In this document: positions 1 to 64,000 of the stretch, in pieces
Layout: every line of letters begins with the position of its first letter
Position numbering within the stretch: the stretch's first letter is position 1
Virus record (IMG/VR): IMGVR_UViG_3300032296_003307
Coordinates: 124,001-188,000 of that record
Direction: 5' to 3' (one strand)
Length of the DNA: 64,000 nt
Position numbers and translations under genes: made by a program
The notes under the pieces: generated by a model
The model's database searches: none
The model's input: the letters and a program-made list of their open reading frames with translations, nothing else
Told to the model about the DNA's origin: nothing

Positions 1-2
1 TG

Positions 3-698
3 GCACTTAAAGCTCTAGGATTTAAGCCAGGAAAAATGTATAGATATTTGGGAAAAAACGGAAAAATGAATACAGTTTACATCAAAGAAATAAAACCTGA
101 TGGGACTGTGATAGGACTTTTTGGAAAAAAATCGGGAGATACTGTTCTTGGAACCCAAGCTGCGGTTCCCGCAGAAACATTTTTAGGAAGAGGAATAGGG
201 GGTCCATGGGGTAGAAGAGGTTCATCAGTCATGGTTCCTTTATTTGTTAAAAGAATGACTGATGCTATGAGAGATGATGGTACTATTGATGCGAATGTTT
301 TAGCCGCTGGTGGTGAATTAAACGCCGATGAAGTTTCCGCGGCATCTTTAGAGTTTGCACCTGAGGATGTGGTTGCTGATTACCAAGGGGATACCGGTCA
401 GTACGATGTTTCAAGTAACGTAACATCAATTCAAAATGCGTTAATGGAGTTAGACCCTAATTCATTACCCAAATTTGGCGCTGATGGTAAATTCGGACCT
501 GAAACATTATCCGCAATTGAAAAATTCCAAAAAGATAATGGACTTACACCAAACAAAAAGGCTGATAAAGCTTTTGTCAAAAAATTAATAGAAAAATTAC
601 CGGCTAATAGTCCAAACAAAGAAGAATTAAATTCATTATTAACTAAACCATCTGAGGTTAAATCAACTGAAACAGATGCTGAAATTGAAACAACATAA
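3..698 (+). CDS. Peptidoglycan-binding domain protein (5' end outside window)
   Basis: Frame is open to the window edge. PG_binding_1-like motif ADGKFGPETLSAIEKFQKDNGL. Confidence 0.75.
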   Translation, partial: ALKALGFKPGKMYRYLGKNGKMNTVYIKEIKPDGTVIGLFGKKSGDTVLGTQAAVPAETFLGRGIGGPWGRRGSSVMVPLFVKRMTDAMRDDGTIDANVLAAGGELNADEVSAASLEFAPEDVVADYQGDTGQYDVSSNVTSIQNALMELDPNSLPKFGADGKFGPETLSAIEKFQKDNGLTPNKKADKAFVKKLIEKLPANSPNKEELNSLLTKPSEVKSTETDAEIETT

Positions 699-702
699 AA
701 AA

Positions 703-1101
703 ATGGGAAAAAGATTTATTATAACAGAAGAAGAGAAAAAAAGAATTCTCGGACTTTATGAACAGGACGAACCAACACCTGAAACAACTGATGAAAAACC
801 ATCATTAATTGACACCTTAAAACAAATGGGATTTGAAGAAAGTTCTGACCGTATTGGTTTGTGGCAAATAAAAAAAGACGACAATACATATGCTGCGGTT
901 TTAACGTTGAATCCAACAAAAGACCAAATTAGCAAAGCGGAAATTGTAGGAACTCCAGATATCCTTTCCACAATACAAAAGGCATTCAACGAGGTCAACA
1001 TTCCAAATATTATTTCAGGTGAAAAACTAATTACTCGAGCACCATTTAAAGAAGAAAATTTAATTAAGAAATTATCAGAACCGGCAAAAAGTGAGTTTTA
1101 A
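703..1101 (+). CDS. Hypothetical protein with MKRFIITEEEK-type leader
   Basis: Start reassigned to ATG 703: MGKRFIITEEEKKRILGLYE. Confidence 0.8.
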   Translation: MGKRFIITEEEKKRILGLYEQDEPTPETTDEKPSLIDTLKQMGFEESSDRIGLWQIKKDDNTYAAVLTLNPTKDQISKAEIVGTPDILSTIQKAFNEVNIPNIISGEKLITRAPFKEENLIKKLSEPAKSEF

Positions 1102-2015
1102 TGAAATTCAAAATAACCCATACACAATATAAAAAATTAACAGAATCATTGGACCCTGATGTTCAAGATTTTTTTAGTGCTGAAAAGGGTAAGTTTCATT
1201 TGTTGGCACCAATTCCAATTAGTAGAACAACCGCTTCTGAGGTTATAAAAAGAATTTTGAAATCAGAAAACAAAAAGTATTTTTTTGGTGATGATATTGA
1301 CCTTAATGAATTATCTTTAGTTAACAGATTAAGATTTGGTGTTTATTTAGAAGAGGTCTTAAGCGAGGTTGGTACAAGAGGTCATAACTATGAAGGATTT
1401 ATGGCAGGTCTTTTTGATGGATATCTACCTAAAGACACTAATTATTGGTTTGATTATAGGATTAGAGAGGGTTCGGTAGAACAAAAGTTTATAAAAAGTA
1501 GTGGAGAATCACCACAACTTAAAACATATGCTAATTTCATAAAAAACAATCCTCAATACGAAGGTTTATTAGATAAACAAAATACTCCTGAAATCATCAA
1601 ACAGAAAATACAAATGTTAAACAGTCCTGAGTTTTTAACAGACATTTACATTTTTTCAACTAAAACACCTGAACCAGGAAAAGGTTATAGAATCGATAAT
1701 TATGTTGTTTACAAAGATGAGATGATTAAGATTTTAATGAATCCTAATAATCTTAGAGAGCCTAAACAAAAAGGACAAACCGCTTTGAGAATACCGGCAA
1801 GTGTCTTGGGGGGAATTGATTTTACCATAATAACTCCAAGATATAAATCGTCCGAACTACAGGAACTTGTAAAATTGGACGAAAAAGAACGTGCGGTGTT
1901 AAGTGCGTTTGGTAAACATAGTGAACACATAAGACCAGATGTAATTAAAGATTTGAGTAAAAACTTAGATGAGTTTATCGAATCACTTATTGAAATACAA
2001 GAAGAATATGAATAA
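1101..2015 (+). CDS. Leader-bearing protein, possible PD-(D/E)xK nuclease fold
   Basis: Leader MKFKITHTQYKKLTES. RGHNYEGFMAG...FDY...VEQK resembles E...D...ExK. The fold call is tentative. Confidence 0.45.
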   Translation: MKFKITHTQYKKLTESLDPDVQDFFSAEKGKFHLLAPIPISRTTASEVIKRILKSENKKYFFGDDIDLNELSLVNRLRFGVYLEEVLSEVGTRGHNYEGFMAGLFDGYLPKDTNYWFDYRIREGSVEQKFIKSSGESPQLKTYANFIKNNPQYEGLLDKQNTPEIIKQKIQMLNSPEFLTDIYIFSTKTPEPGKGYRIDNYVVYKDEMIKILMNPNNLREPKQKGQTALRIPASVLGGIDFTIITPRYKSSELQELVKLDEKERAVLSAFGKHSEHIRPDVIKDLSKNLDEFIESLIEIQEEYE

Positions 2016-2292
2016 AAAATCAATAGACGAACAAGCTATCAAGGCGTATATGAATTTAGAATCGGTACATAACCATTTAGACGAAATTTTTATTATATTT
2101 GATACTGAAAAAAGAATTGCAATTGCAAAAGACGATAGAGAATTGGCTGATTTTATTTCAGAACAAATGAGAACATTAAGTAATGTTGAAAATGGATTAA
2201 GATTCGGTAAAGATTACCTAAAAAACTTAGTCGGTTTAAGTTGGGACCTATATGGTGGTGACATAACCACAAGAACTGATGGTGACGATTAA
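2008..2292 (+). CDS. Hypothetical protein
   Basis: ATG 2008 overlaps the upstream stop; helical, charged sequence. Confidence 0.7.
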   Translation: MNKKSIDEQAIKAYMNLESVHNHLDEIFIIFDTEKRIAIAKDDRELADFISEQMRTLSNVENGLRFGKDYLKNLVGLSWDLYGGDITTRTDGDD

Positions 2293-2609
2293 TGTATTAT
2301 AAAAGATTCGTCCGAATTGTTGTTTTTAAATAATAGAAAAAAAGAAACTTGATTACCGAAGAATTTATTGAAAGTCAGGTAAACATCGTCAACAAATACT
2401 TTCTTATAGTTATTTTTATCTAAATACTCTAACTTTGTTTTATAGTTTTCGCTATGTATTTTATTATTTCGATTCAAATAAAAAAAATAAAAATATTCAC
2501 CTAAAACAACATCATCAATTTTTTCTATCTTTTCAATCAAACCTGAATAATACCTATTACTTATTAAATTCAGAGATTTCAACAAAACATCTTCGTTTAA
2601 TTTCGACAT
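2289..2609 (-). CDS. Hypothetical protein
   Basis: 106-aa ORF convergent with the previous gene. Confidence 0.65.
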   Translation of the reverse strand: MSKLNEDVLLKSLNLISNRYYSGLIEKIEKIDDVVLGEYFYFFYLNRNNKIHSENYKTKLEYLDKNNYKKVFVDDVYLTFNKFFGNQVSFFLLFKNNNSDESFIIH

Positions 2610-2685
2610 ATCATAATTATAAACGATTGTTGTCGGATTGGAAATATAATTTTGTTCTTTAACTATAATTCACTATCTTCGTGGT

Positions 2686-2949
2686 ATGAAAAAGTTTTTG
2701 GCTTATTACTTCATCTATCGCACCACAAAAAACCCAATGATTGCCGCTCAAATATATCAAATACTTTATGGAAACAACAACAGTGTTTCTTTGACACCTA
2801 CAATCGCTGGTACAACTTCTACGGTTCATAACACCTCAAAAAAACAAGAGTTGGAAGAATCTTTGAAATATCTAAAGGAAAAAACAATTAAAACAAAAAA
2901 AGATAAGGAGTCAATTAACGTTTTAGAGGCAGTGATTCAAAACATGTAA
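2686..2949 (+). CDS. Hypothetical protein
   Basis: 87-aa ORF with a TATCTTCG promoter-like box just upstream. Confidence 0.65.
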   Translation: MKKFLAYYFIYRTTKNPMIAAQIYQILYGNNNSVSLTPTIAGTTSTVHNTSKKQELEESLKYLKEKTIKTKKDKESINVLEAVIQNM

Positions 2950-2988
2950 TAGTTTGACTTTGTATTTTATTGTTTATATAATTGTCAT

Positions 2989-3123
2989 ATGAAAAAATTT
3001 ATTCAAGCGGTTATTATAGGATATGCTGTTTTATGGGTTTTCGCAGAACTTAAGAAGTTCATGGGTGATAAAGAAGTTACCACACTTGAGGATATTAAAA
3101 ATCTGATTAAAGAAAAACTATAA
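2989..3123 (+). CDS. Small membrane protein (44 aa, not in ORF track)
   Basis: MKKFIQAVIIGYAVLWVFAELKK... read from the sequence; fills the gap exactly. Confidence 0.6.
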   Translation: MKKFIQAVIIGYAVLWVFAELKKFMGDKEVTTLEDIKNLIKEKL

Positions 3124-3124
3124 T

Positions 3125-3601
3125 TTAAGGTCTGAAATAAGATATATCTGCATCAGTGAATCCGTCATTGATTGGAGAAGAATTATCGAATTTATATCTC
3201 ACAAAAAAATCTTTGTAACCTAATTTGTTTTCGGGGTCCACAAAACTACCAACATAATAAAAGGTGGTTAATACGTTATTTTCTATTTCTTCCATTAGTT
3301 TTTCATATTCTTTATCATAGAAAATGCTACTCAAATATCTTAAAGTGCCGTAATTACCACTCATGATTAAATTAATATATGGTGCTTTTCCCTCGGGTGT
3401 AAAAAGACCAAAAAAAATCTGAGGGTCAATCGATATAAGAGTTCTATAACCTATTTCAGGTTCCAAACCAAACTTATTACCGGAAGTCCTACTCGGCTCA
3501 AAACTACCTCTATATTCACCGCTAACAATAAATGGGTATTTTCTTTTGAGTTTTTTTACCGCCATATCGGAAATTTTTTTACCTATACTGTCCCTGTCCA
3601 T
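3125..3601 (-). CDS. Hypothetical protein (KRKYP family)
   Basis: Start reassigned to MDRDSIGKK, with TATTTAT upstream on the minus strand. Confidence 0.7.
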   Translation of the reverse strand: MDRDSIGKKISDMAVKKLKRKYPFIVSGEYRGSFEPSRTSGNKFGLEPEIGYRTLISIDPQIFFGLFTPEGKAPYINLIMSGNYGTLRYLSSIFYDKEYEKLMEEIENNVLTTFYYVGSFVDPENKLGYKDFFVRYKFDNSSPINDGFTDADISYFRP

Positions 3602-3659
3602 AACTAAACAATAAATACAACGCAAGGTACAAATATACCTCTTAAAGTATTTATAACAT

Positions 3660-4001
3660 ATGAACTTTAGAGAAGAAACAAATAGAATAAAAGAATTAAT
3701 TTGTGAAACCTCGGATTTGAAATTCAAACGAAGAAACGCAGACGTTGAAAGATTCTTAAGGCAAGTCATGGAATATCTTTCAGTTTGTGATTACGAAGAT
3801 AAAGTACAATTTTTTATTGCTGTTTTATTGTCGGTAAGAGAAGACGAACTGATAAGTAGCAATGAATCTTTTGACGGAAAAGAAGTCTCAGACTTTATTG
3901 AAGACCACTACAAAGAAGAAATATATTACTATTATGAATATTACTATGATTTGGAGTGTGGAAAAAAAGAAATAACCGAATATCCCAATTTTGTTTACTA
4001 A
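3660..4001 (+). CDS. Leader-bearing small helical protein (KRR..C paralog family)
   Basis: MNFREETNRIKELICE...KFKRR...CDY; TATTTATA upstream. Confidence 0.75.
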   Translation: MNFREETNRIKELICETSDLKFKRRNADVERFLRQVMEYLSVCDYEDKVQFFIAVLLSVREDELISSNESFDGKEVSDFIEDHYKEEIYYYYEYYYDLECGKKEITEYPNFVY

Positions 4002-4025
4002 TTTATTTTAGTTATATTTGTGAAC

Positions 4026-4244
4026 ATGAATACTAATGTAATAACTAATCATATGGATACTTATTTTTGGGTTGACAAAGTAATTAACTCATGTACTACA
4101 AAAAAACAAGCCAAAACAGGTATAAAGTTGGTTGGGTTATGGCAAAACATGTTTATAAATCAGTTAGATAGGGAAGAACTAATATACCTTTCAACAAAGT
4201 TAAACAAACGTGCTCTTGAAAAGTATTATTCATTGAATATCTAA
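4026..4244 (+). CDS. Hypothetical protein
   Basis: ATG 5 nt after a TATATTTG promoter box. Confidence 0.7.
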   Translation: MNTNVITNHMDTYFWVDKVINSCTTKKQAKTGIKLVGLWQNMFINQLDREELIYLSTKLNKRALEKYYSLNI

Positions 4245-4270
4245 TTGTGTTTTTGGACTATTTATTTATA

Positions 4271-4600
4271 ATGTCCAAAAAAGAACTCAAAAAAACCATA
4301 TTAAGAATATTGTCAGAAGAAACTTCTGAGGACTTGCCTTTAAAATTAAAAAGAAGGTACTCTAATTTAGTGGATGAATATGAACATACTCTTTCTTTCC
4401 ACAGAATGTGCGAATATGAGGATATTTCGGGTTTTATATCAAATTTGGTATCAGAAATTCAATTTTTAAGCACAAAGAATATACATGAAATTTCTAAACT
4501 TATTTTTTCATATTATACTCAAAATCCATCAAAAACCAAAAAAATGTTGAAACAAGCATTTATAGAAACATGGAATCAACGATGTAAAAAATCAAACTAA
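4271..4600 (+). CDS. Leader-bearing small helical protein (KRR..C family)
   Basis: MSKKELKKTILRILSEE...LKRR...CEY. Confidence 0.75.
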   Translation: MSKKELKKTILRILSEETSEDLPLKLKRRYSNLVDEYEHTLSFHRMCEYEDISGFISNLVSEIQFLSTKNIHEISKLIFSYYTQNPSKTKKMLKQAFIETWNQRCKKSN

Positions 4601-4601
4601 C

Positions 4602-5546
4602 ATGGAGGACTACTCAGTAAAATTTATAAGAAGGGTAAAAGATTTTGAAGAGTTTATTATGGATACTTGGCCTGTAAGAAATCCATGCGACTATGATGAT
4701 ATTGGTCAATACATAAGGGCGATTTACCAAGAGATTGCTGAAATAATTGATGAAGGTGAATTGGATGGAATTTATGTCAGTGAGTGGTTGGATTATGAAG
4801 AAGGAAAAAAATATGTGGATGAAGTTTTAAAGTCAAAAATAGTTGAAAATTATTATTGGAATTGTGGGGATGACGACATGATTACAGAAAACGTAAATTC
4901 AGAAGATGTGATAAATAAATTAGTTGATAAACTGTATGACTATACAATTGGAACCAAACAAGTAAAAAATAATCCAAGAATGTTTACCACATCGATTTAT
5001 TTCACAAACAAAAATGATAAACACCCTGAGATTGAACCAATATATTTCACATGGGAACTTGATAGTGTATGGTCTCCAAAAAAGCTTTCTTTTAGTGAAT
5101 CTAATAATGGTAAAGTTGGTATGTTTAAAAAATTAGGGGCTGAAAACCAATTTTATGAGTGGGCTCGTGAAAAGGCAAAAAAACACGCCGAAAAACACTT
5201 ATTGAATATAGGGGTTTACTTATCAGAGTCAAAGAACCTCAGAAGAAGAGTATATTTTAAAGACTTAGAAGATAGGTTTGAATATAACCTTCAAAGAGCG
5301 GTAACTTTATACAATAAAAAAGTGGATTGGAAAAGTTTTACACGTGAAAAATTTGAACTTATAGTCCTTACTACATTGATAGATGCAATCCATGAAAAAA
5401 TAGATTGGGTCACCGACCCATCGGGAAAATTGTATGACGAAATATACGATTTTTTAAAAGAAACTTTTGGTGGACAGATTGATAAAAAATTTGATGAAAT
5501 AAGGTTGAATAGAATAACCCAAGACATAAAAAACAAAATATATTAA
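4602..5546 (+). CDS. Multi-module hypothetical protein
   Basis: 314 aa; RR..CDY module, with internal ITE and LSE junction-like motifs. Confidence 0.75.
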   Translation: MEDYSVKFIRRVKDFEEFIMDTWPVRNPCDYDDIGQYIRAIYQEIAEIIDEGELDGIYVSEWLDYEEGKKYVDEVLKSKIVENYYWNCGDDDMITENVNSEDVINKLVDKLYDYTIGTKQVKNNPRMFTTSIYFTNKNDKHPEIEPIYFTWELDSVWSPKKLSFSESNNGKVGMFKKLGAENQFYEWAREKAKKHAEKHLLNIGVYLSESKNLRRRVYFKDLEDRFEYNLQRAVTLYNKKVDWKSFTREKFELIVLTTLIDAIHEKIDWVTDPSGKLYDEIYDFLKETFGGQIDKKFDEIRLNRITQDIKNKIY

Positions 5547-6223
5547 AAATTACCTAAAAACCTGTTAACGAATGACGGTTTAGTGTTTGGTGTAGTGTTT
5601 TTGTCTTTAATCCAATTGTATAGTATTTCTCCCAAATTTTCCGTATTCATTTCTCTATCACCTAAATTATCTTTGATTTGTTTTTTGAAGTTCTGTACCA
5701 TTTTTGTAATACTCGCTGGTGACATGTTTTTATAAACACTAGGAGGAACAAAACCCGATTTAACATAACCTTTGTTTTGAAACTCTCTTAACTTCCTTGA
5801 ACCAAATTCATCCGCGACTATTTCCACACCATACAAAAACTTGGCAGCGTCTTCATCAGAAATTTCATCTTTTAAGTATTCATACATTTTTTCAGCACCA
5901 TATTTTTGATATTGGTATTGGTGGGCAATTTCGTGAAATATTACAAATAATAATAGAGGTAGTGGTTGGCGCAAAACTTGTGTGTTAATCAAAACACCCG
6001 AATGAAGAGCGGCTCCCCAAGCGGGAAAATTAAATCCTGAAAATTCTATTTTTTTACAACCTGATTTTTTAATCGCATCTTCTAATTTATCGGCATGTTC
6101 CTTAAAATTAGGATGCCTTTCCACAATTTCACCAACAAAGTCGTCAATACCCTCAACCGACTCGCACAATACTTTTAATACTAAGTCATTTATTTGTTCT
6201 TTATATAGGAAAGTTTTTTTCAC
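5543..6223 (-). CDS. HExxH zinc metallopeptidase-like protein with leader
   Basis: IFHEIAH motif. GTG start after TATTTATA; leader KKTFLYKEQINDLVLKVLCE. Confidence 0.7.
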   Translation of the reverse strand: MKKTFLYKEQINDLVLKVLCESVEGIDDFVGEIVERHPNFKEHADKLEDAIKKSGCKKIEFSGFNFPAWGAALHSGVLINTQVLRQPLPLLLFVIFHEIAHQYQYQKYGAEKMYEYLKDEISDEDAAKFLYGVEIVADEFGSRKLREFQNKGYVKSGFVPPSVYKNMSPASITKMVQNFKKQIKDNLGDREMNTENLGEILYNWIKDKNTTPNTKPSFVNRFLGNF

Positions 6224-6294
6224 GATGAATATTATTATAAATACCTCTTGGGTATTTATTATGTATACAAATATAGTCAATCTAATTGAATAAA

Positions 6295-6642
6295 ATGAAT
6301 CTAAGGGATAAAATAAAAATGATACTGTCAGAGGAAGAACATTTTACTCCTGAATTTTCCGTACCACCATGGTTAAAAAGAAGGTTTAGAATGTTAGAAA
6401 TGATTGTGTTTAGAGAAACACAGTATGCTGAAAGACAAGACACATATCCTTTTTGTAAAAATTTGTTTAAGAAAAAAGAAGATTATTTTAATTACGTTGT
6501 TGATTGGGCTGAACAACATTTTGACGATATTGAACTACCAAAACAAAAAAAATTGGATATACTGAATCAATTTATGTCAGAAAACTACAAAAAAGAGTTG
6601 TATGACCTATATGAAAAAAAATGTAAGGACTTTATGCGATGA
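6295..6642 (+). CDS. Leader-bearing small helical protein (KRR..C family)
   Basis: MNLRDKIKMILSEE...WLKRR...FC. Confidence 0.75.
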   Translation: MNLRDKIKMILSEEEHFTPEFSVPPWLKRRFRMLEMIVFRETQYAERQDTYPFCKNLFKKKEDYFNYVVDWAEQHFDDIELPKQKKLDILNQFMSENYKKELYDLYEKKCKDFMR

Positions 6643-6890
6643 GAAAAGAATTAGAAACATTAGAAAAAATTCTTAACACAATGGTAAAAAGGAAATATCC
6701 TGATGACGTTTTAAAAATAGAAATTATTGACGAGTTGATATTTGACCAAGTATATGATGTTAGAGTTTATGTTATTTTAGAAAAATATGAGTCAATATAT
6801 AAATGGGAAGAAATGGAGCAAATGGTAAAAAACATTGCAAGATTTTCAGGTGTTAAAATAAACCGAGTTATTTCCGCTCAAGAACAATAG
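6639..6890 (+). CDS. Hypothetical protein (LEKILN..KRKYP family)
   Basis: 83-aa ORF, ATGA-coupled to the upstream gene. Confidence 0.7.
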   Translation: MRKELETLEKILNTMVKRKYPDDVLKIEIIDELIFDQVYDVRVYVILEKYESIYKWEEMEQMVKNIARFSGVKINRVISAQEQ

Positions 6891-6916
6891 TGGTATCAAA
6901 GGTTATTTAATATACC

Positions 6917-7240
6917 TTATTTACCGCAATTAGAAATTTCTATTTCTTTTTCCCTTCTAAAATTCTCAAACTCACTTACAAATATCATGTGATTAAGTAA
7001 CTCTTGCCAATCAAAAAAATCAGAATCGTCATCGTCATATCGTACATTGAATAAATTACCCAAAACATAGTCTACAGTAGAATGCAACGCATCATTAAAC
7101 ATATCGTAAACTCCATTTTCATATTGGTAATCACAAGGACTTAATCTCTCAACATATTCATTAAACTCACTTATAATATAATCAAAGTGTCTTCTTAATT
7201 TTACTATTTTGGACTGTGATTCAGTAATGAGTATTTTCAT
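6917..7240 (-). CDS. Leader-bearing small helical protein (RR..CDY family)
   Basis: MKILITESQ...LRR...PCDY. Confidence 0.75.
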   Translation of the reverse strand: MKILITESQSKIVKLRRHFDYIISEFNEYVERLSPCDYQYENGVYDMFNDALHSTVDYVLGNLFNVRYDDDDSDFFDWQELLNHMIFVSEFENFRREKEIEISNCGK

Positions 7241-7275
7241 ATAGAATAAATATAATAGGTTTTTATTTTACAAAG

Positions 7276-7282
7276 TATTTAT
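7276..7282 (+). promoter_or_regulatory. TATTTAT box (representative of the class upstream of leader and structural genes)
   Basis: Also at 17414, 34627, 39339, 53786 and many more, typically 4-12 nt before the start codon, on both strands. Confidence 0.7.
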
Positions 7283-7286
7283 TAGT

Positions 7287-8021
7287 ATGAATCTCCAAGA
7301 GAACATTGATAGAATTAAGGAAATGATGGGACTTATTGTCGAATCAGATGACAAAGAGGTTGTTTGTAGTAAATGCGGTTGGTCTTGGGATTTATCTGAG
7401 GGTGGTAATGACCCATATACCTGTCATGAATGTGGTCACACAAATGAAATAAAAGAAAATGATTTAGACGAATATTCAAGGACTCTAAAGAACGCAAGAA
7501 AACAAGGGAGTGGTTTAAGGTTTTCTAAAAGTGCGGTCAAGAACGCACCTTTGAGGTTTAGACCATATAACAGAGAAAATATTGAAGAAGGGGACCCTAA
7601 AGTTGGGACAGGAAAAAAACCTAAAGGTTCTGACAGAAGACTCTACACTGATGAGAATCCAAATGACACGGTTTCAGTTAAGTTTAGAACCAAAGAAGAC
7701 ATAATAGATACCCTTAACAAAGAAAGTTTTAAATCTAAACCACACAAAAGACAGTCACAGATAATTAATCTTATTCATCAACGAGTTAGAGCCGCATATC
7801 AAAACGCAAAAGACTCTGAAACCAAAGATAGGTTAAAAAGAGCATACGACTATATAGAATCTGTAAAAGAAAAATCAAAAGAAAAGACAATCCGACTACA
7901 AAAACAAGAACAAACTGAAAGCGAACTAACAGAAAAATGTTGGAAGGGATATACACAAAAAGGCATGAAAACTATGTTTGGTAAACGATACCCAAACTGT
8001 GTTAAAAAGACAAAGAAATAA
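7287..8021 (+). CDS. Leader-bearing multi-module protein (Zn ribbon, GTGKKPKGS module, CWKGY tail)
   Basis: MNLQENIDRIKEMMGL; CxxC...CxxC; the EKCWKGY...PNCVK motif is familiar from T4-like phage hypotheticals (recalled, not searched). Confidence 0.75.
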   Translation: MNLQENIDRIKEMMGLIVESDDKEVVCSKCGWSWDLSEGGNDPYTCHECGHTNEIKENDLDEYSRTLKNARKQGSGLRFSKSAVKNAPLRFRPYNRENIEEGDPKVGTGKKPKGSDRRLYTDENPNDTVSVKFRTKEDIIDTLNKESFKSKPHKRQSQIINLIHQRVRAAYQNAKDSETKDRLKRAYDYIESVKEKSKEKTIRLQKQEQTESELTEKCWKGYTQKGMKTMFGKRYPNCVKKTKK

Positions 8022-8033
8022 ATATAAAATTTC

Positions 8034-8606
8034 ATGAAAATAATAATCACAGAATCACAATACAAATCATTATTGTCTGAACAAACATCAACAAGTGATG
8101 GATGTAAAGTTTGGGTAGAATCAAAAAACGACCCAAAATACATAAAATATATAAACGCACTAAATTTGTACATGAGAGGAAAATCTATTGTTGACTTCTT
8201 TAGGTCAAATCCTGATGCCACAAATGATATTTTAAATAAAAAAGAAGATGAGTTGGTAAAAAAATACCCTGTAAATAATAGATACTTGGGTTTTGGCTCA
8301 GATAGGATATTATCAATAAATTCAATTATGGTTGGTAAGGGTCGTGCCGCACGATATGCACAACAATATCCAAAACCTGATAAAGTTTGCGTAAGACCAA
8401 CTCCTACGACAACTACAACCACTACCATCGCACCACCACCAAACACAAATGCGTCAATTCAAAAGGCAAACAGTTTATTCCAAAGGTACAATTACATGTC
8501 AACTGAAGACAAAAAAAGAGCGGTGGCGAAATACGGTGACCCAAGCAAAGTGCCATTCCAAGGGGTTGATGTTTTATTATTAAGAAAAGAATATCCAAAT
8601 ATATAA
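8034..8606 (+). CDS. Leader-bearing hypothetical protein
   Basis: MKIIITESQYKSLLSEQ; short PTPTTTTT linker. Confidence 0.75.
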   Translation: MKIIITESQYKSLLSEQTSTSDGCKVWVESKNDPKYIKYINALNLYMRGKSIVDFFRSNPDATNDILNKKEDELVKKYPVNNRYLGFGSDRILSINSIMVGKGRAARYAQQYPKPDKVCVRPTPTTTTTTTIAPPPNTNASIQKANSLFQRYNYMSTEDKKRAVAKYGDPSKVPFQGVDVLLLRKEYPNI

Positions 8607-8615
8607 AAACATGTG

Positions 8616-9134
8616 ATGAATTTACAAGAAAACATATCAAGGATTAAAGAAATGATGGGACTTCTCATAGAAAAAAGAGAAGGATGGTATAATCTTTTAA
8701 GAAAAAAACTACCAAACATGCCCGAATATGTTTTGAAAGATTGGATTTACAGAAAGGTTGATTACTATAAGGATTATGAATCTTTTAATAATTGGTTGGA
8801 TGAATGGATTGTTGGTTTAGATTGGGAATATCAAAAAGATTTTCCAATGACTATGGATATTTTTAGTGACAAAAGTAGAAAGGAATTAGAAGAAAGGATT
8901 AAGGGTTCGGTTAGGTCCGATGTTGACAGAGACGAAGAAAGACACAAAAATCAAAAAGAATTATTAAAGTTACGTGGAATATCAAAAGAACCAATTATTT
9001 TATTTAGGCATGAGGATGGTAAATACGACTTGGGTGAAGGTTGGCACAGAACGGTTCAAGCATTCATTCAATATCCTGACGGATTTATTCAACCAAATGT
9101 ATACATTGGACTTAATGCAAAATGGTTAGATTAA
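8616..9134 (+). CDS. ParB/Srx-like domain protein with leader
   Basis: EPIILF...DLGEGWHR resembles the ParB_N PI.v...i.DG.HR motif; leader MNLQENISRIKEMMGL. Confidence 0.6.
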   Translation: MNLQENISRIKEMMGLLIEKREGWYNLLRKKLPNMPEYVLKDWIYRKVDYYKDYESFNNWLDEWIVGLDWEYQKDFPMTMDIFSDKSRKELEERIKGSVRSDVDRDEERHKNQKELLKLRGISKEPIILFRHEDGKYDLGEGWHRTVQAFIQYPDGFIQPNVYIGLNAKWLD

Positions 9135-9135
9135 A

Positions 9136-9891
9136 ATGAACCTACAAGAAAACATATTAAGAATCAAAGAAGTAATGGGATTACTGTCTGAGGGAAAATC
9201 TGATAAACAGTTTTCAGGTAAAAATAGAATTATAATCATTGGACCACCAACAGTCGGAAAATCTACAGTTGCTGAAGAATTATCAAAACAACTCGGAATC
9301 GAATATGTTAAGTTAGACAAGTTACAAGAAAAAATAGGTCACGGTGATGGAAAAGAGTTGGAGTTAGTTAAAGAGGTACTATCAAACAAATTTGAAAAAT
9401 ACAACACACCATCCATATTAGATTTTGGTGGAGGACACGTCTATAATAAAGGAGTTAAAGGATTACTCAAAGATTATCCGAATGTAATATTGTTAATGCC
9501 GTCCAAGAACCAATCAAAGTCAGAAGAACTTTTAATGAAAGGAAACACCGAAAGATGGACAGGATTCATAGACCAAATAATTAAAGGGTTAAAAAGTGGA
9601 AAACACAATCATACAAAGGAAAAGGAATCTGAACTAATAGACAAACTGAAAAAGATGAAAAAGGGTGAAGGAGGAAAGTTCCACAAGAAAGATTTACCGA
9701 ACATACCTGAAATGAAAGGATGGGGAGGATTAAACTTGGATAAGGATTGGAACAAACATGTCCCTTTAACCAAAGAGGAGGATAGCATAAACAAAGAGAT
9801 TGCCAAACACACAGTTATTGTGTATGATAAGAATGGGGATAGAAAAACGCCATCAGAGATTGTAAAAGACATTAAAAAAATATTGAAATGA
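9136..9891 (+). CDS. Shikimate-kinase-like P-loop kinase with leader
   Basis: IIIIGPPTVGKSTVAEELS Walker A, D.D, and ILDFGGG, as in the aroK-like NMP kinase fold. Confidence 0.65.
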   Translation: MNLQENILRIKEVMGLLSEGKSDKQFSGKNRIIIIGPPTVGKSTVAEELSKQLGIEYVKLDKLQEKIGHGDGKELELVKEVLSNKFEKYNTPSILDFGGGHVYNKGVKGLLKDYPNVILLMPSKNQSKSEELLMKGNTERWTGFIDQIIKGLKSGKHNHTKEKESELIDKLKKMKKGEGGKFHKKDLPNIPEMKGWGGLNLDKDWNKHVPLTKEEDSINKEIAKHTVIVYDKNGDRKTPSEIVKDIKKILK

Positions 9892-10739
9892 GATTAAGAG
9901 AATCCATAAAAAGAATATTAGAGGAATACACAAAACAACTGAAAGATATGTTGGTTCCCGCAAATCCTAAAGGTAAATTACACCATTATTCAAGTTATCA
10001 AAACAGGGAAAGCATTCAAAAAAACGGTTTGATACCAAAAGTGGGGAGACAAACCACAAATTATATGTCAAAACAGTTTCCTGATGTTGAACCAATGCCA
10101 TTAATATTCACTCAAGACCCAAAACACGGTAATTTCTTCGGTGTTTATGGTAATGATATATGGGAAATAGATTTGAGCAAAGTAAATGCGAAGTGGTATC
10201 ATGACCCAATACATAAAGATGACGGAAACAATTGGGCGTTTTACGTCACGACAGACCCAATCCCACCATCGGCAATCAAACTAATTGGTTCAAATGAACA
10301 AAGAGATGATGACATGGAAGTTTATCGTCAGACAGGAAAGTTCCCAAACAGAAATGTGGAACCTGAAGAACCTAAAAAACCCGAAGAACCTGACATATGG
10401 GATGAAATATTGAGTCAAATCGGTGATGATGACTACATAACAATTCCTGCAGAGTATTTAAAAGAATCCACAAGAAGAACACTAAAGGAAATTACAAATC
10501 CAAATACCAAAAGAAGACATAATCAAATAAGACGACTTTTGATTATTATTTTGGAGAATTCAATAACTTGCGGTCCTGATTATGAACAGTATGAGAAATC
10601 TGTGCTTGATGACGTGGAAACGTTTATGAATGTTTTAGAAATAAAAGGACTAAGCGGACGTGAGGTAAAAGACCATATTGAAGAATATTTGATGTATTTT
10701 ATAAAGAGATATTACACCGAAGCCCAAGAAGATTGTTAA
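9888..10739 (+). CDS. ADP-ribosyltransferase/Tpt1-like domain plus C-terminal KRR..C module, with leader
   Basis: LHHYSSYQNRESIQKNGL...IFT...IWEIDL...IPPSAIKL pattern of His-type ART folds. Confidence 0.55.
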   Translation: MRLRESIKRILEEYTKQLKDMLVPANPKGKLHHYSSYQNRESIQKNGLIPKVGRQTTNYMSKQFPDVEPMPLIFTQDPKHGNFFGVYGNDIWEIDLSKVNAKWYHDPIHKDDGNNWAFYVTTDPIPPSAIKLIGSNEQRDDDMEVYRQTGKFPNRNVEPEEPKKPEEPDIWDEILSQIGDDDYITIPAEYLKESTRRTLKEITNPNTKRRHNQIRRLLIIILENSITCGPDYEQYEKSVLDDVETFMNVLEIKGLSGREVKDHIEEYLMYFIKRYYTEAQEDC

Positions 10740-10740
10740 T

Positions 10741-11289
10741 ATGAACCTACAAGAATCCATAAGAAGAATATTAAGGGAAGAATTAGAACATACTACATTT
10801 GAATCTTTTTTTTCAAAATACGGAGAAGATGTTTTGGAAATTATGAATAATCATTTTGATGAAGAAGTTACGATTAAAGAACTTGAAAAATATTATAATG
10901 ATGAAATTAAATATTTAAATAAAATAATAAACCAAAAACTACCAATATTTAGGTTAATAAAAGTTAATGATAATGTTTTAGAGAGTTTTATAAAATCAAA
11001 AAAAATTAAATCTGGTATATTTTGGACTTTAAATAAACAAGTAACAAAATATTGGGTATCTAGTGATTTATATGATGATAGATTTGAACTTGGTGGTGAC
11101 AATACTATTATTTTTGAGTCTGAATTATCTAATGAATTAGATATTGACATAGAAGGTACAATATTTGCTAGATTTACTTCATCATATGAAGATGAAATAA
11201 GGTTATTGGCAAATAACCCTATTAATATTAAAAATGTATTTGTTAATGGTAAAAAAATTAACATAGAAAATAAAATATTCATATCATAA
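10741..11289 (+). CDS. Possible R-S/T-E-type ADP-ribosyltransferase-like protein with leader
   Basis: LPIFR...GIFWTL...YEDEIRL motif spacing. Confidence 0.45.
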   Translation: MNLQESIRRILREELEHTTFESFFSKYGEDVLEIMNNHFDEEVTIKELEKYYNDEIKYLNKIINQKLPIFRLIKVNDNVLESFIKSKKIKSGIFWTLNKQVTKYWVSSDLYDDRFELGGDNTIIFESELSNELDIDIEGTIFARFTSSYEDEIRLLANNPINIKNVFVNGKKINIENKIFIS

Positions 11290-11744
11290 TGAACCTACAA
11301 GAATCCATAAGAAGAATATTAAAAGAAGAAATTGATTCAAAAGATATTAGTTCTTATTTGGATGTATCACCATTTTATAAATTACCATACCCATATCAAA
11401 AATCATTAATGATATTTAAAAATGAGGGAACTACAAATGATATGGAGATTAAAGATTTAATTGATGATGAGTTACAAACTTCTTTTAAAAGAAAAATGTA
11501 TTACTATGGAGTTGTCCCAATTAAATTAATAGAAGATGAGGTTACAGAACGATTAGGATGGGATAGTTTTGAGAATTACCATAAATGGTATGGTGATGAA
11601 GAAACGGACCACGGAGATTCGGTATTACCAATCATAATAGATTTTGATGATGAAGAATTAATTATAGATGGTTGGCACAGATTCCACTCCTATGTTAGAA
11701 AAGGATTAACTAAAATCCCAGTATTGGGTGTATACGTTGATTAA
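11289..11744 (+). CDS. ParB/Srx-like domain protein with leader
   Basis: LPIIID...IIDGWHRFHSYVRKGLTKIPV. Confidence 0.7.
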   Translation: MNLQESIRRILKEEIDSKDISSYLDVSPFYKLPYPYQKSLMIFKNEGTTNDMEIKDLIDDELQTSFKRKMYYYGVVPIKLIEDEVTERLGWDSFENYHKWYGDEETDHGDSVLPIIIDFDDEELIIDGWHRFHSYVRKGLTKIPVLGVYVD

Positions 11745-11745
11745 T

Positions 11746-12174
11746 ATGAACCTACAAGAAACCATAAGAAGAATATTAAGGGAAGAAACTTATTCACCTG
11801 CGGGGAAAGAATACACACCAGCAAGAGTTGTTGTTCATACATCAAATCCCGTTGTGAGAGATAATATAAAACTTACAGGGTTACAAGTTTCAGTTGGGGA
11901 ATGTTATCAAGTATACGTAAACAGAAACGAAACTAATCCCGATAAAATTAAATGTAAAAAAGCGATATTTGCCACGGATTCATTGAAAAATAGGGACATG
12001 TTTAATTCAACATATGACGATGATATTTGGTTGATTAATACTGAGTGTGCGAATGTTAAGTGGTATAAGGACAAACATTTTGATTACCCTGACTCAAAAC
12101 ACATAGTAACATTTGAAAACATATCACCTGAGTGTATCAAATTGATTCATAAAGGTACTGGTAAAAGTCGTTAA
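11746..12174 (+). CDS. ADP-ribosyltransferase/Tpt1-like protein with leader (paralog of 9888)
   Basis: VVHTSNPVVRDNIKLTGL...IFAT...DIWLI...KWYKD...ISPECIKL aligns by eye with 9888. Confidence 0.55.
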   Translation: MNLQETIRRILREETYSPAGKEYTPARVVVHTSNPVVRDNIKLTGLQVSVGECYQVYVNRNETNPDKIKCKKAIFATDSLKNRDMFNSTYDDDIWLINTECANVKWYKDKHFDYPDSKHIVTFENISPECIKLIHKGTGKSR

Positions 12175-12557
12175 TAAACAGGTGGTGTAGCTCTTTCAGG
12201 ATATATTGTTACCTCATCAACTTCATCTTCGACTTGTTCGTCAACCCATTCAGAAATAATATCAAGAATTTTGCTCACCCTTATTTTGATTATCTTTCTA
12301 AAGAAATCCACAAGATTCGGATGAACTTGTAAACTACCTATGCCATTGTGTACGGTATCGTCATCATCATCATAAGCACCACCTGGACCATACCAAATAT
12401 AATATAACATTTTATTGTCGTTTCTATCATACATTTTGATGGTGTAACTATTTTCACTATATAAACTTTGTTCTTTGGATTGATTAACGATGTTCTTATC
12501 CAGGTACTTATGAATAACATCTTTAGATTGCGTGTCGGTTATAATGTAACGAGCCAT
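12171..12557 (-). CDS. Leader-bearing hypothetical protein
   Basis: MARYIITDTQ; TATTTATA upstream. Confidence 0.7.
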   Translation of the reverse strand: MARYIITDTQSKDVIHKYLDKNIVNQSKEQSLYSENSYTIKMYDRNDNKMLYYIWYGPGGAYDDDDDTVHNGIGSLQVHPNLVDFFRKIIKIRVSKILDIISEWVDEQVEDEVDEVTIYPERATPPVY

Positions 12558-12668
12558 ATTAGATATAAATATAAGGGGTAGGGGGTTTGGGGATGGTAAT
12601 TAGTTAGATTAGTAGGTAATTTAAAAAATTAATTTTTATTTTTGATTTAAAAATTATATCTTTGTATT

Positions 12669-13262
12669 ATGGATAATGTTACTTATTTAAAAGAACAGGT
12701 GGAAAGAAAAATTACACTAAACGATTATGTTAAGGCATATTATGATTGTGATATTTTACCATTTCCTCCCGAAAAAAATAACTTAGTTAATCAAATTGCA
12801 ATTTTAGCAATTGAATATAAAAATAAACATTTAAATACCTATAAAAGAAGAATCAACGAACAAGGGAATGACCAAGAAGAACATTTGAAAAATTCTATGA
12901 ATAATATTTTAAATGGTATTTTTAAATTATTGGGGACTGGATATCCTGACGTTGGTGGTAAAGCTGAAGAACTTGAATTTCCGTTATACTGTGATTCAAA
13001 GATTCGTAAAAATTTAATTGATAAAGAAAGTATTCGCAGTTTTTATACATCTACGCCGGCAAAAAAAACTAAAAACAAAAAGGACCTTAAAACAGGATAT
13101 CACTTGTTATTCATTTTTGAACATGATGGAAACGGTAAACTAACCGGCAAATACCGAGTTTCTGATTTAAACGGTTTTATTTACACTTCATTTGGTAATA
13201 AACAAGAAGGTTCTTATAGCGACATTTTATCCCATAACAAGTTTATTGCGGAGAATCTATAA
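12669..13262 (+). CDS. Putative type II restriction endonuclease / PD-(D/E)xK protein
   Basis: YPDV...CDSK fits PD..DxK. Lies directly upstream of a methyltransferase, behind a TATCTTTG promoter. Confidence 0.4.
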   Translation: MDNVTYLKEQVERKITLNDYVKAYYDCDILPFPPEKNNLVNQIAILAIEYKNKHLNTYKRRINEQGNDQEEHLKNSMNNILNGIFKLLGTGYPDVGGKAEELEFPLYCDSKIRKNLIDKESIRSFYTSTPAKKTKNKKDLKTGYHLLFIFEHDGNGKLTGKYRVSDLNGFIYTSFGNKQEGSYSDILSHNKFIAENL

Positions 13263-13298
13263 TCTTGTATTTCTTCAATTATTTCTTATAATTAACAC

Positions 13299-14123
13299 AT
13301 GGACATTAATAGAATATATCATGAGGATTGTTTGAATACTATGAAGAATATGCCAAATAATTTTGTATCACTAACAGTTACCTCACCACCATATGATGAT
13401 TTAAGAACATATAATAATAAAGTTAAGGGTTTATCAACCGAATTCAACGGATACTCATTTGATTTTGAAAATATTGCACGAGAGTTATATCGTGTTACAA
13501 AATCTGGAGGTGTTGTGGTATGGGTAGTTGGGGATGCAACACACAATGGTTCAGAAACAGGAACATCTTTTAGACAGGCATTATTTTTTAAAGAGGTTGG
13601 ATTTAATATCCACGATACAATGATATACATGAAGAACAATTTTTCAAATCCTTCTTCTAATAGATATCATCAGATATTTGAGTATATGTTTGTTTTATCT
13701 AAAGGTAAACCAACAACATTTAATTCAATCAAAGACAGGAAGAATGTCTATGGAGGTCAAGTCGGTTCATGGGGTAAAAATACTGTTAGACAAAAGGACG
13801 GAACCATGAAGGAAAACACTAAAAAAGTAATAGAAGAATATGGTCAAAGATACAATGTTTGGCAATATAAAACATCTAAAAATGGACAAGAAGACGAGGT
13901 TGCTTACGAACATCCGGCAATATTCCCTATTGATTTGGTTAAAGACCACATTATTTCATGGACAAACCCTGGCGAAATAGTATATGACTGTTTTATGGGT
14001 AGCGGAACTACAGCAAAAGCAGCAACGGCATTAAATAGATTGTGGATTGGTTCTGAAATAAATGAAGAATATGTTGATATTTGCAACAGAAGACTCAATA
14101 GTATACAAACAGAAATAATTTAA
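13299..14123 (+). CDS. Beta-class DNA methyltransferase (N4-C/N6-A)
   Basis: Motif IV TSPPY precedes motif I DCFMGSGTT; HPAIFP..L and GSEINEEY also present. Confidence 0.93.
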   Translation: MDINRIYHEDCLNTMKNMPNNFVSLTVTSPPYDDLRTYNNKVKGLSTEFNGYSFDFENIARELYRVTKSGGVVVWVVGDATHNGSETGTSFRQALFFKEVGFNIHDTMIYMKNNFSNPSSNRYHQIFEYMFVLSKGKPTTFNSIKDRKNVYGGQVGSWGKNTVRQKDGTMKENTKKVIEEYGQRYNVWQYKTSKNGQEDEVAYEHPAIFPIDLVKDHIISWTNPGEIVYDCFMGSGTTAKAATALNRLWIGSEINEEYVDICNRRLNSIQTEII

Positions 14124-14998
14124 AAAGGGGTAGGGGATAATCAGTTCCCGGCTTCACACAGATTATACTAAAAGGTATTATACCATAAAGTATAACCATT
14201 CACTCATGGTGTTTCACTCCGTTCCACACATTCGTTCATAGTTATACTTTATTCCCCACTTAGTTAATCTATAGGTTTACTTCCGTACCTGTAATGTCAA
14301 GTTATATATTGACTTGTTTACAGTAACCTGTTTACTGTAAACTAATCGTATCGGTTATCGTATATTTACGTATCATTACGTATCAGATTCCCCCATCCTC
14401 ACGAGCCCCCATCATAAGAATGGTCCACAGGTGAGGGGTTCACCGATAATGTGGCTCAGTGGTTTATCATTTACGGCTCACAAAACCCTATGGGGTGAGC
14501 CAATTAGTAAACCACAGTGAGCCACAACACCGACATAGGTCATAATGGGACTTCATAGATAAGGTTGTCCCACATTCTACCACATCACTATTATACCCTA
14601 CTGAATGGACCAATTGAGGTCTTCATGATTGGGGTAAATGAGGGGGTCACATAACAAGGGACACGGTTGAAGAAGGGGTTTCTATCATAGGACTTCGTCT
14701 CCCCCACCTATGTTCCATTACTTACATTATTCTCTGGGAAACACATATAGTAAAAAAAGTGGTTCTAGTGATATCAGGAGAGGGGATTTTTTAGGTAGTT
14801 TCCCTTGTGGTGCTATCGTAAGGGGTAATTTATGGATGGGGTCTTAGTGGTGGTGGGAAAAAGTGGGGGAACCAAAACCCCGTAAAGGGATTGTGTAGTG
14901 TCGAGCGAGCAACTGACATTTTGACAAAATCAAGTTTTTCCCCCTATACTTATCCACATTCTCACATATATTTATGTGTATAAATTCCCCCTGACAAT

Positions 14999-15370
14999 AT
15001 GACAGAAGAAGTTATCCACATTTCAGGTTCCACAAATAATCCACATAAAGTGGGGGACCATAACTATGATTTATTGTTCCACACTTTTTTCACCCCTATC
15101 ATAGAACATAAGGATGGGGGAATAACCATTACATGGAAACTAAAGAAAGGACCATCCCATGTTCAGGGGTGGGTATATTTGGAACAACCAAAGAAGGGGT
15201 GGAAAAGAAAACCTATTATGACAAACCATTATACAATGACCAATACCAATCTCAACCGTATTCACGAGTTCATGGATAAGTATATTATCTACAAGAGTGA
15301 TTCACATGAAAGGGTTAAACGTTTCTTTCTAAATGAATCCATTAGATTGGTTAAGGAAGAAAAGGTTTAA
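14999..15370 (+). CDS. Hypothetical protein (start uncertain)
   Basis: 123-aa ORF whose 5' end overlaps DnaA boxes, so it may start later. Confidence 0.4.
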   Translation: MTEEVIHISGSTNNPHKVGDHNYDLLFHTFFTPIIEHKDGGITITWKLKKGPSHVQGWVYLEQPKKGWKRKPIMTNHYTMTNTNLNRIHEFMDKYIIYKSDSHERVKRFFLNESIRLVKEEKV

Positions 15371-15767
15371 TGTCCCTGTAACAGAGATTCCATACTTTCT
15401 CATATTCCCTTGCTTCAATCTCCATAGGGTGATTCCAATAACCATACTTCTGATACATCTTGTTGTATGTCTTCTCCCCCTTCTGTAGAGTGTGAGCGTA
15501 TTCATGAATAACAATGGCAATTAACTTACGTACACAGTTCCCCAACTCTGAAAAGGTATGGGGGTAAATTGTAATCCTATGGTTAGCATCCACGTAGTCA
15601 CCATAGAAGGGGTCAGTCTTAAACTTCTTCTTTGACACCTTAAGTTCAGGGAGACCCTTCTTCTTTTTAAACCCCATATTTTTGACACACCAATTAAAGG
15701 CAAGTTCCACAACAAGGGACGACTCCTTATGAGTTAAAGATGAGATGGGGGTATTACAATTAATCAT
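15351..15767 (-). CDS. SprT-like HExxH metallopeptidase
   Basis: FYGDY...ITIY...VIHEYAHTLQ...PMEIEAR; TACCTTTG promoter upstream. Confidence 0.75.
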   Translation of the reverse strand: MINCNTPISSLTHKESSLVVELAFNWCVKNMGFKKKKGLPELKVSKKKFKTDPFYGDYVDANHRITIYPHTFSELGNCVRKLIAIVIHEYAHTLQKGEKTYNKMYQKYGYWNHPMEIEAREYEKVWNLCYRDIKPFLP

Positions 15768-16215
15768 ACCACAAAGGTACTGAATAACTTTGACACTACC
15801 AAATTATTTTCTTCCCCCTATTATTGGGGCGAGCCGCCTCTGATTAAGCTTCAGTGAACGAGTCGTCCCCAGCCCTTGGTCCTCTATCCGATTTCCCACA
15901 ATACAAAGATAGTGAATAGGTATGGAATAAACTAATCCCCCATCCTAAGAGTTATCCACATCGACATGTTTATAAGTGGGGGGTCCATAAGTTATCCACA
16001 AAGGGGTGGGGGTAAAATGTGGATAAGTCCCCCCATACACCCCCCCCGTTATATGGGGGTGGGGGTCCCCCCTGTGACACCCTGTCAGGTATCCCCCCCC
16101 TCTCCCCCCGTCATTTTGTCAGTTTAGGGGGGTCAATACCTTCGATGAAATTTCTGGAAAAATTTTTGGGAAATTCGGTTTATATTTTAATTTAAATTTA
16201 TTAACATAAGGTGAC

Positions 16216-16890
16216 ATGGAAAAAAAAACTTACATTAGTCAGGAAGAATTGGACAGAATAATGTCATATATAAAATTGTGTGAGGATTGGAATTACTATA
16301 TAATACTTCATAATTTGGTTGTACACCAACGACATTTTAACGAACTTAAAGATACAAAACCTATTATACCTGAGGGGATTCCTATCCCTGAAAAAAACCC
16401 TTTTGAGATTACAATAAGAGCGGTTAATAAAAGATTAAAATTTTATCAATACAAACTTGGTTTAAAAGACATTAATTTATCCACCAAAATATTTTCAAAA
16501 AGGTTTGCTGTTAGTGGGAAAATATTTTACGGTATATTAAATACCGATAAAAATAGTTATAAAAAAACTGAAGAAGGTTATGTGTATATTGTAAAACACA
16601 GTCATAGAAATCCTGAAATATCCAAGCGATTAACCGATAAAAAAGTGGGTATTTCATTTGACTATACTCGAAGAATAAATGGTTTAACATTGGGGACCAT
16701 TGGTATTGAAGTGATAAGGGCGTGGAAAATGTCTTCACATATGGCAAGGTTTATGGAAAAAACAATACACAACGAATTAAAGGAATGCAGATTGGTTGGG
16801 GAGTGGTTTTCAGATGATGATGGGAAATTGGTTGGAGAAGTTGAGAAACTAATCGAGTTATATACCCCATCCTCGGTTGAAAACAAGTAA
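16216..16890 (+). CDS. GIY-YIG-like (T5orf172/Mug113-type) domain protein
   Basis: GYVYIV...KKVGIS...RRINGL...EKTIH...GEWF. Confidence 0.75.
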   Translation: MEKKTYISQEELDRIMSYIKLCEDWNYYIILHNLVVHQRHFNELKDTKPIIPEGIPIPEKNPFEITIRAVNKRLKFYQYKLGLKDINLSTKIFSKRFAVSGKIFYGILNTDKNSYKKTEEGYVYIVKHSHRNPEISKRLTDKKVGISFDYTRRINGLTLGTIGIEVIRAWKMSSHMARFMEKTIHNELKECRLVGEWFSDDDGKLVGEVEKLIELYTPSSVENK

Positions 16891-16893
16891 TCT

Positions 16894-17325
16894 ATGGATA
16901 AGATGAGTCATGTTTGGAAAACAGATAAACTTATATGTAAAGATATTTGTTTTGAGTGCGGTTCTGACTATGCAATTCATTTTCATCATGTTGTACCTAA
17001 ATCAAAAGGAGGGAAAAATGCAATACCATTATGTGAAAAATGTCATGGATTAGTTCATAACAGGAAATTCAATGAACACAGAAAGTTACAGATGGAAGGA
17101 ATTGAAAGGGCTAAATTAAATGGTACGTATAAGGGAAGAAAATGTGATACACCTGAGACACCTGAAAAATTTATGGGAAAAGAAAAAATACAAAAGGTAA
17201 TGATTGAATTATTGGCAGGTAAAAAAGGTACTGTTATATCTAAAGAAATAAATGTACATATAAATACCATCTCAAAGGTGAGAAAATATATGGTAAATTA
17301 CCCTGATTTGGTTCCCCATCCCTAA
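16894..17325 (+). CDS. HNH endonuclease with resolvase-like C-terminal helix/HTH
   Basis: CFECG...HFHHVVPKSKGG...LCEKCHGLVH, then EGIERAKLNGTYKGRK and a terminal HTH-like segment. Confidence 0.8.
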   Translation: MDKMSHVWKTDKLICKDICFECGSDYAIHFHHVVPKSKGGKNAIPLCEKCHGLVHNRKFNEHRKLQMEGIERAKLNGTYKGRKCDTPETPEKFMGKEKIQKVMIELLAGKKGTVISKEINVHINTISKVRKYMVNYPDLVPHP

Positions 17326-17425
17326 TTCCTAATTCCCCTTCGGTAATATATTCTCTTATATGGTGGGGGTTCGGTATAATTATTCCTGAACGGTAAATTC
17401 CCAATGGTCGGGGTATTTATATATT

Positions 17426-17920
17426 ATGAAAAAGGTTGTAAGATTAACCGAGTCTGATTTACTTAGGGTTGTTAAAAGGGTTCTTAAAGAAGAATATACT
17501 CCTGAGAAAGAAAGTGAGTATTACAAATTAACCCTTCAAAGAGATTTCATTAAATCCCAATTAGATTCTTTAAGTAAGAGATATGAAGAAATATCTGAAA
17601 GATTAAATAAAATAGAATTACTTTACCATCCAAAATTAATAATAAGTTTTGTAAAGGGTAAACGAGGAGAAAAAGGGGATAGATACTCGGGTAGAATTAT
17701 GATTCCAAACAAATACAGGATGAATCCTAAAAGTGAAAACGAAAGATTCTACTCTATAGTTTCATCACCAAAAAACGCTTCTGAATATACAGGCAAGGAT
17801 GACCCCAAATTAATTAAAGATTTAACAAATGAATTTAGAAAAAAATTCTCAAACCCCAAGTGGTTAGATTTGTTAAACTTCAACCCTGATGATATATTGT
17901 TTGATAAAAATATAAATTAA
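17426..17920 (+). CDS. Leader-bearing hypothetical protein
   Basis: MKKVVRLTESDLLRVVKRVLKEE. Confidence 0.8.
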   Translation: MKKVVRLTESDLLRVVKRVLKEEYTPEKESEYYKLTLQRDFIKSQLDSLSKRYEEISERLNKIELLYHPKLIISFVKGKRGEKGDRYSGRIMIPNKYRMNPKSENERFYSIVSSPKNASEYTGKDDPKLIKDLTNEFRKKFSNPKWLDLLNFNPDDILFDKNIN

Positions 17921-17927
17921 ATAATTT

Positions 17928-17958
17928 AAACCCCATCCTTCAACAGGTGGGGTTTTTT
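17928..17958 (+). terminator. Intrinsic terminator
   Basis: AAACCCCA/TGGGGTTT stem followed by a T tract. Confidence 0.75.
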
Positions 17959-18104
17959 GTTTTTCCCAAAAAAACTTTTCAATCTGAAATATACCCCATT
18001 TTCAAAAAAAAATTTCCGGAAAAATTTTCAGAAAATTGACTATCTTTGTTCCTTGGGAAAATAAATTTAATCCTTCTTAATGGTTGGGGGAGTATTTATT
18101 GTTT

Positions 18105-18491
18105 ATGAAAAAGGTTGTTATTCTCACAGAATCCGAATTGGTAAATTTAATTGAAAAAATTATTGAAGATAAAAACACTTCCGTAATTGAGGAAGGTTGG
18201 TTTGGTGACATGATTGAGGATATACAATATAATCTTAAATTTTATCTTGGAATTGGTCTTTTATTGTCCTATGGTGTTTTTTCGGGAATTAAGATTTATG
18301 AAAAATCACAGGAACTATCAGGTGAGGAATATTATATGAAGATTTTAAAACCCGCACTTAAACTTCAGGGAAAGAAAAAACTATCTGAATTATCTGATGA
18401 GGTTGGGGAAAAAGATATTTTAATGTATATTCAGCAAAACCCCGATGAGTTTGCCATTGGTGAGAATGGGGAGATTTTCTACAAGGACTAA
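18105..18491 (+). CDS. Leader-bearing protein with one hydrophobic segment
   Basis: MKKVVILTESELVNLIEKIIED; FYLGIGLLLSYGVFSGI. Confidence 0.8.
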   Translation: MKKVVILTESELVNLIEKIIEDKNTSVIEEGWFGDMIEDIQYNLKFYLGIGLLLSYGVFSGIKIYEKSQELSGEEYYMKILKPALKLQGKKKLSELSDEVGEKDILMYIQQNPDEFAIGENGEIFYKD

Positions 18492-18569
18492 TCTTTTTGT
18501 TTCTGATGCCGGAAACGGTTCCCGAATCCCCCGACCCCCTTTTTTTATTTTGGTTGATATTTATAATTT

Positions 18570-18833
18570 ATGAAAAGTATAAGTAAAATAAGACATATCC
18601 AAGAATCAAATTTTAAATTGGAAAAAAGAATTTTATCTGAAGAAGACGAAACCCAATCTATGATGGATGTTTCCTCTGATTCAGATTGGTATCAAAAAAG
18701 AAAACAAGATGTGTCAATCGCTCAAAACGACCTATCAACAATTTTATCCATTGCTTACAGATGGTGCAAAGGTAAGGAAAATTTGCCTGACTGTCAGAAT
18801 GTTAATTCATTGTATATGAAACATTATCTATAA
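18570..18833 (+). CDS. Leader-bearing hypothetical protein
   Basis: MKSISKIRHIQESNFKLEKRILSEE. Confidence 0.75.
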   Translation: MKSISKIRHIQESNFKLEKRILSEEDETQSMMDVSSDSDWYQKRKQDVSIAQNDLSTILSIAYRWCKGKENLPDCQNVNSLYMKHYL

Positions 18834-18849
18834 TAAATTTTTATATCGT

Positions 18850-19374
18850 ATGAAAAAGATTGTAAGATTAAATGAATCCGATTTGATTCGTATTGTTAAA
18901 AGGGTTCTTAAAGAAAATTTGGAATCAAGACCAAATATGATTAGAGTTAGATTAACCCCCGAATTGGAAGAAACAATGATGGAAAGAAATAAGATGGGGG
19001 GAATAGATTTTAATACTGAAATGGATTTAATTTCTGGTATGTGGTACAAAATCGGTCAGGGTCGAGGTAATTTTCACTCTCAAAATTATGAACCCCAATC
19101 GTTTTTCTTTTCAAAATATAAACCAAATCAAAATGAAATTTATACCATGGAAGTTAGATGTCAAGGTAGAGTTCATACCGACATGGCTAAACAGTTAACT
19201 CTTATGTTTGATGAAAGGTTTAATAATTTTCTTAGTAGTGAAAATCCGTACGATAGGTGCTATGATGCGGGTGGATTTTACTCAAAGTTTGAAACTAGAG
19301 ATGGAAAACCAAATTTTGATGTTGGTGAACAAGACCATAGAGGCTATTTTGAAATAACCAAAACTAGCGATTAA
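18850..19374 (+). CDS. Leader-bearing hypothetical protein
   Basis: MKKIVRLNESDLIRIVKRVLKE. Confidence 0.8.
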   Translation: MKKIVRLNESDLIRIVKRVLKENLESRPNMIRVRLTPELEETMMERNKMGGIDFNTEMDLISGMWYKIGQGRGNFHSQNYEPQSFFFSKYKPNQNEIYTMEVRCQGRVHTDMAKQLTLMFDERFNNFLSSENPYDRCYDAGGFYSKFETRDGKPNFDVGEQDHRGYFEITKTSD

Positions 19375-19390
19375 TTGATATTTATATTAT

Positions 19391-19729
19391 ATGAAAAAGA
19401 TTGTTAAACTTAAAGAAGCTGACTTATATAACATTGTTCGTAAAACAATAAACGAAATGGATGGTAATAAGGGTGACTCAATGGATGATTTTTTTAAACA
19501 ATTGAATGATGTTTTGGAGATATACCAAAAAATTGATGATTTGAAAGTAAATCATCTCGATGGTTCTGATTCCGCTGAAAATTATTTAAAATTAAACATA
19601 ATGTATTCCGATATTTTATATAAACTACAAGAAAAAATTTTTCCTAATCGTTTAAAAGTTTTTAATGAGTTGGGTGATAAAGTTAATTATTACGGCAACT
19701 TGTACAATAAGAAAAAAGACGAAATGTAA
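19391..19729 (+). CDS. Leader-bearing hypothetical protein
   Basis: MKKIVKLKEADLYNIVRKTINE. Confidence 0.8.
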   Translation: MKKIVKLKEADLYNIVRKTINEMDGNKGDSMDDFFKQLNDVLEIYQKIDDLKVNHLDGSDSAENYLKLNIMYSDILYKLQEKIFPNRLKVFNELGDKVNYYGNLYNKKKDEM

Positions 19730-19739
19730 TACACTTGAT

Positions 19740-19768
19740 AACCCCCTTCTTTAAGTTGGGGGTTTTTT
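19740..19768 (+). terminator. Intrinsic terminator (near-identical to 22517)
   Basis: AACCCCC-ttctttaagtt-GGGGGTT followed by a T tract. Confidence 0.75.
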
Positions 19769-19789
19769 ATTTCCGCATATTTATTCTAT

Positions 19790-20143
19790 ATGAAAATTAT
19801 TATTGCTGAGAGTCAATTAAAAAAATTTATTGAAGATAAATTGGGTCTTGACCTTGGTGATAAAATTCACATGATAACAAGTAAGTATGACTTGCCAAGA
19901 GAATTTCATTATGCCTTTGCTGGAGATGCCAGATTTTTTAATCAATCTCTAAATTACTTTGGACCAATGTATATGATTGAAACTCCTGACGGAAAATTTT
20001 TATATCACAATAGAAACGGAAAAATAAGAATTTATGATGAAAACGATACTCAAAATTTATCACCAAGAGATGTTTTTCGGTCACTTGGGATTAGTCCGTA
20101 TTGGGGTTTTGATATTGATGATTTGATTAACATTTATTTTTGA
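19790..20143 (+). CDS. Leader-bearing hypothetical protein
   Basis: MKIIIAESQLKKFIED. Confidence 0.8.
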   Translation: MKIIIAESQLKKFIEDKLGLDLGDKIHMITSKYDLPREFHYAFAGDARFFNQSLNYFGPMYMIETPDGKFLYHNRNGKIRIYDENDTQNLSPRDVFRSLGISPYWGFDIDDLINIYF

Positions 20144-20203
20144 CACCGGAAACCGTTTTAAATTCCCCCAACCCCCTTTTTTATTTGATTATATTTATTG
20201 ATA

Positions 20204-20563
20204 ATGTACTTAAGGGGTCTAATTAAAAAAGTTATTAACGAGGAACTAAAAATACCTACCGATTTTGGACCTGTTTATTGGAAGGTACCAAAACATATTC
20301 GGGATGATATTGGTGTAAGACTTGCCAAAGAAGAAGATGTCTTATATTTGCAGGAAATTCATTTTGATACATCTGTGGTTTTATTGATGCCTTATGCCAA
20401 AGATGAAACCGGTGAAGAATATGCTTATTCGGATTTGAATCCGCATTGGCATTTGTATCCAACAGAGTATCGTATTCCATTTAAAAAAATCCCACCAAGT
20501 TTGATGAATTTTATTAGACGTAGACTACCATCCGAATATTTTGAATATATGAACTTTTCTTGA
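20204..20563 (+). CDS. Leader-bearing hypothetical protein
   Basis: MYLRGLIKKVINEE. Confidence 0.75.
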   Translation: MYLRGLIKKVINEELKIPTDFGPVYWKVPKHIRDDIGVRLAKEEDVLYLQEIHFDTSVVLLMPYAKDETGEEYAYSDLNPHWHLYPTEYRIPFKKIPPSLMNFIRRRLPSEYFEYMNFS

Positions 20564-20577
20564 GATATTTATTATGT

Positions 20578-21006
20578 ATGAAAAAGATTGTTAAATTAAC
20601 CGAATCTGATTTGCTTAGAATTGTTAAACGAGTTATAAAAGAAGAATATGGAAAATCGTATTCAATTGAATCCTTATACGACGTTATAAAAGATGAATTA
20701 ATAAATGACCAAGCCGTACAAGATTGGATTAAATTCACGGAGTCTATGGGAGCCTTGAATGATTTTATGGTCGATGATGATGGTGTTGGAATTGCTGACC
20801 GTGCTGAATTGGAAGGAGATACTTTGGGTGTTACAGGAAACGTTAGCATTTTGTCCGCAACCATTCTACCCATCTTGGTTAGATTGGGAATCACAAACAA
20901 ATCAAAATTAAAATCAAACCCTGAGGAAATGGATATGGTAAATCATATTGCCAAATTATTATATTCGGACATAAAACCTGACTATAATCCTCATGGTGAT
21001 TTATAA
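20578..21006 (+). CDS. Leader-bearing hypothetical protein
   Basis: MKKIVKLTESDLLRIVKRVIKEE. Confidence 0.8.
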   Translation: MKKIVKLTESDLLRIVKRVIKEEYGKSYSIESLYDVIKDELINDQAVQDWIKFTESMGALNDFMVDDDGVGIADRAELEGDTLGVTGNVSILSATILPILVRLGITNKSKLKSNPEEMDMVNHIAKLLYSDIKPDYNPHGDL

Positions 21007-21028
21007 TTTAAAGTAATATTTATATCAT

Positions 21029-21400
21029 ATGAAAAAGGTTGTTAGATTAACTGAATCAGATTTAATTAGATTGGTTAAAAAAATTATAAAAGAAGAGGAG
21101 GGTGAATCATCAGTTGAATCGATTAAAGATGAAATTGACGGAAAATTTAATACTCACCGTCGTATATTTCTTATGGATTTACAAAATGGTAAAGTAAAAT
21201 CTGATGAAGGTTTAAAAAATTACCATAATAAATTTGATGATAGCATGGCAAATTTTTTCCAAAATTTAAGGAATGAGGGAATATTAACACCTGATAGTAA
21301 TGAATTCCAAGAAGTTTTCCAACATTTTTTTTCAAAAAGCAATCAATTTTATGATTTAATTCAAGATGCTCATAAAAAACATAAAATGCGTAATAATTAA
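21029..21400 (+). CDS. Leader-bearing hypothetical protein
   Basis: MKKVVRLTESDLIRLVKKIIKEE. Confidence 0.8.
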   Translation: MKKVVRLTESDLIRLVKKIIKEEEGESSVESIKDEIDGKFNTHRRIFLMDLQNGKVKSDEGLKNYHNKFDDSMANFFQNLRNEGILTPDSNEFQEVFQHFFSKSNQFYDLIQDAHKKHKMRNN

Positions 21401-21411
21401 TTTTTAAAAAA

Positions 21412-21750
21412 ATGAAAAAGGTAGTTAGATTAACAGAAAGCCAATTAGTAAAATTTGTTAAAAGAGTTTTGGCAGAACAAGGTATGGAACCTGAATTGGA
21501 AAATAAACCCAAAAATAGACCTATTAATTTTGATAAAATCAAAAACAAGTTTGATAAATTCTTGGACGACTTGAGTTCACAAGGTAATGTGGATAAAGGT
21601 AGATTTTTAAAAGATGTTGATAAAGAAATAAGAGCATATTATCATAGCCGTTTAAACGATGATAATTCAAACGTAGGTAATTTTGCGGAAAAACATGCTG
21701 AAGTAATCCAACACTTCAGAGACAGGTTCAACAGCGAAAAAATAAGTTGA
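21412..21750 (+). CDS. Leader-bearing hypothetical protein
   Basis: MKKVVRLTESQLVKFVKRVLAEQ. Confidence 0.8.
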   Translation: MKKVVRLTESQLVKFVKRVLAEQGMEPELENKPKNRPINFDKIKNKFDKFLDDLSSQGNVDKGRFLKDVDKEIRAYYHSRLNDDNSNVGNFAEKHAEVIQHFRDRFNSEKIS

Positions 21751-21762
21751 TATTTATATACT

Positions 21763-22494
21763 ATGAAAAAAATTATCAAATTAACCGAATCAGATTTATT
21801 TAAAATTGTTAAAAAAGTTATTTTAGAATCTACCGATACAATTGGCGGTGAATTAACTTATATAAAGGATATTGAAAACGGGATAAAGGTTTATGGTAAA
21901 AACTATGGTGACTATACAATTTATGTTATGGTCTTCAAAGTTAAAGATAAAGATGGTACTCCACGTATGATAGCTAAAGTACAGGGAACACCTACTGATG
22001 GAAAAGAAAATTATTTTCCTACTGTTGGTTCACCTGAAGATAAAAAAGGTGGTTTTATTTATATTAATGACTTGAATGACCCAATATTAACACAAAAATA
22101 TATTCCGATGGTTCATAATAAGTTTGGTAATCCTCAAACACCAACACCACCAACGCAAGATTCAATTGCCGGAGAATTAAAATTTAAAGAAGAAAAAAAC
22201 GGAATTAAACTTTACTCAAACAAATATAGAGATTATGCAATTAAAGTTCTTGTTAGAAATGTAACAAAAAAAGATGGAACACTAATAACCATAGCCAAGG
22301 TTATGTCAATAATAAACAGACCAATGGTGTCTAATGCCGAAGAGTATAACCCGACTGAAGGGTCATCAGACGATATAGGAAATGGTTATATTGTAATAAA
22401 CGATTTAAATGACCCAAAATTAATGAAATATATTTCAATGGTTCGCAAACAAGTGGAACTTTATAGAAAATGGGATGATTTACCAAAACTATAA
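21763..22494 (+). CDS. Leader-bearing protein with internally duplicated ~100-aa domain
   Basis: MKKIIKLTESDLFKIVKKVILES; two copies of GEL...NGIK.Y...Y.DY.I.V...KKDGT...IAKV...INDLNDP.L. Confidence 0.8.
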   Translation: MKKIIKLTESDLFKIVKKVILESTDTIGGELTYIKDIENGIKVYGKNYGDYTIYVMVFKVKDKDGTPRMIAKVQGTPTDGKENYFPTVGSPEDKKGGFIYINDLNDPILTQKYIPMVHNKFGNPQTPTPPTQDSIAGELKFKEEKNGIKLYSNKYRDYAIKVLVRNVTKKDGTLITIAKVMSIINRPMVSNAEEYNPTEGSSDDIGNGYIVINDLNDPKLMKYISMVRKQVELYRKWDDLPKL

Positions 22495-22516
22495 TCAAAA
22501 ACCAATGTTAGTTTAT

Positions 22517-22545
22517 AACCCCCTACTTTAAGTTGGGGGTTTTTT
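22517..22545 (+). terminator. Intrinsic terminator
   Basis: AACCCCC-tactttaagtt-GGGGGT followed by a T tract. Confidence 0.75.
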
Positions 22546-22568
22546 ATTTTTATGGGTATTTATTTTAT

Positions 22569-23171
22569 ATGAGAAAGTTTGTAATTACCGAAACAGAAAA
22601 AAAACATATAAGAAGTTTATATGAAGAACCCACCAGATTTACACTTCCTTTTGCGGGTTATCGAATCTATAATAATCAAGGTGTTGATGTTTTTGAAGTC
22701 ACAAATATGAAAGATGCCTGTTATTATGGTAAAGAAATGAAATCATTTGAAATGAGTAACACTTTTTGCGATAAATCAAAATACGATTCATATGTTAAGG
22801 AAGGTGAACGTCTTTTTTTTATTATCGAAGATAATTATGGAAGTCTTCTTAAATCAGAACATAGACCTGTTATTTCAGTTAAATTACCTAATATAATTGA
22901 TGATAATTATGGATACACTAACCCACTTAAAGATTCTCATGTAATGATAGGCGCTTCAAGAGATAAAAGTTTTAGTAGTATTGAGGGTGATATGACTGAT
23001 TTATTTTTAGAATACCCTGAAGTAAAAGGTTTTTTTGATAAAATAAATAAAGACAAATATGATGTTGATACCGCATATCCGGAAAATTACAAAGAACCTA
23101 AAAAAGAAATCCCTGATGATGATGTAGATATGAGTAGTCTAATGAAAGATTTGGGTATTGATGATATGTAA
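22569..23171 (+). CDS. Leader-bearing hypothetical protein
   Basis: MRKFVITETEKKHIRSLYEE. Confidence 0.8.
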   Translation: MRKFVITETEKKHIRSLYEEPTRFTLPFAGYRIYNNQGVDVFEVTNMKDACYYGKEMKSFEMSNTFCDKSKYDSYVKEGERLFFIIEDNYGSLLKSEHRPVISVKLPNIIDDNYGYTNPLKDSHVMIGASRDKSFSSIEGDMTDLFLEYPEVKGFFDKINKDKYDVDTAYPENYKEPKKEIPDDDVDMSSLMKDLGIDDM

Positions 23172-23196
23172 TAATTTTTAGTTATATTTGTAGAAC

Positions 23197-23502
23197 GTGA
23201 AAATTATGCCAACCGAATCAAAATATAACGAATATAAAATAATTAGGAGATACGATTCCTTTTTTGATTATTTAAAAGAATTTTTAGAAGGTAAGGAAAA
23301 TAACATCAAGGGAGGTTTTTATACCAGTGTAGGTCATTTTATAAATCACACAGTAAAATATATGACCATGGATTTAATTGATTTTGCGATAGAAAATAAA
23401 ATAGATTCATTATTTTTCATGGAAACCTTGGAAAAAATGTTTGGCAATTACTTGAAAAGTTATTGGGAAAAGAACGGAAAGTTAAATACTAATATTTATT
23501 GA
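23197..23502 (+). CDS. Small helical protein (IRR family), degenerate leader
   Basis: GTG start, KIMPTESKY...IIRR; TATATTTG box upstream. Confidence 0.65.
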   Translation: MKIMPTESKYNEYKIIRRYDSFFDYLKEFLEGKENNIKGGFYTSVGHFINHTVKYMTMDLIDFAIENKIDSLFFMETLEKMFGNYLKSYWEKNGKLNTNIY

Positions 23503-23511
23503 TTATATTTT

Positions 23512-23895
23512 ATGAAATATAATATCACAAAAGAACAGTTTAATAATTTATTCCCGAAATATCTTAAGTTTCGTAATATTAATTATAAACTTTTTGGAGG
23601 TGGTAACTTTATAAACGAATATACTAAGAAGGCGCATTTCTTTCCACACATTTGGTTTACACAACACAATGAAAAATCTTGGAATAATAATGTTACTTTT
23701 CAGTTTATAGGGGACAAAGATAATTTAGAATTTGTCGACCACGATAAAAAACTACACAATATTATGGATTTTTATATGTTCCCCCCTGAAATGGTAACTG
23801 AATATTTTGTTCCAATAGTAAAGGAATATCTAAAAAATGCTATAGAGAAAGGACATGTTGTTCCAGGTGAAAAGGCTAAAATTATAAGTAAATAA
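23512..23895 (+). CDS. Leader-bearing hypothetical protein
   Basis: MKYNITKEQFNNL. Confidence 0.7.
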   Translation: MKYNITKEQFNNLFPKYLKFRNINYKLFGGGNFINEYTKKAHFFPHIWFTQHNEKSWNNNVTFQFIGDKDNLEFVDHDKKLHNIMDFYMFPPEMVTEYFVPIVKEYLKNAIEKGHVVPGEKAKIISK

Positions 23896-23897
23896 TT

Positions 23898-24761
23898 ATG
23901 AAACGATTTGTAATAACTGAAGATGAAAAAAAGTCAATAAAAGGTCTTTATGGGTTAATGGAACAGTCAAATGTTGTTGTCTCAATAAAAGGAGAGCAAC
24001 CATACCCAAATAATACAGATTGGGACCTTGTTCACGGAATCTTAGGTTCTAAGAGAATTGACGATGATTTAGAAAAAAGAGTTGGTGATAAATTGAAAGA
24101 GGGTAATTATAGAGTTGTTGGTGTAAATATCAACTCATATGTACAGGGAAACAAAGTTGTTACTGACGGTAAAGTGACTTTAGTTCCTGACGAAACAAAT
24201 CCCGATGTTGCCTTTACCACTAGAGGGTCTATTGGTGATGGATTTGACACTAGACATGACGGTCAAGTAAATGGACTTGGCGACAGATTATCGCAATATT
24301 ATGGAGGACAAGCGAGACAATTTGGTCCTTTCACCATTGATATTAAGGGTGTCAAATACAAACAATCCTTTTTTGCCATTTCTAAAAATAGAGGAACCCA
24401 ACAATCAAACCAAACCACAACAAATAAACTAATTCCCATCACCATATTCACCGCATCTAATTTGGATGAATTGTACTCAAGTTTTAAAGAAAAAGTTTCA
24501 AGGTATATTCAATCTTATCCTGGAAAATACAACGCTAAAGATATACGAATAAATGTTAGTGACGGTTCATTAAGTGCCACAGTGTATTTATTTGCGGACC
24601 CAAACGGGTTCCAAGGGTTTTCGTTATTGTTTAACCCTAAAGGTCAACAACAACTTTCAAAAAACAATGCTTTGGCTAAAAACCCAACCGCTAAAGTTAT
24701 CAAATCCGGAGAAGTATCCTTCAACAACAAAGTTTACGAATATCACTTAGTAGGATTCTAA
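23898..24761 (+). CDS. Leader-bearing two-domain hypothetical protein
   Basis: MKRFVITEDEKKSIKGLYGLMEQ. Confidence 0.8.
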   Translation: MKRFVITEDEKKSIKGLYGLMEQSNVVVSIKGEQPYPNNTDWDLVHGILGSKRIDDDLEKRVGDKLKEGNYRVVGVNINSYVQGNKVVTDGKVTLVPDETNPDVAFTTRGSIGDGFDTRHDGQVNGLGDRLSQYYGGQARQFGPFTIDIKGVKYKQSFFAISKNRGTQQSNQTTTNKLIPITIFTASNLDELYSSFKEKVSRYIQSYPGKYNAKDIRINVSDGSLSATVYLFADPNGFQGFSLLFNPKGQQQLSKNNALAKNPTAKVIKSGEVSFNNKVYEYHLVGF

Positions 24762-24782
24762 AAACAAATATATTTATTAATT

Positions 24783-25250
24783 ATGAAAAACATTAACGAC
24801 TATAAGAAAAGATTTTACAACCTTATGGAATCAACCATGGGCGATGTTAGACCTTTGATATTTGAAAATGAACCTATATCACCAATTAGACCAATGACTG
24901 CAGATGAACCAATTAGCGATGAAGCGTTGAATGGTTTTACAGATGTTGGACCAACAACATACAGAAATGGTACTTGGAAAACATACGTAAAAGAAGATTC
25001 CGACGGCGGTTTTTATATTGTCGTTATGATTGATGGTGATAACGCCAGAGTTGTAGTTGAGTATGGGTCTGACAATATAATTGTTGTTGAACCTTACGAA
25101 AGGTACGATGGCGAATTTGATATGGAAGTTGAAGATGATGGTATATTTAAAATTTCAGGAATGGAAGATGAAAACTTACTTAAGACAATTGAATTAGCTG
25201 AGCGTAAAGGTAGATGGTACCAAGCGTATCAGGAATACCAAAATTTGTAA
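24783..25250 (+). CDS. Leader-bearing acidic hypothetical protein
   Basis: MKNINDYKKRFYNLMESTMGDVRP, the same leader type as the GH108 at 29997. Confidence 0.8.
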   Translation: MKNINDYKKRFYNLMESTMGDVRPLIFENEPISPIRPMTADEPISDEALNGFTDVGPTTYRNGTWKTYVKEDSDGGFYIVVMIDGDNARVVVEYGSDNIIVVEPYERYDGEFDMEVEDDGIFKISGMEDENLLKTIELAERKGRWYQAYQEYQNL

Positions 25251-25272
25251 TCTATAAAAAGTTTTTCATAAT

Positions 25273-25303
25273 AAACCCCATCCCTTGAAAGGTGGGGTTT
25301 TTT
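25273..25303 (+). terminator. Intrinsic terminator
   Basis: AAACCCCA/TGGGGTTT followed by a T tract. Confidence 0.75.
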
Positions 25304-25319
25304 GTTTTATTATTCACAA

Positions 25320-25568
25320 ATGGAAAATGACACATATTCTGCGACCGTGCAAATACAATACGTAGACGGTAGAACACACGTAAATCTATTACAACCCAAC
25401 GGACAAAATCTTCCAACTGATTTGTTAGGTAAAATATTAGCCGGTGGTTTGGCACTGGCAATTCGTGGTTCTGAAAATGAAGCGGAATACATGAAAGAAA
25501 TTATTGACTATCTTCATTCTGAATTTATCAATCCTGATTCTTTTTCTGACATGGAAAAAAGAATTTAA
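25320..25568 (+). CDS. Hypothetical protein
   Basis: ATG 25320, MENDTYS... Confidence 0.7.
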   Translation: MENDTYSATVQIQYVDGRTHVNLLQPNGQNLPTDLLGKILAGGLALAIRGSENEAEYMKEIIDYLHSEFINPDSFSDMEKRI

Positions 25569-25586
25569 TTTTATATTTATTGGGAT

Positions 25587-25892
25587 ATGAAGTTGATACT
25601 ATCAGAATCCCAACTTGACATGATAATACCTAATCAAATAAAACGTAGGTATTCTGAGTTTGATGAAATTCTTCACGAAATGTTACACAATACGGACTAC
25701 GGTAGTCAGGCGGTTGATTTCTCAAAAAGCGGATATATTAATTATATTGTGGAGGAATTGTTGTATAACACATATCTTCCCGATGGTGATACACTTCTAG
25801 GTGATTTTGAAGATATTTATATACCAATAATAAAATTTTTATTTGGACCAAAAATTGGTATTTTTTGGAGAGAGATGAATAATAGAAAATAA
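25587..25892 (+). CDS. Leader-bearing small helical protein (IKRR family)
   Basis: MKLILSESQL...IKRR. Confidence 0.75.
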   Translation: MKLILSESQLDMIIPNQIKRRYSEFDEILHEMLHNTDYGSQAVDFSKSGYINYIVEELLYNTYLPDGDTLLGDFEDIYIPIIKFLFGPKIGIFWREMNNRK

Positions 25893-25894
25893 TA

Positions 25895-26257
25895 ATGAAA
25901 ATCATTGTCACGGAATCCCAACTAAAATTCTTGTTAGAAGATGAAAACAAGTATGAATCACTTGAAAAGATTGTGTACAAGTTTTTGAAATTGATAAAAC
26001 CAAAAGGTGTTGTTGGTGTTATTTTTCATAATGATGAAGGATACGATGTGCCTTTTGAGGTTTATTTAGTTTTTGACTCTGATTTTGAAATGGGTAATGG
26101 TTCTCAGTATATTAAAATGTTAAACATTAGAGATATGGTTCATGATAAATTAAAAAAAATGTTTGGTATAGATTCATACGTTGGTGGGTTTGTTAACCAC
26201 AAAAATATTGATAATGTTGTAAACAGTAAAGTTTTGTATTTTAATGAACAAACTTAA
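25895..26257 (+). CDS. Leader-bearing hypothetical protein
   Basis: MKIIVTESQLKFLLED. Confidence 0.75.
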   Translation: MKIIVTESQLKFLLEDENKYESLEKIVYKFLKLIKPKGVVGVIFHNDEGYDVPFEVYLVFDSDFEMGNGSQYIKMLNIRDMVHDKLKKMFGIDSYVGGFVNHKNIDNVVNSKVLYFNEQT

Positions 26258-26573
26258 AGAAATATCTTTGGCGTTGGAAAAAATTTACAACACAATGGGT
26301 AATAAGTACCTCACTAGTAACTTTATTACAGAACCATTTGAGTTTAAGGTTGACGTTGTAAGAACACCAGGAGATGACTCAATGTGGGATTATGTTATAA
26401 GGGTAAAATCAACACCAAAAATGCCTGAAAGTTTAGAATACAGGGAAAAAACACCGGCATCTGTAGATGGTGTTCACAAATCCGTAGTACAATACAATTT
26501 TAAAAAATACATTAATTATATTGACCCAACTTTTGGTTCCTTCAGGAAAACCGTAGGTCTTGTTTTTGTGTGA
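26244..26573 (+). CDS. Hypothetical protein (LEKI.N family)
   Basis: 109-aa ORF overlapping the upstream stop. Confidence 0.7.
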   Translation: MNKLKEISLALEKIYNTMGNKYLTSNFITEPFEFKVDVVRTPGDDSMWDYVIRVKSTPKMPESLEYREKTPASVDGVHKSVVQYNFKKYINYIDPTFGSFRKTVGLVFV

Positions 26574-26589
26574 ACGATATTTATTGTTT

Positions 26590-26853
26590 GTGAAGATTAT
26601 CATAACAGAAGAACAATCTCTTTATTTAAGACGTAGAGATTCAGAAATATACGACTTGGTTAAATATGCAATTGAGTATGTTGACGCAACTGAATATAAC
26701 TACCCTGACTATCTTGAAGAAATTGCGTGGCAAGTTTTCGGACGTATGGCAAGTGACGATAGAAGAGAACAAAACATTAAAGATATCCTTGAGTATGTTA
26801 GAGAAAATTATGGGGAAGATATTAAATCCCACCACACCTATGCCAATGGGTAA
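26590..26853 (+). CDS. Leader-bearing small helical protein (LRRR family)
   Basis: GTG start, KIIITEEQSLYLRRR; TATTTAT upstream. Confidence 0.75.
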   Translation: MKIIITEEQSLYLRRRDSEIYDLVKYAIEYVDATEYNYPDYLEEIAWQVFGRMASDDRREQNIKDILEYVRENYGEDIKSHHTYANG

Positions 26854-26860
26854 TCCTCAA

Positions 26861-27052
26861 TCAAGGAAGGTACAGGATAAAAATGGCAAATATTAATATA
26901 AGAGTTACTACTCCGCCAACCAAAAATCCAAGGTAATATAAAAAATTATCTACATCAAATGGATTAAATTTACTCCAACCGCCTGAGGCTTTGTATATTT
27001 TGTAAACACTCAGACCAAATAACAACTCAATTAAAATTAATAGTGTACACAT
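26861..27052 (-). CDS. Small two-TM membrane protein
   Basis: Two hydrophobic stretches. Confidence 0.6.
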   Translation of the reverse strand: MCTLLILIELLFGLSVYKIYKASGGWSKFNPFDVDNFLYYLGFLVGGVVTLILIFAIFILYLP

Positions 27053-27117
27053 ATCGTTTTTTATTTAATGATATTACATATTTTTTGAATTGTCACGTTA
27101 TTGGATATTTATAGTTT

Positions 27118-27705
27118 GTGTATCTTAAACATTTAATAAAAAAGATTATCAAAGAGGAAACCGATTTACCTCCATTTATTCGCAGAAGGTTAAAAACCAC
27201 TGACGAACAAATGTGGAATGAAGTAAAAGCGTTTGCTATGAAAGGGTTTAAACCTGGAAACATTGAGGATACCGTGAGTCGTGCAATGAGAAATACGGCA
27301 TATGAAATACTTGACCCTATAACATCAAGTTTGAGTGATAAAGAGTATTATGAATTAGAAAAAAAAATGATTAGATTCCTGAAGGATAAATATTCAGATA
27401 AACTTATTGAATTTATTAGCGATTTTATCACTCCTGAAGATGACCAATATGATGGGTACAGATACGTATTTGAAAAACACTCAAATTATAGTGGTGGTGG
27501 TGCGGGATTTACTCAAGGGTTTGCCATGTGGGGTGATTTACTCACGGCATATGCGTATTGGTTTCCTGATTTGGATTGGAAAAAAATAAAATCAGACTTA
27601 GACAAAAATCCGACAAATAAAAGAATTAGATTGAAAAACGTCGGTGATAATTATAACATATATAATTATTATTTTTCGGTTATTAAAGTACCGGGTAATT
27701 CATGA
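27118..27705 (+). CDS. Leader-bearing protein (IRRR module plus second domain)
   Basis: MYLKHLIKKIIKEE...FIRRR. Confidence 0.75.
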   Translation: MYLKHLIKKIIKEETDLPPFIRRRLKTTDEQMWNEVKAFAMKGFKPGNIEDTVSRAMRNTAYEILDPITSSLSDKEYYELEKKMIRFLKDKYSDKLIEFISDFITPEDDQYDGYRYVFEKHSNYSGGGAGFTQGFAMWGDLLTAYAYWFPDLDWKKIKSDLDKNPTNKRIRLKNVGDNYNIYNYYFSVIKVPGNS

Positions 27706-28067
27706 ATATTAGAGAACAAATATCAAGAAGTAAGTCGCTTATGGGTATAACCGAATCAAGAGCCCTGAATATTTTCAGACGTAGATTTGACATGTCAAGT
27801 GAAGAGGCAAACAATTATTTTAGGGAGATTGTAGATGAAGGGTATGAGTTTTTTTCTTCACCATGTGAACATGAATCAGGTATGGAATATACAAAACTTT
27901 TCCTTCAAAATTGTGCTTACACATTTGTTTTAAGAACAGTGTACCAACACGAATTTAGTGATATTATACATGAATTGGTTGATGTTGTTTATGAAATGTA
28001 CGCACCTGATTTTTTTGATGATGTATACCGACATTATTTATATGTTAGAAAGGAGGAAGGTTGTTAA
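27702..28067 (+). CDS. Leader-bearing small helical protein (FRRR..PC family)
   Basis: MNIREQISRSKSLMGITES...FRRR...PCE. Confidence 0.75.
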   Translation: MNIREQISRSKSLMGITESRALNIFRRRFDMSSEEANNYFREIVDEGYEFFSSPCEHESGMEYTKLFLQNCAYTFVLRTVYQHEFSDIIHELVDVVYEMYAPDFFDDVYRHYLYVRKEEGC

Positions 28068-28069
28068 TT

Positions 28070-28717
28070 ATGAGATTGGACGAACAATTAAATAGAATAA
28101 CAGAAATGATGGAGGACGATAATACCCCATACGCAGTTATTGAAATAACCAAGCCATTATCTTATATGAGTCAAGATTATTATTATCAAGAAGTCCCATA
28201 TTGGAAAACAAAAAAAGATAAGATATACATTAAAAAAGGTCCATCAGGATACAAAACAATATCAACAGACAATATAAAGGTCCTAAAGGTTTTTAAAGAC
28301 GGAGACACTGAAGAATTACAGGATTATTTAAAATCACTCAGAAAGAAAAATAAGTTAAACGAAGTTAATGATGATTGGGGTACAGAAGTCGATGATAAAC
28401 GAAGAAAATCGTACATTAAGATTATTGATAAGTTTATGAAATTAAAATATCCTGGTTTTAATAAAGAGAATGTTGGTGTTTATGAAAATAATGTTGGCAA
28501 TGTTTTATATACCAAATGGTTTGAAGATAAAGGAAGAGCGTTTCTTGAGGATGATAAAAAATTTTATGCTAGATTAGATATGATTAGCCGTGAATTGATA
28601 TTAGAAAGAACAATTTTTGAAGATTTAGAAAAATACTTTGGTGATTTTGTTATGACGTTCGTTATTGATTGGTTTAATCAAGAATTCGGTGAAAATGCCG
28701 AAGGACTAACATTTTAG
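28070..28717 (+). CDS. Leader-bearing two-module protein
   Basis: MRLDEQLNRITEMME; internal KLNE junction. Confidence 0.75.
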   Translation: MRLDEQLNRITEMMEDDNTPYAVIEITKPLSYMSQDYYYQEVPYWKTKKDKIYIKKGPSGYKTISTDNIKVLKVFKDGDTEELQDYLKSLRKKNKLNEVNDDWGTEVDDKRRKSYIKIIDKFMKLKYPGFNKENVGVYENNVGNVLYTKWFEDKGRAFLEDDKKFYARLDMISRELILERTIFEDLEKYFGDFVMTFVIDWFNQEFGENAEGLTF

Positions 28718-28723
28718 AACAAT

Positions 28724-29191
28724 ATGAAATTAATAGAGTCCATAAAAGAAATATTAAAAGAGGAATCTGAACTGAAGACCAAAGTTGAAAATATGGTTAA
28801 AAGCAGAGGAATTGAATTCGCATCAAAAATGCTTGGAGATTTAGATAACGTCATTAAAATTTTGGGTTTAGACATTAATAATGTTGATGTCCAAGAAGAA
28901 CTTGTTAAGAATTTCATTATGTTTTCAAAAGATGTGGACCCTGATATAGATGTTAGTTTTATTAAGGTTTCAAGAATATCAAGAGGAACGGTAATTGCAC
29001 CATTTATTGTTAACGCAAGAGAATATGCTCTTTTTTCAAACGCCGCTAGTCTTTTTGACAGAACAGTTTGTGAACTTATGAATGATTTTTTTCCTTTTAA
29101 AACAGAACCTATATGGGAATTTGATAGAAATAAAAGTAACGATACCAAAATATTTATTAATTCAGTAGAACTAAACGAAGACGATGACTAA
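28724..29191 (+). CDS. Leader-bearing hypothetical protein
   Basis: MKLIESIKEILKEE. Confidence 0.75.
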   Translation: MKLIESIKEILKEESELKTKVENMVKSRGIEFASKMLGDLDNVIKILGLDINNVDVQEELVKNFIMFSKDVDPDIDVSFIKVSRISRGTVIAPFIVNAREYALFSNAASLFDRTVCELMNDFFPFKTEPIWEFDRNKSNDTKIFINSVELNEDDD

Positions 29192-29209
29192 GACCAATAA
29201 AAATTTAAA

Positions 29210-29497
29210 ATGAAAATAATAATAACTGAGTCACAATTAAAATATTTTATTAGACGAAGAGCTAAGTGCATCGAAAATTGGATTGAGAGATTAGAGAATG
29301 GCGATATTATTATGCCATTACTACCAGCCACGTTAAATTGGTCTTCATATAAAATTATATTAATTGCATACGCCCTGACCCATTGTGGTACAAATGTTAC
29401 CAAATATGATGAAGAAAAATTTAATTCGGTTGAAGAAGAATTTGGTGACAGATTATTTAATTGGTACGTAAACGAAAAAAATAGAACAACAAAATAG
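29210..29497 (+). CDS. Leader-bearing small helical protein (IRRR..C family)
   Basis: MKIIITESQLKYFIRRRAKC. Confidence 0.75.
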   Translation: MKIIITESQLKYFIRRRAKCIENWIERLENGDIIMPLLPATLNWSSYKIILIAYALTHCGTNVTKYDEEKFNSVEEEFGDRLFNWYVNEKNRTTK

Positions 29498-29547
29498 TTT
29501 TTTATTTTGGTAATTTTTAATATATTTGCATAATAAATTTAATTATT

Positions 29548-29787
29548 ATGTCAAAACCAATATTTGTCGTTAGATTCCCATATTCAGAAGAAAAAAGAGA
29601 TGTTTATTTGAATTTTGTTAAGCGAATATCCAATCAATTAACCGACTATCACGTTTTAGCTCCTATGGATAACAGTGTCGAGCGTGTTGAATTCGAATGT
29701 TTTAATGTGAAAGATGTGCCCGAAACGGAAATTAATGAAATCAAAGACATGATTTCCAATATGTTGGAAGAAACAAAAAACAAATAA
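29548..29787 (+). CDS. Hypothetical protein
   Basis: 79 aa; TATATTTG box at 29521. Confidence 0.7.
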   Translation: MSKPIFVVRFPYSEEKRDVYLNFVKRISNQLTDYHVLAPMDNSVERVEFECFNVKDVPETEINEIKDMISNMLEETKNK

Positions 29788-29788
29788 T

Positions 29789-29965
29789 ATGTTTTCTATT
29801 TGGTTAAAGGGTACAATTGTGTTTATTTTTGGACTTTGTGTTCATGACACAATAAAAACACGAAAGGAAATTCGAAAAGGTAACGTTCAATGGGTTGCGT
29901 GGAAAGGAAAATATGATTCTGTTTATTTAAAAAAACAAGAACAGTTAAAAACCTCACAAAAGTGA
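29789..29965 (+). CDS. Small membrane protein (58 aa, not in ORF track)
   Basis: MFSIWLKGTIVFIFGLCVHD... read from the sequence. Confidence 0.5.
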   Translation: MFSIWLKGTIVFIFGLCVHDTIKTRKEIRKGNVQWVAWKGKYDSVYLKKQEQLKTSQK

Positions 29966-29996
29966 GGTTTTTTTTTACCGTATATTTATATTGTGT

Positions 29997-30977
29997 ATGA
30001 GAATTATTGATGAATATAAAAAAAGGTTCTTTATATTGTTAGAGTCTGAAATGGGTGATGTAAAACCCATTACCAATGACACTGAAGAATCCGACGCCGA
30101 ATCTGTTGTATCAAAAATTGAGGGTGGTGATTTTGAATCTTTGAATAATATGCCGGTTGACATGGACTTAGCAAAAGAAGTCCTACAAATTCTTTCAACA
30201 GAGGACCCGCAACTTAAAGAAAAACTTAAAAATTACATTCAAAGTCAAACCTCAGAACTATCTGAGGGTATAAATAAAAGGTCACTTTTATATGCTCTTG
30301 GATTTTTATTGTTTAGTTCTGGAGTTGCCGTTGGATACAATATAAAAGGAGATTCATCAAACAAAGAAACGGTAAAAACAGAAGTTAAACCTGAAGGTTC
30401 TGTTTCATTTGAAAACGCCCAAAAAATTGTTAAAATTAAAGAGGGTGGTTATCAAAAAAATCGTACTGATGCGGGTAACTATATAAAAACAAAAAGAGGT
30501 AAAAAATTAATTGGAACCAAATATGGTATTGCCGCACCAACATTACAAAATTGGTTCAGAAAAACTGGTAAAATTTCTAAAAAAGAAACAATAACTAGTG
30601 AAGATATGAAAAATTTGGACTACCAAACCGCAACAGAAATTTTTAAAAATGAGTATTGGGATAAAAATAATTTGGATGTTTTAAACAATCAGTCTTTTGC
30701 AAACTTAATATATGATGGAGTTGTTATTCATGGACCAAATGGAATGGCGGAGGCATTAAATCAGGCTTTGGAAAATCAAGGTCTTGAATCTCCGAGCGGA
30801 TTCTCTAATAAATTTAACGTTATAAATGATTTGGATACGGAAGAGCAAGAAAAACTATTCAATCAGATAAAAAAAGAACGAAACGATATATTATTATCAC
30901 AAAGTAGAGCAGAAAGAAGAGAGTTTGGTGATGGTTGGGATAATAGATTAAACTCTTTTGTGTATTCACCAAATTAA
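29997..30977 (+). CDS. Glycoside hydrolase family 108 lysozyme with leader and hydrophobic segment
   Basis: EGGYQKNRTDAGN...GTKYGI catalytic motif; C-terminal FGDGWDNRL resembling PG_binding_3. Confidence 0.8.
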   Translation: MRIIDEYKKRFFILLESEMGDVKPITNDTEESDAESVVSKIEGGDFESLNNMPVDMDLAKEVLQILSTEDPQLKEKLKNYIQSQTSELSEGINKRSLLYALGFLLFSSGVAVGYNIKGDSSNKETVKTEVKPEGSVSFENAQKIVKIKEGGYQKNRTDAGNYIKTKRGKKLIGTKYGIAAPTLQNWFRKTGKISKKETITSEDMKNLDYQTATEIFKNEYWDKNNLDVLNNQSFANLIYDGVVIHGPNGMAEALNQALENQGLESPSGFSNKFNVINDLDTEEQEKLFNQIKKERNDILLSQSRAERREFGDGWDNRLNSFVYSPN

Positions 30978-31002
30978 ATTTTGATAATAAAAAAATTATT
31001 AT

Positions 31003-31010
31003 TACCTTTG
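31003..31010 (+). promoter_or_regulatory. Bacteroidota-type -7 promoter (TAnnTTTG) with TTG 19 nt upstream (representative)
   Basis: Also at 4013, 12657, 29521, 50016, 51994 and 52623 on +, and upstream of 15767, 50975 and 62484 on -. Confidence 0.8.
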
Positions 31011-31014
31011 TGAC

Positions 31015-31401
31015 ATGGGTTCAGTTATTAGTTATGTAGATTGTCCTAATTGCGGACAAGAGTGTTATGATGATTATTATTATAAGACAAATGAAAGTTA
31101 CGTAAATTGTGGTAATTGTGGATATCATCATTCAGTAACATTATCGGATGTTGAAAAAAATTGGGAGGATATTACTCAGGACGATTATATCATCACTGAA
31201 ATAAAAAACCCTTATGGTTCTTACAAATACAAATATATTGGTGATGTTGCAACCATTTTTGGTAGTTTGGAAAACGAAGAACAGGCTGAAGAATTTAAAA
31301 AAGAGATGATTTCCGAACAAGAAACTATAGAATTTGCTCAAATAAGTAGATATGTTAATGGCGAATTTTCAATAATATCATTAGTTGAATCTACAAAATG
31401 A
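31015..31401 (+). CDS. Zn-ribbon protein
   Basis: CPNCG...CGNCGY; TTG-N19-TACCTTTG promoter. Confidence 0.7.
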   Translation: MGSVISYVDCPNCGQECYDDYYYKTNESYVNCGNCGYHHSVTLSDVEKNWEDITQDDYIITEIKNPYGSYKYKYIGDVATIFGSLENEEQAEEFKKEMISEQETIEFAQISRYVNGEFSIISLVESTK

Positions 31402-31664
31402 GTACCGAAGGTGAATTAAAATTCAGAAGAAGAGTTGAGACGGTTTTTTCCGATATGGTAGATACTTTTTTTGCCGATGGAGAACCGTGTAAATTAAGTC
31501 CTGAAATGTTTACAAGAAAATTAGTGTTTATGGTATTACACGAATATAATCACCATTACCCAGATAATAATTACGATTTTTTTGAATTTAAGGATATGTT
31601 AATGGAGTATTTAGAACCAAAAGCAATTGCGGTTTGGAACAAATACTGTAAGAACAAAAGGTAA
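31398..31664 (+). CDS. Small helical protein (FRRR..PC family)
   Basis: LKFRRR...EPC. Confidence 0.7.
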   Translation: MSTEGELKFRRRVETVFSDMVDTFFADGEPCKLSPEMFTRKLVFMVLHEYNHHYPDNNYDFFEFKDMLMEYLEPKAIAVWNKYCKNKR

Positions 31665-31685
31665 TCAACATACTATTTATAGTTT

Positions 31686-31940
31686 ATGGGAAAAACTATA
31701 AGATTAACAGAGTCTAAATTGGTTGAGTTAATTGAATCTATAATAAAAGAAGACTATTACGATTCAAACAAATTATATAACCGTGAATATATTGTTTTTA
31801 AATTAAAAAACGGACCTAGAGAATTAAGAAAATATATTAAAACTTTACCTGAAATTGAATGTAGAGATAGTCAGGGTAATAAGGCGATATGTACTAAAAT
31901 ACCACAAGTTATTCATGTTTTTTTAACAGGTAACTATTAA
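31686..31940 (+). CDS. Leader-bearing hypothetical protein
   Basis: MGKTIRLTESKLVELIESIIKED. Confidence 0.8.
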   Translation: MGKTIRLTESKLVELIESIIKEDYYDSNKLYNREYIVFKLKNGPRELRKYIKTLPEIECRDSQGNKAICTKIPQVIHVFLTGNY

Positions 31941-31952
31941 CAAAGTTTTATT

Positions 31953-32402
31953 ATGGAATATTCACCACAACAAAAAGATGCGGTTTTTAAATATTGGAAC
32001 AAATTGGGTCCTAATGTTAATGCTGGAAAATATTTTGGTTTGGACGAAAGTACCACAATAGAACTATTACATGAATTTTGGAATTCTGACGGTAAAAATT
32101 TAATGGTTGAATTGATAACGTTTGTAAGAAAAGCGGTTTCAGACTTCAAAGAATGTAATGGTGATGAATTCTCTTTAACCTTTGATTATGTGGTACCATA
32201 TGGTGCCGGTAATTATTATGAAGTTGGTTTTAGATTAAATCTGAATTCACCTGTTTTAGATACTCAAGATTGGGATGATTGGGAAGACCTAAGAACCTTA
32301 TATGGTCAAATAGAAACCTGTGTTGAAGACATGTTAACCCCTCTTACATGGAAAAAACACGGTTTAATCTGTGGTCAGGCAAACATGTTAGAATTTATTT
32401 AA
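31953..32402 (+). CDS. Hypothetical protein
   Basis: 149-aa ORF in the operon. Confidence 0.7.
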   Translation: MEYSPQQKDAVFKYWNKLGPNVNAGKYFGLDESTTIELLHEFWNSDGKNLMVELITFVRKAVSDFKECNGDEFSLTFDYVVPYGAGNYYEVGFRLNLNSPVLDTQDWDDWEDLRTLYGQIETCVEDMLTPLTWKKHGLICGQANMLEFI

Positions 32403-32403
32403 T

Positions 32404-32682
32404 CTACTTACCCATCCCACTCAAAATAACTTCGTAATAATTTTGGTTTGAACAATAAGCATATGCCTGTTCGGACACTTTATTATACATAAAATCTTCC
32501 AAAGTAACCTCGTCACAGTTTGGTCTACCGTTCTTTATTACATATTCTATAACTGAAGTGTGTAGGTCATCTTTGATTCCACTCTCCACAGACTCATCTT
32601 CTAAATTATTTAGGTCCATTTCATTCAAAAGTCCCATTCTTTTCTTTATCTTTGTAATCTCTTCAAAAACATTGTTTCTCAT
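32404..32682 (-). CDS. Leader-bearing hypothetical protein
   Basis: MRNNVFEEITKIKKRMGLLNE. Confidence 0.75.
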   Translation of the reverse strand: MRNNVFEEITKIKKRMGLLNEMDLNNLEDESVESGIKDDLHTSVIEYVIKNGRPNCDEVTLEDFMYNKVSEQAYAYCSNQNYYEVILSGMGK

Positions 32683-32722
32683 AAGATATAAATATCAAAA
32701 TAAAACTATTTATCAATAAATC

Positions 32723-33550
32723 ATGGAAGACCCAATTAAATATCAAACAATACGTGAATCAATCAACTTGAATGATTACGACGCAGAAGATTTTGTTGAA
32801 GTGTTCATTTATGTTTTTAGAGATTGGGTTAAAAAAAATGTACCACAAAAAGAATCTGAATACCCAATATCGTACCTATTCAAAAAATATAAGGACAAAT
32901 TTTGTGAAGATATGGGTATTGAAAAGTATATTACATACAGCCAAAGAGCTTTTCAAACTTTGGGTAGACGATTGGTTGAAAAATCATTATACAAACTTCC
33001 TGATTTTACCCCACAAGAAAAATGGACTTCAAAACCTGTAAATCAAAAAATATTAAATTCTTTGATTGGTAAAATGAATTTACCACCTTACATTACTCTT
33101 AAAATTGATGAAGAAAAAAACTACAATGTTACGATATTACCGACCATAGATTTGTCTGAAAGTCTTAAATCACCCATTAAAAACGAATTTTGGGGTCAAT
33201 CAATACCAACAAAACTAATGGGATTGATTAAAAAATATGGTGCGGTAAAATTAGGTAAATCAACACTAGGTGAATTGGACTTAGAAATATATACACCATC
33301 AATTAACGACAAGGGTTGGGATAAGGAATTTAAAAAATTAAGAAAGGAAACTATAGAACATATTGAATCATTAAAAACCGAATACAGAGGTAAAATTAGA
33401 CAGTTCTTTTTTGGTTTCGAATGGGGTAGACCATGTGTTTATTTGAGATTTAATACTTGGAGATTTCACACCGAAATTATTAGAGAAGTTGAGGGATTTT
33501 TACAAAAAAAGGGTTACAATACCGAAAACTTAATAGTTAGGGAAAAATAA
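32723..33550 (+). CDS. Hypothetical protein
   Basis: 275 aa; TATTTAT upstream. Confidence 0.75.
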   Translation: MEDPIKYQTIRESINLNDYDAEDFVEVFIYVFRDWVKKNVPQKESEYPISYLFKKYKDKFCEDMGIEKYITYSQRAFQTLGRRLVEKSLYKLPDFTPQEKWTSKPVNQKILNSLIGKMNLPPYITLKIDEEKNYNVTILPTIDLSESLKSPIKNEFWGQSIPTKLMGLIKKYGAVKLGKSTLGELDLEIYTPSINDKGWDKEFKKLRKETIEHIESLKTEYRGKIRQFFFGFEWGRPCVYLRFNTWRFHTEIIREVEGFLQKKGYNTENLIVREK

Positions 33551-33577
33551 TAGATTTACTTGGTATATTTATAACAT

Positions 33578-34423
33578 ATGTCAAGGACAATCATTTTATC
33601 ACAAAAAAATTTATCATCTATTGTCAGTAGATTAATGTCTGAACAATTAAATGAGATTAAAAAAGACGTTAACCAAAAACTTTGGAACGTTTATAGAATT
33701 CCGTCAAATATAGGCGCCAATGGGTACACAATATCCTCTAATTTTGATGAGACAAATGTTCTTAATTCTATCATAGCATTTTCTAAAAATAAGTGGAAAG
33801 AAGGAAATACCGTTGTTTCTACTGAAGATGAAGATGGTTCAGGGTACCTATTCAAATATATAATATACCTAATCAATAAAACCGTTAAAGACAATCCAAG
33901 AATTGCTAGTACAAAAATGAGATTCACTCAAGAAATTGCTAATAATTTTGGACCTGTTGAAAAAGTAAATGATGAACCTCTTACAAAAGCCGACGCCGAA
34001 ATGTTAAAAAGGAATGAGGCTAAAAGAGATATAAATTCATTCAAAAGAAAAGGTGCTGCAATATTTAGGGAATTTGAAAAGGCGGGTATCGACAAAAAGT
34101 CTTTATCAAAACTAACAAAAAACTTCCAAGAAACAATTTTTGATTTGTTTAAGTGGGATGAGTTACAATATTATGCAGAAGACGATGGGTTATTGTTATA
34201 CCACAAAGGAGCGTTTGAAAAACTTATGGACACAAATCTTCCCGATTCATTAAAGGCGGATTTAGAGTCAGTAGAAAATAATCCCGAAAACGCCATAGAC
34301 CCAGAGACAGGTAAAAAGTTCCCTTATAAATTAAAAATGATTCCAAAGGACTCTAAAATTTATAGAACCATTACCGGTATTTCAGGTTTTGCTCCCAAAA
34401 AAATTATTAAACAAAAGTTTTGA
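33578..34423 (+). CDS. Leader-bearing hypothetical protein
   Basis: MSRTIILSQKNLSSIVSRLMSEQ. Confidence 0.75.
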   Translation: MSRTIILSQKNLSSIVSRLMSEQLNEIKKDVNQKLWNVYRIPSNIGANGYTISSNFDETNVLNSIIAFSKNKWKEGNTVVSTEDEDGSGYLFKYIIYLINKTVKDNPRIASTKMRFTQEIANNFGPVEKVNDEPLTKADAEMLKRNEAKRDINSFKRKGAAIFREFEKAGIDKKSLSKLTKNFQETIFDLFKWDELQYYAEDDGLLLYHKGAFEKLMDTNLPDSLKADLESVENNPENAIDPETGKKFPYKLKMIPKDSKIYRTITGISGFAPKKIIKQKF

Positions 34424-34465
34424 TTTTGGGTCTAATTACATTATTTTTGAATAAAATTAAAAATC

Positions 34466-34606
34466 ATGTTGGGGTCCTTAATTACAATATTTTTATTTAT
34501 TCTGATTTACAGTTATGTAAGTTGGACACTTCCTTTACAAAATTTTAAAAACAAGAGTTTTTCAGAAAAAAAAGAAGTCGTTAAAAAACTAAAAGATATG
34601 GATTAA
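34466..34606 (+). CDS. Small single-TM protein (46 aa, not in ORF track)
   Basis: MLGSLITIFLFILIYSYVSW... read from the sequence. Confidence 0.5.
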   Translation: MLGSLITIFLFILIYSYVSWTLPLQNFKNKSFSEKKEVVKKLKDMD

Positions 34607-34639
34607 AATTTAATCTATAACTTAGGTATTTATAGATAT

Positions 34640-35206
34640 ATGAAGATTATAATCAAAGAATCTCAATTACCACTTTTATTAGAAAACCTTCAATTTGAAG
34701 AGGTGTATAAAAAAACATACCCGAAGATTTTTAATGCGGTATGTATGAGATATGCTAAAGGTGATTATGATTTGGCGTCAGAATATTGTCAATTAGGGTT
34801 TATTCAAGTTTATAAAAATTTAGATAAGTACGATAATTTAGGTAGTTTAGAAGGTTGGGTTAGAAGAGTTGTTACAAATATTATAATTAACGAATTGAGG
34901 TCACAAAAAAGAAAATTGGACACTGTTCCTGATTTTGAAGTGGATTTAGAAAAATTAGACCTTTCGCAAGAACCAGAAAGTTTTGAAGAAATTTCTTACA
35001 TGGGTAAATACCCCGAAAGTTTAATTAGAGCGGCGGTTAATTCTTTACCTGACGGATACAAATATGTTTTCTACAATTATTATTTTGGTGATAAAAGTCA
35101 TAAAGAAATTGCGGATGATTTGGGTATTAAAGAAATTACGTCACGCACCCAATTACACAAAGCCAAAAATTTAATTAAAAACTACTTGGAAAAACATTCA
35201 AAATGA
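34640..35206 (+). CDS. ECF-type sigma-70 factor with N-terminal leader
   Basis: Region 2: FEEVY...A.E..QLGFIQVYKNLDKY...LEGWVRRVVTN..IN.LR. Region 4: LPDGY..VF...SHKEIA..LGI...TSRTQLHKAK. Confidence 0.9.
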   Translation: MKIIIKESQLPLLLENLQFEEVYKKTYPKIFNAVCMRYAKGDYDLASEYCQLGFIQVYKNLDKYDNLGSLEGWVRRVVTNIIINELRSQKRKLDTVPDFEVDLEKLDLSQEPESFEEISYMGKYPESLIRAAVNSLPDGYKYVFYNYYFGDKSHKEIADDLGIKEITSRTQLHKAKNLIKNYLEKHSK

Positions 35207-35298
35207 ACAAAATAATAATATTCATATTGTCTTTAATACCTGGTAGAATTATATGGTTATTTATCCCAAAGGATAAAAACGACAGTTGGTTAATGTAA
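35203..35298 (+). CDS. 31-aa hydrophobic peptide coupled to the sigma gene
   Basis: ATGA overlap; MNKIIIFILSLIPGRIIWLFIPKDKNDSWLM. Confidence 0.4.
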   Translation: MNKIIIFILSLIPGRIIWLFIPKDKNDSWLM

Positions 35299-36276
35299 TT
35301 ACAAACCAAACCTTCCTTTTTGGGCTTTGTAGTTTTGAAGTACTTCAACAGAAGAGAGAGCTCGGTTATAAATTAAACCTATAGCTATATTACCATTTAA
35401 CAATTGACTAGAACCTCCAAAAAACCCTCCACAACCTAATTGTGCCTCTACATTATTATTTAAAAATTTTGTAGTTGTTGTTAAAACTGCTGAACCGTTT
35501 AAATAAACTATAGTATTATTTGAAGGAGTACCTGTGTTTGTGGTAAAAGTCATAGCTACATTTTTCCAAGTTCCGTCGGCAATATTAATTCCTGTACTTC
35601 TAGTTCCCCCACCACCCCAATCATAAGTAACTAATACACTATTTTCTGTAAACAATGCGTAGTTATTCTGTTTTGTTATAATTCCCCTAAAGCTAGAACC
35701 AGGAGACGATGTTTTGACCCATGCTGATATTGTTCCTTGATTTATTTGTAAACTAGAATTATTACCGCAACTAACATAATCATCGGCACCATCAAATACA
35801 ATTGAACCACCATTAGATGAGTTAAATGTTGGTCCATTCACTAATCCCCCATTATTGTTATTTCCGCTCAAATCATACCAAGCGGTTGCAGTGGTTGGAT
35901 ATGACGGAGTAAAACCGGCGTCCAAATTTAGAACCAAACCATTCGTTACTATTCCTTCATATTCTCTGTTTACACAAAACTTATCTGTTTGAGTTACATA
36001 ATAAGTTAAACATTGTGCCGATGTAGTATATGAAGTTCCTGCAATCTTATTTGTAATTGAAACCAATTCACTTTGATTGGATGCCCTATAAATCGCGGGT
36101 CCGTTTGACTCCTTATTTAAATATATTGTAAACCCTCCAGATACAGGGTTATATGATGTGTAATATCCTGTGGTTGAAGTTGGTCCTTTACCATCATTTA
36201 TTGGACCCAACCAAAAATTACCAATTTTAAGTGCGTTCGTTTGAGCGTTGGTACTGTATTTTATATAATTTGCCAT
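35299..36276 (-). CDS. LamG/concanavalin-A-like virion surface protein
   Basis: GLVLNLDAG..SYP...WYDLSGNNNNG.L.NG...FDGADDYV...TISAWVK...W.NVAMT...YLNG...YNRALS; start reassigned after TATTTATA. Confidence 0.85.
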   Translation of the reverse strand: MANYIKYSTNAQTNALKIGNFWLGPINDGKGPTSTTGYYTSYNPVSGGFTIYLNKESNGPAIYRASNQSELVSITNKIAGTSYTTSAQCLTYYVTQTDKFCVNREYEGIVTNGLVLNLDAGFTPSYPTTATAWYDLSGNNNNGGLVNGPTFNSSNGGSIVFDGADDYVSCGNNSSLQINQGTISAWVKTSSPGSSFRGIITKQNNYALFTENSVLVTYDWGGGGTRSTGINIADGTWKNVAMTFTTNTGTPSNNTIVYLNGSAVLTTTTKFLNNNVEAQLGCGGFFGGSSQLLNGNIAIGLIYNRALSSVEVLQNYKAQKGRFGL

Positions 36277-36328
36277 TTGATTATAAATAGTAGTGTGGTA
36301 ATTTACATGTAATGTATATTTATAAACA

Positions 36329-36730
36329 ATGAAGATAATATTATCAGAAACCCAACTTTCAAAACTTATTAAGTTATTAAAGGAGGAAATTGACCTTCCA
36401 GAATCTCCTGCAAGAAGGGTGTATAATATCCTTATGGAAAAAGGATATTTAAATGAAAATTCAGAAGTAAATGTTGGAACAGACACATTAGAAATTTATT
36501 CTTTACCGTATCCCGCACCTGAAGAATACTTTACCGATTATGACGGATATCTTATAATAGTTGTACCTTATCTTTTTGAAGACGAAGGTGGAACTGAAAT
36601 ACAATTTGAAGATGAAAATACTAAAGAATCTAGTCAAGCACGTTTTGAAGTTAAGGACTATATTGCTTCTACATGGGACTTGGATTTTCCAATTGATTTT
36701 GACGATGATTATCTATCTTTTTCTATTTAA
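36329..36730 (+). CDS. Leader-bearing acidic protein
   Basis: MKIILSETQLSKLIKLLKEE. Confidence 0.75.
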   Translation: MKIILSETQLSKLIKLLKEEIDLPESPARRVYNILMEKGYLNENSEVNVGTDTLEIYSLPYPAPEEYFTDYDGYLIIVVPYLFEDEGGTEIQFEDENTKESSQARFEVKDYIASTWDLDFPIDFDDDYLSFSI

Positions 36731-36795
36731 AATTTTCTTCTAAAATAATATCATTAGAACAATTTTTTTATTGTTTTTCCTATATTTATCAGGGT

Positions 36796-37344
36796 ATGAA
36801 ACCCTTTATAATAACCGAAGAAGAAAAAAACAAAATTTTACATCAACACATCGAAGCCACAAGTAGGCAATACCTACCTGAATCAAAGCATGAAACCGAA
36901 GAAATCTATACAATGAGGGATAAAAAAACTCCCTCAACAGGATATAGTGATATGGACATGAAAGACTTTGATGAGTTTGAACATGATTTGGGTTTCGACG
37001 CACCATCAATAGTAGATATTAAAAGGTTAAAAAAACTTGACAAAAGTGCCGTTAAAAACATGTTCAAGAAAAGACCAAAATTCACAGGTAGTGAGGTTGA
37101 ATTGGACGAGGAAATGGATAGTTATTCCATTCCACAAATGAAACGAGACCTAATAGATGCCACTGGCATATCCCAAGAAGAATTGGACTTAATATTAGCC
37201 GGTGATGAAGATGCTTTAGAAGAGGCGAAAGTAACTTATGGTTATACAGACGAAGGTAGAGTTAGATTTGGTATTTTGGACAAGTTGGACGCTTTGTTTG
37301 ATGCTTACAACCCACCAAGTTATATTGAAGACGACGATTATTAA
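36796..37344 (+). CDS. Leader-bearing acidic protein
   Basis: MKPFIITEEEKNKILHQH. Confidence 0.75.
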   Translation: MKPFIITEEEKNKILHQHIEATSRQYLPESKHETEEIYTMRDKKTPSTGYSDMDMKDFDEFEHDLGFDAPSIVDIKRLKKLDKSAVKNMFKKRPKFTGSEVELDEEMDSYSIPQMKRDLIDATGISQEELDLILAGDEDALEEAKVTYGYTDEGRVRFGILDKLDALFDAYNPPSYIEDDDY

Positions 37345-38186
37345 TCTAAACGGTCTCTAAAGTAGGATATGAAATTATTTTTTACACTGTACTCAAAACT
37401 GCCGGCATCCCAATCCCAACCATGACCCTCAAGAGGACGACATCCAACTAGATATCTCCAACCAATATTTTCTCGTGTTTTTAATGATAGGTATTTACCC
37501 AAATCTATCTTATCGGCAAATTCATCGGCAAATGGTGTTCCATTATTTATGGACCTTTCATTAAAATAACATATTATGGCATCAAAAAATTCTCTCTTTT
37601 CATACCCAAACTCATTGCAAAAATCATCAACCATTTCATCATCAATTAGAACTTTATCTCCATTACCTTTTATGTAATTTAAACTTTCAAATGTTATCGG
37701 AAAGAAAAATTCAATGTCTTCGTTATCAACATATTCCTCAGATTCCATGTTTGAGTAATTTATAGAATATGGTACTCCATAGGACCTCATTTCTCCTTTT
37801 TTGTTTTTACCAACATATTTTTTCAAATACTTTTTGGTTTCTTCACTCATAATTATAGAACGAGCGGTCAAATCAATTTTTCCGTACTTAAATTTAAAAT
37901 CAATCCTAAATTCTTTTCCTTGTAAAGGATGGTAGTCAGGAAACATAAAACGAAACATTTTATTGAGGGTGTCATAAATCTCATACTGCAATATTTTTTT
38001 TGTAAAATAAGGTATTTGTGGAGTTCCTGTAATTTCTACATAACAATCATATAGTTTAGAATACGCGCCAGCATTTTCATTTTTAGGTAAATATTCTAAT
38101 TTGTAAGATAGATTTAATCCGAAAACTTTGCTTTTCAGATTATTTAACATTTTCTCTATAAGATTGGTTTGAACATTTATATCCAT
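37341..38186 (-). CDS. Hypothetical protein (LIEKMLN family)
   Basis: 281-aa ORF. Confidence 0.7.
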   Translation of the reverse strand: MDINVQTNLIEKMLNNLKSKVFGLNLSYKLEYLPKNENAGAYSKLYDCYVEITGTPQIPYFTKKILQYEIYDTLNKMFRFMFPDYHPLQGKEFRIDFKFKYGKIDLTARSIIMSEETKKYLKKYVGKNKKGEMRSYGVPYSINYSNMESEEYVDNEDIEFFFPITFESLNYIKGNGDKVLIDDEMVDDFCNEFGYEKREFFDAIICYFNERSINNGTPFADEFADKIDLGKYLSLKTRENIGWRYLVGCRPLEGHGWDWDAGSFEYSVKNNFISYFRDRLD

Positions 38187-38204
38187 GACAGTATTTATAT
38201 AAAT

Positions 38205-38534
38205 ATGAAAAACAGGACAATTATTCTCAGAGAATCCGAACTTGTCAATGTTATTGAAAGGTTAGTTAAGGAAGAAGACATGATGGAATTCATGGACTAT
38301 GACGACGCCGACCCAATTGAGGTTATGAGAATTAACAAGGAAAATTTGAAAAGTAAGAAGTTGACATTTTATGAATATGAAATCAACGATGCCGGTTATT
38401 TAATTTTATTTGATGAGATTAGAAATGTGTCGATAGAAGTTTATGATGGTGAATTTGTTGATAGTGATAATTTCGAAATTATCTATAAACCAATGAATCA
38501 ATATGCTAAAGAAGTATTTTCAGAGATAATATGA
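38205..38534 (+). CDS. Leader-bearing acidic protein
   Basis: MKNRTIILRESELVNVIERLVKEE. Confidence 0.75.
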   Translation: MKNRTIILRESELVNVIERLVKEEDMMEFMDYDDADPIEVMRINKENLKSKKLTFYEYEINDAGYLILFDEIRNVSIEVYDGEFVDSDNFEIIYKPMNQYAKEVFSEII

Positions 38535-38869
38535 GAAAAGTAATAAAATTAACCGAGTCGGATTTAAGAAGAATCGTTAGACGTGTAATCGCCGAGCAAG
38601 GAAGGTCAGGAACAAATCCTGAGGTGTTAGACGCAATTAAATCTATGAATTTTGCCAAAGAATATTGTGTTAGAGCAAGTGATAAGGGTGATATTGAATT
38701 GTCATATGACTATTGTAATAAGACTTATCCGCATATCATGATTTCATACCCAACAGAAGGGTTGGAATTATTGGATATAAAAACACCTAAAATAATTAAA
38801 ACATGGGAATTCTTCTCAGAAGAAGACATACCTGATTTAGAACAAACCGTAAAAAATGTAGTAAAATGA
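38531..38869 (+). CDS. Leader-bearing hypothetical protein
   Basis: MRKVIKLTESDLRRIVRRVIAEQ. Confidence 0.8.
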   Translation: MRKVIKLTESDLRRIVRRVIAEQGRSGTNPEVLDAIKSMNFAKEYCVRASDKGDIELSYDYCNKTYPHIMISYPTEGLELLDIKTPKIIKTWEFFSEEDIPDLEQTVKNVVK

Positions 38870-39273
38870 ACAGAAGAATAATTTTAAACGAAGATGAAAG
38901 GTCAAAAATTCTTTCAATGCACAGAAATGAAATAAAGAAAATGTTTATTCGTGAAGACGATGACATAAGTGATGATGACTTCATGGATGATGATACACCT
39001 GAAGAAATGGTTACAGATTTAACCGTAGAAAAATTTGGACCATTAGTTTCTGTGGAAGGTAATGGTGAAAAATTCATGGGTAGTGAAATGGATGGAGGAT
39101 GGGAATTCTACAATAATGAAGACGTTATTGTTACAATGGACGAAATGTGTTCGGCTCTTGGTTGTAGCATGGAACAACTTAAAGACACCCTAGGAATTGA
39201 TGACGAATCTGAAGAGATTGATGATGTTGTTATGTCCAAATCGGATGATGATGAGATTGACTTAGGATTTTAA
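38866..39273 (+). CDS. Leader-bearing highly acidic protein
   Basis: MNRRIILNEDERSKILSMH...FIRED. Confidence 0.75.
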   Translation: MNRRIILNEDERSKILSMHRNEIKKMFIREDDDISDDDFMDDDTPEEMVTDLTVEKFGPLVSVEGNGEKFMGSEMDGGWEFYNNEDVIVTMDEMCSALGCSMEQLKDTLGIDDESEEIDDVVMSKSDDDEIDLGF

Positions 39274-39295
39274 AGTACATATACAAAAAATTTAG

Positions 39296-39323
39296 AACCC
39301 CAATTTAAACGTTGGGGTTTTTT
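39296..39323 (+). terminator. Intrinsic terminator
   Basis: AACCCC/GGGGTT followed by a T tract. Confidence 0.7.
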
Positions 39324-39352
39324 ATTTCTATTTGCTTGTATTTATTATCAGT

Positions 39353-42300
39353 ATGGCATGTTGTAAATATCAATTTTTATCAAATAGACTGTTTCCGGTT
39401 ACGGTTAATTGGACCGCTTGTGACGGACAAAAAAAATCTACAATTTTAAGAAGAAATCGTCCAATAACCGTTTGGGCAATTTGTGGAACCGCACAACCTA
39501 GCAGATTTGCCACATTAATTTTAGAGTGTAAATGTGTTGGACTTAAAATTGAAAAGCAACCAATAGTAACATCAGGTAGGACCACTTTTGTTCAATTTAC
39601 AGATTGTTATGGAAACCTACAAAAAAAGGAATTGACCGATAGTTCTCCTGTAATAAACGAGTGTGGTTGTAGAGGAACCACAGCTAGTGCAGATATATAT
39701 AGTGTTAGTGAATTTGGTGATTGTTCTAAAGGAGGATTGATTATACCAACCCCTACACCAACAAAAACTTCAACATTAACACCCACATTAACCAAAACAC
39801 CAACCTCAACACCAACTCCAACAAAAACAAAAACCCCAACTCCAACTCCAACAAACACAAGTACAACAACACCATCAAATAGTCCACAAAGTACACCATG
39901 TTTAAGTTTTAGTTTGACACCAAGTAATAGTGCAACACCTAGCACAACACCATCAACAACACCGACAACAACTCCTACGGTAACAACAACAACTTCACCA
40001 ACACCGACTAAGACTGCAACACCATCACCAACTGCGTGTGAGTGTAAGATTTACCAATTCAGAGTCAGACAAACTGATTTAAACAGTGCCACAGGGAATA
40101 CACAATCGTGGATTAATAAAACAGTATTCGGGTTCATGGGTAACTGTGCACCAACTTGCAATCCTGACCATTGGCAATCAACAGGGTTTGTCGTTCCTGA
40201 TGGTTATATTGGTTCAACCGCAACATCAGATATTATCTATGAATGGTGTCAACCATTAACAAAATTACAACAAGACGATAATAACGGATTTGTTACACCA
40301 CCTTACATTTATTTTTACTACTATCAAAATGGTGTTAAAATAACAGGTATATCTACAACTTATACTGCAACCACAGAATGTTGTACCGAACCTGTAGTTT
40401 ATGGTGGTAATAGACAAGGAATTTATTCTTTGACTGAAGAGGGAGGGGCTCCTTCTACACCATCGACAGGACAAATAGAATTTTTTAACTCCGGTGTAAC
40501 ATATAACATTGGTGAAATTACAGGATTTTCATTTACATTGGTAGATGCGTTGGACCAAAATGTTGGTCAACCAAATGACGGTACAGGAAATTGTTATTCA
40601 GTAACCAACCTATCAAACGGAGGTGGGTCAATTTATTTTACACAGAGCGGTGTAACTTTTGGGTTTAGCGGAACCTCCTCAAGTTTTGTGAGTAACGCAA
40701 CAGGGTTTAGTGGTTCTAATTTGACATTAATTCAATCAGGAGGAACATCTTTCTTTTCAGGATTATCCGTAAATATGACATTTAACGTTAATCCTTACCC
40801 AACAGTAACACCAACAAGTAACCCAACTGTAACACCAACCAAAACACCGACCAAAACACCAACACCAACAGTTACACCAACTTATACCGTTACAAGTACA
40901 CCTACTGAAACCGCAACCAACACACCAACACCATCTGTAACACCAAGTCCAACAGAAACTTATTATTGTAGACAATGTCCATCGGGCACAACATGGAATG
41001 GTACTTATTGTGTTGGTAACATATTTTCATCAACATCTGCAACTACTGCATATTCGGCCTTTACCTTTACCTCAGGTTCCACATTAGCGGCGTTTGGTCG
41101 TTGGGGCACCATTTTTTACGAAGATATAAGTGGATATACCTTACCATTAACTTTTTATAACGGTGATTACCCGACAGGGGGTATTATTGCGTATTCAGGT
41201 TCAAATACAACAATATTTAACGGATTACGAGACTCATCAACATTTATAAATTCTTTCACATCCATCGCTTCGGGTAATTTTGATTCTAATTCTGGCGGTA
41301 CTGAAGTACAACGACAAATAGTCGTTAATAATGGTAATGCTCCGACATCACAATTATGGTCAAGTCTTAATAATTCCGATTACGGAAGAATTAATCAGGC
41401 CGGTGTACAAAACGCCGCAGGATTTTTGACAAATGAATGGTGGGGTTATTATGTTTGTGTTGAATTGACCGCAACAACACAATTACATCTATTAATTGGT
41501 GGTGATGACCTTTATAGATTAAGAATGAATGAAAATTTTATAATCTATAAAAATGGTGCAAATCCGCCATCGGTAACTCTTAATGGTGTGACTTATGCAA
41601 ATGCTGGTAGATATGCCATCACAAATGCTGCGGGTCAAAACATTAGCTTTTTTAATCAAATTTGTTTACCTATAACGTTGACCGCAGGAACTTATATATT
41701 CCAACCCGAGTTTATGGATACAGGAGTTCAATATACTACAGGAGTATTTGAAATATACTCAGGAGTATCAACATCAACATTAACAGGTCTTACAACAAAT
41801 ACACAACTATCACCATATATTTTACATTCTTCAGAAAATTTAAGAGGTCAAACAGTTAGCATGATTAAATATTCAGGAAATACTTTTGGTATTTTCTGTC
41901 CACCTAACTATACACTTGGTTTTAGTTCTTGTACACCATATTGTGTTTATGGAAATACAATACAACAACCCTGTCCTACTGTTACACCATCAACCACACC
42001 TTCAAATACACCTACTACGACTCAAACACAAACACCAACACCAACTGAAACTCCAACCTTAACACCAACACCAACGGAAACTTTAGGTATAGAAGGATAT
42101 GTTGCACAACCATGTTGTGGTGGTGGACAAATAGAAATAAATATTCAAGGTAACGGCACATTTTTAGGGCAGTCTTTTTCGTTGGCTAATCAATGTTGGA
42201 CTATTATTTTACCGCTGGGTACATCGGTAGTTGGTCCAACTATAAATGCAACATATTTGTTTGAGTCTGGTTGTACACAATGTTTTGATAGTACTTATGA

Positions 42301-43198
42301 CTATTGTCCATCTCAGACACCAACGGCATCAATAACTGCAACACCTACCGAAACTCCGACTATGACACCAACAACAACGGTAACAAAAACACAAACTAAG
42401 ACACCAACACCTACAAAAACTGCTACTAAAACACCAACACCTACAAAAACACCTACAATGACACCAACACAAAGTAAGTCGGCGTGTTATTGCACAACAT
42501 TTAATATAAGTAAACACGATATTGAATTCGCTTCAGGGAATACAGATAACACTAATGGTAAAGTATTTGCGGTTGTGTATTTGTGTGGTGAAAGTCTACC
42601 ATCAACGTTAGAATTTAATTTTGGAGACACCTATAGAAGGTGTATTGGTCAGTTCTTCTACTTTTATTTAAATAACAACAATTCTGTTTATCAATCTTAC
42701 GTAAATCCTGAATATTTTAGTTCAACAACAATAACATCTCAAACCGCATGTGATAGTGATGAATTCTGTTGTGGTTTTGTACCATCTCAAACTAGAACGC
42801 CAACAAACACTCCAACACCAACAAGTTGTTTGGGTTCATGGAATAGCGTGGCGTTACTTTCAGAATTTTCTGACACCATTTGTAATGGTAACACTATTAG
42901 GTCAGGAAAATTAGAACGAAGAAATTTGGTTCAGTATACAAATAATTGTAGAAATTTGAGTTCAATACCTGCTAACTGCAAGTGGTACCAAGATTATTAC
43001 ATATATTCATGGGATAATAATTGTAATAAAATTACAACTGTGGTTACTGAACAATACCAACCAAACACGGCAAATACTGTTATAAATTTAGGATATATAG
43101 AAGAAACGGTTGGGTGTGAAAATTGTAATAGAGTTGTGGTAAAAAAACCTGTACCTGGCACATTAAGAAATAATTGTGGTATTCCTTTTAAACCGTAA
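39353..43198 (+). CDS. Large Pro/Thr/Ser-repeat (mucin-like), Cys-rich putative virion surface/fibre protein
   Basis: Several TPTPT linkers separate Cys-rich modules and a ~300-aa globular beta-rich domain; start at 39353 after TATTTAT. Confidence 0.75.
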   Translation: MACCKYQFLSNRLFPVTVNWTACDGQKKSTILRRNRPITVWAICGTAQPSRFATLILECKCVGLKIEKQPIVTSGRTTFVQFTDCYGNLQKKELTDSSPVINECGCRGTTASADIYSVSEFGDCSKGGLIIPTPTPTKTSTLTPTLTKTPTSTPTPTKTKTPTPTPTNTSTTTPSNSPQSTPCLSFSLTPSNSATPSTTPSTTPTTTPTVTTTTSPTPTKTATPSPTACECKIYQFRVRQTDLNSATGNTQSWINKTVFGFMGNCAPTCNPDHWQSTGFVVPDGYIGSTATSDIIYEWCQPLTKLQQDDNNGFVTPPYIYFYYYQNGVKITGISTTYTATTECCTEPVVYGGNRQGIYSLTEEGGAPSTPSTGQIEFFNSGVTYNIGEITGFSFTLVDALDQNVGQPNDGTGNCYSVTNLSNGGGSIYFTQSGVTFGFSGTSSSFVSNATGFSGSNLTLIQSGGTSFFSGLSVNMTFNVNPYPTVTPTSNPTVTPTKTPTKTPTPTVTPTYTVTSTPTETATNTPTPSVTPSPTETYYCRQCPSGTTWNGTYCVGNIFSSTSATTAYSAFTFTSGSTLAAFGRWGTIFYEDISGYTLPLTFYNGDYPTGGIIAYSGSNTTIFNGLRDSSTFINSFTSIASGNFDSNSGGTEVQRQIVVNNGNAPTSQLWSSLNNSDYGRINQAGVQNAAGFLTNEWWGYYVCVELTATTQLHLLIGGDDLYRLRMNENFIIYKNGANPPSVTLNGVTYANAGRYAITNAAGQNISFFNQICLPITLTAGTYIFQPEFMDTGVQYTTGVFEIYSGVSTSTLTGLTTNTQLSPYILHSSENLRGQTVSMIKYSGNTFGIFCPPNYTLGFSSCTPYCVYGNTIQQPCPTVTPSTTPSNTPTTTQTQTPTPTETPTLTPTPTETLGIEGYVAQPCCGGGQIEINIQGNGTFLGQSFSLANQCWTIILPLGTSVVGPTINATYLFESGCTQCFDSTYDYCPSQTPTASITATPTETPTMTPTTTVTKTQTKTPTPTKTATKTPTPTKTPTMTPTQSKSACYCTTFNISKHDIEFASGNTDNTNGKVFAVVYLCGESLPSTLEFNFGDTYRRCIGQFFYFYLNNNNSVYQSYVNPEYFSSTTITSQTACDSDEFCCGFVPSQTRTPTNTPTPTSCLGSWNSVALLSEFSDTICNGNTIRSGKLERRNLVQYTNNCRNLSSIPANCKWYQDYYIYSWDNNCNKITTVVTEQYQPNTANTVINLGYIEETVGCENCNRVVVKKPVPGTLRNNCGIPFKP

Positions 43199-43208
43199 AA
43201 AATATTAA

Positions 43209-44150
43209 ATGTCTTATACGTGTATTAAATATACCGTTCAAAATATAAGTCCAATTATACCTGTCACAATAACATGGCGTGGTTGTAATGGATTAACTAG
43301 AACTCAAACACTTAGAAAAAAAAGTTCAATAAGTATATGTGCGTTAAATAATTCTGTTAAATCCAGTATCATTAGGTTAACAAATATAACAAGAAATTGT
43401 AAACCAACTAATGAATGTGTAAATTATTTGGTAACAAATAATAGTAGTTTTTATCAAACATTTGAGTATGTTGACTGTCAAACACCTATGCCGGGTTTGG
43501 GATTTGTTAATAATAAAACAAGAGGCGTAGAACCAGGTCAAACAATTTCAGTTTGTATGTGTGTACCATGTTTAAGTGCATCGGAAAATTTTAATTTTAC
43601 TTTAGAAAAAAAACAACCATGTGTTAATGGTTTACCTGTAACCCCAACACCGTCACCATATAATTGTTTTAGTGTTATAAGTTATGAACCACCAAATCAA
43701 GACACGTTGGTTTTATTTACAGACTGTTGCGGAAACACTAGACAGTTTGTTGCTGATGTTAATTCAAGCGGATACGGTACGCCACCTGAATTTTGTATAC
43801 GAAAAAATTCGGCAATTAGTAGTTTGAAAAGTGTTCTTTATCAAGACCCGTGTGTACAAACTTGTGGAACGCCAACCCCAACACCGTCAGTGACATCAAC
43901 ACCCGCAACAACGCCAACCAATACACTTACACCAACACCGACACCAACAAAAAGTTTGACACCAACACCAACAAAAACACAAACCAATACACCGTCAGTA
44001 ACATTAACGCCCACAAAAACACCAACCAATACTCCTTCAGATACACCAACCCCAACCCCTACTCCAACACCAATAATATTGAATAATCCAATATTAGTTG
44101 GTGAGGATGAATATTTAAATGTTGGGGATAATCAATTTTTACAATATTAA
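43209..44150 (+). CDS. Cys-rich module plus PT-repeat protein
   Basis: C..Y.V.N....V.ITWRGC.G modules; C-terminal PT tract. Confidence 0.75.
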
Positions 44151-44172
44151 AATTAAAAAACTATAAAATAAA

Positions 44173-46236
44173 ATGGCACTAACAGGAAAAACAATCGGAC
44201 AATTAACATATCTACAGTATCCCACAAATGATACTTTGATTCCTGTGGAATTAAGTGGTGATACATACCACATATCATTTTCTGCAGTAAACTATACTGA
44301 AACAACATATACGGATTTAGTTGTAGGTGCAACAGCAGCTGAACTAACTCCAGGTCAATACTACTTGATGACCGATTTCCAAACTTGTTATGACCAACCA
44401 AATTATGATAGTCTTGGTAATCCAATAACAACAGGTAACTATAAAACAGGTACAACTGAACCGATATTATTGTTGGCAACATCAACAACAGGATTCTCAC
44501 CAACAGTATATTCAACATTGTATCCACAAGATAAAATATCTTACGACTTTACTTGGAATACAACTGAGGTAACAGGTAGTCCTGCTAAAGGTAGAATCAC
44601 AGAACGTATTGACGAAAAAGATAATAGAGCCGACTACGATTTCAGAGCAGTTCAATTTATCAGATATGTTGGATTCTTTTCAGAACAATATTTGCCAGGT
44701 AAAATTGATATAAATGCAACAACAGGATTAGTGTCAGAAACTACAACAGGAACAACATTTTTATCTTCCTTTAATGTTGGTGATATTTTGGGTGTTTTTT
44801 ATTCAGCGGGTAATGACGCTCCTATAGGATGTTTTCAGTATTACGAAATTACATCAATTGTTAGCGATACTCAAATGTATGTGACAGGTAGGACTTTGAC
44901 CGCATCCAATAACGTGTATTATAGTCATGGGATAAGATTACCTGATTACATGAGTCCATTCCAATGTAATGTTACTGGAGGAACTTATGATGAATCTGCA
45001 GAGTATTATACATTCCATAATGGAAGTAGTAATAATGTTTATCTTGGTAATAACAGTGAGTATAGTGATTTTATTTTATCAAACAACGTGTTTCAAGGTG
45101 GTTCACATTATGATATGACTTTTGGTGGAAATGTTGTAGGAAATACCCTTAATAACGTTTTGAGAGCAAGTACCTGTGGTCCTTACTTCCAATATAATAT
45201 CATAACAAATAATTTTGATAGAAATGTAGTAGGTCCAAATTTCCAACGAAATGTTATTGATTGTGATATGAACAATAATCAAATTGCAGGTAATTTCCAT
45301 CATAACACTTTGGGTGATGCAGACGGACAAGATTTTGTTTATAATACAATTGGTCCATTTTTCTATAACAATTTCTTGACTTTCAATAATAGTGATTTCC
45401 AAAACAACACCATTGGGTATAGGTTCTATAATAACCTTATAGATAGTGGATTCATAAACAACGAAATCAATGGTACTTTTTATAATAATATAATTAGGAA
45501 TTCAGATTTTGATAATAATAACATTGGGGACACATTTTATTCAAACAACATACCAGTTAGTTTTAGTAGAAATACTATAGGTCAACAATTTTATGAGAAT
45601 AACATTTATAGTCAATTCACTGAAAATACTTTTGGTGAAAACGTATATGTAAACACTTTTGGTGACCCGACTAACATTGGAATTTATTCATTCACAAATA
45701 ACAACGTAGGTGGAGATTTCGCTGCTAACTATTTTTCAGGAACTACTCAATATAATAAAATTGGGAACGGGTGTGGTAGTAATAATGTTGACACAAATTT
45801 TTCATATAATCAAATTGGAACTAATTTTACAAGTAATATTATTGCAAATGATTTTGGATTTGGTGGTGGGGTATATAGAGGAAACATTATAGGTAACGGA
45901 TTTAATGCTAATACCGTGGGTGAATATTGTTACAACAATACTTTTGGTGACGAGTGTTATAATAATAACTTATCTGATTATTTTACAAATAATAATATAA
46001 GTTATGGTATGAATAATACAACCACACTTGATTTAGATGGTGTGGGAAATTTCCAAAATAATAACATAACCTATGGTTATTTCCAATTTGATTTAACTTT
46101 AACAGGTGGGACAGGAGGGAACCCAATATTATATAGTCAATATACCACCAATATCATGAAAGATTCTATGGATAATGTCACATATGTGACTTTCTTGAGT
46201 GGTGGAACAATAATCGCACAAACAATAACAATTTAA
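44173..46236 (+). CDS. Asn-rich parallel beta-helix repeat protein (tailspike/fibre-like)
   Basis: About 20 ~11-residue N.IG..F..N repeats. Confidence 0.75.
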   Translation: MALTGKTIGQLTYLQYPTNDTLIPVELSGDTYHISFSAVNYTETTYTDLVVGATAAELTPGQYYLMTDFQTCYDQPNYDSLGNPITTGNYKTGTTEPILLLATSTTGFSPTVYSTLYPQDKISYDFTWNTTEVTGSPAKGRITERIDEKDNRADYDFRAVQFIRYVGFFSEQYLPGKIDINATTGLVSETTTGTTFLSSFNVGDILGVFYSAGNDAPIGCFQYYEITSIVSDTQMYVTGRTLTASNNVYYSHGIRLPDYMSPFQCNVTGGTYDESAEYYTFHNGSSNNVYLGNNSEYSDFILSNNVFQGGSHYDMTFGGNVVGNTLNNVLRASTCGPYFQYNIITNNFDRNVVGPNFQRNVIDCDMNNNQIAGNFHHNTLGDADGQDFVYNTIGPFFYNNFLTFNNSDFQNNTIGYRFYNNLIDSGFINNEINGTFYNNIIRNSDFDNNNIGDTFYSNNIPVSFSRNTIGQQFYENNIYSQFTENTFGENVYVNTFGDPTNIGIYSFTNNNVGGDFAANYFSGTTQYNKIGNGCGSNNVDTNFSYNQIGTNFTSNIIANDFGFGGGVYRGNIIGNGFNANTVGEYCYNNTFGDECYNNNLSDYFTNNNISYGMNNTTTLDLDGVGNFQNNNITYGYFQFDLTLTGGTGGNPILYSQYTTNIMKDSMDNVTYVTFLSGGTIIAQTITI

Positions 46237-46239
46237 TAA

Positions 46240-46359
46240 AATGCCCAAACACCAACACCGACACCAACAGACCCTTATACAGGAGTAACCCAAAAACAAA
46301 CAATAACACCAACTAACACTCAAACTCTAGCGGTACCTAAAATTAAATCAAACAAATAA
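46240..46359 (+). pseudogene. Start-less PT-repeat relic in frame with the upstream gene
   Basis: After TAA TAA the same frame reads NAQTPTPTPTDPYTGVTQ..., which matches PTDPYTGTTQT in the 46408 protein. Confidence 0.45.
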
Positions 46360-46407
46360 TCTAAAATTGATAATTGATTTACATATTATGATGATATTTA
46401 TTGAGGT

Positions 46408-47853
46408 ATGTATACATGTTTAAATTTTACGATAACAAACAGAAATGTTCTTAGACCAATTGTAGTCACTTGGAGAGGGTGTGACGGGGCAACAAGAAGC
46501 CAAAGCTTAAGAAGAAGAGGGTCTATGACCGTTTGTGCATTAAATGGTAGTGTAACCTCAACTTTCAGAAACTTCGCCACAATAACAAGAAACTGTCAAT
46601 GTTTTAATTATCAAGTAACGAATACAAGTATATTCTATCAAACATTTGAACATGTAAACTGCAATGGATTTACAACCACGACAGGCATAGGACCAAACGA
46701 AACTGTTTCTTTGTGTATGTGTCGTCCGTGTTTTTTACCAAACCAAACAAATGTTAATTTTACATTAGTGCAAGGTCAACCATGTGTTAACGGACTACCA
46801 GCAACTCCTACACCATCAACAACACCAACTGTTACCCCAACCCCACTTCCATGTTCTTCAGGGATTACTGCAGATGCGGGTTTTTGGTTCTATTATGATT
46901 GTTGTGGAAATTATGTTTCAGGTATTAGCGCAAATACTGTGATATGTATGAACCCAAATTTTGCGAATTCAGGGGTTATTCCAATATATTCTGCTTGTTC
47001 ACAAACATGTGTAACACCAACACCAACTAAAACTAAAACATCAACTCCGACACCAACACAAACGCCCACAGACCCATACACAGGAACAACTCAAACTCCA
47101 ACTACAAGTCCAACACCAACTACAACTCCTTCGGCAACTACAACATCAACTCCGACAGTAACGTCCACACCAACAAATACGCTTACTCCTTCAGCAACAA
47201 CAACATCAACTCCGACAGTAACGTCCACACCAACAAATACACTTACTCCTTCAGCAACAACAACACCAACAGAAACCGTAACTCCTACACCAACAAATAC
47301 ACCTAGTCAATCGGCAACCACAACTCCTACACCAACAAATACACTTACTCCTTCAGCAACAACAACACCAACAGAAACCGTAACTCCTACACCAACAAAT
47401 ACACTTACTCCTTCAGCAACAACAACACCAACAGAAACCGTAACTCCTACACCAACACCAACGGTTACTGACCCGTACACAGGAACAACTGAAACACCTA
47501 CACCAACACCAACAAATACACCTAGTCAATCGGCAACCACAACTCCTACACCAACTGTGACATCAACACCAACAAATACAGGCACAATGGCGAGCACAGG
47601 GGTTACCGTTAATTTTGGTACAACAGAAGCAACAACATGTACTCCTGACGCTGGAACGGCCTTAGTTTACTTACCACCAGGTGGAACAATATCTGAGACA
47701 ACTACAATTTATTTTGATGCTGGATTGACAACACCATACACTATTAACCCTACCGCTAACTTTATTGTAGACGCAACTGCGGGAAGTACAGTTCATAACT
47801 TTAACAGACTTACAGGTGTAGTTGGTTCCGCAACAATAACAACTTGTCCGTAA
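46408..47853 (+). CDS. Cys-rich module plus long PT-repeat protein (paralog of 43209)
   Basis: N-terminus MYTCLNF...VTWRGCDG aligns with 43209; ~190-aa T/P/S tract. Confidence 0.8.
   Translation: MYTCLNFTITNRNVLRPIVVTWRGCDGATRSQSLRRRGSMTVCALNGSVTSTFRNFATITRNCQCFNYQVTNTSIFYQTFEHVNCNGFTTTTGIGPNETVSLCMCRPCFLPNQTNVNFTLVQGQPCVNGLPATPTPSTTPTVTPTPLPCSSGITADAGFWFYYDCCGNYVSGISANTVICMNPNFANSGVIPIYSACSQTCVTPTPTKTKTSTPTPTQTPTDPYTGTTQTPTTSPTPTTTPSATTTSTPTVTSTPTNTLTPSATTTSTPTVTSTPTNTLTPSATTTPTETVTPTPTNTPSQSATTTPTPTNTLTPSATTTPTETVTPTPTNTLTPSATTTPTETVTPTPTPTVTDPYTGTTETPTPTPTNTPSQSATTTPTPTVTSTPTNTGTMASTGVTVNFGTTEATTCTPDAGTALVYLPPGGTISETTTIYFDAGLTTPYTINPTANFIVDATAGSTVHNFNRLTGVVGSATITTCP
47125..47580 (+). repeat. 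60-bp coding tandem repeats
   Basis: 47341-47397 is identical to 47401-47457; 47125, 47185 and 47245 show a 60-bp period. Confidence 0.9.
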
Positions 47854-47864
47854 AATACTAATAT

Positions 47865-48239
47865 ATGTCAAGAAAAATAATATTATCTGAAAAACAATTT
47901 GAACAATTGGTTAATAAAATAACTGAAGACGTTAATGAAAACATTTTTTCAGATGCTTATTATGGTTTAAAGGGTGTTTGGAGAGGTTATGGTTATAACT
48001 TTTACAAATACACCAATCAAGTTGACAATATTGCACGTACTATGTTAAGAAAAACGGCAGGTTTGGATGCTCAAGCCAATAATTTGGTAGAAATAAATAG
48101 AACTGTGGGGCAACTAAACATACCACAACAGTCAAAGGACGAATTGAGAAATGAAGTTAATAACTTGTTAACCTCGTTCCAACAATATCAACAATCTCTA
48201 CAGAACTTAAGGGCTTGGAGTCAAAGAACCATCTCTTAA
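47865..48239 (+). CDS. Leader-bearing helical protein
   Basis: MSRKIILSEKQFEQLVNKITED. Confidence 0.75.
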   Translation: MSRKIILSEKQFEQLVNKITEDVNENIFSDAYYGLKGVWRGYGYNFYKYTNQVDNIARTMLRKTAGLDAQANNLVEINRTVGQLNIPQQSKDELRNEVNNLLTSFQQYQQSLQNLRAWSQRTIS

Positions 48240-48251
48240 ATTTACTCCTAT

Positions 48252-48566
48252 ATGGGTAAAAGATTTATTATATCAGAATCTGAAAAAGAAGATATCAAGT
48301 CAAAACATGAAATTGATATTGACCAAAAATTATTTACATATTTAAGGAGAAACCTTAAATTCAAAAAAAGAAAATATCCTGGATTTGATTGGGAGCCGAA
48401 TATTATCACATACGTTTACGATAATGAAGAAAAAGTATTAAATTCTAAAAAAGATGCATTAAATTGGATTTTTGCTAACTTACCTGAAAAATACACAGAA
48501 GAAGATTCTAAAACAAGGAGAACAATTCGTAAGTATATGAATGACTCTATTGATTCCTTAAAATAA
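48252..48566 (+). CDS. Leader-bearing hypothetical protein
   Basis: MGKRFIISESEKEDIKSKHE. Confidence 0.75.
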   Translation: MGKRFIISESEKEDIKSKHEIDIDQKLFTYLRRNLKFKKRKYPGFDWEPNIITYVYDNEEKVLNSKKDALNWIFANLPEKYTEEDSKTRRTIRKYMNDSIDSLK

Positions 48567-48585
48567 CTTTTTTATTTTTTTATTT

Positions 48586-48858
48586 ATGACTAAAAAAGTA
48601 AATTCTTTCAAAAGGTTATATCTACTAGGATTTATTGTTGTATTGGTTTTTGGTTCTTTAATATTTTTAATTGGTAATCAAATTTATTTGAAGATTAAAC
48701 CTAAGAATAATGAACCTATATCAGAAAAAAATACGGTAGATACAGTAATTAAAGAAAAAATTGTAGAAAAAATAAAAATAGACACAGTTTATTTTGAAAG
48801 AAAACCAAAAATGGTGGAAAAACCAAAAATACCTGACACTACAATCTTGAATCCTTAG
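48586..48858 (+). CDS. Single-pass membrane protein (spanin-like candidate)
   Basis: N-terminal TM segment followed by a DTV-rich soluble part. Confidence 0.45.
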   Translation: MTKKVNSFKRLYLLGFIVVLVFGSLIFLIGNQIYLKIKPKNNEPISEKNTVDTVIKEKIVEKIKIDTVYFERKPKMVEKPKIPDTTILNP

Positions 48859-49048
48859 TGGAACGTAAATCAATTTCAAAATTGATTCGTTTTAACCAAT
48901 CGTGAACAGTTACCTTCTCATTTTTATTTTTATTGTGTAAAAATGTCGCATAATTTAATATAGGTAAGGTTGTGTCATACCCTTCTACAATATTTTCATA
49001 AATGTCGTCAATTATTTGTTCGTGTGTTTTTTCTTCAAAGTAGCTCAT
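48839..49048 (-). CDS. Hypothetical protein
   Basis: 69-aa ORF coupled to 49045. Confidence 0.6.
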   Translation of the reverse strand: MSYFEEKTHEQIIDDIYENIVEGYDTTLPILNYATFLHNKNKNEKVTVHDWLKRINFEIDLRSTKDSRL

Positions 49049-49323
49049 AGTAATTCACATTTTTTTACAACTATTAATTTTTCAGAAATACCTAACAATC
49101 TCCATGCTCTGTGTATGTAGTCTTCATAAACAGTATTATAACTATCTTCTAATAATTCAGGTTCGTCTGTATATAATGTAACGTCAACAATAAATGCCTT
49201 CTTTTGACCTGAATAGTGTAATGAATTTATTTGCGAATATGAATTTTCGCCAAAAACCGCCTTTTTTTGTTTCATTTCCATTAGATTTACGGCGGCTTCC
49301 AAGGAATTCAATAAACCTTTCAT
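49045..49323 (-). CDS. Hypothetical protein
   Basis: 92-aa ORF. Confidence 0.65.
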   Translation of the reverse strand: MKGLLNSLEAAVNLMEMKQKKAVFGENSYSQINSLHYSGQKKAFIVDVTLYTDEPELLEDSYNTVYEDYIHRAWRLLGISEKLIVVKKCELL

Positions 49324-49370
49324 TTTAGTAAAATGATAATAATAAATACATTAAAAATAAAATGTTGTTC

Positions 49371-49655
49371 TTAATTTTGGGAACTTGATACAAGTTTTTC
49401 TTTACATTCCCAGTGGATTCTCCAACCACCTCTTAGGACTGGCATTAACTTAGTTTCTTCTGCAATTACATGATATATTTCGTTTTTCATGTCGTAATAT
49501 TCGTTCGGAACCATCTGTGTTGTTACCGTTACCTCTGGGTCAAAGTACACTCGATTTAAACCTTGATTTTTAGATATTTTTATATCTACGTCAGAAAGGA
49601 AAAAGTTATATTTGTTTAAAATTTTTTCAAAAAGACACTTTTCCATTTTTTCCAT
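49371..49655 (-). CDS. Hypothetical protein (FEKILN family)
   Basis: 94-aa ORF; TATTTAT upstream. Confidence 0.65.
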   Translation of the reverse strand: MEKMEKCLFEKILNKYNFFLSDVDIKISKNQGLNRVYFDPEVTVTTQMVPNEYYDMKNEIYHVIAEETKLMPVLRGGWRIHWECKEKLVSSSQN

Positions 49656-49704
49656 AACAGATAAATATCACCAAATCACATAAAAAGTTTTTTAGATAAT
49701 ATTT

Positions 49705-50004
49705 ATGGGTATGATAGGTAACATTAAAAAGTTCTCATTTGCTGAGATGACATCAAATAACAACGGAAAAACATCCGTTACATCAACCTCAGGTGCTTAT
49801 ATAATTTTTATAGGTGGTTTAGGTTTTATTGCTGGTTGTGTGGATAAAATGTTTTTGGGAAACACAGTTGATATTATAAATCAATCTATAATGTTGGTTA
49901 CAATTGGTGCCGGTTTACTTGGTGTTAAAAATATCACTGGTAGTAGAAATCAAATGGCTGAAGCCAAAGCTGAACAAATTAAATCTGAAATTGAGCAAAA
50001 TTAA
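49705..50004 (+). CDS. Two-TM holin-like protein
   Basis: Two hydrophobic helices and a charged C-terminus, near the endolysin. Confidence 0.5.
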   Translation: MGMIGNIKKFSFAEMTSNNNGKTSVTSTSGAYIIFIGGLGFIAGCVDKMFLGNTVDIINQSIMLVTIGAGLLGVKNITGSRNQMAEAKAEQIKSEIEQN

Positions 50005-50027
50005 AATTTTTGCCGTATATTTGTAGT

Positions 50028-50213
50028 ATGTCTGATAAAATACAAAGAATATACGAAACTGAAAACTGTGTGTCTATTTGGACCTACGACCCAAAGGTAT
50101 CAAAGGTAAATCCAATCTCTGTAGAACATAAGTGGCGAAACATCAAAGAACTACTACCACCAAAAAAGAAGACCATGAAAGACATGGTACCGACAAAAAA
50201 GAAGAAAAAATAA
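50028..50213 (+). CDS. Hypothetical protein
   Basis: ATG after TATATTTG; basic C-terminus. Confidence 0.65.
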   Translation: MSDKIQRIYETENCVSIWTYDPKVSKVNPISVEHKWRNIKELLPPKKKTMKDMVPTKKKKK

Positions 50214-50234
50214 AACCCCTTATTTAGGGGTTTT
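50212..50234. terminator. Bidirectional terminator
   Basis: AAAACCCCT/AGGGGTTTT between convergent genes. Confidence 0.75.
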
Positions 50235-50975
50235 ATTATTTAGGACATTTACCTCTTTGAAATCTACGTCAAGATTAATTCTCCAAGGTTCGTTTGTGAC
50301 ATTATATTCACCATCCAAAACGCTTCCATTAAAGAACTCAGTGTCTGCGTTATACGCCCAACCATAACCTTCGTGAATGTGACCTGAAAGGTGTAACATT
50401 GGTTTTACTTCCGCAATTCTTTTATACAAATCTTCACAACCTGCAAAATGTCTTTGATGAGGAATGTAATCACATTTGTACATCACGGGACCATGTGTAA
50501 TAACCACGTGTGTACCCATAGGAATCTTATTCCACTCTTCCATAATTTCATTACCTCTGTGTTTGTTGAAAACCCAATGTTCACCGTAAAACCATGGAGT
50601 TATTGGAGAACCCCAAAACTTAACTCCTTCGATTTCACAACCACTGTTTTCCAAATAAAACACATTGTCAGGTAAGTCACTCAAAAGGTCCATTAACCAA
50701 CCTTTTTTGATTGGAAAATAGTTCACACCCATTAGCGCTTTTTCTAATTTGTTCTCATTCAAAGGATGTTTCTCATCAAAACAAATATCGTGATTACCGG
50801 CAATAAAAATTTTGTATCTGTGTGGTTGACCCACAAACCATTTTACGAAATCTTCAACCCCACTCCGTTCACCCACGTTACTGATATCACCGCTGTGAAC
50901 CAAAACGTCACCATCAGGCACAATTATATTCCTGTGTAGCCCGTGTGTATCTGATATGTGTACAATATTCAACAT
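50220..50975 (-). CDS. Calcineurin-like metallophosphoesterase
   Basis: ISDTHG, HSGD, IAGNHD, ITHGP and SGHIHE motifs. Confidence 0.92.
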   Translation of the reverse strand: MLNIVHISDTHGLHRNIIVPDGDVLVHSGDISNVGERSGVEDFVKWFVGQPHRYKIFIAGNHDICFDEKHPLNENKLEKALMGVNYFPIKKGWLMDLLSDLPDNVFYLENSGCEIEGVKFWGSPITPWFYGEHWVFNKHRGNEIMEEWNKIPMGTHVVITHGPVMYKCDYIPHQRHFAGCEDLYKRIAEVKPMLHLSGHIHEGYGWAYNADTEFFNGSVLDGEYNVTNEPWRINLDVDFKEVNVLNNKTPK

Positions 50976-51004
50976 AATACAAAGATAATAAAATAAACTC
51001 TCAT

Positions 51005-51037
51005 AAAAAAGAAAAGGTCGGAAAAAAATCCGACCTT
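51005..51037 (-). terminator. Intrinsic terminator
   Basis: AAGGTCGGA/TCCGACCTT with an A tract (U tract on the minus strand). Confidence 0.65.
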
Positions 51038-51124
51038 CTCAAAACAATATATATAAACACACCTCAATTAGGCGATGAATTATAAATATATCGAAAATTT
51101 AATTTTTTATGTCTCATAGGTATA

Positions 51125-51949
51125 TCAGCACAATAAACTATAATATTCCTTGAAATGTTTTTTTCTATCTTCTAATCCTATGGTTCCACCGTTAACACAT
51201 CTAGTTACAGAGATTACTGTATTATCATCAGCTCCCGCATCACATTTTGTTAAACAGTTTTTAAAAAAGAACCAACCTGCAGACATCAACGGGTATTTTG
51301 TTGAAACCAAATCGGGATTTGCTAAAATATCATCATCAACAAATTTATCAAACGCTGTGTAATTGTCTTTTCCGGTCAATTGGATATATCCTCTGCCACG
51401 GAATTTCCATCCTTCCTTAGTGTTCTCAGCACCATTTCCCATTCTTGCACCATATACCTTAGATGCGATTTTTTCAGGTTGTCTTGCGTACTGTTCCGCA
51501 AGAGTTCTATTTGGGAAATACCTTGGAAATATCTTCATTAATCCGTCAACATTATAATTTAAGTTTTCCGAAACCGCTTTAAAACCCGCTGATTCATGAC
51601 CACATTGTGCCAAAAAATGAGCCAACCTTAAAGGCGTGTTAATTTTGAACTTTTCCATAACGTCAGGAATTTGTAATAATACCGCATCAGGTATGTGACC
51701 TTTTAATTTTGATAAATCAATTGGACCTGAAACTACAGGTATTACCACGTCTTCTTTTACTACAGATTTTACCCCCATTTTTTCCAAAGTTTTAGGACCA
51801 GCAATGCCGTCGTCAGTAAGCCCATTTTTTTTCTGCCATTCTTTAAGTGCTTTTTCTGTATTGGGACCAAAATCACCATCAGCGGTTAAACCTAACACTT
51901 TCTGAAGTTGTTTAACTTCTTCTCCTTTTGAACCTTTTTTTAATAACAT
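51125..51949 (-). CDS. GH19 endolysin with N-terminal peptidoglycan-binding domain
   Basis: LKKGSKG..V..LQ...DGDFGP.T...WQ..NGL..DGIAG; AHFLAQCGHES...ENLNY...FRGRGYIQLTGKDNY...NGG. Confidence 0.92.
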   Translation of the reverse strand: MLLKKGSKGEEVKQLQKVLGLTADGDFGPNTEKALKEWQKKNGLTDDGIAGPKTLEKMGVKSVVKEDVVIPVVSGPIDLSKLKGHIPDAVLLQIPDVMEKFKINTPLRLAHFLAQCGHESAGFKAVSENLNYNVDGLMKIFPRYFPNRTLAEQYARQPEKIASKVYGARMGNGAENTKEGWKFRGRGYIQLTGKDNYTAFDKFVDDDILANPDLVSTKYPLMSAGWFFFKNCLTKCDAGADDNTVISVTRCVNGGTIGLEDRKKHFKEYYSLLC

Positions 51950-52007
51950 AACTTTTTTTCTTATAAATATTTGTTATAACTTGTAATTCTTATTATCTTT
52001 GTAATTG

Positions 52008-52475
52008 ATGAATCACATGGTATTATTTCCCCCCGAAACAAGTTTGGCACACGAATATGGTCGCAAATGGTTACCTGTGGACTTTGTTGTATTTGAAGGT
52101 AATTTGTATTTTTATTTAAAAAATCAAGAATGTTCACTTGGTTCGGTTTGTTATTTCCCTCAAAACAAAACAATAAGACCAAAACGATACATAGACCCAA
52201 AATTTGTCAATAGAATTGTTGCGTTCCCCGACGAGATTGGGTTTGTATTCAATCAAGGACCTCCCCACGACCACAATTACAATTACACAAATGGTGATTA
52301 TTTGGAGATTTTACATCCTGACACCATTGTAAAAATAATGGAAGGTAAATACTTGGTTCACATCGAGGTAGACCACTACTTCGAAACAGGTTTTGAAGGT
52401 CCGTTACCATATTCACCAATTTATTTTGACAACAAAATAGTTTTAAACCTAAAAGAAATAAAATCGTTCATATGA
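52008..52475 (+). CDS. Hypothetical protein
   Basis: TATCTTTG promoter 6 nt upstream of the ATG. Confidence 0.7.
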   Translation: MNHMVLFPPETSLAHEYGRKWLPVDFVVFEGNLYFYLKNQECSLGSVCYFPQNKTIRPKRYIDPKFVNRIVAFPDEIGFVFNQGPPHDHNYNYTNGDYLEILHPDTIVKIMEGKYLVHIEVDHYFETGFEGPLPYSPIYFDNKIVLNLKEIKSFI

Positions 52476-52612
52476 AAAATATATCATTTAAAAATGGTTC
52501 TTGGCTCAGGTCTGTTGTTCAGATTGCTTTAATAATTGGAATTGTTGCTCTTGCTATGGAAGGTAAAGAGGGTTGGGGTTGGTTAACTTTAGCATTAATT
52601 TTGTCATTGTAA
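52472..52612 (+). CDS. Small two-TM protein (46 aa, not in ORF track)
   Basis: ...VVQIALIIGIVALAMEGKEGWGWLTLALILSL. Confidence 0.6.
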   Translation: MKNISFKNGSWLRSVVQIALIIGIVALAMEGKEGWGWLTLALILSL

Positions 52613-52634
52613 AAAAAATCATTATCTTTGTAAC

Positions 52635-53726
52635 ATGGAAAGGAAATTAGCGTCCATAAGGAAAATTACAGAACTTCGCCCTATTGAAGGTGCGGACAAA
52701 ATTGAACTTGCCGTTGTTGGTGGTTGGAATGTTGTTGTAGCAAAAGACGTTGGTCACAAAGTTGGTGACATGGTAGTTTATTGCGAAATTGACTCATTCT
52801 TACCTATCAAAGAAGAATTTGAATTCTTGAGAAAGAGTTCATACAAAAAAATGAGTGACCAAGAAGGGTTCAGATTGAAAACTATTAAATTAAGGGGTCA
52901 AGTATCACAAGGTTTAATTTTACCCATTAGCGTTTTGAATCAAGGTGAAGAAATGGTTGTTGGAACAAGTCAACAACCCTGGGGAGACCAACTTCAACTT
53001 GGACCATACGACAACGCTTTGGTAATCGAAGAAGGTGTTGATGTGACTAACTTGTTAGGAATAGTTAAATACGAGCCCCCAATTCCCGCAGAACTCGCTG
53101 GTAAAGTAAAAGGACAATTTCCTTCATTCCTTCACAAGACAGATGAAGAACGTGTTCAGAATCTTGTGACAGAATACGAAGGTTGGAGGTACCAATCTAA
53201 CCATAAGTTCTACGTGACCGAAAAACTTGATGGTTCTTCAGCAACGTTTTACTTTAGAAACGGTGAATTTGGTGTATGTTCTCGTAATTTGGAACTCTTG
53301 GAAACGCCAGGTAACACTTTTTGGAAAGTCGCACGTGAACTTTACCTTGAAGAAAAACTTGGTACGTTAGATGAAAACATTTGCCTACAAGGTGAATTGA
53401 TTGGCGAAGGGATTCAAGGTAATCCGTACAAAATCAAAGGTCAAACAGTTAAGTTCTTCAACGCTTTTGATATTGACAAACAACAAAGATTGTCTTTACC
53501 TGAGTTTTTGGGACTGATGACAAGGTTGACACTTGAACACGTACCAATCTTGGACAACCCTGATGGGTTTTTGTTACCCTTCACAGTTGAGGAGATGTTG
53601 GAATTTGCCGATGGTAAGTCAGTTTTGAATCAAAACACAGACAGAGAAGGTGTTGTTGTACGGTCATTTGACAATACCATCTCTTTCAAGGCAATTTCAA
53701 ACAAATTTTTGTTACAAGAAAAGTGA
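52635..53726 (+). CDS. ATP-dependent RNA ligase (DRB0094-like, N-terminal OB domain)
   Basis: TEKLDGSS motif I, GELIG, FNAFD, REGVV, FKAIS; N-terminal I.GAD.IE.A.V.GW.VVV. Confidence 0.9.
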   Translation: MERKLASIRKITELRPIEGADKIELAVVGGWNVVVAKDVGHKVGDMVVYCEIDSFLPIKEEFEFLRKSSYKKMSDQEGFRLKTIKLRGQVSQGLILPISVLNQGEEMVVGTSQQPWGDQLQLGPYDNALVIEEGVDVTNLLGIVKYEPPIPAELAGKVKGQFPSFLHKTDEERVQNLVTEYEGWRYQSNHKFYVTEKLDGSSATFYFRNGEFGVCSRNLELLETPGNTFWKVARELYLEEKLGTLDENICLQGELIGEGIQGNPYKIKGQTVKFFNAFDIDKQQRLSLPEFLGLMTRLTLEHVPILDNPDGFLLPFTVEEMLEFADGKSVLNQNTDREGVVVRSFDNTISFKAISNKFLLQEK

Positions 53727-53746
53727 TGTTTATTTAAATGGTTTAG

Positions 53747-53772
53747 AAATGGGGGTTTTGACCCCCATTTTT
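53747..53772 (+). terminator. Intrinsic terminator
   Basis: AAATGGGGG/CCCCCATTT followed by a T tract. Confidence 0.75.
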
Positions 53773-53798
53773 ATTTATAACCGAGTATTTATGTTTAT

Positions 53799-54923
53799 AT
53801 GTGGGAATTATTGTCAGAAGTAAAAAAAATGAAAGGTATGATGGGTCTTCTAAAGGAAGATGATTCAGAATTGCCAAAGGACAGGTATATTAAAGACATA
53901 ATTAATATTCTACAATTTAATGGAATATACCAAGGGGTGGTAAAAAAAGTGTTTGAGGAGATAATCAAGCTTGGTGATACCCAAATTATTGATTTTGAAC
54001 TATTAGACAAAGGTCTAAAGAGAAATTTGTTAAAAAAAGGTAACAAAAAGAAAGCCATTGAGGATTATTTTCTCAGAGTGTATAACTCATTAAAGTTCAG
54101 AGAACGTGGTGGATACGGTGTTGAACCCGAATCAGAGGATTTTTCGTTTGAACCTGAAGAACCATCACTAATTCCAAAGAAAGTTTACAAAAAAGAACTA
54201 TATTACCTTCAGGTTGAGTTGTTAAAACTTGAAGAATGGTTAAAAAAGACAGGAAAGACCGTAATTATCGTGTTTGAGGGTCGTGATTCTGCAGGAAAAG
54301 GCTCAACAATCAAGAAATTCACCGAAAATATGGACCCAAGAGGGTTTAAGGTAATTGCCATGGGTGTTCCAACACCTGATGAACGTAAAAATTGGTGGGA
54401 CAGGTACAGAAAACAGATAGAACCAGGTAAAGTTAACCTATTTGACCGTTCTTGGTACAACCGAGGTCTTGTGGAACCTGTTATGGGGTACGGAAGTGAT
54501 GAAGAATACGAAGATTTCATGGAAAATGTGGAAGATTTTGAAAATTCTTTGGTTGAAAACGGTGATTACCTGTTTAAACTATGGTTTTCAATAGAAAAAG
54601 ACACGCAAGCCAAAAGATTTCAGATGAGACAACAATCTCCACTGAAATATTGGAAATATTCACCAAATGACGCTAGAATGCAAGACCTTTGGGACCGTTT
54701 TACCGAGTTTAAGGAGAGATTATTTGATAAAACATCAACCCTGAACCATCCATGGGTTATTATTGACTCTAATGACAAAAGAATATCAGGGTTAAACGCA
54801 ATTCGTTACATTTTGAAACAAATTCCTTATGAAAATAGAAATGAGGACATTTTAAATAAAGAATATCCTGAAGTTTTAACCGTTTTAAAACCAATAGATA
54901 AGAAAAACGACACCGATAATTAA
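53799..54923 (+). CDS. ppk2: Polyphosphate kinase 2 with leader and N-terminal helical extension
   Basis: LQVELLKL, VFEGRDSAGKGSTIK, LFDRSWYNR, KLWFSI, PLKYWKYSPND. Confidence 0.93.
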   Translation: MWELLSEVKKMKGMMGLLKEDDSELPKDRYIKDIINILQFNGIYQGVVKKVFEEIIKLGDTQIIDFELLDKGLKRNLLKKGNKKKAIEDYFLRVYNSLKFRERGGYGVEPESEDFSFEPEEPSLIPKKVYKKELYYLQVELLKLEEWLKKTGKTVIIVFEGRDSAGKGSTIKKFTENMDPRGFKVIAMGVPTPDERKNWWDRYRKQIEPGKVNLFDRSWYNRGLVEPVMGYGSDEEYEDFMENVEDFENSLVENGDYLFKLWFSIEKDTQAKRFQMRQQSPLKYWKYSPNDARMQDLWDRFTEFKERLFDKTSTLNHPWVIIDSNDKRISGLNAIRYILKQIPYENRNEDILNKEYPEVLTVLKPIDKKNDTDN

Positions 54924-54945
54924 AATATCCAAGTATTTATAAAAT

Positions 54946-55560
54946 ATGAGACATTTGATAAGAAAAGCATTGGTTACTGAAGCAAATTCAGAAAAAATGA
55001 TATTAAAAGAAAATGCAGGTGCTAGTGAACACCTACAATACCACCTAAAAAACGATTTAACACTATCTGAGAACGTTTTCAGGATATATTCGGACGAATT
55101 CTTTAATCTAATCAATGAAGTTAGAAATCTATATGAATTAGGTCTCATACATTTGAATGAGGAAGACAAATGGATTGTTAAATCCGATATTGGAAAAACT
55201 GATTTATATGAAGGCGAAACAGTTTGGTTAGATATGCCGTTTGAGATTGAGGATGAAGACGATAATCTTTTTGAGGCAGAATATAGAGGTAGAAAAGTAA
55301 ACTTAAATTCACCTTTCAGAACACCGGGTGGTCCAAAAAAGTTTGGTGTATATGTTAAAACCCCGAGCGGAAATGTAAAAATTGTTAGATTTGGTGACCC
55401 AAACCTAAGGGTTAGAAATAATAATCCCGGTGCAAGAAAAAGTTTCAGAGCTCGTCACAAATGTGACCAAAAAACCGATAAGACAAAAGCGGGGTATTGG
55501 GCATGTAACGTTGCAAGATACCGAAAAAAGTTAGGTATTAAATCTTCATCTCCTTGGTAA
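54946..55560 (+). CDS. Leader-bearing protein with conserved T4-like-phage basic domain
   Basis: MRHLIRKALVTE; KKFGVYVK...FGDPN...ARKSFRARHKC...YWAC (DUF6321-like, from memory). Confidence 0.75.
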   Translation: MRHLIRKALVTEANSEKMILKENAGASEHLQYHLKNDLTLSENVFRIYSDEFFNLINEVRNLYELGLIHLNEEDKWIVKSDIGKTDLYEGETVWLDMPFEIEDEDDNLFEAEYRGRKVNLNSPFRTPGGPKKFGVYVKTPSGNVKIVRFGDPNLRVRNNNPGARKSFRARHKCDQKTDKTKAGYWACNVARYRKKLGIKSSSPW

Positions 55561-55578
55561 TTTTAATATAATTCCATT

Positions 55579-55848
55579 ATGGAATTTCCTTTCACCCAAG
55601 AAAAATACGATGGGTATGTAATTCGTGTTTTTTCCAAAGACGTAGAATCCGAAGAATTAAAATGGCATTATGATTTGGAAAATAGAAAAGTTACAATATT
55701 AGAGGGAGACGATTGGGAGTTTCAAATGGATAATCAATTACCACAAACACTAAAATCAGGTCAAACTTATACAATACCAAAGGGTGTTTATCACAGGGTA
55801 AAAAGAGGAACGACCGACCTTAAAGTTAAAATAGAAATTTATGAGTAA
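55579..55848 (+). CDS. Cupin-fold protein
   Basis: WHYD...W.FQ.D...IPKGVYHRV. Confidence 0.75.
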   Translation: MEFPFTQEKYDGYVIRVFSKDVESEELKWHYDLENRKVTILEGDDWEFQMDNQLPQTLKSGQTYTIPKGVYHRVKRGTTDLKVKIEIYE

Positions 55849-56467
55849 TAAATTAAACGAAAATATACCACACTTCAAAGCAAAGATTAAAAAATCTTAT
55901 TTCACCAAAAACGAGGAAGACTCAAAAGAATATTATGATGTGATTTGTTTTGGAATACAATCAATTGCGGGAAAAATATTGACGTTTCACATCATGACCG
56001 ATAACGGAATGATGAGAAGTCGTGTACCATTATCTGAAATATACATTAAAGAACCTGAAAAAGATATTCCATTTCATTACAAACAATTATGGGATTGTTT
56101 TTCAGAAAATGTGTCAGTAATTGAATATAACTTTTTAGGTTATCACAGAGCTCAGATTGTTCTTAGGGATGGTTCTAAAGTTTGGGGTGAATATATGTTC
56201 ACTGTTGATTGGTTTGGTAATCCATATAGTGATGAACCAACAGATTACAAATGTGGTCACGTTTTTGCGTCAGACGACGGTTATTTACTCTGTATGCCAA
56301 ACAACAGAATATATTGGAAAGATTCTAATTGGGTTACAAAAAAATTACCTGAAGATTTAAAACAATTTAAAGTTGATTCTGAACTACCTTCGGTTGAAAA
56401 TATTAGTGACAGATGGGTAAGTGAGGATACCGATAGTTTTTATTACGATATTATTAAGGAACAATAA
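55841..56467 (+). CDS. Conserved phage hypothetical protein
   Basis: 208 aa; FH.MTD.G..RSRVP...QLWDCFS...Y.FTVDW...H. Confidence 0.7.
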   Translation: MSNKLNENIPHFKAKIKKSYFTKNEEDSKEYYDVICFGIQSIAGKILTFHIMTDNGMMRSRVPLSEIYIKEPEKDIPFHYKQLWDCFSENVSVIEYNFLGYHRAQIVLRDGSKVWGEYMFTVDWFGNPYSDEPTDYKCGHVFASDDGYLLCMPNNRIYWKDSNWVTKKLPEDLKQFKVDSELPSVENISDRWVSEDTDSFYYDIIKEQ

Positions 56468-57032
56468 ACTTCTTGTAGTCAGGAGTTATTGGTCTTTCAT
56501 TTCTAAAGTAATATTTTGTGGTTGTCTTACCTGTTGTGATAATTTTATAGAACCCGACAGGTACTGTCGCTCCTGTTTGTAATTTCACACTTTTTTTATC
56601 AAATACCAAGATTATTTTAACCTTAACGGTACCTGTCTTAGCCAATTGCCTTTCTTGTTCTTCTAATAATCTCCAAACACCCCTATTTAAGTATTGATTC
56701 TGTAGACAACAGTTTAAATAACTAAATGTTGATAACAACATTGGTTTGTCACAATTAAAATCTGCGGCAGGTGCCAAGTGACCTTTATCGTAGACGTTAT
56801 TTTGGTAATCGGCGTGATTTGAAGTGTGAATTGAGTCGACTGTAAAAAAATCCATACCGTCTCTTTTTGCCGTCCCGTTAGGACAAAGAACGGTATACTC
56901 CAACCATAAAGGTTGTTCTAAGACTTCAGAGTACATTCCTCTGAATATGGGGGATTGGAAATAAACCGAATCTCTTTTTTGTGCAAAAATAATGGTTGGT
57001 AGTAAAAATAGTATAAAAATTATTTTTTTCAT
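56454..57032 (-). CDS. Secreted DNA/RNA non-specific endonuclease (NucA-like)
   Basis: YDKGHLAPAADF...QNQYLNRGVWRLLE...VPVGFYKI; signal peptide MKKIIFILFLLPTIIFAQ. Confidence 0.88.
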   Translation of the reverse strand: MKKIIFILFLLPTIIFAQKRDSVYFQSPIFRGMYSEVLEQPLWLEYTVLCPNGTAKRDGMDFFTVDSIHTSNHADYQNNVYDKGHLAPAADFNCDKPMLLSTFSYLNCCLQNQYLNRGVWRLLEEQERQLAKTGTVKVKIILVFDKKSVKLQTGATVPVGFYKIITTGKTTTKYYFRNERPITPDYKKFIVP

Positions 57033-57061
57033 ACCGATAAATACTACCAACCATACTATAA

Positions 57062-58159
57062 TTAACCTCTATTTTCTATTTCCCTATATGGTCTATTGTC
57101 CATGTGGTTACTGTACACCATCTGACGAATTTCATGAGCAATTTCGGTGTTTAGTTCTTGTCTGATAGGTGCAAACATTTCGTATTCTGCGTCACTTTCA
57201 CTCTCAGTAATCATATCCTCAGCCAAATCATACATTTCTTCTTCGGTCTCCTCAATATCACGAAGTGGTCGTAACTCCGCAAAATCTAAAGACCTAAGAG
57301 CGTCTTGAATTTTTTCAATCGAACTAACACTTTCTGTTCTAGATTTATTCCACATTTTGGGATTCAATTGCTCATTGGTAGAACTGTTATCTTTAATTAA
57401 ATTTCTAAGCAAATCCAAAACAGATTGGTCAAGTGGTGTCATCATAGAGTCTATTCGGTCATCTCTTTCGTTCCAAAAAGAAATTTCATAATTATCGTTT
57501 TGTGGTGAGCGACCTTCAAACAATGCGGTTTTTTGACCGGTTTCCTTGTTCAAAATATAAACCAATTTACCGTTTTGAGTGTATCTGAAAAAATGATTTG
57601 GACTATCACTTGATGTTGTACACCATCTGGTTTGAGCGCCATATTTACATGATGCCTCATAAGTTATTGGACGAACAACCAACCAAGTGTCATTATTCAT
57701 CAATACGTCAACTTGTTTTTCCAATTCTTTGTTGAGTTCAGATATACTGGCTTTGGAATTTAACTTTCTAAGGGAGTCCATTGTTTCAATTTTGTTTACG
57801 TCAACATCATGAAATTTATTGTTCATATGTCGTTGTATAAAAGCATTAATTTCATTGTAATCGTCCCTTCCCATCGATATCATGTCAAAAAGCCTAATTA
57901 CCACCAGCTTAGTTTCAAAATCCATAGATTCAATAACGGTTTCATCTGAGATAAATCTATGCACATTTTCGGTTACATAACTTAACTCATTATTCATCTC
58001 GTATCTATGTTTTTCTTCATCCATTCTTTTTGAAATCAGATTAAGAATCATTTTTACATATTTTTTAGAACTTGATGGGTCCATAAGAACCACGGCGTCA
58101 AACAATGACATTTTAAACCATTCAGGTGAATTTTCTTTGATTGTCTTTAATCTTCCCAT
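57062..58159 (-). CDS. Conserved jumbo-phage hypothetical protein (YGA.TRWCT motif)
   Basis: WLVVRPITYEASCKYGAQTRWCTT; start reassigned to MGRL below the tRNA. Confidence 0.75.
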   Translation of the reverse strand: MGRLKTIKENSPEWFKMSLFDAVVLMDPSSSKKYVKMILNLISKRMDEEKHRYEMNNELSYVTENVHRFISDETVIESMDFETKLVVIRLFDMISMGRDDYNEINAFIQRHMNNKFHDVDVNKIETMDSLRKLNSKASISELNKELEKQVDVLMNNDTWLVVRPITYEASCKYGAQTRWCTTSSDSPNHFFRYTQNGKLVYILNKETGQKTALFEGRSPQNDNYEISFWNERDDRIDSMMTPLDQSVLDLLRNLIKDNSSTNEQLNPKMWNKSRTESVSSIEKIQDALRSLDFAELRPLRDIEETEEEMYDLAEDMITESESDAEYEMFAPIRQELNTEIAHEIRQMVYSNHMDNRPYREIENRG

Positions 58160-58180
58160 AGTGATGAAAGTATAAAAAAC

Positions 58181-58216
58181 AAAAAAGACAGATTCAAATA
58201 AAATCTGTCTTTTTTT
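58181..58216. terminator. Terminator downstream of the tRNA pair
   Basis: AAAAAAGACAGATT/AATCTGTCTTTTTT. Confidence 0.75.
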
Positions 58217-58219
58217 CTG

Positions 58220-58307
58220 TGGAAGGTGAGGGGCTCGAACCCTCGCGCCGGTCACCCGACCTAACAGTTTAGCAAACTGTCCCCTTCACCAACTTGGGTA
58301 ACCTTCC
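58220..58307 (-). tRNA. tRNA-Ser(GCT)
   Basis: GGAAGGT/ACCTTCC acceptor stem, ACAGT-TTGCTAA-ACTGT anticodon arm, long variable arm, GGTTCGAG T-loop. Confidence 0.92.
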
Positions 58308-58334
58308 AAAAAAAATCCCGACCTAGCTCGGGAT
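58308..58334 (-). terminator. Terminator-like hairpin between the two tRNA genes
   Basis: ATCCCGA/TCGGGAT followed by an 8-T tract on the minus strand. Confidence 0.55.
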
Positions 58335-58349
58335 AACACATTGGATTTG

Positions 58350-58437
58350 CGGAAGCTGAGGGATTCGAACCCCCGGACCCCGTTAAGGGTCTTCAGTTTT
58401 CAAGACTGACGCGATAGACCAACTCTGCCAAACTTCC
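58350..58437 (-). tRNA. tRNA-Ser(TGA)
   Basis: GGAAGTT/AGCTTCC acceptor stem, TCAGT-CTTGAAA-ACTGA anticodon arm, long variable arm, GGTTCGAAT, G discriminator. Confidence 0.92.
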
Positions 58438-58451
58438 GAAACTATTATAAT

Positions 58452-58877
58452 TTAAAGAACATTATCGTTTTTGTCAACAATACCTTCCATTATATTAAGT
58501 ATCCTGTTTTTTGCTCTTTCACTGATAGGTATAGAATTTCCTTCTTCATCTATTCTTACAAAAGTAATAAATGTACTTAAAAGAAGGTTTTGTTTTCCTG
58601 TGTAAACACTATGTGAACGGGCTTCAATGTACAAAGTTACTGAAGTTGTTCCAACTTTTTCAGGTTTTCCATAAATTTTCATTAATTGACCCTCTTTTCC
58701 TGGTCTGTGAAAAACACATTGGTCTAATCCTCTTGTTACAACCATCGGAGTATCACATAGTTGCATTGCCAATCCTGAAGCCGCTGAATCAACCCACGCG
58801 AGTATTTTTCCGCCAAATAAATTTTTATGAAAACCTAAGTCAGAAGTTTTAATAGGGTGAGTATTCAAATATTGCAT
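58452..58877 (-). CDS. Hotdog-fold acyl-CoA thioesterase
   Basis: DLGFHKNLFGGKILAWVD.AA...VVT...F..P...KVGTTSV...TFVRIDEEG. Confidence 0.88.
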   Translation of the reverse strand: MQYLNTHPIKTSDLGFHKNLFGGKILAWVDSAASGLAMQLCDTPMVVTRGLDQCVFHRPGKEGQLMKIYGKPEKVGTTSVTLYIEARSHSVYTGKQNLLLSTFITFVRIDEEGNSIPISERAKNRILNIMEGIVDKNDNVL

Positions 58878-58946
58878 AATACAATTATATAACCAATCAT
58901 GATTATATCAAACTAATTTTTAATAATTGCTGATATTTATTTTATT

Positions 58947-59726
58947 ATGAAAAATGTCGTTAAATTGTCAGAAAGAGATTTGAGAAAAATCGTCTCTAAG
59001 GTTTTAAGTGAACAGCCAAAAAAAGAAATGGACCCATATATTTCAACACCAGGTAGGGGTGATTATTTGAATAGAACCGCAGGGTCTGAGGGTGAAATGT
59101 TAGGGGTTGAAAAAATACTCCAAGGAAAAAAACTTGACGGGTCAATGTTTTTAAATGGTGTTGACAAAATTGATAAAAATAGTTCCGCTTACAAAGCAGG
59201 ATTGTCTGACCTAAAAAAACTATACAATATACTTAAATCAAAATCAATAAGTGGTTTTGATGTTACCGTTCAAGGTGGTGCGTCTGCGGTAGGGTCTTCT
59301 GGTGGATATGATAATGACGCTCTTGCTAAAAGAAGAGCCAACAATTTTATAAGAGCGGTAAGAGAAGATTTACCTGCCGATTTACCAATGAAATTCAATG
59401 TAACCTCAACAGTTGGTAAGGCAACTAAACAAAATTCTCCTGAAGCCAATGCGGAACAATTTGTAAAACTTTCATATCCTGATAAAACATCAATTAAAAG
59501 AGCACCGGTCCAATTGGGTAGAGATAATACAGCTGGTAGATATAGTGACCCAAACTTCCAACCAAAGAACAAACCTGTTGGGGGGGATAGACCTTACATG
59601 ATTTTGAAGATTCATTATAACGAAGGAACAAAACAAGGTGTTTTAAATAAGTTATATGGCGCGACTAGAGATGAAAGAACTGTAACAACAGATATTACCG
59701 ATAAGGCGAAAAAATTAGGACTCTAA
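58947..59726 (+). CDS. Leader-bearing protein with OmpA/MotB-like C-terminal motif
   Basis: MKNVVKLSERDLRKIVSKVLSEQ; VTVQGGAS...NDALAKRRANN. Confidence 0.55.
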   Translation: MKNVVKLSERDLRKIVSKVLSEQPKKEMDPYISTPGRGDYLNRTAGSEGEMLGVEKILQGKKLDGSMFLNGVDKIDKNSSAYKAGLSDLKKLYNILKSKSISGFDVTVQGGASAVGSSGGYDNDALAKRRANNFIRAVREDLPADLPMKFNVTSTVGKATKQNSPEANAEQFVKLSYPDKTSIKRAPVQLGRDNTAGRYSDPNFQPKNKPVGGDRPYMILKIHYNEGTKQGVLNKLYGATRDERTVTTDITDKAKKLGL

Positions 59727-60356
59727 TTCTGAATCTTTTTGAACACTATCAACAACTTTCATTAATATATCTTTAACCATATTTCCACCAACGATAAAAG
59801 CCCCCGAAACTAATAAACGGGATAATATATCATTAAATTCGTTGATTGTGAATGATTCGTCTTTGTACATATAATCTAAATAACCCACTAAAGGAATTAG
59901 ATAAGTATATGACATTATATCGGCAAATTGATGTCCCATAGTCGCAAGGTTTTTCATAAATTGTTTGAAAAGTCTCATCAAGATTTTACCTTTTGACACG
60001 ACCCTTTTCAATACGGGAAGAAGACCCTCAGTTTTTAAATCTTGATACAAATCCTGTATTTGTGTTTTATTATTATAATAAATCATTGCTAAGGCGGCAA
60101 TCATAATTTTGGTAATTTGAGTATCTGTAAGCTCAGGATTTTCACCTTTTAAAAACTCTTCTAAAGGTTTCCCAATACCACCAATTGCAGAACCCCAAGT
60201 AATTAAAAACCTGAAAGAAACACCAAAATCTTTCATGGCTCTTTTTTTCAAACCTTTAGCATATTCTATTGTTGATTTCGCCAATTCTTTTAAGTCTGAA
60301 CCAACGCTTTCAGTTAAAATTATTTTGTATTGTTCTTCTGTAATTACGATTTTCAT
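59715..60356 (-). CDS. Leader-bearing helical/membrane-associated protein
   Basis: MKIVITEEQYKIILTES; glycine-rich hydrophobic helices. Confidence 0.7.
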   Translation of the reverse strand: MKIVITEEQYKIILTESVGSDLKELAKSTIEYAKGLKKRAMKDFGVSFRFLITWGSAIGGIGKPLEEFLKGENPELTDTQITKIMIAALAMIYYNNKTQIQDLYQDLKTEGLLPVLKRVVSKGKILMRLFKQFMKNLATMGHQFADIMSYTYLIPLVGYLDYMYKDESFTINEFNDILSRLLVSGAFIVGGNMVKDILMKVVDSVQKDSELES

Positions 60357-60386
60357 CATTTATAAATATCATAGTATTTATTAAAT

Positions 60387-61010
60387 ATGGAAAACAAAAA
60401 CAATCCCGAATTAGTGGTTGGTGATGATGTGATTTTATTACACATGGAAGACGAATTTATGAGAATGGGTCTTAAAGGAGTCGTAAAAGCGATTAATAAC
60501 ACCCCTTGGGGTATACAATACTCTGTTGAATGGCAGAATGGAAGTAGATTGGATTTAATTCCTGATGTTGATAAATGGATGAAACCAAGTCAAATAAAAA
60601 AGAAAAAAGTTGATGAGGCTGAAGACCCAAGAGTTGGAAATATAAAAAAAAACTTGGACGTTTTAAAATATCTAAAAAAAGATAAAGATAAAGTTTTTGG
60701 TTTTTTATCTAAATTACAAGAATCAGGTCTTACAAATATGTTAGGTGCCGGTCCTGTTTTGAGTTATTCAGGTAAAGACATGGAAAAATGGATTGAGGGT
60801 ATGTTCAAGGATTCTGAAGATTATACAGAATTAATTGATGCCGCTGATGAATCAAGAGACGCACTAATAAGAGCGGTAATGAACATGTATGAAGACAAAG
60901 GTCTTGACATTGACGATATGGACAAAGTTAACAGAGATTTTAGAAATTTAACTAAAAAAGTTATGGAACTTTATACTATAAATTACAAAGATTTCATAAA
61001 GAAACGATAA
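60387..61010 (+). CDS. SH3-like plus helical domain hypothetical protein
   Basis: VGD.V.L..M...KG.V...Y.V.W.NGS.L.LIP..D.W (DUF4314-like, from memory). Confidence 0.65.
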   Translation: MENKNNPELVVGDDVILLHMEDEFMRMGLKGVVKAINNTPWGIQYSVEWQNGSRLDLIPDVDKWMKPSQIKKKKVDEAEDPRVGNIKKNLDVLKYLKKDKDKVFGFLSKLQESGLTNMLGAGPVLSYSGKDMEKWIEGMFKDSEDYTELIDAADESRDALIRAVMNMYEDKGLDIDDMDKVNRDFRNLTKKVMELYTINYKDFIKKR

Positions 61011-61285
61011 TCTTCATTAATCACTTTAGGTTCCAAAGACAAATCTAAAAACACAGCATTTTGTTCACCAGCGTACAACCCTAATATATTAAAATCATAA
61101 TACTCTTCAGCTTCTTGTTGGGTCATTGGATTTACCTCCTGCAATTTTTGTAAAATTTTATTTTTGTCGTATAGAATTCTTTTCCCGTTTCCAAATTCTT
61201 CAACAATCCCAATAATACAATCTTCTAAACCTGTTAAAAGAATTGCACCTTCGGCATATTCGTGGATATCAACTTCAAAACTCAT
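60983..61285 (-). CDS. Conserved phage hypothetical protein
   Basis: GLEDCIIG...YD..KI...EAEEY.DFNI.G.Y.GE. Confidence 0.7.
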   Translation of the reverse strand: MSFEVDIHEYAEGAILLTGLEDCIIGIVEEFGNGKRILYDKNKILQKLQEVNPMTQQEAEEYYDFNILGLYAGEQNAVFLDLSLEPKVINEDYRFFMKSL

Positions 61286-61683
61286 GGTGTAAAATAATAA
61301 GATATTCTACCAACTTCATCAAATACGGCAACTGTCATTCCATATTCTCCTTTAACCAAAACCATACCCATTTGTCTACCTAATCCAACGTGATTAACCT
61401 TTAGATAAGCGGTCGTGTCATCAACATACTTAAAATCTAAAATATCGTAATTTATTGTACCATTACTAACCAATCCTTTACTGTCTGAGTTCACTCTAAA
61501 CTCCCATTTACTGGCAAATGGTATTTTATCTTCATTACTTACAAAATCCCATTTTTTTTCATTGTAATTCCATATCATTTTGGAAGTTTGTTTGTAGTTT
61601 GTTTGTACTACAAAAGTTTCATAATCTTGTCCATATAAAGTAAGTGAAAATAGGGACAATAAGAGAATTAATATTTTTTTCAT
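61282..61683 (-). CDS. Secreted beta-rich hypothetical protein
   Basis: Signal peptide MKKILILLLSLFSLTLYGQ. Confidence 0.7.
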   Translation of the reverse strand: MKKILILLLSLFSLTLYGQDYETFVVQTNYKQTSKMIWNYNEKKWDFVSNEDKIPFASKWEFRVNSDSKGLVSNGTINYDILDFKYVDDTTAYLKVNHVGLGRQMGMVLVKGEYGMTVAVFDEVGRISYYFTP

Positions 61684-61694
61684 AGTGAAAGTAT

Positions 61695-61727
61695 AAAAAA
61701 GAAAAAGGTCGGAATCAACCGACCTTT
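61695..61727 (-). terminator. Intrinsic terminator
   Basis: AAAGGTCGG/CCGACCTTT, same stem as at 51014. Confidence 0.65.
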
Positions 61728-61731
61728 CTTT

Positions 61732-62484
61732 CTAATTACCCCAAAGTTTTTCAACAACAAACTTAAATCTCTTTTGGTTCACATATTCTTTTACCTGAGA
61801 TTTAGGAAGCCAAAATTCAAATTCACCAACTTCTTCAATTCTTCTTTTAAGGTCTGCCTTAAATCGAGAAACTTCGTTGGCGTTCTTGATGTAAGTGATA
61901 CCCATGTTTTTAGCACAAATGGCTCCCATGCCTGTTAAAATTGAAAACTCATCTGTCAAAGTTGCTCCACAACAACGACAAACATCACCATTTTCTTCTG
62001 TCATTTTAACAGTTACTTTAACCGCCTTTTCAGTGATTTGGGTAGCTTTAATCATATCAACCAAGATTGGCATGAACTCCAAACCATACTCTTTTTTTAG
62101 TTTCAGAGCGACACCACGTTTTATTTTGATGGACTCATTGTTTAAGGGTATGTTGATTTTTTGTGCGGGTGCTTTGTTTTCTTTTGCGATTTGTTTAACC
62201 GCTGAGATTATTTGTTTATCAGACAAACGTCTCCAAGTTTTGTATTGTTCTTTAATTTTGAGAACAAATTCGTTGGGTCCTTGATAATTCACGATTGATT
62301 TCAGGTCGTCAGAAAGTTCGTCAACGTTAATATCGTTAACCTTTTCTTCTTGGATAAGAATTTTTTCTGCAATTTCAAACTGTTTTGAGGTCAAGCGACC
62401 GTATTTGTGTAATCCGGGTTGGATGTTACGAATGAAAGAATTGTTTCCGTTGTACTCTCTTACTTTTTGTTCTACTGTTTTCAT
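61732..62484 (-). CDS. Zn-finger (DUF6011-like) protein
   Basis: CRCCGATLTD..SI..GMGAICA; TATCTTTG promoter upstream. Confidence 0.7.
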   Translation of the reverse strand: MKTVEQKVREYNGNNSFIRNIQPGLHKYGRLTSKQFEIAEKILIQEEKVNDINVDELSDDLKSIVNYQGPNEFVLKIKEQYKTWRRLSDKQIISAVKQIAKENKAPAQKINIPLNNESIKIKRGVALKLKKEYGLEFMPILVDMIKATQITEKAVKVTVKMTEENGDVCRCCGATLTDEFSILTGMGAICAKNMGITYIKNANEVSRFKADLKRRIEEVGEFEFWLPKSQVKEYVNQKRFKFVVEKLWGN

Positions 62485-62554
62485 GGTGGTTGTTTTTAAC
62501 AATACAAAGATACGCGCTTTTTTCGATTGCACAACTATTTATAAAGAAAAAATT

Positions 62555-63865
62555 ATGAACGCATATTTTTTCAATATGACTCCTGAAGAAAGAGAGTCAA
62601 TCTTAGACAAACATAAACATGTTTACAACGGTTATCAAACTTTGCAAGCAAATATCCCAAATCCCCAACCATTATATGTTCAGGATTATGCTAACGACAA
62701 AGAAGGGATAACAGTGTCCAACAAAGGTAAGGTAATGTCATACAGAAACCAAAACATAAATGAAAGTATTCAAGAAGGTAATATGTGTGAGCAGTGTGGT
62801 AGTATGATGAACGAAGGTGAAACGTGTGAACAATGTGAAAGCAGATATGAAAGTATAAAAGAAGGTGAAATGTGTGAACAATGTGGAGGCACAATGTCTG
62901 AAGGTAAATGTAAAGTGTGTAGTAAATACAAAAAATACGACGTTGATATATATGATGTTGAAGATTTAAATCCAAAAAACAAATTTGATTATGTTGAAGG
63001 TATGGAAACTTCAGAGTTAGATGAAATAAGAATTGGAGATTTAGAACTTGACAAACCATACAGTATGAAATTTACGAAATTTGACGAACCAGATTTTCCA
63101 AAATACGACAAAAAAATGAAGTACACAGGTAAAATACAATATAAAGACGGAAAACCTATGCATGGATTCTCATCAATTGAGGACGAACCAAGTTGGGCAA
63201 GTTTTACAGGAGATGATGACGAAGAATTAAGAGATGTATACCCTATTGATTTAGAAGAAATGGAATCAAATTATGACTATAAATTACCTGCATACCAATT
63301 CAAATCACATGGACCAATAGACGCTTACGATGAAAGCGATAAGAATTATTTTGAGGATTCTGTTGATGTGTTTGATGATGAAGATTTACAGGCGGGAAGA
63401 GCTTTTTCAGACATGGGAGACAAAAGTGATTGGTCGGATGAAAAAATATTAATGAGTTTAAGAAGTGATTCTGATAAATCTATGGGAACCGATACATCGA
63501 TAGATATGGATTTAAGTGACGTTAAAGAACCATATACTTTTGCATCAGGAGGTCCCGGTAGAAGTATTGGTGTATATGAAGAATTGGAAGAGGAATCTTC
63601 GGCAAAAATAGGTCCATACGCGAACAAATCTTTAAAAGAACTTCAAAATGAGTTGGCTAAATTAAACGCCAAAGCAGACGAACACAAAGAAAAAGATGAA
63701 AACTTACCTGTAGATATTAAAATGAAACTAAATCAAGTACGTAACGCAATTCAGGCTAAAAGAAAATCAAAAGTTGAAGAAGATGTTAATGAAGATTTAC
63801 GAGAGTCGTTCATCAAACAAAAAAATAAAATAACAGAAATGTTTAACAGAATACAAAAATACTAA
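62555..63865 (+). CDS. Leader-bearing acidic protein with tandem CEQCG Zn-ribbon repeats
   Basis: Start reassigned after TATTTATA: MNAYFFNMTPEERESILDKH; EG..CEQCG repeats; many (I/L)xE sites. Confidence 0.75.
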   Translation: MNAYFFNMTPEERESILDKHKHVYNGYQTLQANIPNPQPLYVQDYANDKEGITVSNKGKVMSYRNQNINESIQEGNMCEQCGSMMNEGETCEQCESRYESIKEGEMCEQCGGTMSEGKCKVCSKYKKYDVDIYDVEDLNPKNKFDYVEGMETSELDEIRIGDLELDKPYSMKFTKFDEPDFPKYDKKMKYTGKIQYKDGKPMHGFSSIEDEPSWASFTGDDDEELRDVYPIDLEEMESNYDYKLPAYQFKSHGPIDAYDESDKNYFEDSVDVFDDEDLQAGRAFSDMGDKSDWSDEKILMSLRSDSDKSMGTDTSIDMDLSDVKEPYTFASGGPGRSIGVYEELEEESSAKIGPYANKSLKELQNELAKLNAKADEHKEKDENLPVDIKMKLNQVRNAIQAKRKSKVEEDVNEDLRESFIKQKNKITEMFNRIQKY

Positions 63866-63870
63866 AAAAT

Positions 63871-63893
63871 AGGTCCCATTTGGGACCTTTTTT
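63871..63893 (+). terminator. Intrinsic terminator
   Basis: AGGTCCCA/TGGGACCT followed by a T tract. Confidence 0.75.
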
Positions 63894-63950
63894 ATTTCAT
63901 ATATTTCTTTTTGTAAATTTGTAGATATTTCTTATAAAAATAAAATTATT

Positions 63951-64000
63951 ATGGAAGTAAAAGAAATTGTGGACGTATTCGTTCACGAAAATGTTGTTGA
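63951..64000 (+). CDS. Partial ORF running off the window
   Basis: MEVKEIVDVFVHENVV... after an A-rich leader. Confidence 0.5.
   Translation, partial: MEVKEIVDVFVHENVV

Follow-up and report, generated by a model that had tools for sequence, protein, structure and literature searches.

In bacteriophage T4 the internal proteins, otherwise unrelated, carry N-terminal capsid-targeting sequences (CTS) of 10–19 residues (PMC9026906; PMC3012670), the protease gp21 cleaves after Glu in L/I-X-E (PMC9026906), and in Alt the cuts fall at I-T-E-6 and L-T-E-619 (PMC5694885). The CTS has been suggested to let T4-like phages load varied proteins (PMC3012670, PMC5694885, PMC9026906). The giant phages phiKZ, 201phi2-1 and SPN3US have about 50 head proteins, many of them cleaved after the Glu of a short motif, and in the giant-phage paralogues gp53 and gp54 the first 15 residues, which include cleavage motifs, are identical (PMC5694885). 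The locus described here resembles those of the giant phages in belonging to a jumbo phage and in having a short motif with Glu as the cut site, here predicted, but their motif is (A/S/G)-x-E, their protease is of the S80 family, only 8–19 proteins are processed, and their propeptides are mostly long and not common to unrelated proteins. Encapsulins, which are cellular and not viral, are similar in that a short terminal peptide suffices for unrelated enzymes to be loaded into a shell of HK97 fold, but the peptide is usually C-terminal and uncleaved, and neither DNA nor delivery to another cell is involved. MuF-domain polymorphic toxins of temperate phages likewise join a conserved N-terminal head-associated module to variable C-terminal effectors, although this module is a large domain and not a peptide, is not removed by a protease, and occurs in one or a few proteins per genome.

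The stretch of DNA analysed, here called the window, comprises 64 kb (bases 124,001–188,000) of a 268,739-bp metagenomic contig. As the contig encodes Phage_T4_gp13, gp32, a RecA/UvsX-like protein, tail sheath and tube, in addition to PolB, its source is classed by gene content as a T4-like, 269-kb phage of Bacteroidota. A strong leader (A 14, B 10, C 6, D1 10, D2 8, E 2) was found on 50 of the 103 window genes, and on 54 with the inclusion of four weak cases, all type B-like, in line with the roughly half, or about 55 genes, estimated in a sequence-only reading of this DNA. All 40 coordinates listed in that reading carry the N-termini attributed to them, 6917, 32404 and 59715 being the low ends of genes on the minus strand whose starts lie at 7240, 32682 and 60356. 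D1 leaders form a helix with terminal I-L-K-E-E, D2 leaders follow the pattern ..RIKEMMGLL.E, and type E is a further class (DYKKRF..L.ES.MGDV.P) found on two window genes. The tagged genes are given below with strand, leader type and product length; P1 denotes an A-TATTTAT-A promoter, and slashes stand after leader Glu residues.

703–1101 (+): type C, 132 aa (MGKRFIITE/EEKKRILGLYE/Q)
1101–2015 (+): weak B-like, 304 aa
3660–4001 (+): type D2, 113 aa; P1
4271–4600 (+): type D1, 109 aa (..ILRILSE/E); P1
6295–6642 (+): type D1, 115 aa
6917–7240 (-): type B, 107 aa (MKILITE/SQ); P1
7287–8021 (+): type D2, 244 aa, zinc-ribbon cargo; P1; orthologue leaders B (L029) and D1 (L028)
8034–8606 (+): type B, 190 aa
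8616–9134 (+): type D2, 172 aa; L043 orthologue with B leader
9136–9891 (+): type D2, 251 aa, with P-loop kinase-like cargo (P-loop spanning residues 35–43)
9888–10739 (+): type D1, 283 aa
10741–11289 (+): type D1, 182 aa
11289–11744 (+): type D1, 151 aa; L080 homologue 93% identical
11746–12174 (+): type D1, 142 aa
12171–12557 (-): weak B-like, 128 aa; P1
17426–17920 (+): type A, 164 aa (leader Glu at positions 9 and 22); P1
18105–18491 (+): type A, 128 aa; P1
18570–18833 (+): type D1-like, 87 aa; P1; L113 orthologue with A leader
18850–19374 (+): type A, 174 aa
19391–19729 (+): type A, 112 aa; P1
19790–20143 (+): type B, 117 aa; P1
20204–20563 (+): type D1, 119 aa; P1; L034 orthologue with A leader
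20578–21006 (+): type A, 142 aa; P1
21029–21400 (+): type A, 123 aa; P1
21412–21750 (+): type A, 112 aa
21763–22494 (+): type A, 243 aa; P1
22569–23171 (+): type C, 200 aa; P1
23197–23502 (+): weak B-like, 101 aa
23512–23895 (+): weak B-like, 127 aa
23898–24761 (+): type C, 287 aa
24783–25250 (+): type E, 155 aa (..YKKRFYNLME/STMGDVRP); P1
25587–25892 (+): type B, 101 aa; P1
25895–26257 (+): type B, 120 aa
26590–26853 (+): type B, 87 aa, GTG start; P1
27118–27705 (+): type D1, 195 aa, GTG start; P1
27702–28067 (+): type D2, 121 aa
28070–28717 (+): type D2, 215 aa
28724–29191 (+): type D1, 155 aa
29210–29497 (+): type B, 95 aa
29997–30977 (+): type E, 326 aa, GH108 lysozyme cargo; P1
31686–31940 (+): type A, 84 aa; P1
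32404–32682 (-): type D2, 92 aa; P1
33578–34423 (+): diverged type A, 281 aa; P1
34640–35206 (+): type B, 188 aa, ECF-type sigma factor as cargo (region 2 beginning near residue 23); P1
36329–36730 (+): type B, 133 aa; P1
36796–37344 (+): type C, 182 aa; P1; L057 with homologous leader and start
38205–38534 (+): type A, 109 aa; P1
38531–38869 (+): type A, 112 aa
38866–39273 (+): type C, 135 aa
47865–48239 (+): diverged type A, 124 aa
48252–48566 (+): type C, 104 aa
53799–54923 (+): type D2-like, 374 aa, PPK2 as cargo (domain starting at residue 127); P1; L019 orthologue also D2
58947–59726 (+): type A, 259 aa; P1; L096 orthologue with C leader
59715–60356 (-): type B, 213 aa; P1

The leaders are 7–22 residues long and fall into a handful of interchangeable types. 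At least nine of the 18 N-terminal residues were common with another gene in 37 of 90 genes, compared with 0 of 90 for internal segments, and [ILV]xE occurred within residues 1–10 of 53 of the 103 genes against a background of 12% (p = 3e-22); thus, leader sharing is well above chance. Beyond residue 30 the 54 tagged proteins gave 53 BLASTP clusters, which bears out the claim that the downstream sequences are unrelated. The leader type differs between orthologues from different phages (A or D1; D2, B or D1; A or C), and types A–D (and E) are best described as interchangeable versions of a single tag.

Type A was aligned using 145 leaders from IMG/VR, positions 13–22 lying outside the search pattern. 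I/L15 (96%), V/I16 (98%), I/V/L20 (98%) and E22 (92%) were conserved, position 21 was variable, and conservation dropped sharply past E22; in one orthologous family Glu22 was invariant and was followed by a hypervariable linker of 0–16 residues. Most leaders have two Glu sites, for example at 9 and 22 in the type A leader at 17426. The invariant residues, (L/I)-T-E and (I/V/L)-x-E, match T4 gp21 cleavage sites and are candidate cut sites here, the tripeptides I-T-E of types B and C and L-T-E of type A being those found at the gp21 sites of Alt. In type A a B/C-like first segment is joined to a D1-like helix, and in an AlphaFold2 model residues 1–8 were extended and 9–27 helical, with a low-confidence hinge before the core. 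The length and strict conservation of the leaders exceed the needs of a bare cleavage site, an observation that counts against packaging in the head.

The motif [IL]xE was less frequent in the mature tagged proteins of the window (observed/expected 0.78) than in its untagged proteins (1.51), the ratio in the 85-kb flank being 1.08. For 133 unrelated cargo representatives from IMG/VR the ratio was 0.72 (bootstrap 95% CI 0.60–0.82) versus 1.12 (1.06–1.17) in size-matched untagged proteins, and none of the control motifs [IL]xD, [IL]xK, [IL]xQ and VxE was depleted in mature cargo. This argues that the cargo has probably been selected to withstand a protease. The tagged family RYMFFSNLEQ is an exception in which [IL]xE is undepleted, and this speaks against packaging.

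Relatives that carry the leaders encode the head set known from T4, namely a gp21-family prohead protease (Peptidase_S77, 5.9e-25), an acidic scaffold and a Gp23 capsid protein (3.9e-72), and the propeptide of their major capsid protein terminates in L-I-N-E60, which is invariant, and the residues behind it vary. Both the gp21-like protease and the candidate cleavage motif on a capsid propeptide for which the sequence-only reading had proposed a search are found in these relatives. That protease, scaffold and capsid are known from relatives' genomes counts against packaging, and the tail proteins of the window's phage are only 35–40% identical to those of the relatives supplying the head genes. 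The leaders are strongly conserved in thousands of uncultured phages; the type A DNA pattern was found in more than 118 IMG/VR contigs and in only 4 contigs of 185,579 species genomes. The 85-kb flank, with 111 genes of 70 aa or longer, has about five leader-like genes in all, and none of its recognisable replication, nucleotide or sugar-metabolism enzymes is tagged; leaders on replication enzymes had been named as evidence against a packaging tag.

In the window, A-TATTTAT-A precedes 29 of 50 tagged versus 8 of 49 untagged genes, while a host-type TAnnTTTG box stands before none of the 50 tagged and 8 of the 49 untagged genes. Elsewhere, the proportion of loci with A-TATTTAT-A upstream is 86 of 89 for the protease, 64 of 66 for the gp68-like core gene, 70 of 115 for the scaffold and 10 of 11 for the gp25-like gene. 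On the window's contig it is found before sheath, tube, a baseplate-like gene and fibre-like genes, and before none of gp32, UvsX, DnaB, RNR and PolB. From this gene content we infer a late-type promoter; in one relative a DnaB-like gene also has TATTTAT, 28 nt ahead of it, which goes against the late reading.

The leaders are probably T4-type capsid-targeting propeptides, greatly expanded. The tagged proteins would be made late in infection from the tail and prohead promoter class A-TATTTAT-A, and the N-terminal tag, a short extended M-K-(K)-h-h-h-(T/Q)-E and/or an amphipathic helix ..R-I-h-K-x-h-h-x-E, would dock them onto the scaffolding core of the assembling prohead. There, a gp21-family (Peptidase_S77) protease would cut the (I/L)-x-E motifs after their conserved Glu, taking off 7–22 residues and freeing the mature cargo within the head; present in the virion, the cargo would presumably be ejected with the DNA into the next cell and act there as effectors. 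This portable tag for a Glu-specific prohead protease, as put forward in the sequence-only reading, is supported by several independent computational lines: the T4-like genome, the relatives' S77 protease, scaffold and gp23, the invariant residues of gp21 sites, the leader swaps between orthologues, the [IL]xE depletion, the late-type promoter and the untagged replication enzymes. The reading as a whole is supported in part, its ART-like and ParB-like cargo not being recovered by Pfam or PHROGs in the proteins scanned. By motif and layout the leaders resemble the T4 CTS of IPI–III and Alt, short N-terminal propeptides on unrelated proteins with an (L/I)-x-E end. Unlike the T4 CTS, they comprise at least five interchangeable types of 13–22 residues, are built in two parts with, as a rule, two Glu sites, and at least 50 tagged genes lie in 64 kb compared with four named cargo proteins in T4 (IPI–III and Alt); moreover, the hosts are Bacteroidota, and the system is a predicted one. 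If the proposal is true, dozens of unrelated proteins are packed in the head, far beyond T4. To our knowledge, more than 50 packaged species are without precedent in T4-like phages, and this weighs against packaging.

A docking or oligomerisation element for a non-capsid partner, such as a conserved protein of the host or a phage component (factory, membrane or chaperone), with coincidental likeness to gp21 sites, would account for a conserved strand and amphipathic-helix unit of about 22 residues, larger than a protease site needs, and for cytoplasmic enzymes (sigma factor, PPK2, kinase) among the cargo. We consider it unlikely, as it leaves unexplained the motif-specific [IL]xE depletion, the abrupt end of conservation at a Glu with I/L/V at P3, the common late-type promoter and the confinement to a T4-like group with S77 proteases. 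The evidence as far as cleavage serves equally well the possibility that the tags are cut in the prohead and the cargo is not delivered, serving as core, filler or assembly proteins, being degraded, or acting inside the head only. The T4 core proteins gp67 and gp68 are likewise cut and mostly removed (PMC9026906), and a B-type leader gene is located within the head module of a 296-kb relative. This has a small chance of being correct, since the depletion argues for cargo selected to survive the protease, and peptidoglycan hydrolases, sigma factor and PPK2 are enzymes plausible at entry or takeover.

Two further explanations dispense with a common tag. In the window the TATTTAT box stands 5 nt ahead of the ATG, so that many transcripts should be leaderless, and the first codons of the leader genes are A-rich; both would suit a conserved mRNA or translation feature of such transcripts, or a DNA recombination handle, with no functional peptide. 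However, codons at conserved residues were identical about as often as codon usage predicts (A 0.60 vs 0.49, B 0.46 vs 0.54, D 0.65 vs 0.51) and, because synonymous sites are near random, leader conservation acts on the protein; amino-acid conservation extends to residue 22, and leaders are also found on operon-internal genes and in relatives with 5' UTRs of 12–25 nt, which makes this explanation very improbable. Ordinary duplicated paralogues with fast-diverging C-termini would fit the same-type tandem runs at 8616–12174 (type D) and 17426–22494 (mainly type A), but these, like export signals, can hardly be credited given the unrelated known folds and 53 clusters of the cargo, the exchange of leader types between orthologues, and leaders that are charged and without a hydrophobic core, the true signal peptides of the window residing on other genes (57032-, 61683-).

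Most of the cargo domains named earlier were recovered: an ECF-type sigma factor at 34640, PPK2 at 53799, a P-loop/shikimate-kinase-like protein at 9136 and a GH108 lysozyme with a type E leader at 29997. ART-like and ParB-like domains were absent from the Pfam and PHROGs matches of the proteins scanned. A peptidase with a D2-like leader does occur, but this M23 protein, the sole peptidase found, is encoded about 2.5 kb to the left of the window. Sigma factor, PPK2 and kinase are ordinary cytoplasmic enzymes, an observation against packaging; together with peptidoglycan hydrolases, they set this cargo apart from that of T4. Peptidoglycan enzymes among the tagged cargo comprise M23, GH108, lysozyme, LysM and PG_binding_1, and an ordinary endolysin at 51125–51949 has no tag.

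The N-termini listed by the sequence-only reading of the window were found at 40 of 40 coordinates; three of these (6917, 32404 and 59715) are the far ends of minus-strand genes, which start at 7240, 32682 and 60356. Its estimate that roughly half of the genes carry a shared leader was borne out in a curated list of the 103 window genes, where 50 had a strong leader and 54 were counted when weak ones were included. The leaders fall into the following types.

Leader types of the window
Type A, 14 genes, MKKIVRLTESDL.RIVKRVLKE
Type B, 10 genes and 4 weak ones, MKIIITESQ
Type C, 6 genes, MKRFIITEEEKK.IL
Type D1, 10 genes, a helix with the end ILKEE
Type D2, 8 genes, ..RIKEMMGLL.E
Type E, a further type, 2 genes, the GH108 lysozyme gene at 29997 and the gene at 24783

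Sharing of leaders is far above chance. Of 90 genes, 37 had 9 or more of their 18 N-terminal residues in common with another gene and internal segments gave 0, while [ILV]xE occurred inside the first ten residues in 53 of the 103 window genes against a background of 12% (p = 3e-22). At residues 5-9 the tripeptide is I-T-E in types B and C, L-T-E in type A and L-Q-E in type D, and a second (I/V/L)-x-E follows at residue 13, 19-20 or 22; Glu sites at 7-9 and at these later positions are present in every leader type. In a set of 145 type A leaders, positions that the search pattern left free were 96-98% hydrophobic at 15, 16 and 20 and variable at 21; P3 was I, L or V in 98% and P1, at position 22, was E in 92%, beyond which conservation was absent. 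The leaders thus have the form of a short N-terminal propeptide with an L/I-x-E end, and both counts and anatomy confirm the original observation of shared leaders ending in (I/L/V)-x-E.

The sequences after the leaders are unrelated, as had been claimed: beyond residue 30 the 54 window proteins gave 53 BLASTP clusters, and 172 distinct leader-bearing IMG/VR proteins gave 133. The tag alone is therefore conserved, on mature proteins that are unrelated and polymorphic between phages. Several of the cargo assignments could be reproduced, namely an ECF-type sigma factor, PPK2, a P-loop kinase-like protein in which the leader displaces the P-loop by about 25 residues, and a GH108 lysozyme; the sigma factor, PPK2 and the kinase are unusual cargo. 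ART-like and ParB-like domains were not recovered by Pfam and PHROGs in the proteins scanned, and the sole peptidase found, an M23 enzyme with a D2-like leader, sits just left of the window. Most of about 40 window proteins gave no match to Pfam or PHROGs, PDB sequence searches with two large proteins were uninformative, and the few IMG/VR cargo proteins with Pfam domains had LysM, PG_binding_1, phage lysozyme or hydrolase domains. The ordinary endolysin (PG_binding_1 and GH19, 51125-51949(-)) has no leader, whereas the extra peptidoglycan enzymes, GH108 (29997-30977) and M23 (L126:6853-7476(-), in the left flank), have one, which is the pattern expected if the extra enzymes were virion-associated.

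Codon agreement at identical leader residues was close to that expected from codon usage (0.60 against 0.49 for type A, 0.46 against 0.54 for B and 0.65 against 0.51 for D), so selection acts on the peptide and not on DNA or mRNA, and a role of the leaders at the mRNA level is excluded by these data. The leaders are charged and amphipathic and do not present the hydrophobic core after a basic N-terminus of a Sec/Tat or lipoprotein signal peptide; genuine signal peptides occur on other window genes (57032- and 61683-).

Leaders are exchanged between orthologues. A family with the sequence RYMFFSNLEQ..GHDWAQDHI, which adjoins the head module in 51 loci, carries leader A in some phages and D1 in others; in its alignment D1 corresponds to the latter half of A, the last Glu never varies, and between it and the conserved domain lie 0-16 residues of hypervariable linker. 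The window genes 7287, 8616, 18570, 20204 and 58947 also have orthologues with different leader types; leader types are thus equivalent modules that can be detached. The AlphaFold2 model of the orthologous family (36 sequences, mean pLDDT 74.5) displays an extended segment at 1-8 and a helix at 9-27, with a low-confidence hinge between the leader and a helical core. Foldseek with the one modelled cargo matched DUF6321 proteins from T4-like cyanophages only weakly, in no case with an E-value of 0.001 or below. The C-terminal 45 residues of the L077:2562-3047 family, from a leader-bearing relative, form a conserved Cys-rich mini-domain (..KLCARGK..YPSAYANG.AVQVC.G..C) that recurs in the neighbour L077:3499-4224; its fold matches were likewise only weak ones to DUF6321 proteins.

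The window covers 124,001-188,000 of a JGI metagenome contig of 268,739 bp (Ga0335303_1556210). The left flank on this contig contains, in order away from the window:

small-gene block
sugar-modification cluster
GroES and GroEL
clamp-loader-like AAA protein
PolB
7-deazaguanine synthesis genes
RNR
DnaB
5'-3' exonuclease
RecA/UvsX-like protein
T4 gp32 (PF08804)
tail sheath (PF04984) and tube protein
faint T4_baseplate hit
T4 gp13 (PF26809), a neck gene and the last reached

The presence of gp13, gp32, sheath, tube and other such genes on the contig identifies the phage as a T4-like myovirus. No cultured relative was found among 50,697 phage records: megablast and tblastn gave no match there for DNA of the window, for a type A protein, for a leader consensus of 23 residues or for the protein of 1,281 aa, and the RNA ligase alone matched, with 46% identity at most. 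Scanning with a simple motif gave no bS21 gene, and identity with the Bacteroidetes phages of PMC9723584, which encode one, could not be confirmed.

Leaders on replication enzymes, which according to the sequence-only reading would speak against packaging, were not seen, all recognisable replication, nucleotide and sugar-metabolism enzymes of the flank being leaderless. Among 111 flank genes of at least 70 aa (85 kb), about five are leader-like:

M23 peptidase
its neighbour
small D1-like gene with a TATTTAT box
pair with a further leader containing I-I-T-E

A sixth shared leader, MKDIIR.NQLAGIITEGQ, is found on the paralogues L292:5125-5727 and L292:12141-12548 of the flank, each with a TATTTAT box and each immediately 5' of a replication gene (PolB and the clamp-loader-like AAA gene); the same 30-nt sequence, AAACCAAGCCTTTTTTATTA.ATT.ATG.T, follows both.

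The back-translated type A pattern matched more than 118 IMG/VR contigs of 5-412 kb, and only 4 contigs in genomes of 185,579 species. A leader-only search of a 5.8-billion-protein set returned one protein, the E-value needed at that size being too strict for 40 residues. Several leader-bearing loci include a T4-type head module with Gp23 capsid protein, acidic scaffold and Peptidase_S77 protease, as in L077 (Peptidase_S77 PF03420, 5.9e-25; Gp23 PF07068, 3.9e-72); 87 proteases were found across the loci of the clade, and leaders A, B and C occur together with the head module on one 296-kb contig. The gp21-like protease that had been proposed as a check is thus present in leader-bearing relatives. 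None was seen within the 149 kb read of the window's contig, and the phage's own head module would lie outside that part. The phage's own capsid gene was sought with an exact protein of a same-sample contig, by metagenome scan and by protein search, and the 268,739-bp contig was never returned. The phage is a more distant member of the group: tube and sheath share 35-40% identity with their counterparts in the leader-bearing relatives.

The motif, proposed in the sequence-only reading as a thing to look for on capsid propeptides, does occur on that of the relatives. This propeptide does not vary as far as L-I-N-E60 but is variable directly after, a break of the kind expected of a gp21-type cut; the same tripeptide ends many type A leaders. 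The related capsid gene family is very large and comprises, at 90% identity, at least 7,939 clusters. Within the head module of the 296-kb relative, a gene with leader B lies between the two small core-protein genes, and a paralogue of it follows the gp6-like baseplate gene (L180:6198-6644 and L057:12415-12933).

If cargo meets a protease with (I/L)-x-E specificity, [IL]xE is expected to be rare in it. The observed/expected ratio was 0.78 for the tagged proteins of the window; its untagged proteins gave 1.51 and the 85-kb flank gave 1.08. In 133 unrelated IMG/VR cargo representatives it was 0.72 (95% CI 0.60-0.82), and untagged proteins matched for size gave 1.12 (1.06-1.17), with overlap in no bootstrap replicate. 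The control motifs [IL]xD, [IL]xK, [IL]xQ and VxE were not depleted, [IL]xQ and VxE being slightly up, and one tagged family had no [IL]xE depletion. Depletion in two independent sets is an indirect test, and its outcome agrees with cargo that would be exposed to the protease; avoidance of [IL]xE provides a computational test, general in scope, for virion cargo that is exposed to the protease.

The promoter motif A-TATTTAT-A lies upstream of the protease gene at 86 of 89 loci; for the gp68-like core gene the count is 64 of 66, for the scaffold 70 of 115 and for the gp25-like gene 10 of 11. On the window's contig it stands before sheath, tube, baseplate-like and fibre-like genes and is absent before gp32, UvsX, DnaB, RNR and PolB; in the window it precedes 29/50 tagged versus 8/49 untagged genes, while the host-type box TAnnTTTG precedes 0/50 versus 8/49. 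From this gene content we infer that the TATTTAT class would be expressed late, with prohead components. TAnnTTTG boxes and the few matches of the leader pattern in species genomes, of which two lie in Bacteroidota MAGs, indicate hosts among the Bacteroidota.

In T4, gp21 cleaves after Glu in L/I-X-E (PMC9026906), internal proteins that are otherwise unrelated and polymorphic carry N-terminal capsid-targeting sequences of 10-19 residues (PMC9026906; PMC3012670), and Alt is cleaved at I-T-E-6 and L-T-E-619 (PMC5694885). The leaders follow the same logic, (I/L/V)-x-E tripeptides on unrelated proteins, and their likeness to the T4 targeting sequences lies in the cleavage tripeptides, compared as quoted in PMC5694885. 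Full-text literature searches brought up neither a paper with the leader sequence nor one in which capsid targeting is connected with phages from metagenomes. Simple paralogy and secretion signals are excluded by cargo diversity, leader swapping and leader composition, and the main rival is that the leader is a docking helix for a non-capsid partner. Such a helix would leave unexplained the motif-specific depletion of [IL]xE, the boundary at Glu and the promoter class.

The T4-like capsid tag on a larger scale, as proposed from the sequence alone, is in turn favoured by leader swapping, depletion, promoter and the untagged replication enzymes; against it stands the protease of the phage itself, unseen in the 149 kb read. 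That the leaders represent a greatly expanded variant of the T4 targeting-sequence/gp21 system in abundant uncultured Bacteroidota phages, with putative cleavage, is well supported by these comparisons. It is conceivable, although we incline slightly to doubt, that T4-like phages of 200-300 kb infecting aquatic Bacteroidota use interchangeable loading tags to pack and inject dozens of ready-made proteins per virion. These would include the ECF sigma factor, polyphosphate kinase, a nucleotide-kinase-like enzyme and several peptidoglycan hydrolases, and much of the 'hyperplastic' accessory genome would then be a delivered protein arsenal and not early genes. If true, this would be by far the largest known capsid-loaded protein repertoire in a T4-like phage. 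Tag and late promoter would form a simple sequence rule by which proteins delivered in the virion could be predicted for thousands of genomes of uncultured phages, many orphan 'accessory' genes would be recast as injected counter-defence or takeover factors, and a natural portable packaging tag would be at hand for engineering Bacteroidota phages.

In 38 window genes A-TATTTAT-A lies 4-7 nt (mostly 5) before ATG (e.g. 17409-17425, 19374-19390 and 34623-34639), so that transcripts with little or no 5' leader are to be expected; relatives have this motif 12-25 nt 5' of the start codon. TAnnTTTG, which resembles the Bacteroidota -7 promoter box, lies 4 nt before ATG (12652-12668, 15768-15784(-), 30998-31014, 50976-50992(-), 51988-52004 and 52618-52634) on genes without a tag, among them those for the RNA ligase and a metallophosphatase; these genes are probably early and likewise leaderless in their transcripts. 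A third signature, GTACATT(T/C)A(C/T)G about 20 nt before ATG with AAAGTT immediately before it, marks about 40 small untagged genes in the flank (L288:1-16500, contig 105-121 kb). The TATTTAT box was never present at the capsid gene (upstream regions of 162 loci, e.g. L180:9960-10000) or the 151-aa core gene; AATAAAC / ATAAATAAA about 20-30 nt upstream of these (142/162 and 72/79, respectively) is possibly a separate late promoter class.

Between 76 and 105 kb of the contig (L290-L292), GroES, GroEL and a 7-deazaguanine pathway (QueC, PTPS, GTP cyclohydrolase I) are encoded, and L290-L292 also hold the sugar-modification cluster of about 10 genes, with DegT, transketolase halves, an epimerase, and glycosyl- and methyltransferases. 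The window contains two tRNA-Ser genes (58219-58307(-) and 58349-58437(-), anticodons GCT and TGA), and an 880-bp segment at 14123-14999 without ORF, of higher G+C than its surroundings and with G runs and C runs, had no match in Rfam, relaxed thresholds included. Last, three large proteins, of 1281, 313 and 481 aa (39353-43198, 43209-44150 and 46408-47853), which may be fibre-like, have in common another, Cys-containing N-terminal domain of about 40 residues with the pattern ..YTC..T..N....P(V/I)T(V/I).W..C.G.

What the first reader, a model, noticed from the sequence alone, without database searches (positions are those of the whole stretch)
3660..62555. Two promoter classes split the genes: TATTTAT before tagged and structural genes, host-type TAnnTTTG before untagged genes
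Seen: TATTTAT(A) lies about 4-12 nt upstream of most leader genes and of the fibre, LamG and endolysin genes, on both strands; some mid-operon leader genes lack their own box. Most untagged small or metabolic genes (4026, 12669, 15767, 29548, 31015, 50028, 50975, 52008, 52635, 62484) instead have TAnnTTTG, several with TTG 19-20 nt upstream. One exception is 23197, which has a degenerate leader and a host-type box. Established: TAnnTTTG is the Bacteroidota housekeeping -7 element. Inference: TATTTAT is a phage late promoter giving near-leaderless mRNAs. It is the reverse complement of the T4 late TATAAATA but is used in the opposite orientation. A late assignment independently supports the leader proteins being virion cargo.
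Basis: partly seen in the sequence, partly recalled or inferred. Interest (0 to 1): 0.6.

Follow-up and report, generated by a model that had tools for sequence, protein, structure and literature searches.

The report
Two leaderless promoter classes in a flavophage
This freshwater phage of Flavobacterium-type hosts marks its virion, lysis and tagged-protein genes with an invariant TATTTAT box and its replication and repair genes with the host's own promoter type. Both boxes usually sit so close to the ATG that the mRNAs should have no leader.

Summary
In the window, 40 of about 105 genes have TATTTAT within 40 nt upstream (2.3 expected), and 32 of these lie exactly 4-7 nt before the start. The motif is R-TATTTAT-W, invariant, with no -35 element. 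It is the top upstream word in 80 related phage loci, in two complete relatives (174 kb and 321 kb) and beside late genes of a cultured Flavobacterium phage. There it precedes terminase, portal, protease, sheath, tube and lysin genes at variable distances, so it behaves as a promoter and not as a ribosome signal.

It drives polymerase, primase, clamp loader, RecA-like, RNA ligase and methylase genes. Both boxes begin at -12 from the ATG, where the flavobacterial sigma-A box sits relative to the transcription start, so both classes look leaderless.

A conserved, very diverged gp55-like sigma, encoded outside the window, is the best candidate reader of TATTTAT. No RNA data exist, so timing and start sites remain inferred. 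The 268-kb record is probably a chimera of two related phages. This is a new variant of the T4-type late promoter.

The parts
3648..3654 (+). Class A box TATTTAT, 5 nt before ATG 3660 (113-aa ORF). It faces the box at 3611-3617(-), which lies 9 nt before ATG 3601.
4259..4265 (+). Class A box, 5 nt before ATG 4271
7246..7252 (-). Class A box, 5 nt before ATG 7240(-) (tagged, MKILITESQ). One half of a divergent pair in a 46-nt intergenic region.
7276..7282 (+). Class A box, 4 nt before ATG 7287. It heads a run of tagged MNLQE... genes (8034-11746) that have no box of their own.
12565..12571 (-). Class A box, 7 nt before ATG 12557(-)
17414..22563 (+). Array of ten class A boxes, each exactly 5 nt before the ATG of a tagged gene. 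Boxes start at 17414, 18093, 18558, 19379, 19778, 20192, 20566, 21017, 21751 and 22557. Gene starts are 17426, 18105, 18570, 19391, 19790, 20204, 20578, 21029, 21763 and 22569. Several boxes directly follow a hairpin plus T-run.
23493..23499 (+). Class A box, 12 nt before ATG 23512
24771..24777 (+). Class A box, 5 nt before ATG 24783
25574..25580 (+). Class A box, 6 nt before ATG 25587 (tagged)
27106..27112 (+). Class A box, 5 nt before GTG 27118. This is the only non-ATG start in the class. The start is fixed by its paralogue at 20204.
29983..29989 (+). Class A box after a terminator, 7 nt before ATG 29997 (GH108 muramidase domain)
31674..31680 (+). Class A box, 5 nt before ATG 31686 (tagged)
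32688..32713 (.). Divergent pair of class A boxes in a 40-nt intergenic region. 32688-32694(-) lies 5 nt before ATG 32682. 32707-32713(+) lies 9 nt before ATG 32723.
33566..33572 (+). Class A box, 5 nt before ATG 33578
34627..35206 (+). Class A box (34627-34633), 6 nt before ATG 34640. The gene encodes an ECF-type sigma factor (188 aa) that also carries the N-terminal tag MKIIIKESQL.
36283..36323 (.). Divergent pair. 36283-36289(-) lies 6 nt before ATG 36276 (LamG/Laminin_G_3 protein). 36317-36323(+) lies 5 nt before ATG 36329.
36783..36789 (+). Class A box, 6 nt before ATG 36796 (tagged)
38192..38205 (.). Two overlapping class A boxes in an 18-nt divergent intergenic region. 38192-38198(+) lies 6 nt before ATG 38205. 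38199-38205(-) lies 12 nt before ATG 38186.
39339..39345 (+). Class A box after a terminator, 7 nt before ATG 39353 (1281-aa fibre-like protein)
46395..46401 (+). Class A box, 6 nt before ATG 46408 (481 aa, paralogue of the 43209 gene)
49661..49706 (.). Divergent pair. 49661-49667(-) lies 5 nt before ATG 49655. 49700-49706(+) lies 4 nt before the second ATG at 49711.
51963..51969 (-). Class A box, 13 nt before ATG 51949(-), the endolysin (PG_binding_1 + Glyco_hydro_19)
53786..53792 (+). Class A box after a terminator, 6 nt before ATG 53799 (tagged polyphosphate kinase 2)
54934..54940 (+). Class A box, 5 nt before ATG 54946
57037..57043 (-). Class A box, 4 nt before ATG 57032(-) (Endonuclease_NS with a signal-peptide-like N-terminus)
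58934..58940 (+). Class A box, 6 nt before ATG 58947 (tagged)
60362..60381 (.). Divergent pair in a 27-nt intergenic region. 60362-60368(-) lies 5 nt before the second ATG at 60356 (MKIVITEEQ tag). 60375-60381(+) lies 5 nt before ATG 60387.
62536..62542 (+). Class A box, 12 nt before ATG 62555
4013..4020 (+). Host-type box TATATTTG, 5 nt before ATG 4026, with TTG 19 nt upstream
12657..12664 (+). Host-type box TATCTTTG, 4 nt before ATG 12669. No TTG at 19-20 nt.
15772..15779 (-). Host-type box TACCTTTG, 4 nt before ATG 15767(-), with TTG 20 nt upstream
23183..23190 (+). Host-type box, 6 nt before GTG 23197 or 15 nt before ATG 23206
29521..29528 (+). Host-type box, 19 nt before ATG 29548
31003..31010 (+). 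Host-type box TACCTTTG, 4 nt before ATG 31015, with TTG 19 nt upstream
50016..50023 (+). Host-type box TATATTTG, 4 nt before ATG 50028
50980..50987 (-). Host-type box TATCTTTG, 4 nt before ATG 50975(-) (metallophosphoesterase)
51994..52001 (+). Host-type box, 6 nt before ATG 52008, with TTG 20 nt upstream. It shares a 58-nt intergenic region with the endolysin's class A box.
52623..52630 (+). Host-type box TATCTTTG, 4 nt before ATG 52635 (RNA ligase), with TTG 19 nt upstream
62505..62512 (-). Host-type box TATCTTTG, 20 nt before ATG 62484(-), with TTG 19 nt upstream

Best explanation
R-TATTTAT-W is the promoter of the phage's late transcription class. It is a single -10-region element with no -35 element, read by host core RNA polymerase carrying a phage-encoded, highly diverged gp55-like sigma. 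That sigma is the g357 family, at G000 245426-246169(-), outside the window. In the tagged-gene arrays the box ends 5 nt before the ATG, so its TA sits at -12/-11 if transcription starts on the A of ATG, and the mRNAs are leaderless. Before classical virion genes the same box sits 8-35 nt upstream and gives short leaders.

The second class is the ordinary Bacteroidota sigma-A promoter, TTG-N19/20-TAnnTT(TG). It drives replication, repair, modification and other pre-late genes, often in the same leaderless register.

Shown in silico: the motif, its geometry, its orientation, its conservation and its gene-class association. Inferred: the timing, the transcription start sites and which sigma reads the box.
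For: Position and invariance:
- 55 sites lie at gap 4-7, against 0-6 for control words.
- One-mismatch variants show no excess.
- The weight matrix shows only R-TATTTAT-W and nothing upstream.

Promoter rather than ribosome signal:
- The same box lies 8-35 nt before portal, sheath, tube, hub, TerL and endolysin genes, often as TATTTATAACAAA.
- 10 of 103 class A genes and 5 of 47 host-type genes lie within 40 nt of a hairpin plus T-run, against 4 of 234 other genes and 0.9% of random positions.
- 40 of the 50 first genes of divergent pairs carry a box, in intergenic regions as short as 18-49 nt.

Conservation:
- TATTTAT is the top upstream 7-mer, about 20-fold enriched, in 80 relatives' loci at 56-97% capsid-protein identity.
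- 31 of 207 genes carry it in a complete 174-kb relative and 103 of 367 in a complete 321-kb relative, against 2.4 and 6.3 expected.
- In Flavobacterium phage immuto, 10 of 10 plus-strand sites near the capsid module are intergenic (9 in annotated gaps, the tenth inside a 31-aa hypothetical ORF).

Function split:
- Class A precedes TerL, portal, S77 protease, adaptor, sheath, tube and lysin genes in G005.
- The host-type box precedes primase, RecA-like, 5'-3' exonuclease, QueC, GTP cyclohydrolase I, DNA polymerase B, clamp loader, RNA ligase, methylase and phosphatase genes.
- In the window, tagged genes favour class A (odds ratio 3.4, p=0.005) and avoid host-type boxes (odds ratio 0.1, p=0.016).

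Geometry:
- The F. psychrophilum sigma-A box lies at -12..-5 from mapped transcription starts (PMC9723704).
- 54 of 55 gap 4-7 genes start with ATG.

Sigma:
- g357 weakly matches phrog_234, the T4 late sigma family (E=0.0016).
- Its only meaningful PDB sequence hit is T4 gp55 (E=0.06, collinear).
- Its model has a sigma region-2 fold (Z=10.4, rmsd 2.2 A over 91 residues, all top 50 hits sigma factors).
- It has more than 7900 homologues and is present in four of the five relatives searched, all four from the capsid-1 lineage, and in the 321-kb jumbo relative G005.
- No RNA polymerase beta gene was found, with a valid positive control.
Against: - No transcript data of any kind exist. No RNA run holds the sequence.
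- The gp55 assignment rests on weak sequence scores (hhalign probability 2-3%). A region-2 fold says sigma, not gp55 specifically.
- No gp45-type clamp was detected by phrog_223, so T4-style clamp coupling is unsupported.
- Some class A genes are not obviously late, for example the ECF sigma, PPK2 and nuclease genes.
- Promoters of divergent genes could in principle lie inside the neighbouring coding region.
- The record is probably chimeric, so statements about the whole genome mix two phages.
Confidence: 0.7

Rival explanations
1. TATTTAT is a weak variant of the host sigma-A -7 box, read by the unmodified host holoenzyme. It would not define a separate temporal class.
For: The box shares register and four positions with TAnnTTTG: T-12, A-11, T-8 and T-6. 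F. psychrophilum shows several sigma-A motif variants.
Against: It lacks the TTG at -33: only 12 of 233 sites have one. It has A in place of the conserved T at the sixth position and no G at -5. It is invariant, unlike the degenerate host-type class. It segregates by gene function. A conserved extra sigma is encoded.
Confidence: 0.12
2. TATTTAT acts on the RNA. It would be a translation enhancer or an operator for a phage RNA-binding protein (RegA-like) placed at a fixed distance from the AUG.
For: The spacing to the ATG is fixed at 5 nt at 33 sites. Bacteroidota lack Shine-Dalgarno sequences.
Against: The distance varies from 8 to 35 nt before virion genes here and in relatives. The box directly follows terminators, with no room for another promoter. 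It occurs in both orientations in 18-49-nt divergent gaps. Many well-conserved mid-operon genes lack it.
Confidence: 0.08
3. The window's own ECF-type sigma (34640-35206) is the factor that reads TATTTAT.
For: It is a bona fide sigma: Sigma70_r2 at 42.5 bits and r4_2 at 42.8 bits. It sits among the class A genes.
Against: It is absent from five relatives and from G005, which all use TATTTAT. It carries a region 4, yet the promoter has no -35 element. It is itself behind a TATTTAT box, so it could not start the class.
Confidence: 0.05
4. The pattern is an artefact of AT-rich background, or of duplicated paralogues carrying their 5' flanks along.
For: The genome is 32% GC. Many of the downstream genes are paralogues with similar N-termini.
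Against: Control words of similar composition show no peak. Flanks on both sides of the box are unconserved. The box also precedes unrelated genes and is conserved across lineages whose capsid proteins are 56% identical or less.
Confidence: 0.02

Closest known systems
Bacteriophage T4 late promoters (TATAAATA at -13..-6; gp55 sigma, gp33 co-activator, gp45 sliding clamp)
   Same: Both are a single short, tightly conserved AT-rich -10-region element with no -35 element. Both occur on both strands before virion and lysis genes, at roughly 50-100 sites per genome. The phage belongs to the T4 superfamily (gp23-type capsid protein, gp20-type portal, S77 protease) and encodes a gp55-like protein with a sigma region-2 fold.
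   Different: The sequence is TATTTAT(W), not TATAAATA. The register is shifted by one (TA at -12/-11). About half of the sites are placed to give leaderless mRNAs. The sigma is barely recognisable as gp55 and is longer (247 against 185 aa). No gp45-type clamp was detected.
Bacteroidota sigma-A promoters (-33 TTTG / -7 TAnnTTTG; box at -12..-5 in Flavobacterium psychrophilum)
   Same: The host-type class here has the same boxes and the same 19-20-nt spacing. The spacing is specific: 17 sites at -12 against 0-1 for other spacings.
   Different: Many sites keep only TAnnTT. About 23 sites put the box exactly at -12/-13 from the ATG and so look leaderless, whereas only 5.5% of host mRNAs are leaderless.
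Leaderless phage transcripts (lambda cI from PRM; Thermus phage middle and late genes; cited from my own knowledge)
   Same: The promoter -10 element is placed so that transcription starts on the A of the AUG. The start codon is almost always ATG.
   Different: Here this applies to dozens of genes in one array, in a phage of a phylum where leaderless mRNAs are rare. It applies to both promoter classes.
T4 capsid-targeting sequence and internal proteins (IPII, IPIII, Alt) cleaved by the gp21 protease
   Same: Short conserved N-terminal tags sit on many otherwise unrelated proteins. The tags contain (L/I)xE-type sites. An S77 (gp21-type) protease is encoded. The tagged genes carry the late-type promoter.
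   Different: There are about 50 tagged genes in the window, against a handful in T4. The tag consensus differs. Neither packaging nor cleavage has been shown.

Membership tests
T4-type (gp55-dependent) late promoter | A single conserved AT-rich element of about 8 bp in the -10 region, with no -35 element | tested here: met
   The weight matrix of 55 sites shows only R-TATTTAT-W informative. TTG lies at 19-20 nt in only 12 of 233 sites.
T4-type (gp55-dependent) late promoter | Consensus TATAAATA on the non-template strand | tested here: not met
   The consensus is TATTTAT(W). TATAAAT shows no positional peak before genes.
T4-type (gp55-dependent) late promoter | Lies before virion and lysis genes, on either strand | tested here: met
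   It precedes portal, sheath, tube, hub, TerL, S77 protease, adaptor, fibre and endolysin genes here and in G005.
T4-type (gp55-dependent) late promoter | The phage encodes a gp55 homologue | tested here: inconclusive
   phrog_234 E=0.0016. The top PDB sequence hit is gp55 7d7c_F, E=0.06. hhalign probability is only 2-3%. The sigma region-2 fold scores Z=10.4.
T4-type (gp55-dependent) late promoter | Activation through a gp45 sliding clamp and gp33 | tested here: not met
   phrog_223 finds nothing in the record. gp33 was not searched. The part of the record that holds the window is incomplete, so absence is weak evidence.
T4-type (gp55-dependent) late promoter | Late timing, dependent on phage protein synthesis and replication | not testable with these tools
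   No RNA run holds the sequence.
Bacteroidota sigma-A promoter | A -7 box TAnnTTTG | tested here: met
   The window has 12 gene-proximal boxes. The whole record has 8 genes at gap exactly 4, against 0.35 expected.
Bacteroidota sigma-A promoter | A -33 TTG/TTTG about 19-20 nt upstream of the TA | tested here: met
TTG-N19/20-TAnnTT occurs 17 times at -12, against 1 and 0 for N16/17 and N22/23.
Bacteroidota sigma-A promoter | The host is a member of Bacteroidota | tested here: inconclusive
   The nearest cultured relative infects Flavobacterium sp. (capsid protein 53% identical). The host of this phage itself is unknown.
Leaderless mRNA | The transcription start coincides with the A of the start codon | not testable with these tools
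   Only geometry is available: the box starts at -12 from the ATG, which equals the sigma-A box position relative to mapped starts in F. psychrophilum.
Leaderless mRNA | The start codon is AUG | tested here: met
   54 of 55 gap 4-7 genes start with ATG and one with GTG.
ECF (group 4) sigma factor (window 34640-35206) | Sigma regions 2 and 4 only | tested here: met
   Sigma70_r2 scores 42.5 bits and Sigma70_r4_2 scores 42.8 bits, both above cut-off. phrog_1740 E=1e-21.

The most novel reading that the evidence does not exclude
A large, globally common clade of freshwater T4-superfamily phages of Flavobacteriia uses a previously undescribed late-promoter code, R-TATTTAT-W, read by a gp55-like sigma too diverged for family models to detect. 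In the jumbo lineage this code produces dozens of leaderless mRNAs for capsid-targeted cargo proteins. One of these is an ECF sigma factor that would be packaged and injected to reprogramme host RNA polymerase at the very start of infection.
Probability: 0.12. Interest if true: 0.8.

Novelty: new variant of a known kind. Interest (0 to 1): 0.55.

Why it matters
Promoters of phages that infect Bacteroidota are almost unmapped. Here one 7-mer predicts the late regulon in hundreds of uncultured genomes and in a cultured Flavobacterium phage, which makes the prediction directly testable. It assigns a function to an abundant hypothetical protein family with more than 7900 members. It also points to unusually heavy use of leaderless mRNAs in a phylum that lacks Shine-Dalgarno initiation and where only about 5% of host mRNAs are leaderless. 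Finally, it gives a simple way to sort unannotated genes of these phages into pre-late and late classes, including the large family of N-terminally tagged proteins.

Tried and rejected
- DNA search of the fibre region against annotated phages found no match.
- No RNA run holds the sequence, so no transcription-start or timing test was possible.
No relatives were found in viral contigs, in five related genomes or in G005, so it was rejected as the clade-wide factor.
- phrog_12791, a second late-sigma family, gave no hit.
- phrog_223, the gp45 clamp family, gave no hit.
- The search for T7-type RNA polymerase (PF00940) found nothing, but it had no positive control and is uninformative.
- RNA polymerase beta (PF00562) is absent, with valid controls.
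- The composite TTG-N17-21-TAnnTTTG is not enriched genome-wide (68 sites against 46-67 in simulations). Only its position before genes is significant.
- GCTTGG, enriched at -50..-26, turned out to be a recurrent terminator hairpin and not a promoter element.
- My first strict terminator finder was too stringent and was replaced by a folding-based one.
- Laying contigs across the suspected chimeric junction did not decide the question.
- Rfam found nothing in the ORF-poor stretch 13.9-16.4 kb.
- Foldseek alone gave no significant match for the g357 model. The re-alignment gave the sigma region-2 result.

Full report
**Context.** The window is bases 124001-188000 of a 268,739-bp IMG/VR virus record with 32% GC. 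The record encodes T4-type terminase, portal, major capsid, tail sheath and tail tube proteins. Its nearest cultured relative by capsid protein is Flavobacterium phage vB_FspM_immuto (53% identity), followed by Rhodothermus phage RM378. The DNA recurs in freshwater and lake metagenomes from 13 studies, but in no RNA run. I called 384 genes with a simple codon-usage caller that knew nothing about upstream motifs.

**The TATTTAT observation.** TATTTAT occurs 68 times in the window, against 45.5 +/- 6.7 in shuffles. That is a mild excess, and the strong signal is positional.
- In the window, 40 of about 105 genes have the word within 40 nt upstream on the coding strand, against 2.3 expected. 32 of them have it 4-7 nt before the start.
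- Record-wide, 55 sites lie at gap 4-7, and 33 at exactly 5. Seven control words of similar composition give 0-6.
- TATTTATNNNNNATG occurs 38 times, against 5 for the reversed control.
- An unbiased count makes TATTTA and ATTTAT the most enriched 6-mers in -25..-1: 94-96 genes against 9-10 expected.
- Aligned sites show R-TATTTAT-W and nothing else. There is no -35-like element, and the flanks are not conserved.
- One-mismatch variants show no excess at the preferred spacing, so the 7-mer is effectively invariant.
- 54 of the 55 downstream starts are ATG.
- In many cases the start codon is fixed independently by the shared N-terminal tag of paralogues.

**The host-type observation.** TAnnTTTG occurs 132 times against 108 expected, again with a sharp position. 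Eight genes have it exactly 4 nt before the ATG and two have it 5 nt before, against 0.35 expected per position.

Among genes with neither motif, TAnAnT sits at exactly -12 in 24 genes, against 2-7 at neighbouring offsets. Most of these read TAnnTT with TTG(G) 19-20 nt upstream. The composite TTG-N19/20-TAnnTT puts its TA at -12 in 17 genes and at -13 in 6. Spacings of N16/17 and N22/23 give 1 and 0.

**Geometry.** In Flavobacterium psychrophilum the sigma-A box TAnnTTTG lies at -12 to -5 from mapped transcription starts, and only 5.5% of mRNAs are leaderless (PMC9723704). Here TAnnTTTG + 4 nt + ATG and TATTTAT + 5 nt + ATG both put their TA at -12/-11 relative to the A of the ATG. Both classes are therefore placed to give leaderless mRNAs. 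This is an inference from geometry, because no 5' ends are available.

**Promoter or translation signal?** Four observations favour a promoter.
1. Before classical virion genes the same box sits at variable distance. It is 20 nt before the portal gene, 32 before sheath, 24 before tube, 14 before hub, 17 before the second TerL and 13 before the endolysin. It often appears as TATTTATAACAAA, with A-rich sequence where initiation would occur.
2. A hairpin plus T-run lies within 40 nt upstream of 10 of 103 class A genes and 5 of 47 host-type genes. The figures are 4 of 234 for other genes and 0.9% for random positions. So 15 of the 19 genes that follow a terminator carry one of the two boxes, often with no other sequence in between.
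3. Of the 50 genes that head the 25 divergent pairs, 40 carry a box (24 class A). The intergenic regions are as short as 18, 27, 40 and 46 nt and contain little else.
4. Mid-operon genes, including about half of the tagged ones, lack the box.

**Conservation.**
- In 80 loci around capsid genes of relatives (56-97% capsid-protein identity, 1.19 Mb), TATTTAT is the most enriched 7-mer in the 40 nt upstream of ORFs. The enrichment is about 20-fold in every identity band, mostly at 10-20 nt.
- In Flavobacterium phage immuto, all ten plus-strand RTATTTATW sites in the 41-kb capsid-module region are intergenic if a 31-aa hypothetical ORF (gp068) that holds one site is discounted. They lie before the TerL, PhoH, virion protein and tail sheath genes.
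- In a complete 174-kb relative (G004), 31 of 207 genes carry the box, against 2.4 expected.
- In a complete 321-kb jumbo relative with terminal repeats (G005), 103 of 367 genes carry it, against 6.3 expected. 32 of these are at gap 4-7, and 8 genes have TAnnTTTG at gap 4.

**Function split.**
- Class A precedes portal, sheath, tube, hub, fibre-like, LamG and endolysin genes in this record.
- In G005 it precedes TerL, portal, S77 prohead protease, head-tail adaptor, sheath, tube and lysin-like genes.
- Host-type boxes precede primase, RecA-like, 5'-3' exonuclease, QueC, GTP cyclohydrolase I, family B DNA polymerase, clamp loader, HAD phosphatase, ClpB-like, RNA ligase, metallophosphoesterase and DNA methylase genes.
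- In the window, 51 genes match a loose regular expression for the tag. Of these, 25 have their own class A box, 25 are mid-operon and one has a host-type box. Of the 54 untagged genes, 12 have class A and 9 have host-type boxes (odds ratios 3.4 and 0.1; p=0.005 and 0.016).

This pattern fits an early/late split, but the timing itself is unmeasured.

**Who reads TATTTAT?**
- No RNA polymerase beta gene is present in this record or in three jumbo relatives, and the search had valid positive controls. The search for T7-type polymerase had no control and is uninformative. The phage therefore most likely redirects host core polymerase.
- There are two sigma-like genes. The first, window 34640-35206, is a clear ECF-type sigma with regions 2 and 4_2. 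It is absent from all relatives tested, has a region 4 that the promoter does not need, and is itself behind a TATTTAT box.
- The second, g357 (G000 245426-246169, minus strand), is the better candidate:
  - It gives weak hits to the T4 late-sigma family phrog_234 (E=0.0016) and to Sigma70_r2.
  - A family profile finds T4 gp55 as its only meaningful PDB sequence match, collinear over about 150 residues (E=0.06).
  - hhalign against gp55 is not significant.
  - Its AlphaFold model (mean pLDDT 69) has a sigma region-2 fold. The best match is sigma-E at Z=10.4, rmsd 2.2 A over 91 residues, and all top 50 matches are sigma factors.
  - The family has more than 7900 members, all unnamed. It is present in four of the five relatives searched, all four from the capsid-1 lineage, and in the 321-kb jumbo relative G005.
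- No gp45-type clamp was detected, so T4-style clamp coupling is not supported.

**Comparison with T4.** T4 late promoters are TATAAATA at -13..-6. They lack a -35 element, are tightly conserved at about 50 sites, occur on both strands and are read by gp55 (PMC2988020). The present motif shares that architecture and that gene class. It differs in sequence, it is shifted by one position, and it is often placed for leaderless transcripts. The T4-orientation word has no positional peak. I treat the resemblance as superficial.

**The tags.** The N-termini of the tagged proteins fall into a few related consensus types: MKKVVRLTESDL..., MNLQENI.RIKEMMGLL and MKIIITESQLK. They contain (L/I)xE, the site type cut by the T4 gp21 protease according to my own knowledge of T4. 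Two S77 (gp21-type) proteases are encoded in the record. T4 uses an N-terminal capsid-targeting sequence of about 10 aa on its internal proteins (PMC9958956). Tags are conserved in G005 (91% identity over 35 aa; 70-75% over 23-28 aa) while the protein bodies differ. Tagged proteins include PPK2, a GH108 muramidase, a P-loop kinase-like protein, a peptidoglycan-binding protein and the ECF sigma. A late-type promoter is what cargo genes would need, but it is not independent proof of packaging.

**Caveat on the record.**
- The record holds two divergent head modules. The two TerL genes are 27% identical, the two portals 34% and the two S77 proteases 47%, and there are two gp23-type capsid genes.
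- Relatives of either lineage have a single portal.
- Bases 1 to about 112 kb match the 174-kb immuto-like genome G004. Bases from about 116 kb onward match the 321-kb jumbo genome G005.
- The record is therefore probably a chimera of two related phages, and the window lies wholly in the jumbo-lineage part.
- Laying contigs across 112.9-118.8 kb did not decide the matter. Only the probable source run covers it, as short unitigs at an even depth of about 13x, with repeats at 117.7-118.8 kb.
- This does not affect the motif results, which hold in each part separately and in non-chimeric relatives.

**Verdict.** Timing, start sites and the identity of the sigma remain inferences. This is a new variant of the T4-type late promoter, combined with unusually heavy use of leaderless geometry in a phage of Bacteroidota.

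Noticed in passing
G000 25-35 kb and 228-238 kb (outside the window); junction at about G000 112-116.5 kb: The 268.7-kb record has two divergent head modules (TerL, portal, S77 protease, gp23-type capsid protein). Its first 112 kb match a 174-kb immuto-like genome, and the rest matches 270-320-kb jumbo genomes that each have one portal. It is probably a chimeric assembly of two related phages, and CheckV's '100% complete' is misleading.
   Followed up: partly
window 34640-35206 (+): An ECF-type sigma factor carries the same N-terminal tag (MKIIIKESQL) as the putative cargo proteins and sits behind a TATTTAT box. It is absent from all relatives tested. If the tag targets proteins to the capsid, this would be an injected sigma factor.
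   Followed up: partly
window 53799-54923, 29997-30977, 9136-9891; G000 217631-219037: Tagged proteins include enzymes: polyphosphate kinase 2, a GH108 muramidase, a P-loop kinase-like protein and a peptidoglycan-binding protein.
   Followed up: partly
window 6295-38866 and elsewhere; G005 222.7, 223.1 and 235.1 kb: About 50 genes in the window share short N-terminal tags of a few related types, all containing an (L/I)xE-type site. The tags alone are conserved in the 321-kb relative (70-91% identity over 23-35 aa) while the rest of the proteins differ. This points to a modular targeting peptide.
   Followed up: partly
G000 2859, 71577, 82158, 88981 (outside the window): A recurrent terminator hairpin, GCTTGGgaaaCCAAGC plus T-run, has a TTG in its 5' arm that lies exactly 20 nt before the TAyATT box of the next gene (primase, DNA polymerase, clamp loader). 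The terminator and the -33 element overlap.
   Followed up: partly
window 14120-16216: An ORF-poor stretch with higher GC (0.40) holds repeated G5/C5-containing boxes (AAGTGGGGG..., ...CCCCCTAT). Rfam gives no match at E<=0.1. Its function is unknown.
   Followed up: partly
window 58219-58307 and 58349-58437 (-): Two tRNA-Ser genes (anticodons GCT and TGA). The long ORF 57062-58255(-) overlaps the first one, so its true start must lie further downstream.
   Followed up: no
G000 76440-77318 and 80225-80959 (outside the window): QueC and GTP cyclohydrolase I genes sit behind host-type promoters. This suggests 7-deazaguanine DNA modification in the immuto-like part.
   Followed up: no
G000 117.7-118.8 kb (L015 4800-5900): In the source run this stretch has contig depth up to about 9 times that of its flanks, with many alternative joints. 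It is a repeated element close to the suspected junction.
   Followed up: no

Follow-up and report, generated by a model that had tools for sequence, protein, structure and literature searches.

The window analysed here is a 64,000-nt stretch (positions 124,001 to 188,000) of the 268,739-bp IMG/VR record IMGVR_UViG_3300032296_003307. At 8616-12174 it contains six plus-strand ORFs, designated g1 to g6, whose neighbouring stops and starts abut or overlap (Table 1). The initial annotation had described six consecutive co-oriented genes with a common leader, and this shared-leader array is real: the ORFs lie exactly as described, and a 14-residue leader HMM scored over the whole record matched the six genes at 23.7-27.5 bits. 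The same model scored 26.5 bits for the upstream gene g0 and 19.8 bits for a gene at 28724, with the top match in the rest of the record at 4.7 bits, so that by this measure the leader is borne by eight genes of the record. The consensus across g1-g6 is MNLQE(N/S/T)I.RI.., with the variant MRLRES in g3. Because g0 scores at this level, the upstream limit of the array is placed at 7287. Within the array stretch no terminator-like sites were found and promoter-like sites were not in excess, and no T4-type late promoter was found ahead of the array. Dozens of genes with leaders of several types occur in the window's first 35 kb. The record contains two head modules that are divergent, and its assembly may be chimeric.

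Table 1. Genes and features of the leader-tagged array (window coordinates; a slash marks the end of the leader; ART, ADP-ribosyltransferase).
Feature	Position	Strand	Leader	Content
g0	7287..8021	+	MNLQENIDRIKEMMGLIVE/S (type B)	CxxC..CxxC zinc-ribbon-like segment; C-terminal CWKGY...GKRYPNCV module from 7938-7952 on
gX	8034..8606	+	MKIIITE/SQ (different, short; gene start MKIIITESQ)	in operon between g0 and g1; no domain assigned
g1	8616..9134	+	MNLQENISRIKEMMGLLIE/ (8616-8672)	possible ParB/Srx-like payload; GEGWHR 9033-9050
g2	9136..9891	+	MNLQENILRIKEVMGLLSE/ (9136-9192)	P-loop kinase-like payload; Walker A GPPTVGKST 9241-9267
g3	9888..10739	+	MRLRESIKRILE/E	two modules: predicted ART-fold N-domain and helical C-module
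g3 ART-fold domain (predicted)	residues 21-150, 9948-10337	+		LHHYS 9978-9992; DIWEID 10155-10172
g3 linker	between ART domain and C-module	+		acidic/proline
g3 internal degenerate leader	10458-10490	+	LKESTRRTLKE/	precedes C-module
g3 helical C-module	residues 202-283	+		homologs behind other leaders
g4	10741..11289	+	MNLQESIRRILRE/E (10741-10779)	probable R-S-E type ART
g4 conserved motifs		+		R71 in IFRLI 10945-10959; GIFWT 11014-11028; EDEIRL 11188-11205
g5	11289..11744	+	MNLQESIRRILKE/E (11289-11327)	divergent ParB/Srx-fold payload (predicted); invariant DGWHRF 11667-11684
g6	11746..12174	+	MNLQETIRRILRE/E (11746-11784)	small putative ART-fold payload, paralog of g3 N-domain
g6 motifs		+		VVHTS 11830-11844; DIWLIN 12022-12039, without the Glu of g3

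The g0 protein gave weak Pfam zinc-ribbon matches, and its C-terminal module matches cyanomyophage genes, among them ORF29 of S-SCSM1, annotated as a virion protein; the virion proteins of that cyanophage were determined by mass spectrometry. In a related locus, L029, the leader ahead of a g3 C-module homolog is likewise the MKIIITE of gX. The g1 payload is possibly ParB/Srx-like, and the ParB domain initially proposed for it survives as a weak call: language-model (Atlas) features gave ParB_N at 0.91, and an hhalign comparison with the g5 family aligned PII..GWHR (probability 35%, E 4e-4), a match that is partly driven by the leader. The direct sequence link between g1 and g5 is weak (E 0.018), and Pfam and PHROG searches with g1 returned no match. 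Seven relatives of g1 occur in the fetched loci, two of them embedded in long fusion ORFs. The g2 protein matches Pfam SKI at 25.6 bits (cutoff 22.1), AAA_18 and AAA_33, in agreement with the shikimate-kinase-like P-loop noticed earlier, while NCBIfam kinase models, including the AroK/AroL equivalogs, match far under their cutoffs. Because SKI and the Walker A motif match while AroK and AroL fall below cutoff, g2 is, to judge from its sequence, a P-loop kinase-like protein at the superfamily level, and its identification as shikimate kinase is rejected. An ortholog in L046 bears a type-B leader.

For the N-terminal domain of g3, the predicted structure is a Tpt1/DarT/PARP-type ART fold. With the predicted model m100fe94d1137 (N-domain pLDDT about 85), Foldseek against the PDB retrieved KptA/Tpt1 at E 6e-4, VIA gave Z-scores of 9.2 (KptA) and 8.7 to KptA/Tpt1, and matches in BFVD and AFDB were to DarT/DUF4433, Tpt1 and PARP. 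The nearest structure is the NAD lobe of Tpt1/KptA, followed by DarT, Scabin, pertussis S1, Arr and PARP; among H-type ARTs (Tpt1/KptA, DarT, Arr, PARP) it is thus the NAD-binding ART lobe that the g3/g6 domain matches. The Tpt1/KptA alignment is restricted to chain residues 86-180, the NAD lobe, and upstream of the ART domain g3 has only its leader. An identity as Tpt1 is rejected because the N-terminal RNA-binding lobe is absent; the R-H-R-R tetrad is lacking as well. The g6 protein appears from its sequence to be a paralog of the g3 ART domain (33% identity over 142 aa, E 2e-10), has Atlas features for Arr-ms and PARP (0.90), and recurs as a module embedded in the polyproteins P0004 and L119. 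The two His-type ART calls of the initial annotation, the first of them also termed Tpt1-like, are borne out as to the ART domain, by predicted structure in g3 and by paralogy in g6; its suggestion that such enzymes modify host proteins or nucleic acids is better weighted toward the latter, as this fold type modifies nucleic acids or small molecules more often than proteins. In both proteins H33 of the H-x-[ST] motif in strand 1 is invariant (HHYS in g3, VHTS in g6), and position 95 is D or N among relatives. The acidic position 93 in strand 5 is a conserved E in g3-type proteins, whereas g6-type proteins have L, F or V there.

The g4 protein is a probable R-S-E type ADP-ribosyltransferase. 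Its Arg, S-T-S-like and E-x-E motifs occur in the order of R-S-E ARTs, and the residues R71, G92, W95, E150 and E152 do not vary among 19 relatives, which keep W95-[ST] and E150-x-E152. The R-S-E signature of Vis/C3/cholera-type enzymes is thus present: an alignment with the Vis ART profile paired YR, F-T-S-T-S and E-x-E (EAE) at a sub-threshold E of 0.29, supporting the R-T-E ART-like call made earlier. Atlas features DUF4765, DRAT and NarE (0.82-0.90) were likewise sub-threshold. The g5 protein (model m41b8db532d05, pLDDT 85.7) models as a divergent ParB/Srx core fold with a G-x-x-R nucleotide-binding motif; scores are weak and the matches consistent. Nearly all of the best 28 Foldseek matches in the PDB belong to the ParB/Srx superfamily (top E 7e-3, probability 0.97), VIA ranks Osa first (Z 5.1), then PadC, Srx, SbnI and KorB, and AFDB matches are ParB/Sulfiredoxin proteins. 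Most entries in the match lists are ParB-N, Srx, SbnI, SerK, Noc, Osa, PadC and KorB, at TM-scores of about 0.3, so that the second ParB-like call agrees with the predicted fold, with Z of 5.1 at most and low TM-scores. Relative to the ParB/Srx superfamily (ParB, Srx, SbnI/SerK, Osa), g5 has the core and a G-x-H-R motif and lacks the HTH and dimerisation domains of ParB. The H-type ART, R-S-E ART and ParB/Srx-like payloads all fall below the family threshold by sequence.

On a view that includes the capsid-targeting role discussed below, and that we hold with moderate confidence, g0, gX and g1-g6 would make up a single operon encoding small accessory enzymes of an uncultured T4-like giant phage, with a payload set of two ParB/Srx-like proteins, one P-loop kinase-like protein, two ART-fold proteins of the Tpt1/DarT/PARP type and one R-S-E type ART. 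Alternatively, the payloads may be packaged without being enzymes, their domains having degenerated into internal proteins that act as DNA-associated filler or resemble a scaffold. The variable Glu position in g6-type proteins and the weak ParB matches of g1 and g5 would fit this, as would the commonest payload family associated with the leader, a basic 'RRR' helical module that accounts for 80 of 207 unique leader ORFs and has no enzyme signature. It is nevertheless very improbable, given that the R/W-[ST]/E-x-E residues of g4 are invariant across divergent relatives, that H33 and D95 (D or N) are kept in g3 and g6, that DGWHRF and DHGDS are invariant among g5 relatives, and that g2 has a Walker A motif.

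Beyond this record, a codon-degenerate pattern search of IMG/VR, in which all counts are lower bounds, located the leader in at least 119 loci and at least 245 ORFs, attached to at least 78 payload families (clusters), most of which have no Pfam match. Some tagged payloads match Pfam ART-PolyVal under its cutoff (25.9 vs 31.2 bits). No cultured relative carrying the array genes was found. The leaders are N-terminal, 13-19 residues long, and every one ends in [LI]-x-E, directly after which conservation drops (E13 in type A, E17-19 in type B leaders). The [LI]-x-E motif is short and frequent by chance, and takes its weight only from its placement at this conservation boundary and at module junctions. 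Homologs of the g3 C-module sit behind three other leader types, which have just the [IL]-x-E ending in common.

The leader DNA speaks to whether the element is conserved as a peptide or as a nucleotide sequence. The common leader residues of g0, g1 and g2 are encoded by different codons, and in 200 distinct leader DNAs of related loci the conserved residues use several synonymous codons; because residues are kept through synonymous change, the leader is evidently constrained as a peptide. The I7 codon of these DNAs is almost always ATA, and about 34 leader bases are nearly identical in g4, g5 and g6, which is also compatible with a role in recombination. These last two features could point to a cassette-junction element, a 5' coding stretch for homologous recombination, gene conversion and accessory-gene shuffling, perhaps also for translation starts, in which case the proteins would be unpackaged and act after ordinary expression like T4 ModA/ModB. 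The same would account for the exchange of leader subtypes between orthologs, seen for g5, the variable array content of relatives (G005 retains g3 and g5 only) and the frequent fusions and fissions at leaders. As the chief function we consider this unlikely: residues persist despite synonymous codon changes, internal leader copies remain in frame, the most reduced junctions keep just an NE/S peptide motif that is too short for recombination, and unrelated leader types share solely the [IL]-x-E ending. As a second role it would be compatible with capsid targeting.

In related long ORFs, payload modules are joined at junctions of the form hydrophobic-N-E/S, at which the P1 residue is E in nearly all cases seen. 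Nine modules could be delimited in L119 (1065 aa), seven of which have homologs that start directly after an N-terminal leader or after NE/S junctions in other long ORFs. Other multi-module relatives are L010 (933 aa), whose first module is NMNAT-like, and P0055 (2256 aa), which contains SprT, GNAT and g4-like ART modules; NMNAT-like enzymes have been observed in cyanophage virions. In homologs of g3, in-frame internal leaders link the ART domain to other modules. Peptidase_S77 is encoded in each of the nine large leader-bearing records that were tested. This record encodes it in two copies, with an S77 protease at record positions 233341-234051. The propeptide of this lineage's major capsid protein has an invariant L-I-N-E/A. 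Of the known T4 protease sites, Alt contains ITE-6 and LTE-619, gp23 contains LTE-65 and gp24 contains LRE-10 (PMC5694885).

By analogy with T4, we favour, with moderate assurance, the reading that the leader serves as a capsid-targeting propeptide by which protease-processed cargo is loaded. Because the common leader ends in a head-protease cutting motif, the tagged proteins are probably capsid-loaded and injected. The leader would dock each protein to the assembling prohead core, like the CTS of T4 internal proteins and Alt, and the S77 (gp21-type) prohead protease would remove it at the terminal [LI]-x-E. In relatives, polyprotein modules strung together via hydrophobic-N-E/S sites would then be separated by the protease, so that one leader could load several modules. 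The freed enzymes would exit with the phage DNA and, ahead of phage gene expression, act on nucleic acids, proteins or nucleotides of the host. We infer docking, cleavage, packaging and injection, as well as each enzymatic activity and target. Virion delivery, as initially proposed, thus gains indirect support from a leader that ends in the T4 protease motif, polyprotein modules joined by this motif and an ever-present S77 gene. The dozens of leader-bearing genes in the first 35 kb far exceed the number of cargo species packaged by T4, and this counts against capsid loading, although heads of SPN3US contain about 50 proteins (PMC7411985). The T4-type late promoter that was not found ahead of the array, and the possible chimerism of the record, also weigh against this reading.

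Processing might also take place without capsid loading or injection, if the leader were a cleavable propeptide that, in the producing cell, masks toxic enzymes or directs them to another site (membrane, replication site) until a phage or host protease removes it. This is plausible because ARTs and kinases could harm that cell, and it accords with the g3 and g5 models, in which the leader is predicted as an N-terminal helix apart from the domains; the polyprotein junctions, too, make processing likely and leave its location unspecified. However, the sole protease found to accompany the leader consistently, the prohead protease, works within proheads in T4 (PMC5694885), both roles are combined in the T4 CTS precedent, and signal-peptide-like or membrane-like features were not seen on reading the leader sequences, all of which make this alternative improbable.

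Should the leader act as a loading tag, these genomes would offer an extensive and readily recognised catalogue of candidate injected effectors, of at least 78 payload families and mostly without known domains, which, acting before any phage gene expression, would be likely counter-defence factors. The hydrophobic-N-E/S junction rule would allow cargo to be predicted from metagenome sequence alone, and the leader could serve as a short, naturally occurring tag with which to package foreign proteins into capsids, a use already made of the T4 CTS. As pre-loaded cargo, DarT/Tpt1-type ART-fold enzymes together with ParB/Srx proteins would widen the known repertoire of virion-delivered enzymes beyond Alt, the packaged ART of T4. 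A bolder and rather doubtful extension is that in a clade of uncultured T4-like giant phages the CTS has turned into a general modular cargo system, in which any domain behind a leader, or between hydrophobic-N-E/S junctions of a polyprotein, would be loaded into the prohead, cut by S77 and injected. Each phage might then carry dozens of interchangeable pre-made effectors, including nucleic-acid-type DarT/Tpt1-like ARTs, which a virus would here use for offence, not the host for defence.

Among known systems, the ejection and inner-body proteins of the giant phages phiKZ and SPN3US resemble the proteins described here in that many head-internal proteins have propeptides cut after Glu, paralogs have conserved N-termini and single substrates contain multiple cleavage sites. 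Unlike here, those phages use S80 prohead proteases, an [AGS]-x-E motif and propeptides of over 100 aa, and their cargo consists mostly of vRNAP subunits and proteins of unknown function rather than small ART, ParB and kinase modules. Polyvalent proteins, known from phages and conjugative elements (Iyer et al. 2017, PMC5512222), in which ParB and ART domains recur and which are predicted to be packaged, share with these loci ParB domains, ARTs, kinases, zincin/SprT peptidases and nucleotidyltransferases, and for both a function as early effectors delivered by injection is predicted. Their two to fifteen effector domains per polypeptide are paralleled by L010, L119 and P0055; in the window, by contrast, g3 alone has two modules, and most domains are encoded by individual genes that carry a leader apiece. 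MuF or portal fusions were not seen, and the junctions here resemble prohead-protease sites instead of relying on an embedded metallopeptidase.

The T4 CTS is a 10-19-aa propeptide common to otherwise unrelated internal proteins (PMC9026906, PMC3012670). The present leader differs from it in sequence, is longer (13-19 aa), far more conserved and of several types, and occurs on dozens of genes per genome and on 78 or more payload families. Polyproteins made of several payload modules with cleavage-type junctions between them, as in the relatives, are not described for T4. The gp21-processed CTS proteins of T4 (IPI-III and Alt) and the tagged proteins presented here nonetheless have in common a short N-terminal propeptide (here a proposed one) on otherwise unrelated, fast-evolving accessory proteins, a gene content that is hypervariable between relatives, a propeptide ending in [LI]-x-E, an S77 gp21-type protease in the genome and, as predicted here, an ART among the cargo.

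The window covers bases 124,001-188,000 of an IMG/VR virus record of 268,739 bp. The initial annotation described six consecutive co-oriented genes with a common leader, and this arrangement was confirmed by the ORF positions and by the scores of a leader HMM. N termini in the array take the form MNLQE(N/S/T)I.RI.., with the variant MRLRESIKRI in g3. The 14-residue HMM scored 23.7-27.5 bits on g1 to g6, 26.5 bits on the upstream gene g0 and 19.8 bits on one more gene (28724), the next best score in the whole record being 4.7 bits. The true extent of the unit is 7287 to 12174, with the second upstream gene, gX, included. No terminator-like sites were found between g1 and g6, and a promoter and terminator scan of 6600-12800 returned nothing exceeding shuffled expectation. 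The motif TATAAATA was not found upstream of the array, so late expression cannot be argued. Over the whole window, occurrences of TATAAATA or its complement number 30 against 11.8 expected, an enrichment, and the complement TATTTATA on the + strand often lies a few bases ahead of a start codon, as a possible promoter-like or translation-start motif. Array content differs among relatives, with the relative G005 retaining g3 and g5 only.

Features of the window, of the related IMG/VR loci L010 and L119, and of the record holding the window (G000)
Feature	Position	Strand	Description
g0	7287-8021	+	leader-bearing gene directly upstream of the array
gX	8034-8606	+	distinct short leader MKIIITESQ; belongs to the unit
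g1-g6	8616-12174	+	six ORFs; starts and stops touch or overlap
Second leader, examples	17426, 18105, 18850, 19391, 20578, 21029, 21412, 21763, 31686	+	
Third leader	8034, 19790, 25587, 25895, 29210, 34640	+	
Third leader	7240, 12557	-	
Leader M[KR][KR]F[VI]ITE[ED]EKK	about 700, 22569, 23898		
Leader ..YKKRF..L[LM]ES.MGDV[RK]P	24783, 29997		
TATAAATA or complement, examples	19379-19386, 21017-21024, 21751-21758, 27106-27113		
TATAAATA or complement, further examples	29983-29990, 33566-33573, 34627-34634, 54934-54941		
RNA ligase	52635-53726	+	PHROG 968, E 2e-84
Two adjacent tRNA-Ser	58219-58437	-	anticodons GCT and TGA
L119 polyprotein, 1065 aa	L119:178-3348	+	about nine small modules
L010 polyprotein, 933 aa	L010:1478-4273	+	five module types
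Head module 1	G000:C1 25078-34976		outside window; terminase, portal, S77 protease, scaffold, capsid protein
Head module 2	G000:C1 228247-237947		outside window; syntenic with module 1

A scan of IMG/VR with a codon-degenerate DNA pattern for M-N-L-Q-E-x-I-x-R-I located the leader in at least 119 stretches, many of them on contigs of 200-335 kb. At these loci at least 245 ORFs begin with the leader, at least 207 of them unique, and their payloads form at least 78 clusters. Two forms were distinguished, type A (MNLQE[SNT]IRR[IV]L[RK]E-E) and type B (MNLQENI.RI[KRQ][ES][MV]MG..[IL].E), and conservation falls off directly past an [IL]-x-E ending, at E13 in type A and E17-19 in type B. Orthologs of g5 carry type A, type B or unrelated N termini. 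The leaders of g0, g1 and g2 have the same residues in different codons, and those of g4 to g6 are almost identical in DNA; among 200 distinct leader DNAs several synonymous codons are used for conserved residues, which argues that constraint acts on the leader peptide. Beside this codon variety, the reading of the leader as a recombination or translation cassette junction appears unlikely, and serving as a junction may well be an additional function of the leader. The leader strings had no match in the literature searched.

Other leaders occur nearby: in the first 35 kb of the window, roughly one gene in two has a conserved N-terminal leader of some kind. The second, MKK[IV]V[RK]LTESDL.R[IV]VKRV[IL]KEE, is found on at least nine genes within 1-35300 and carries two [IL]-x-E motifs (LTE-9 and LKE-22). 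The third, MKIIITESQ(L/Y)K, is similar to the T4 Alt site ITE-6.

The [IL]-x-E ending is of the kind recognized by T4 gp21, which cuts after Glu in short motifs such as ITE-6 and LTE-619 of Alt (PMC5694885) and has a self-site at LIE-9 (PMC9026906). Further T4 sites are LTE-65/A in gp23 and ..LLRE/S in gp24 (a slash marks the cut point, putative in the sequences described here). The record encodes T4-type head proteins, namely a Gp23-family capsid protein and a Peptidase_S77 (gp21-type) prohead protease; S77 proteases are encoded in the record, and exactly one is encoded in each of the nine large leader-bearing records tested. In head module 2 the protease gene is at record 233341-234051, and the scaffold and capsid protein genes are at record 234386-237947. 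An L-I-N-E/A motif within the propeptide region is invariant among the capsid proteins from six members of the lineage, and alignment of the two capsid proteins to T4 gp23 did not unambiguously fix the maturation site.

The same ending recurs inside longer proteins. Homologs of g3 contain in-frame internal leader copies between modules, joining the ADP-ribosyltransferase (ART) domain to a g6-like domain in P0004 and to the g0 C-terminal module in P0003 and P0006; g3 itself has a degenerate internal leader, LKESTRRTLKE/, at residues 191-201, ahead of a helical C-module. The L119 polyprotein has the junctions ..MNE/S, ..LRE/S, ..LNE/N, ..IME/S and ..INE/S, and the L010 polyprotein combines an HxGH cytidylyltransferase/NMNAT-like module with nucleotidyltransferase, zincin (HELVH), g1-like ParB and HAD-like modules. 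When the L119 modules were searched one by one, seven of nine had homologs, located directly past an N-terminal leader in stand-alone genes (e.g., MNLQESIRRILREPVNE/STFF..) or past ..NE/S in long ORFs. The P1 residue of the module boundaries is Glu in nearly all cases. The g3 C-module is found behind MKIIITE/ (in the related locus L029), ..ELICE/ and ..INE/S, and the leaders therefore appear interchangeable, with only the [IL]-x-E ending in common. That the leader is a propeptide which masks its payload and takes no part in capsid loading is an alternative considered quite improbable. As hints of loading into the capsid, the g0 C-module is present in a protein of cyanophage S-SCSM1 annotated as a virion protein, the virion proteins of that phage having been determined by mass spectrometry, and NMNAT-like enzymes are recurrent in cyanophage virion proteomes.

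Searches of Pfam, PHROGs and NCBIfam with the six array proteins gave a usable match for g2 only (Pfam SKI at 25.6 bits against a cutoff of 22.1, AAA_18 and AAA_33). Together with the Walker A motif GPPTVGKST, the SKI match upholds the kinase-like P-loop proposed for g2, which by its motifs is a P-loop kinase-like protein; assignment to an NCBIfam kinase equivalog was rejected, as scores were far under the cutoffs. The products of g3 and g6 are paralogs (33% identity, E 2e-10). A profile search of PDB sequences gave no lead for the ART domain of g3. The AlphaFold2 model of g3, built with 13 homologs, is confident over residues 21-150, and the closest structural counterpart of this domain is the NAD-binding lobe of KptA/Tpt1, at a Foldseek E of 6e-4 and a VIA Z of 9.2, with an rmsd of 1.9 Å across 85 residues (86-180 of that chain). 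Next in rank were DarT1, Scabin, pertussis S1 and Arr-2, and viral and AlphaFold libraries returned DarT/DUF4433, Tpt1 and PARP-domain proteins. On this model the g3 N-domain is an H-type ART fold; the Tpt1 part of the original assignment falls, since the protein has no RNA-binding lobe. In g3/g6 proteins H33 is invariant, position 95 is D or N, and E93 is conserved in g3-type and variable in g6-type proteins. The second His-type ART-like domain, predicted in g6, is supported by this paralogy and by Arr and PARP language-model features. Helical matches of the C-terminal half of g3 were dismissed as not meaningful, the model being poor there (pLDDT about 50). The C terminus of g0 (7938-8018) holds a CW.GY..GMKTMFGKRYPNCV module with ~80% DNA identity to many T4-like cyanophage genes.

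Nineteen relatives of g4 came out of an exhaustive HMMER search, one of which is 2256 aa long and has SprT-like and GNAT domains, and R71, G92, W95, E150 and E152 are invariant among them. The lead for g4 from profile searches of PDB sequences was the Vis arginine ART, at a sub-threshold E of 0.29; in the profile alignment these residues pair with its YR, F-T-S-T-S and E-x-E motifs. The ART-like motifs claimed for g4 thus hold at the level of sequence, and Atlas features for this protein were DRAT, NarE and DUF4765. No relation between the g3 and g4 families was found by hhalign; comparing g4 with two payloads that hit ART-PolyVal yielded at most a local alignment at GIFWT (17% probability), and no direct link is therefore claimed.

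The g5 model (17 homologs, pLDDT 85.7) has structural matches almost all from the ParB/Srx superfamily, including pNOB8 ParB-N (E 7e-3, probability 0.97), sulfiredoxin, SbnI, serine kinase, Noc, Osa (Z 5.1), PadC and KorB. A profile search of PDB sequences reached SbnI at a sub-threshold E of 0.63. The scores are modest and the consistency of the modelled matches is convincing, in agreement with the ParB-like domain first proposed for g5, in which DGWHRF and DHGDS are invariant. The structure comparison, run for g3 and g5, thus matched the ART and ParB folds. For g1 the same proposal is tentative: PII..GEGWHR is shared with g5 and Atlas gives ParB_N at 0.91, but the link to g5 by hhalign is weak (35%). 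A scan of IMG/VR with the g1 protein by itself located one locus only. Pfam searches with 56 payload-cluster representatives gave almost no matches, the exceptions being three sub-threshold ART-PolyVal hits, one peptidoglycan-binding domain, one kinase and one AAA. That the payloads are non-enzymatic filler proteins is, beside the invariant motifs of the array proteins, the least probable of the alternatives.

The nearest cultured capsid proteins, from Flavobacterium and Microcystis phages, have ~43% identity over part of their length, and the lineage is uncultured; tblastn of g1, g5, g6 and the common "RRR" payload against 50,697 GenBank phage records gave no match. The two head modules of the record are divergent (35-55% amino-acid identity). 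Relatives have a single head module, orthologous to the second only, with capsid identity of 68-79% versus 45-47% for the first. As the record is broadly collinear with G005, it is either a chimeric assembly or carries a genuine extra head module. Elsewhere in the window, an ORF at 13299-14123 (+) with an SPPY motif (..LTVTSPPYDD..) resembles, as read from its sequence, an N6/N4 DNA methyltransferase. By tblastx, the 1288-aa ORF region at about 39700-47500 (record 163.6-171.6 kb) shares highly repetitive protein-coding repeats with two remote sites, near 223 kb and near 266 kb of the record; these repeats are probably fibre-like or collagen-like.

The best-supported reading, which we hold to be somewhat better than an even chance, is that the leader would be a capsid-targeting propeptide taken off by the S77 protease, and that the array products would be pre-made cargo, injected along with the DNA. 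In the polyproteins, one leader would load several modules, which would then be cut apart. We infer docking, cleavage, packaging, injection and all of the activities; the initial observation is confirmed, and its interpretation as a virion-delivered toolkit is partly supported. The internal proteins and Alt of T4 carry propeptides of 10-19 residues that serve as capsid targeting sequences (CTS); these dock cargo to the prohead core, are then removed, and are common to otherwise unrelated, fast-evolving proteins (PMC9026906, PMC3012670). The capsid-targeting reading of the leader agrees with this behaviour. Polyvalent proteins, for which packaging of ParB, ART and kinase domains has been predicted (PMC5512222), have the same domain vocabulary as the array payloads. 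The leader system thus relates to two known kinds, CTS cargo and polyvalent proteins, and is set apart from both by its scale and junction logic; what stands out is how broadly the tag occurs and the junction rule of the polyproteins.
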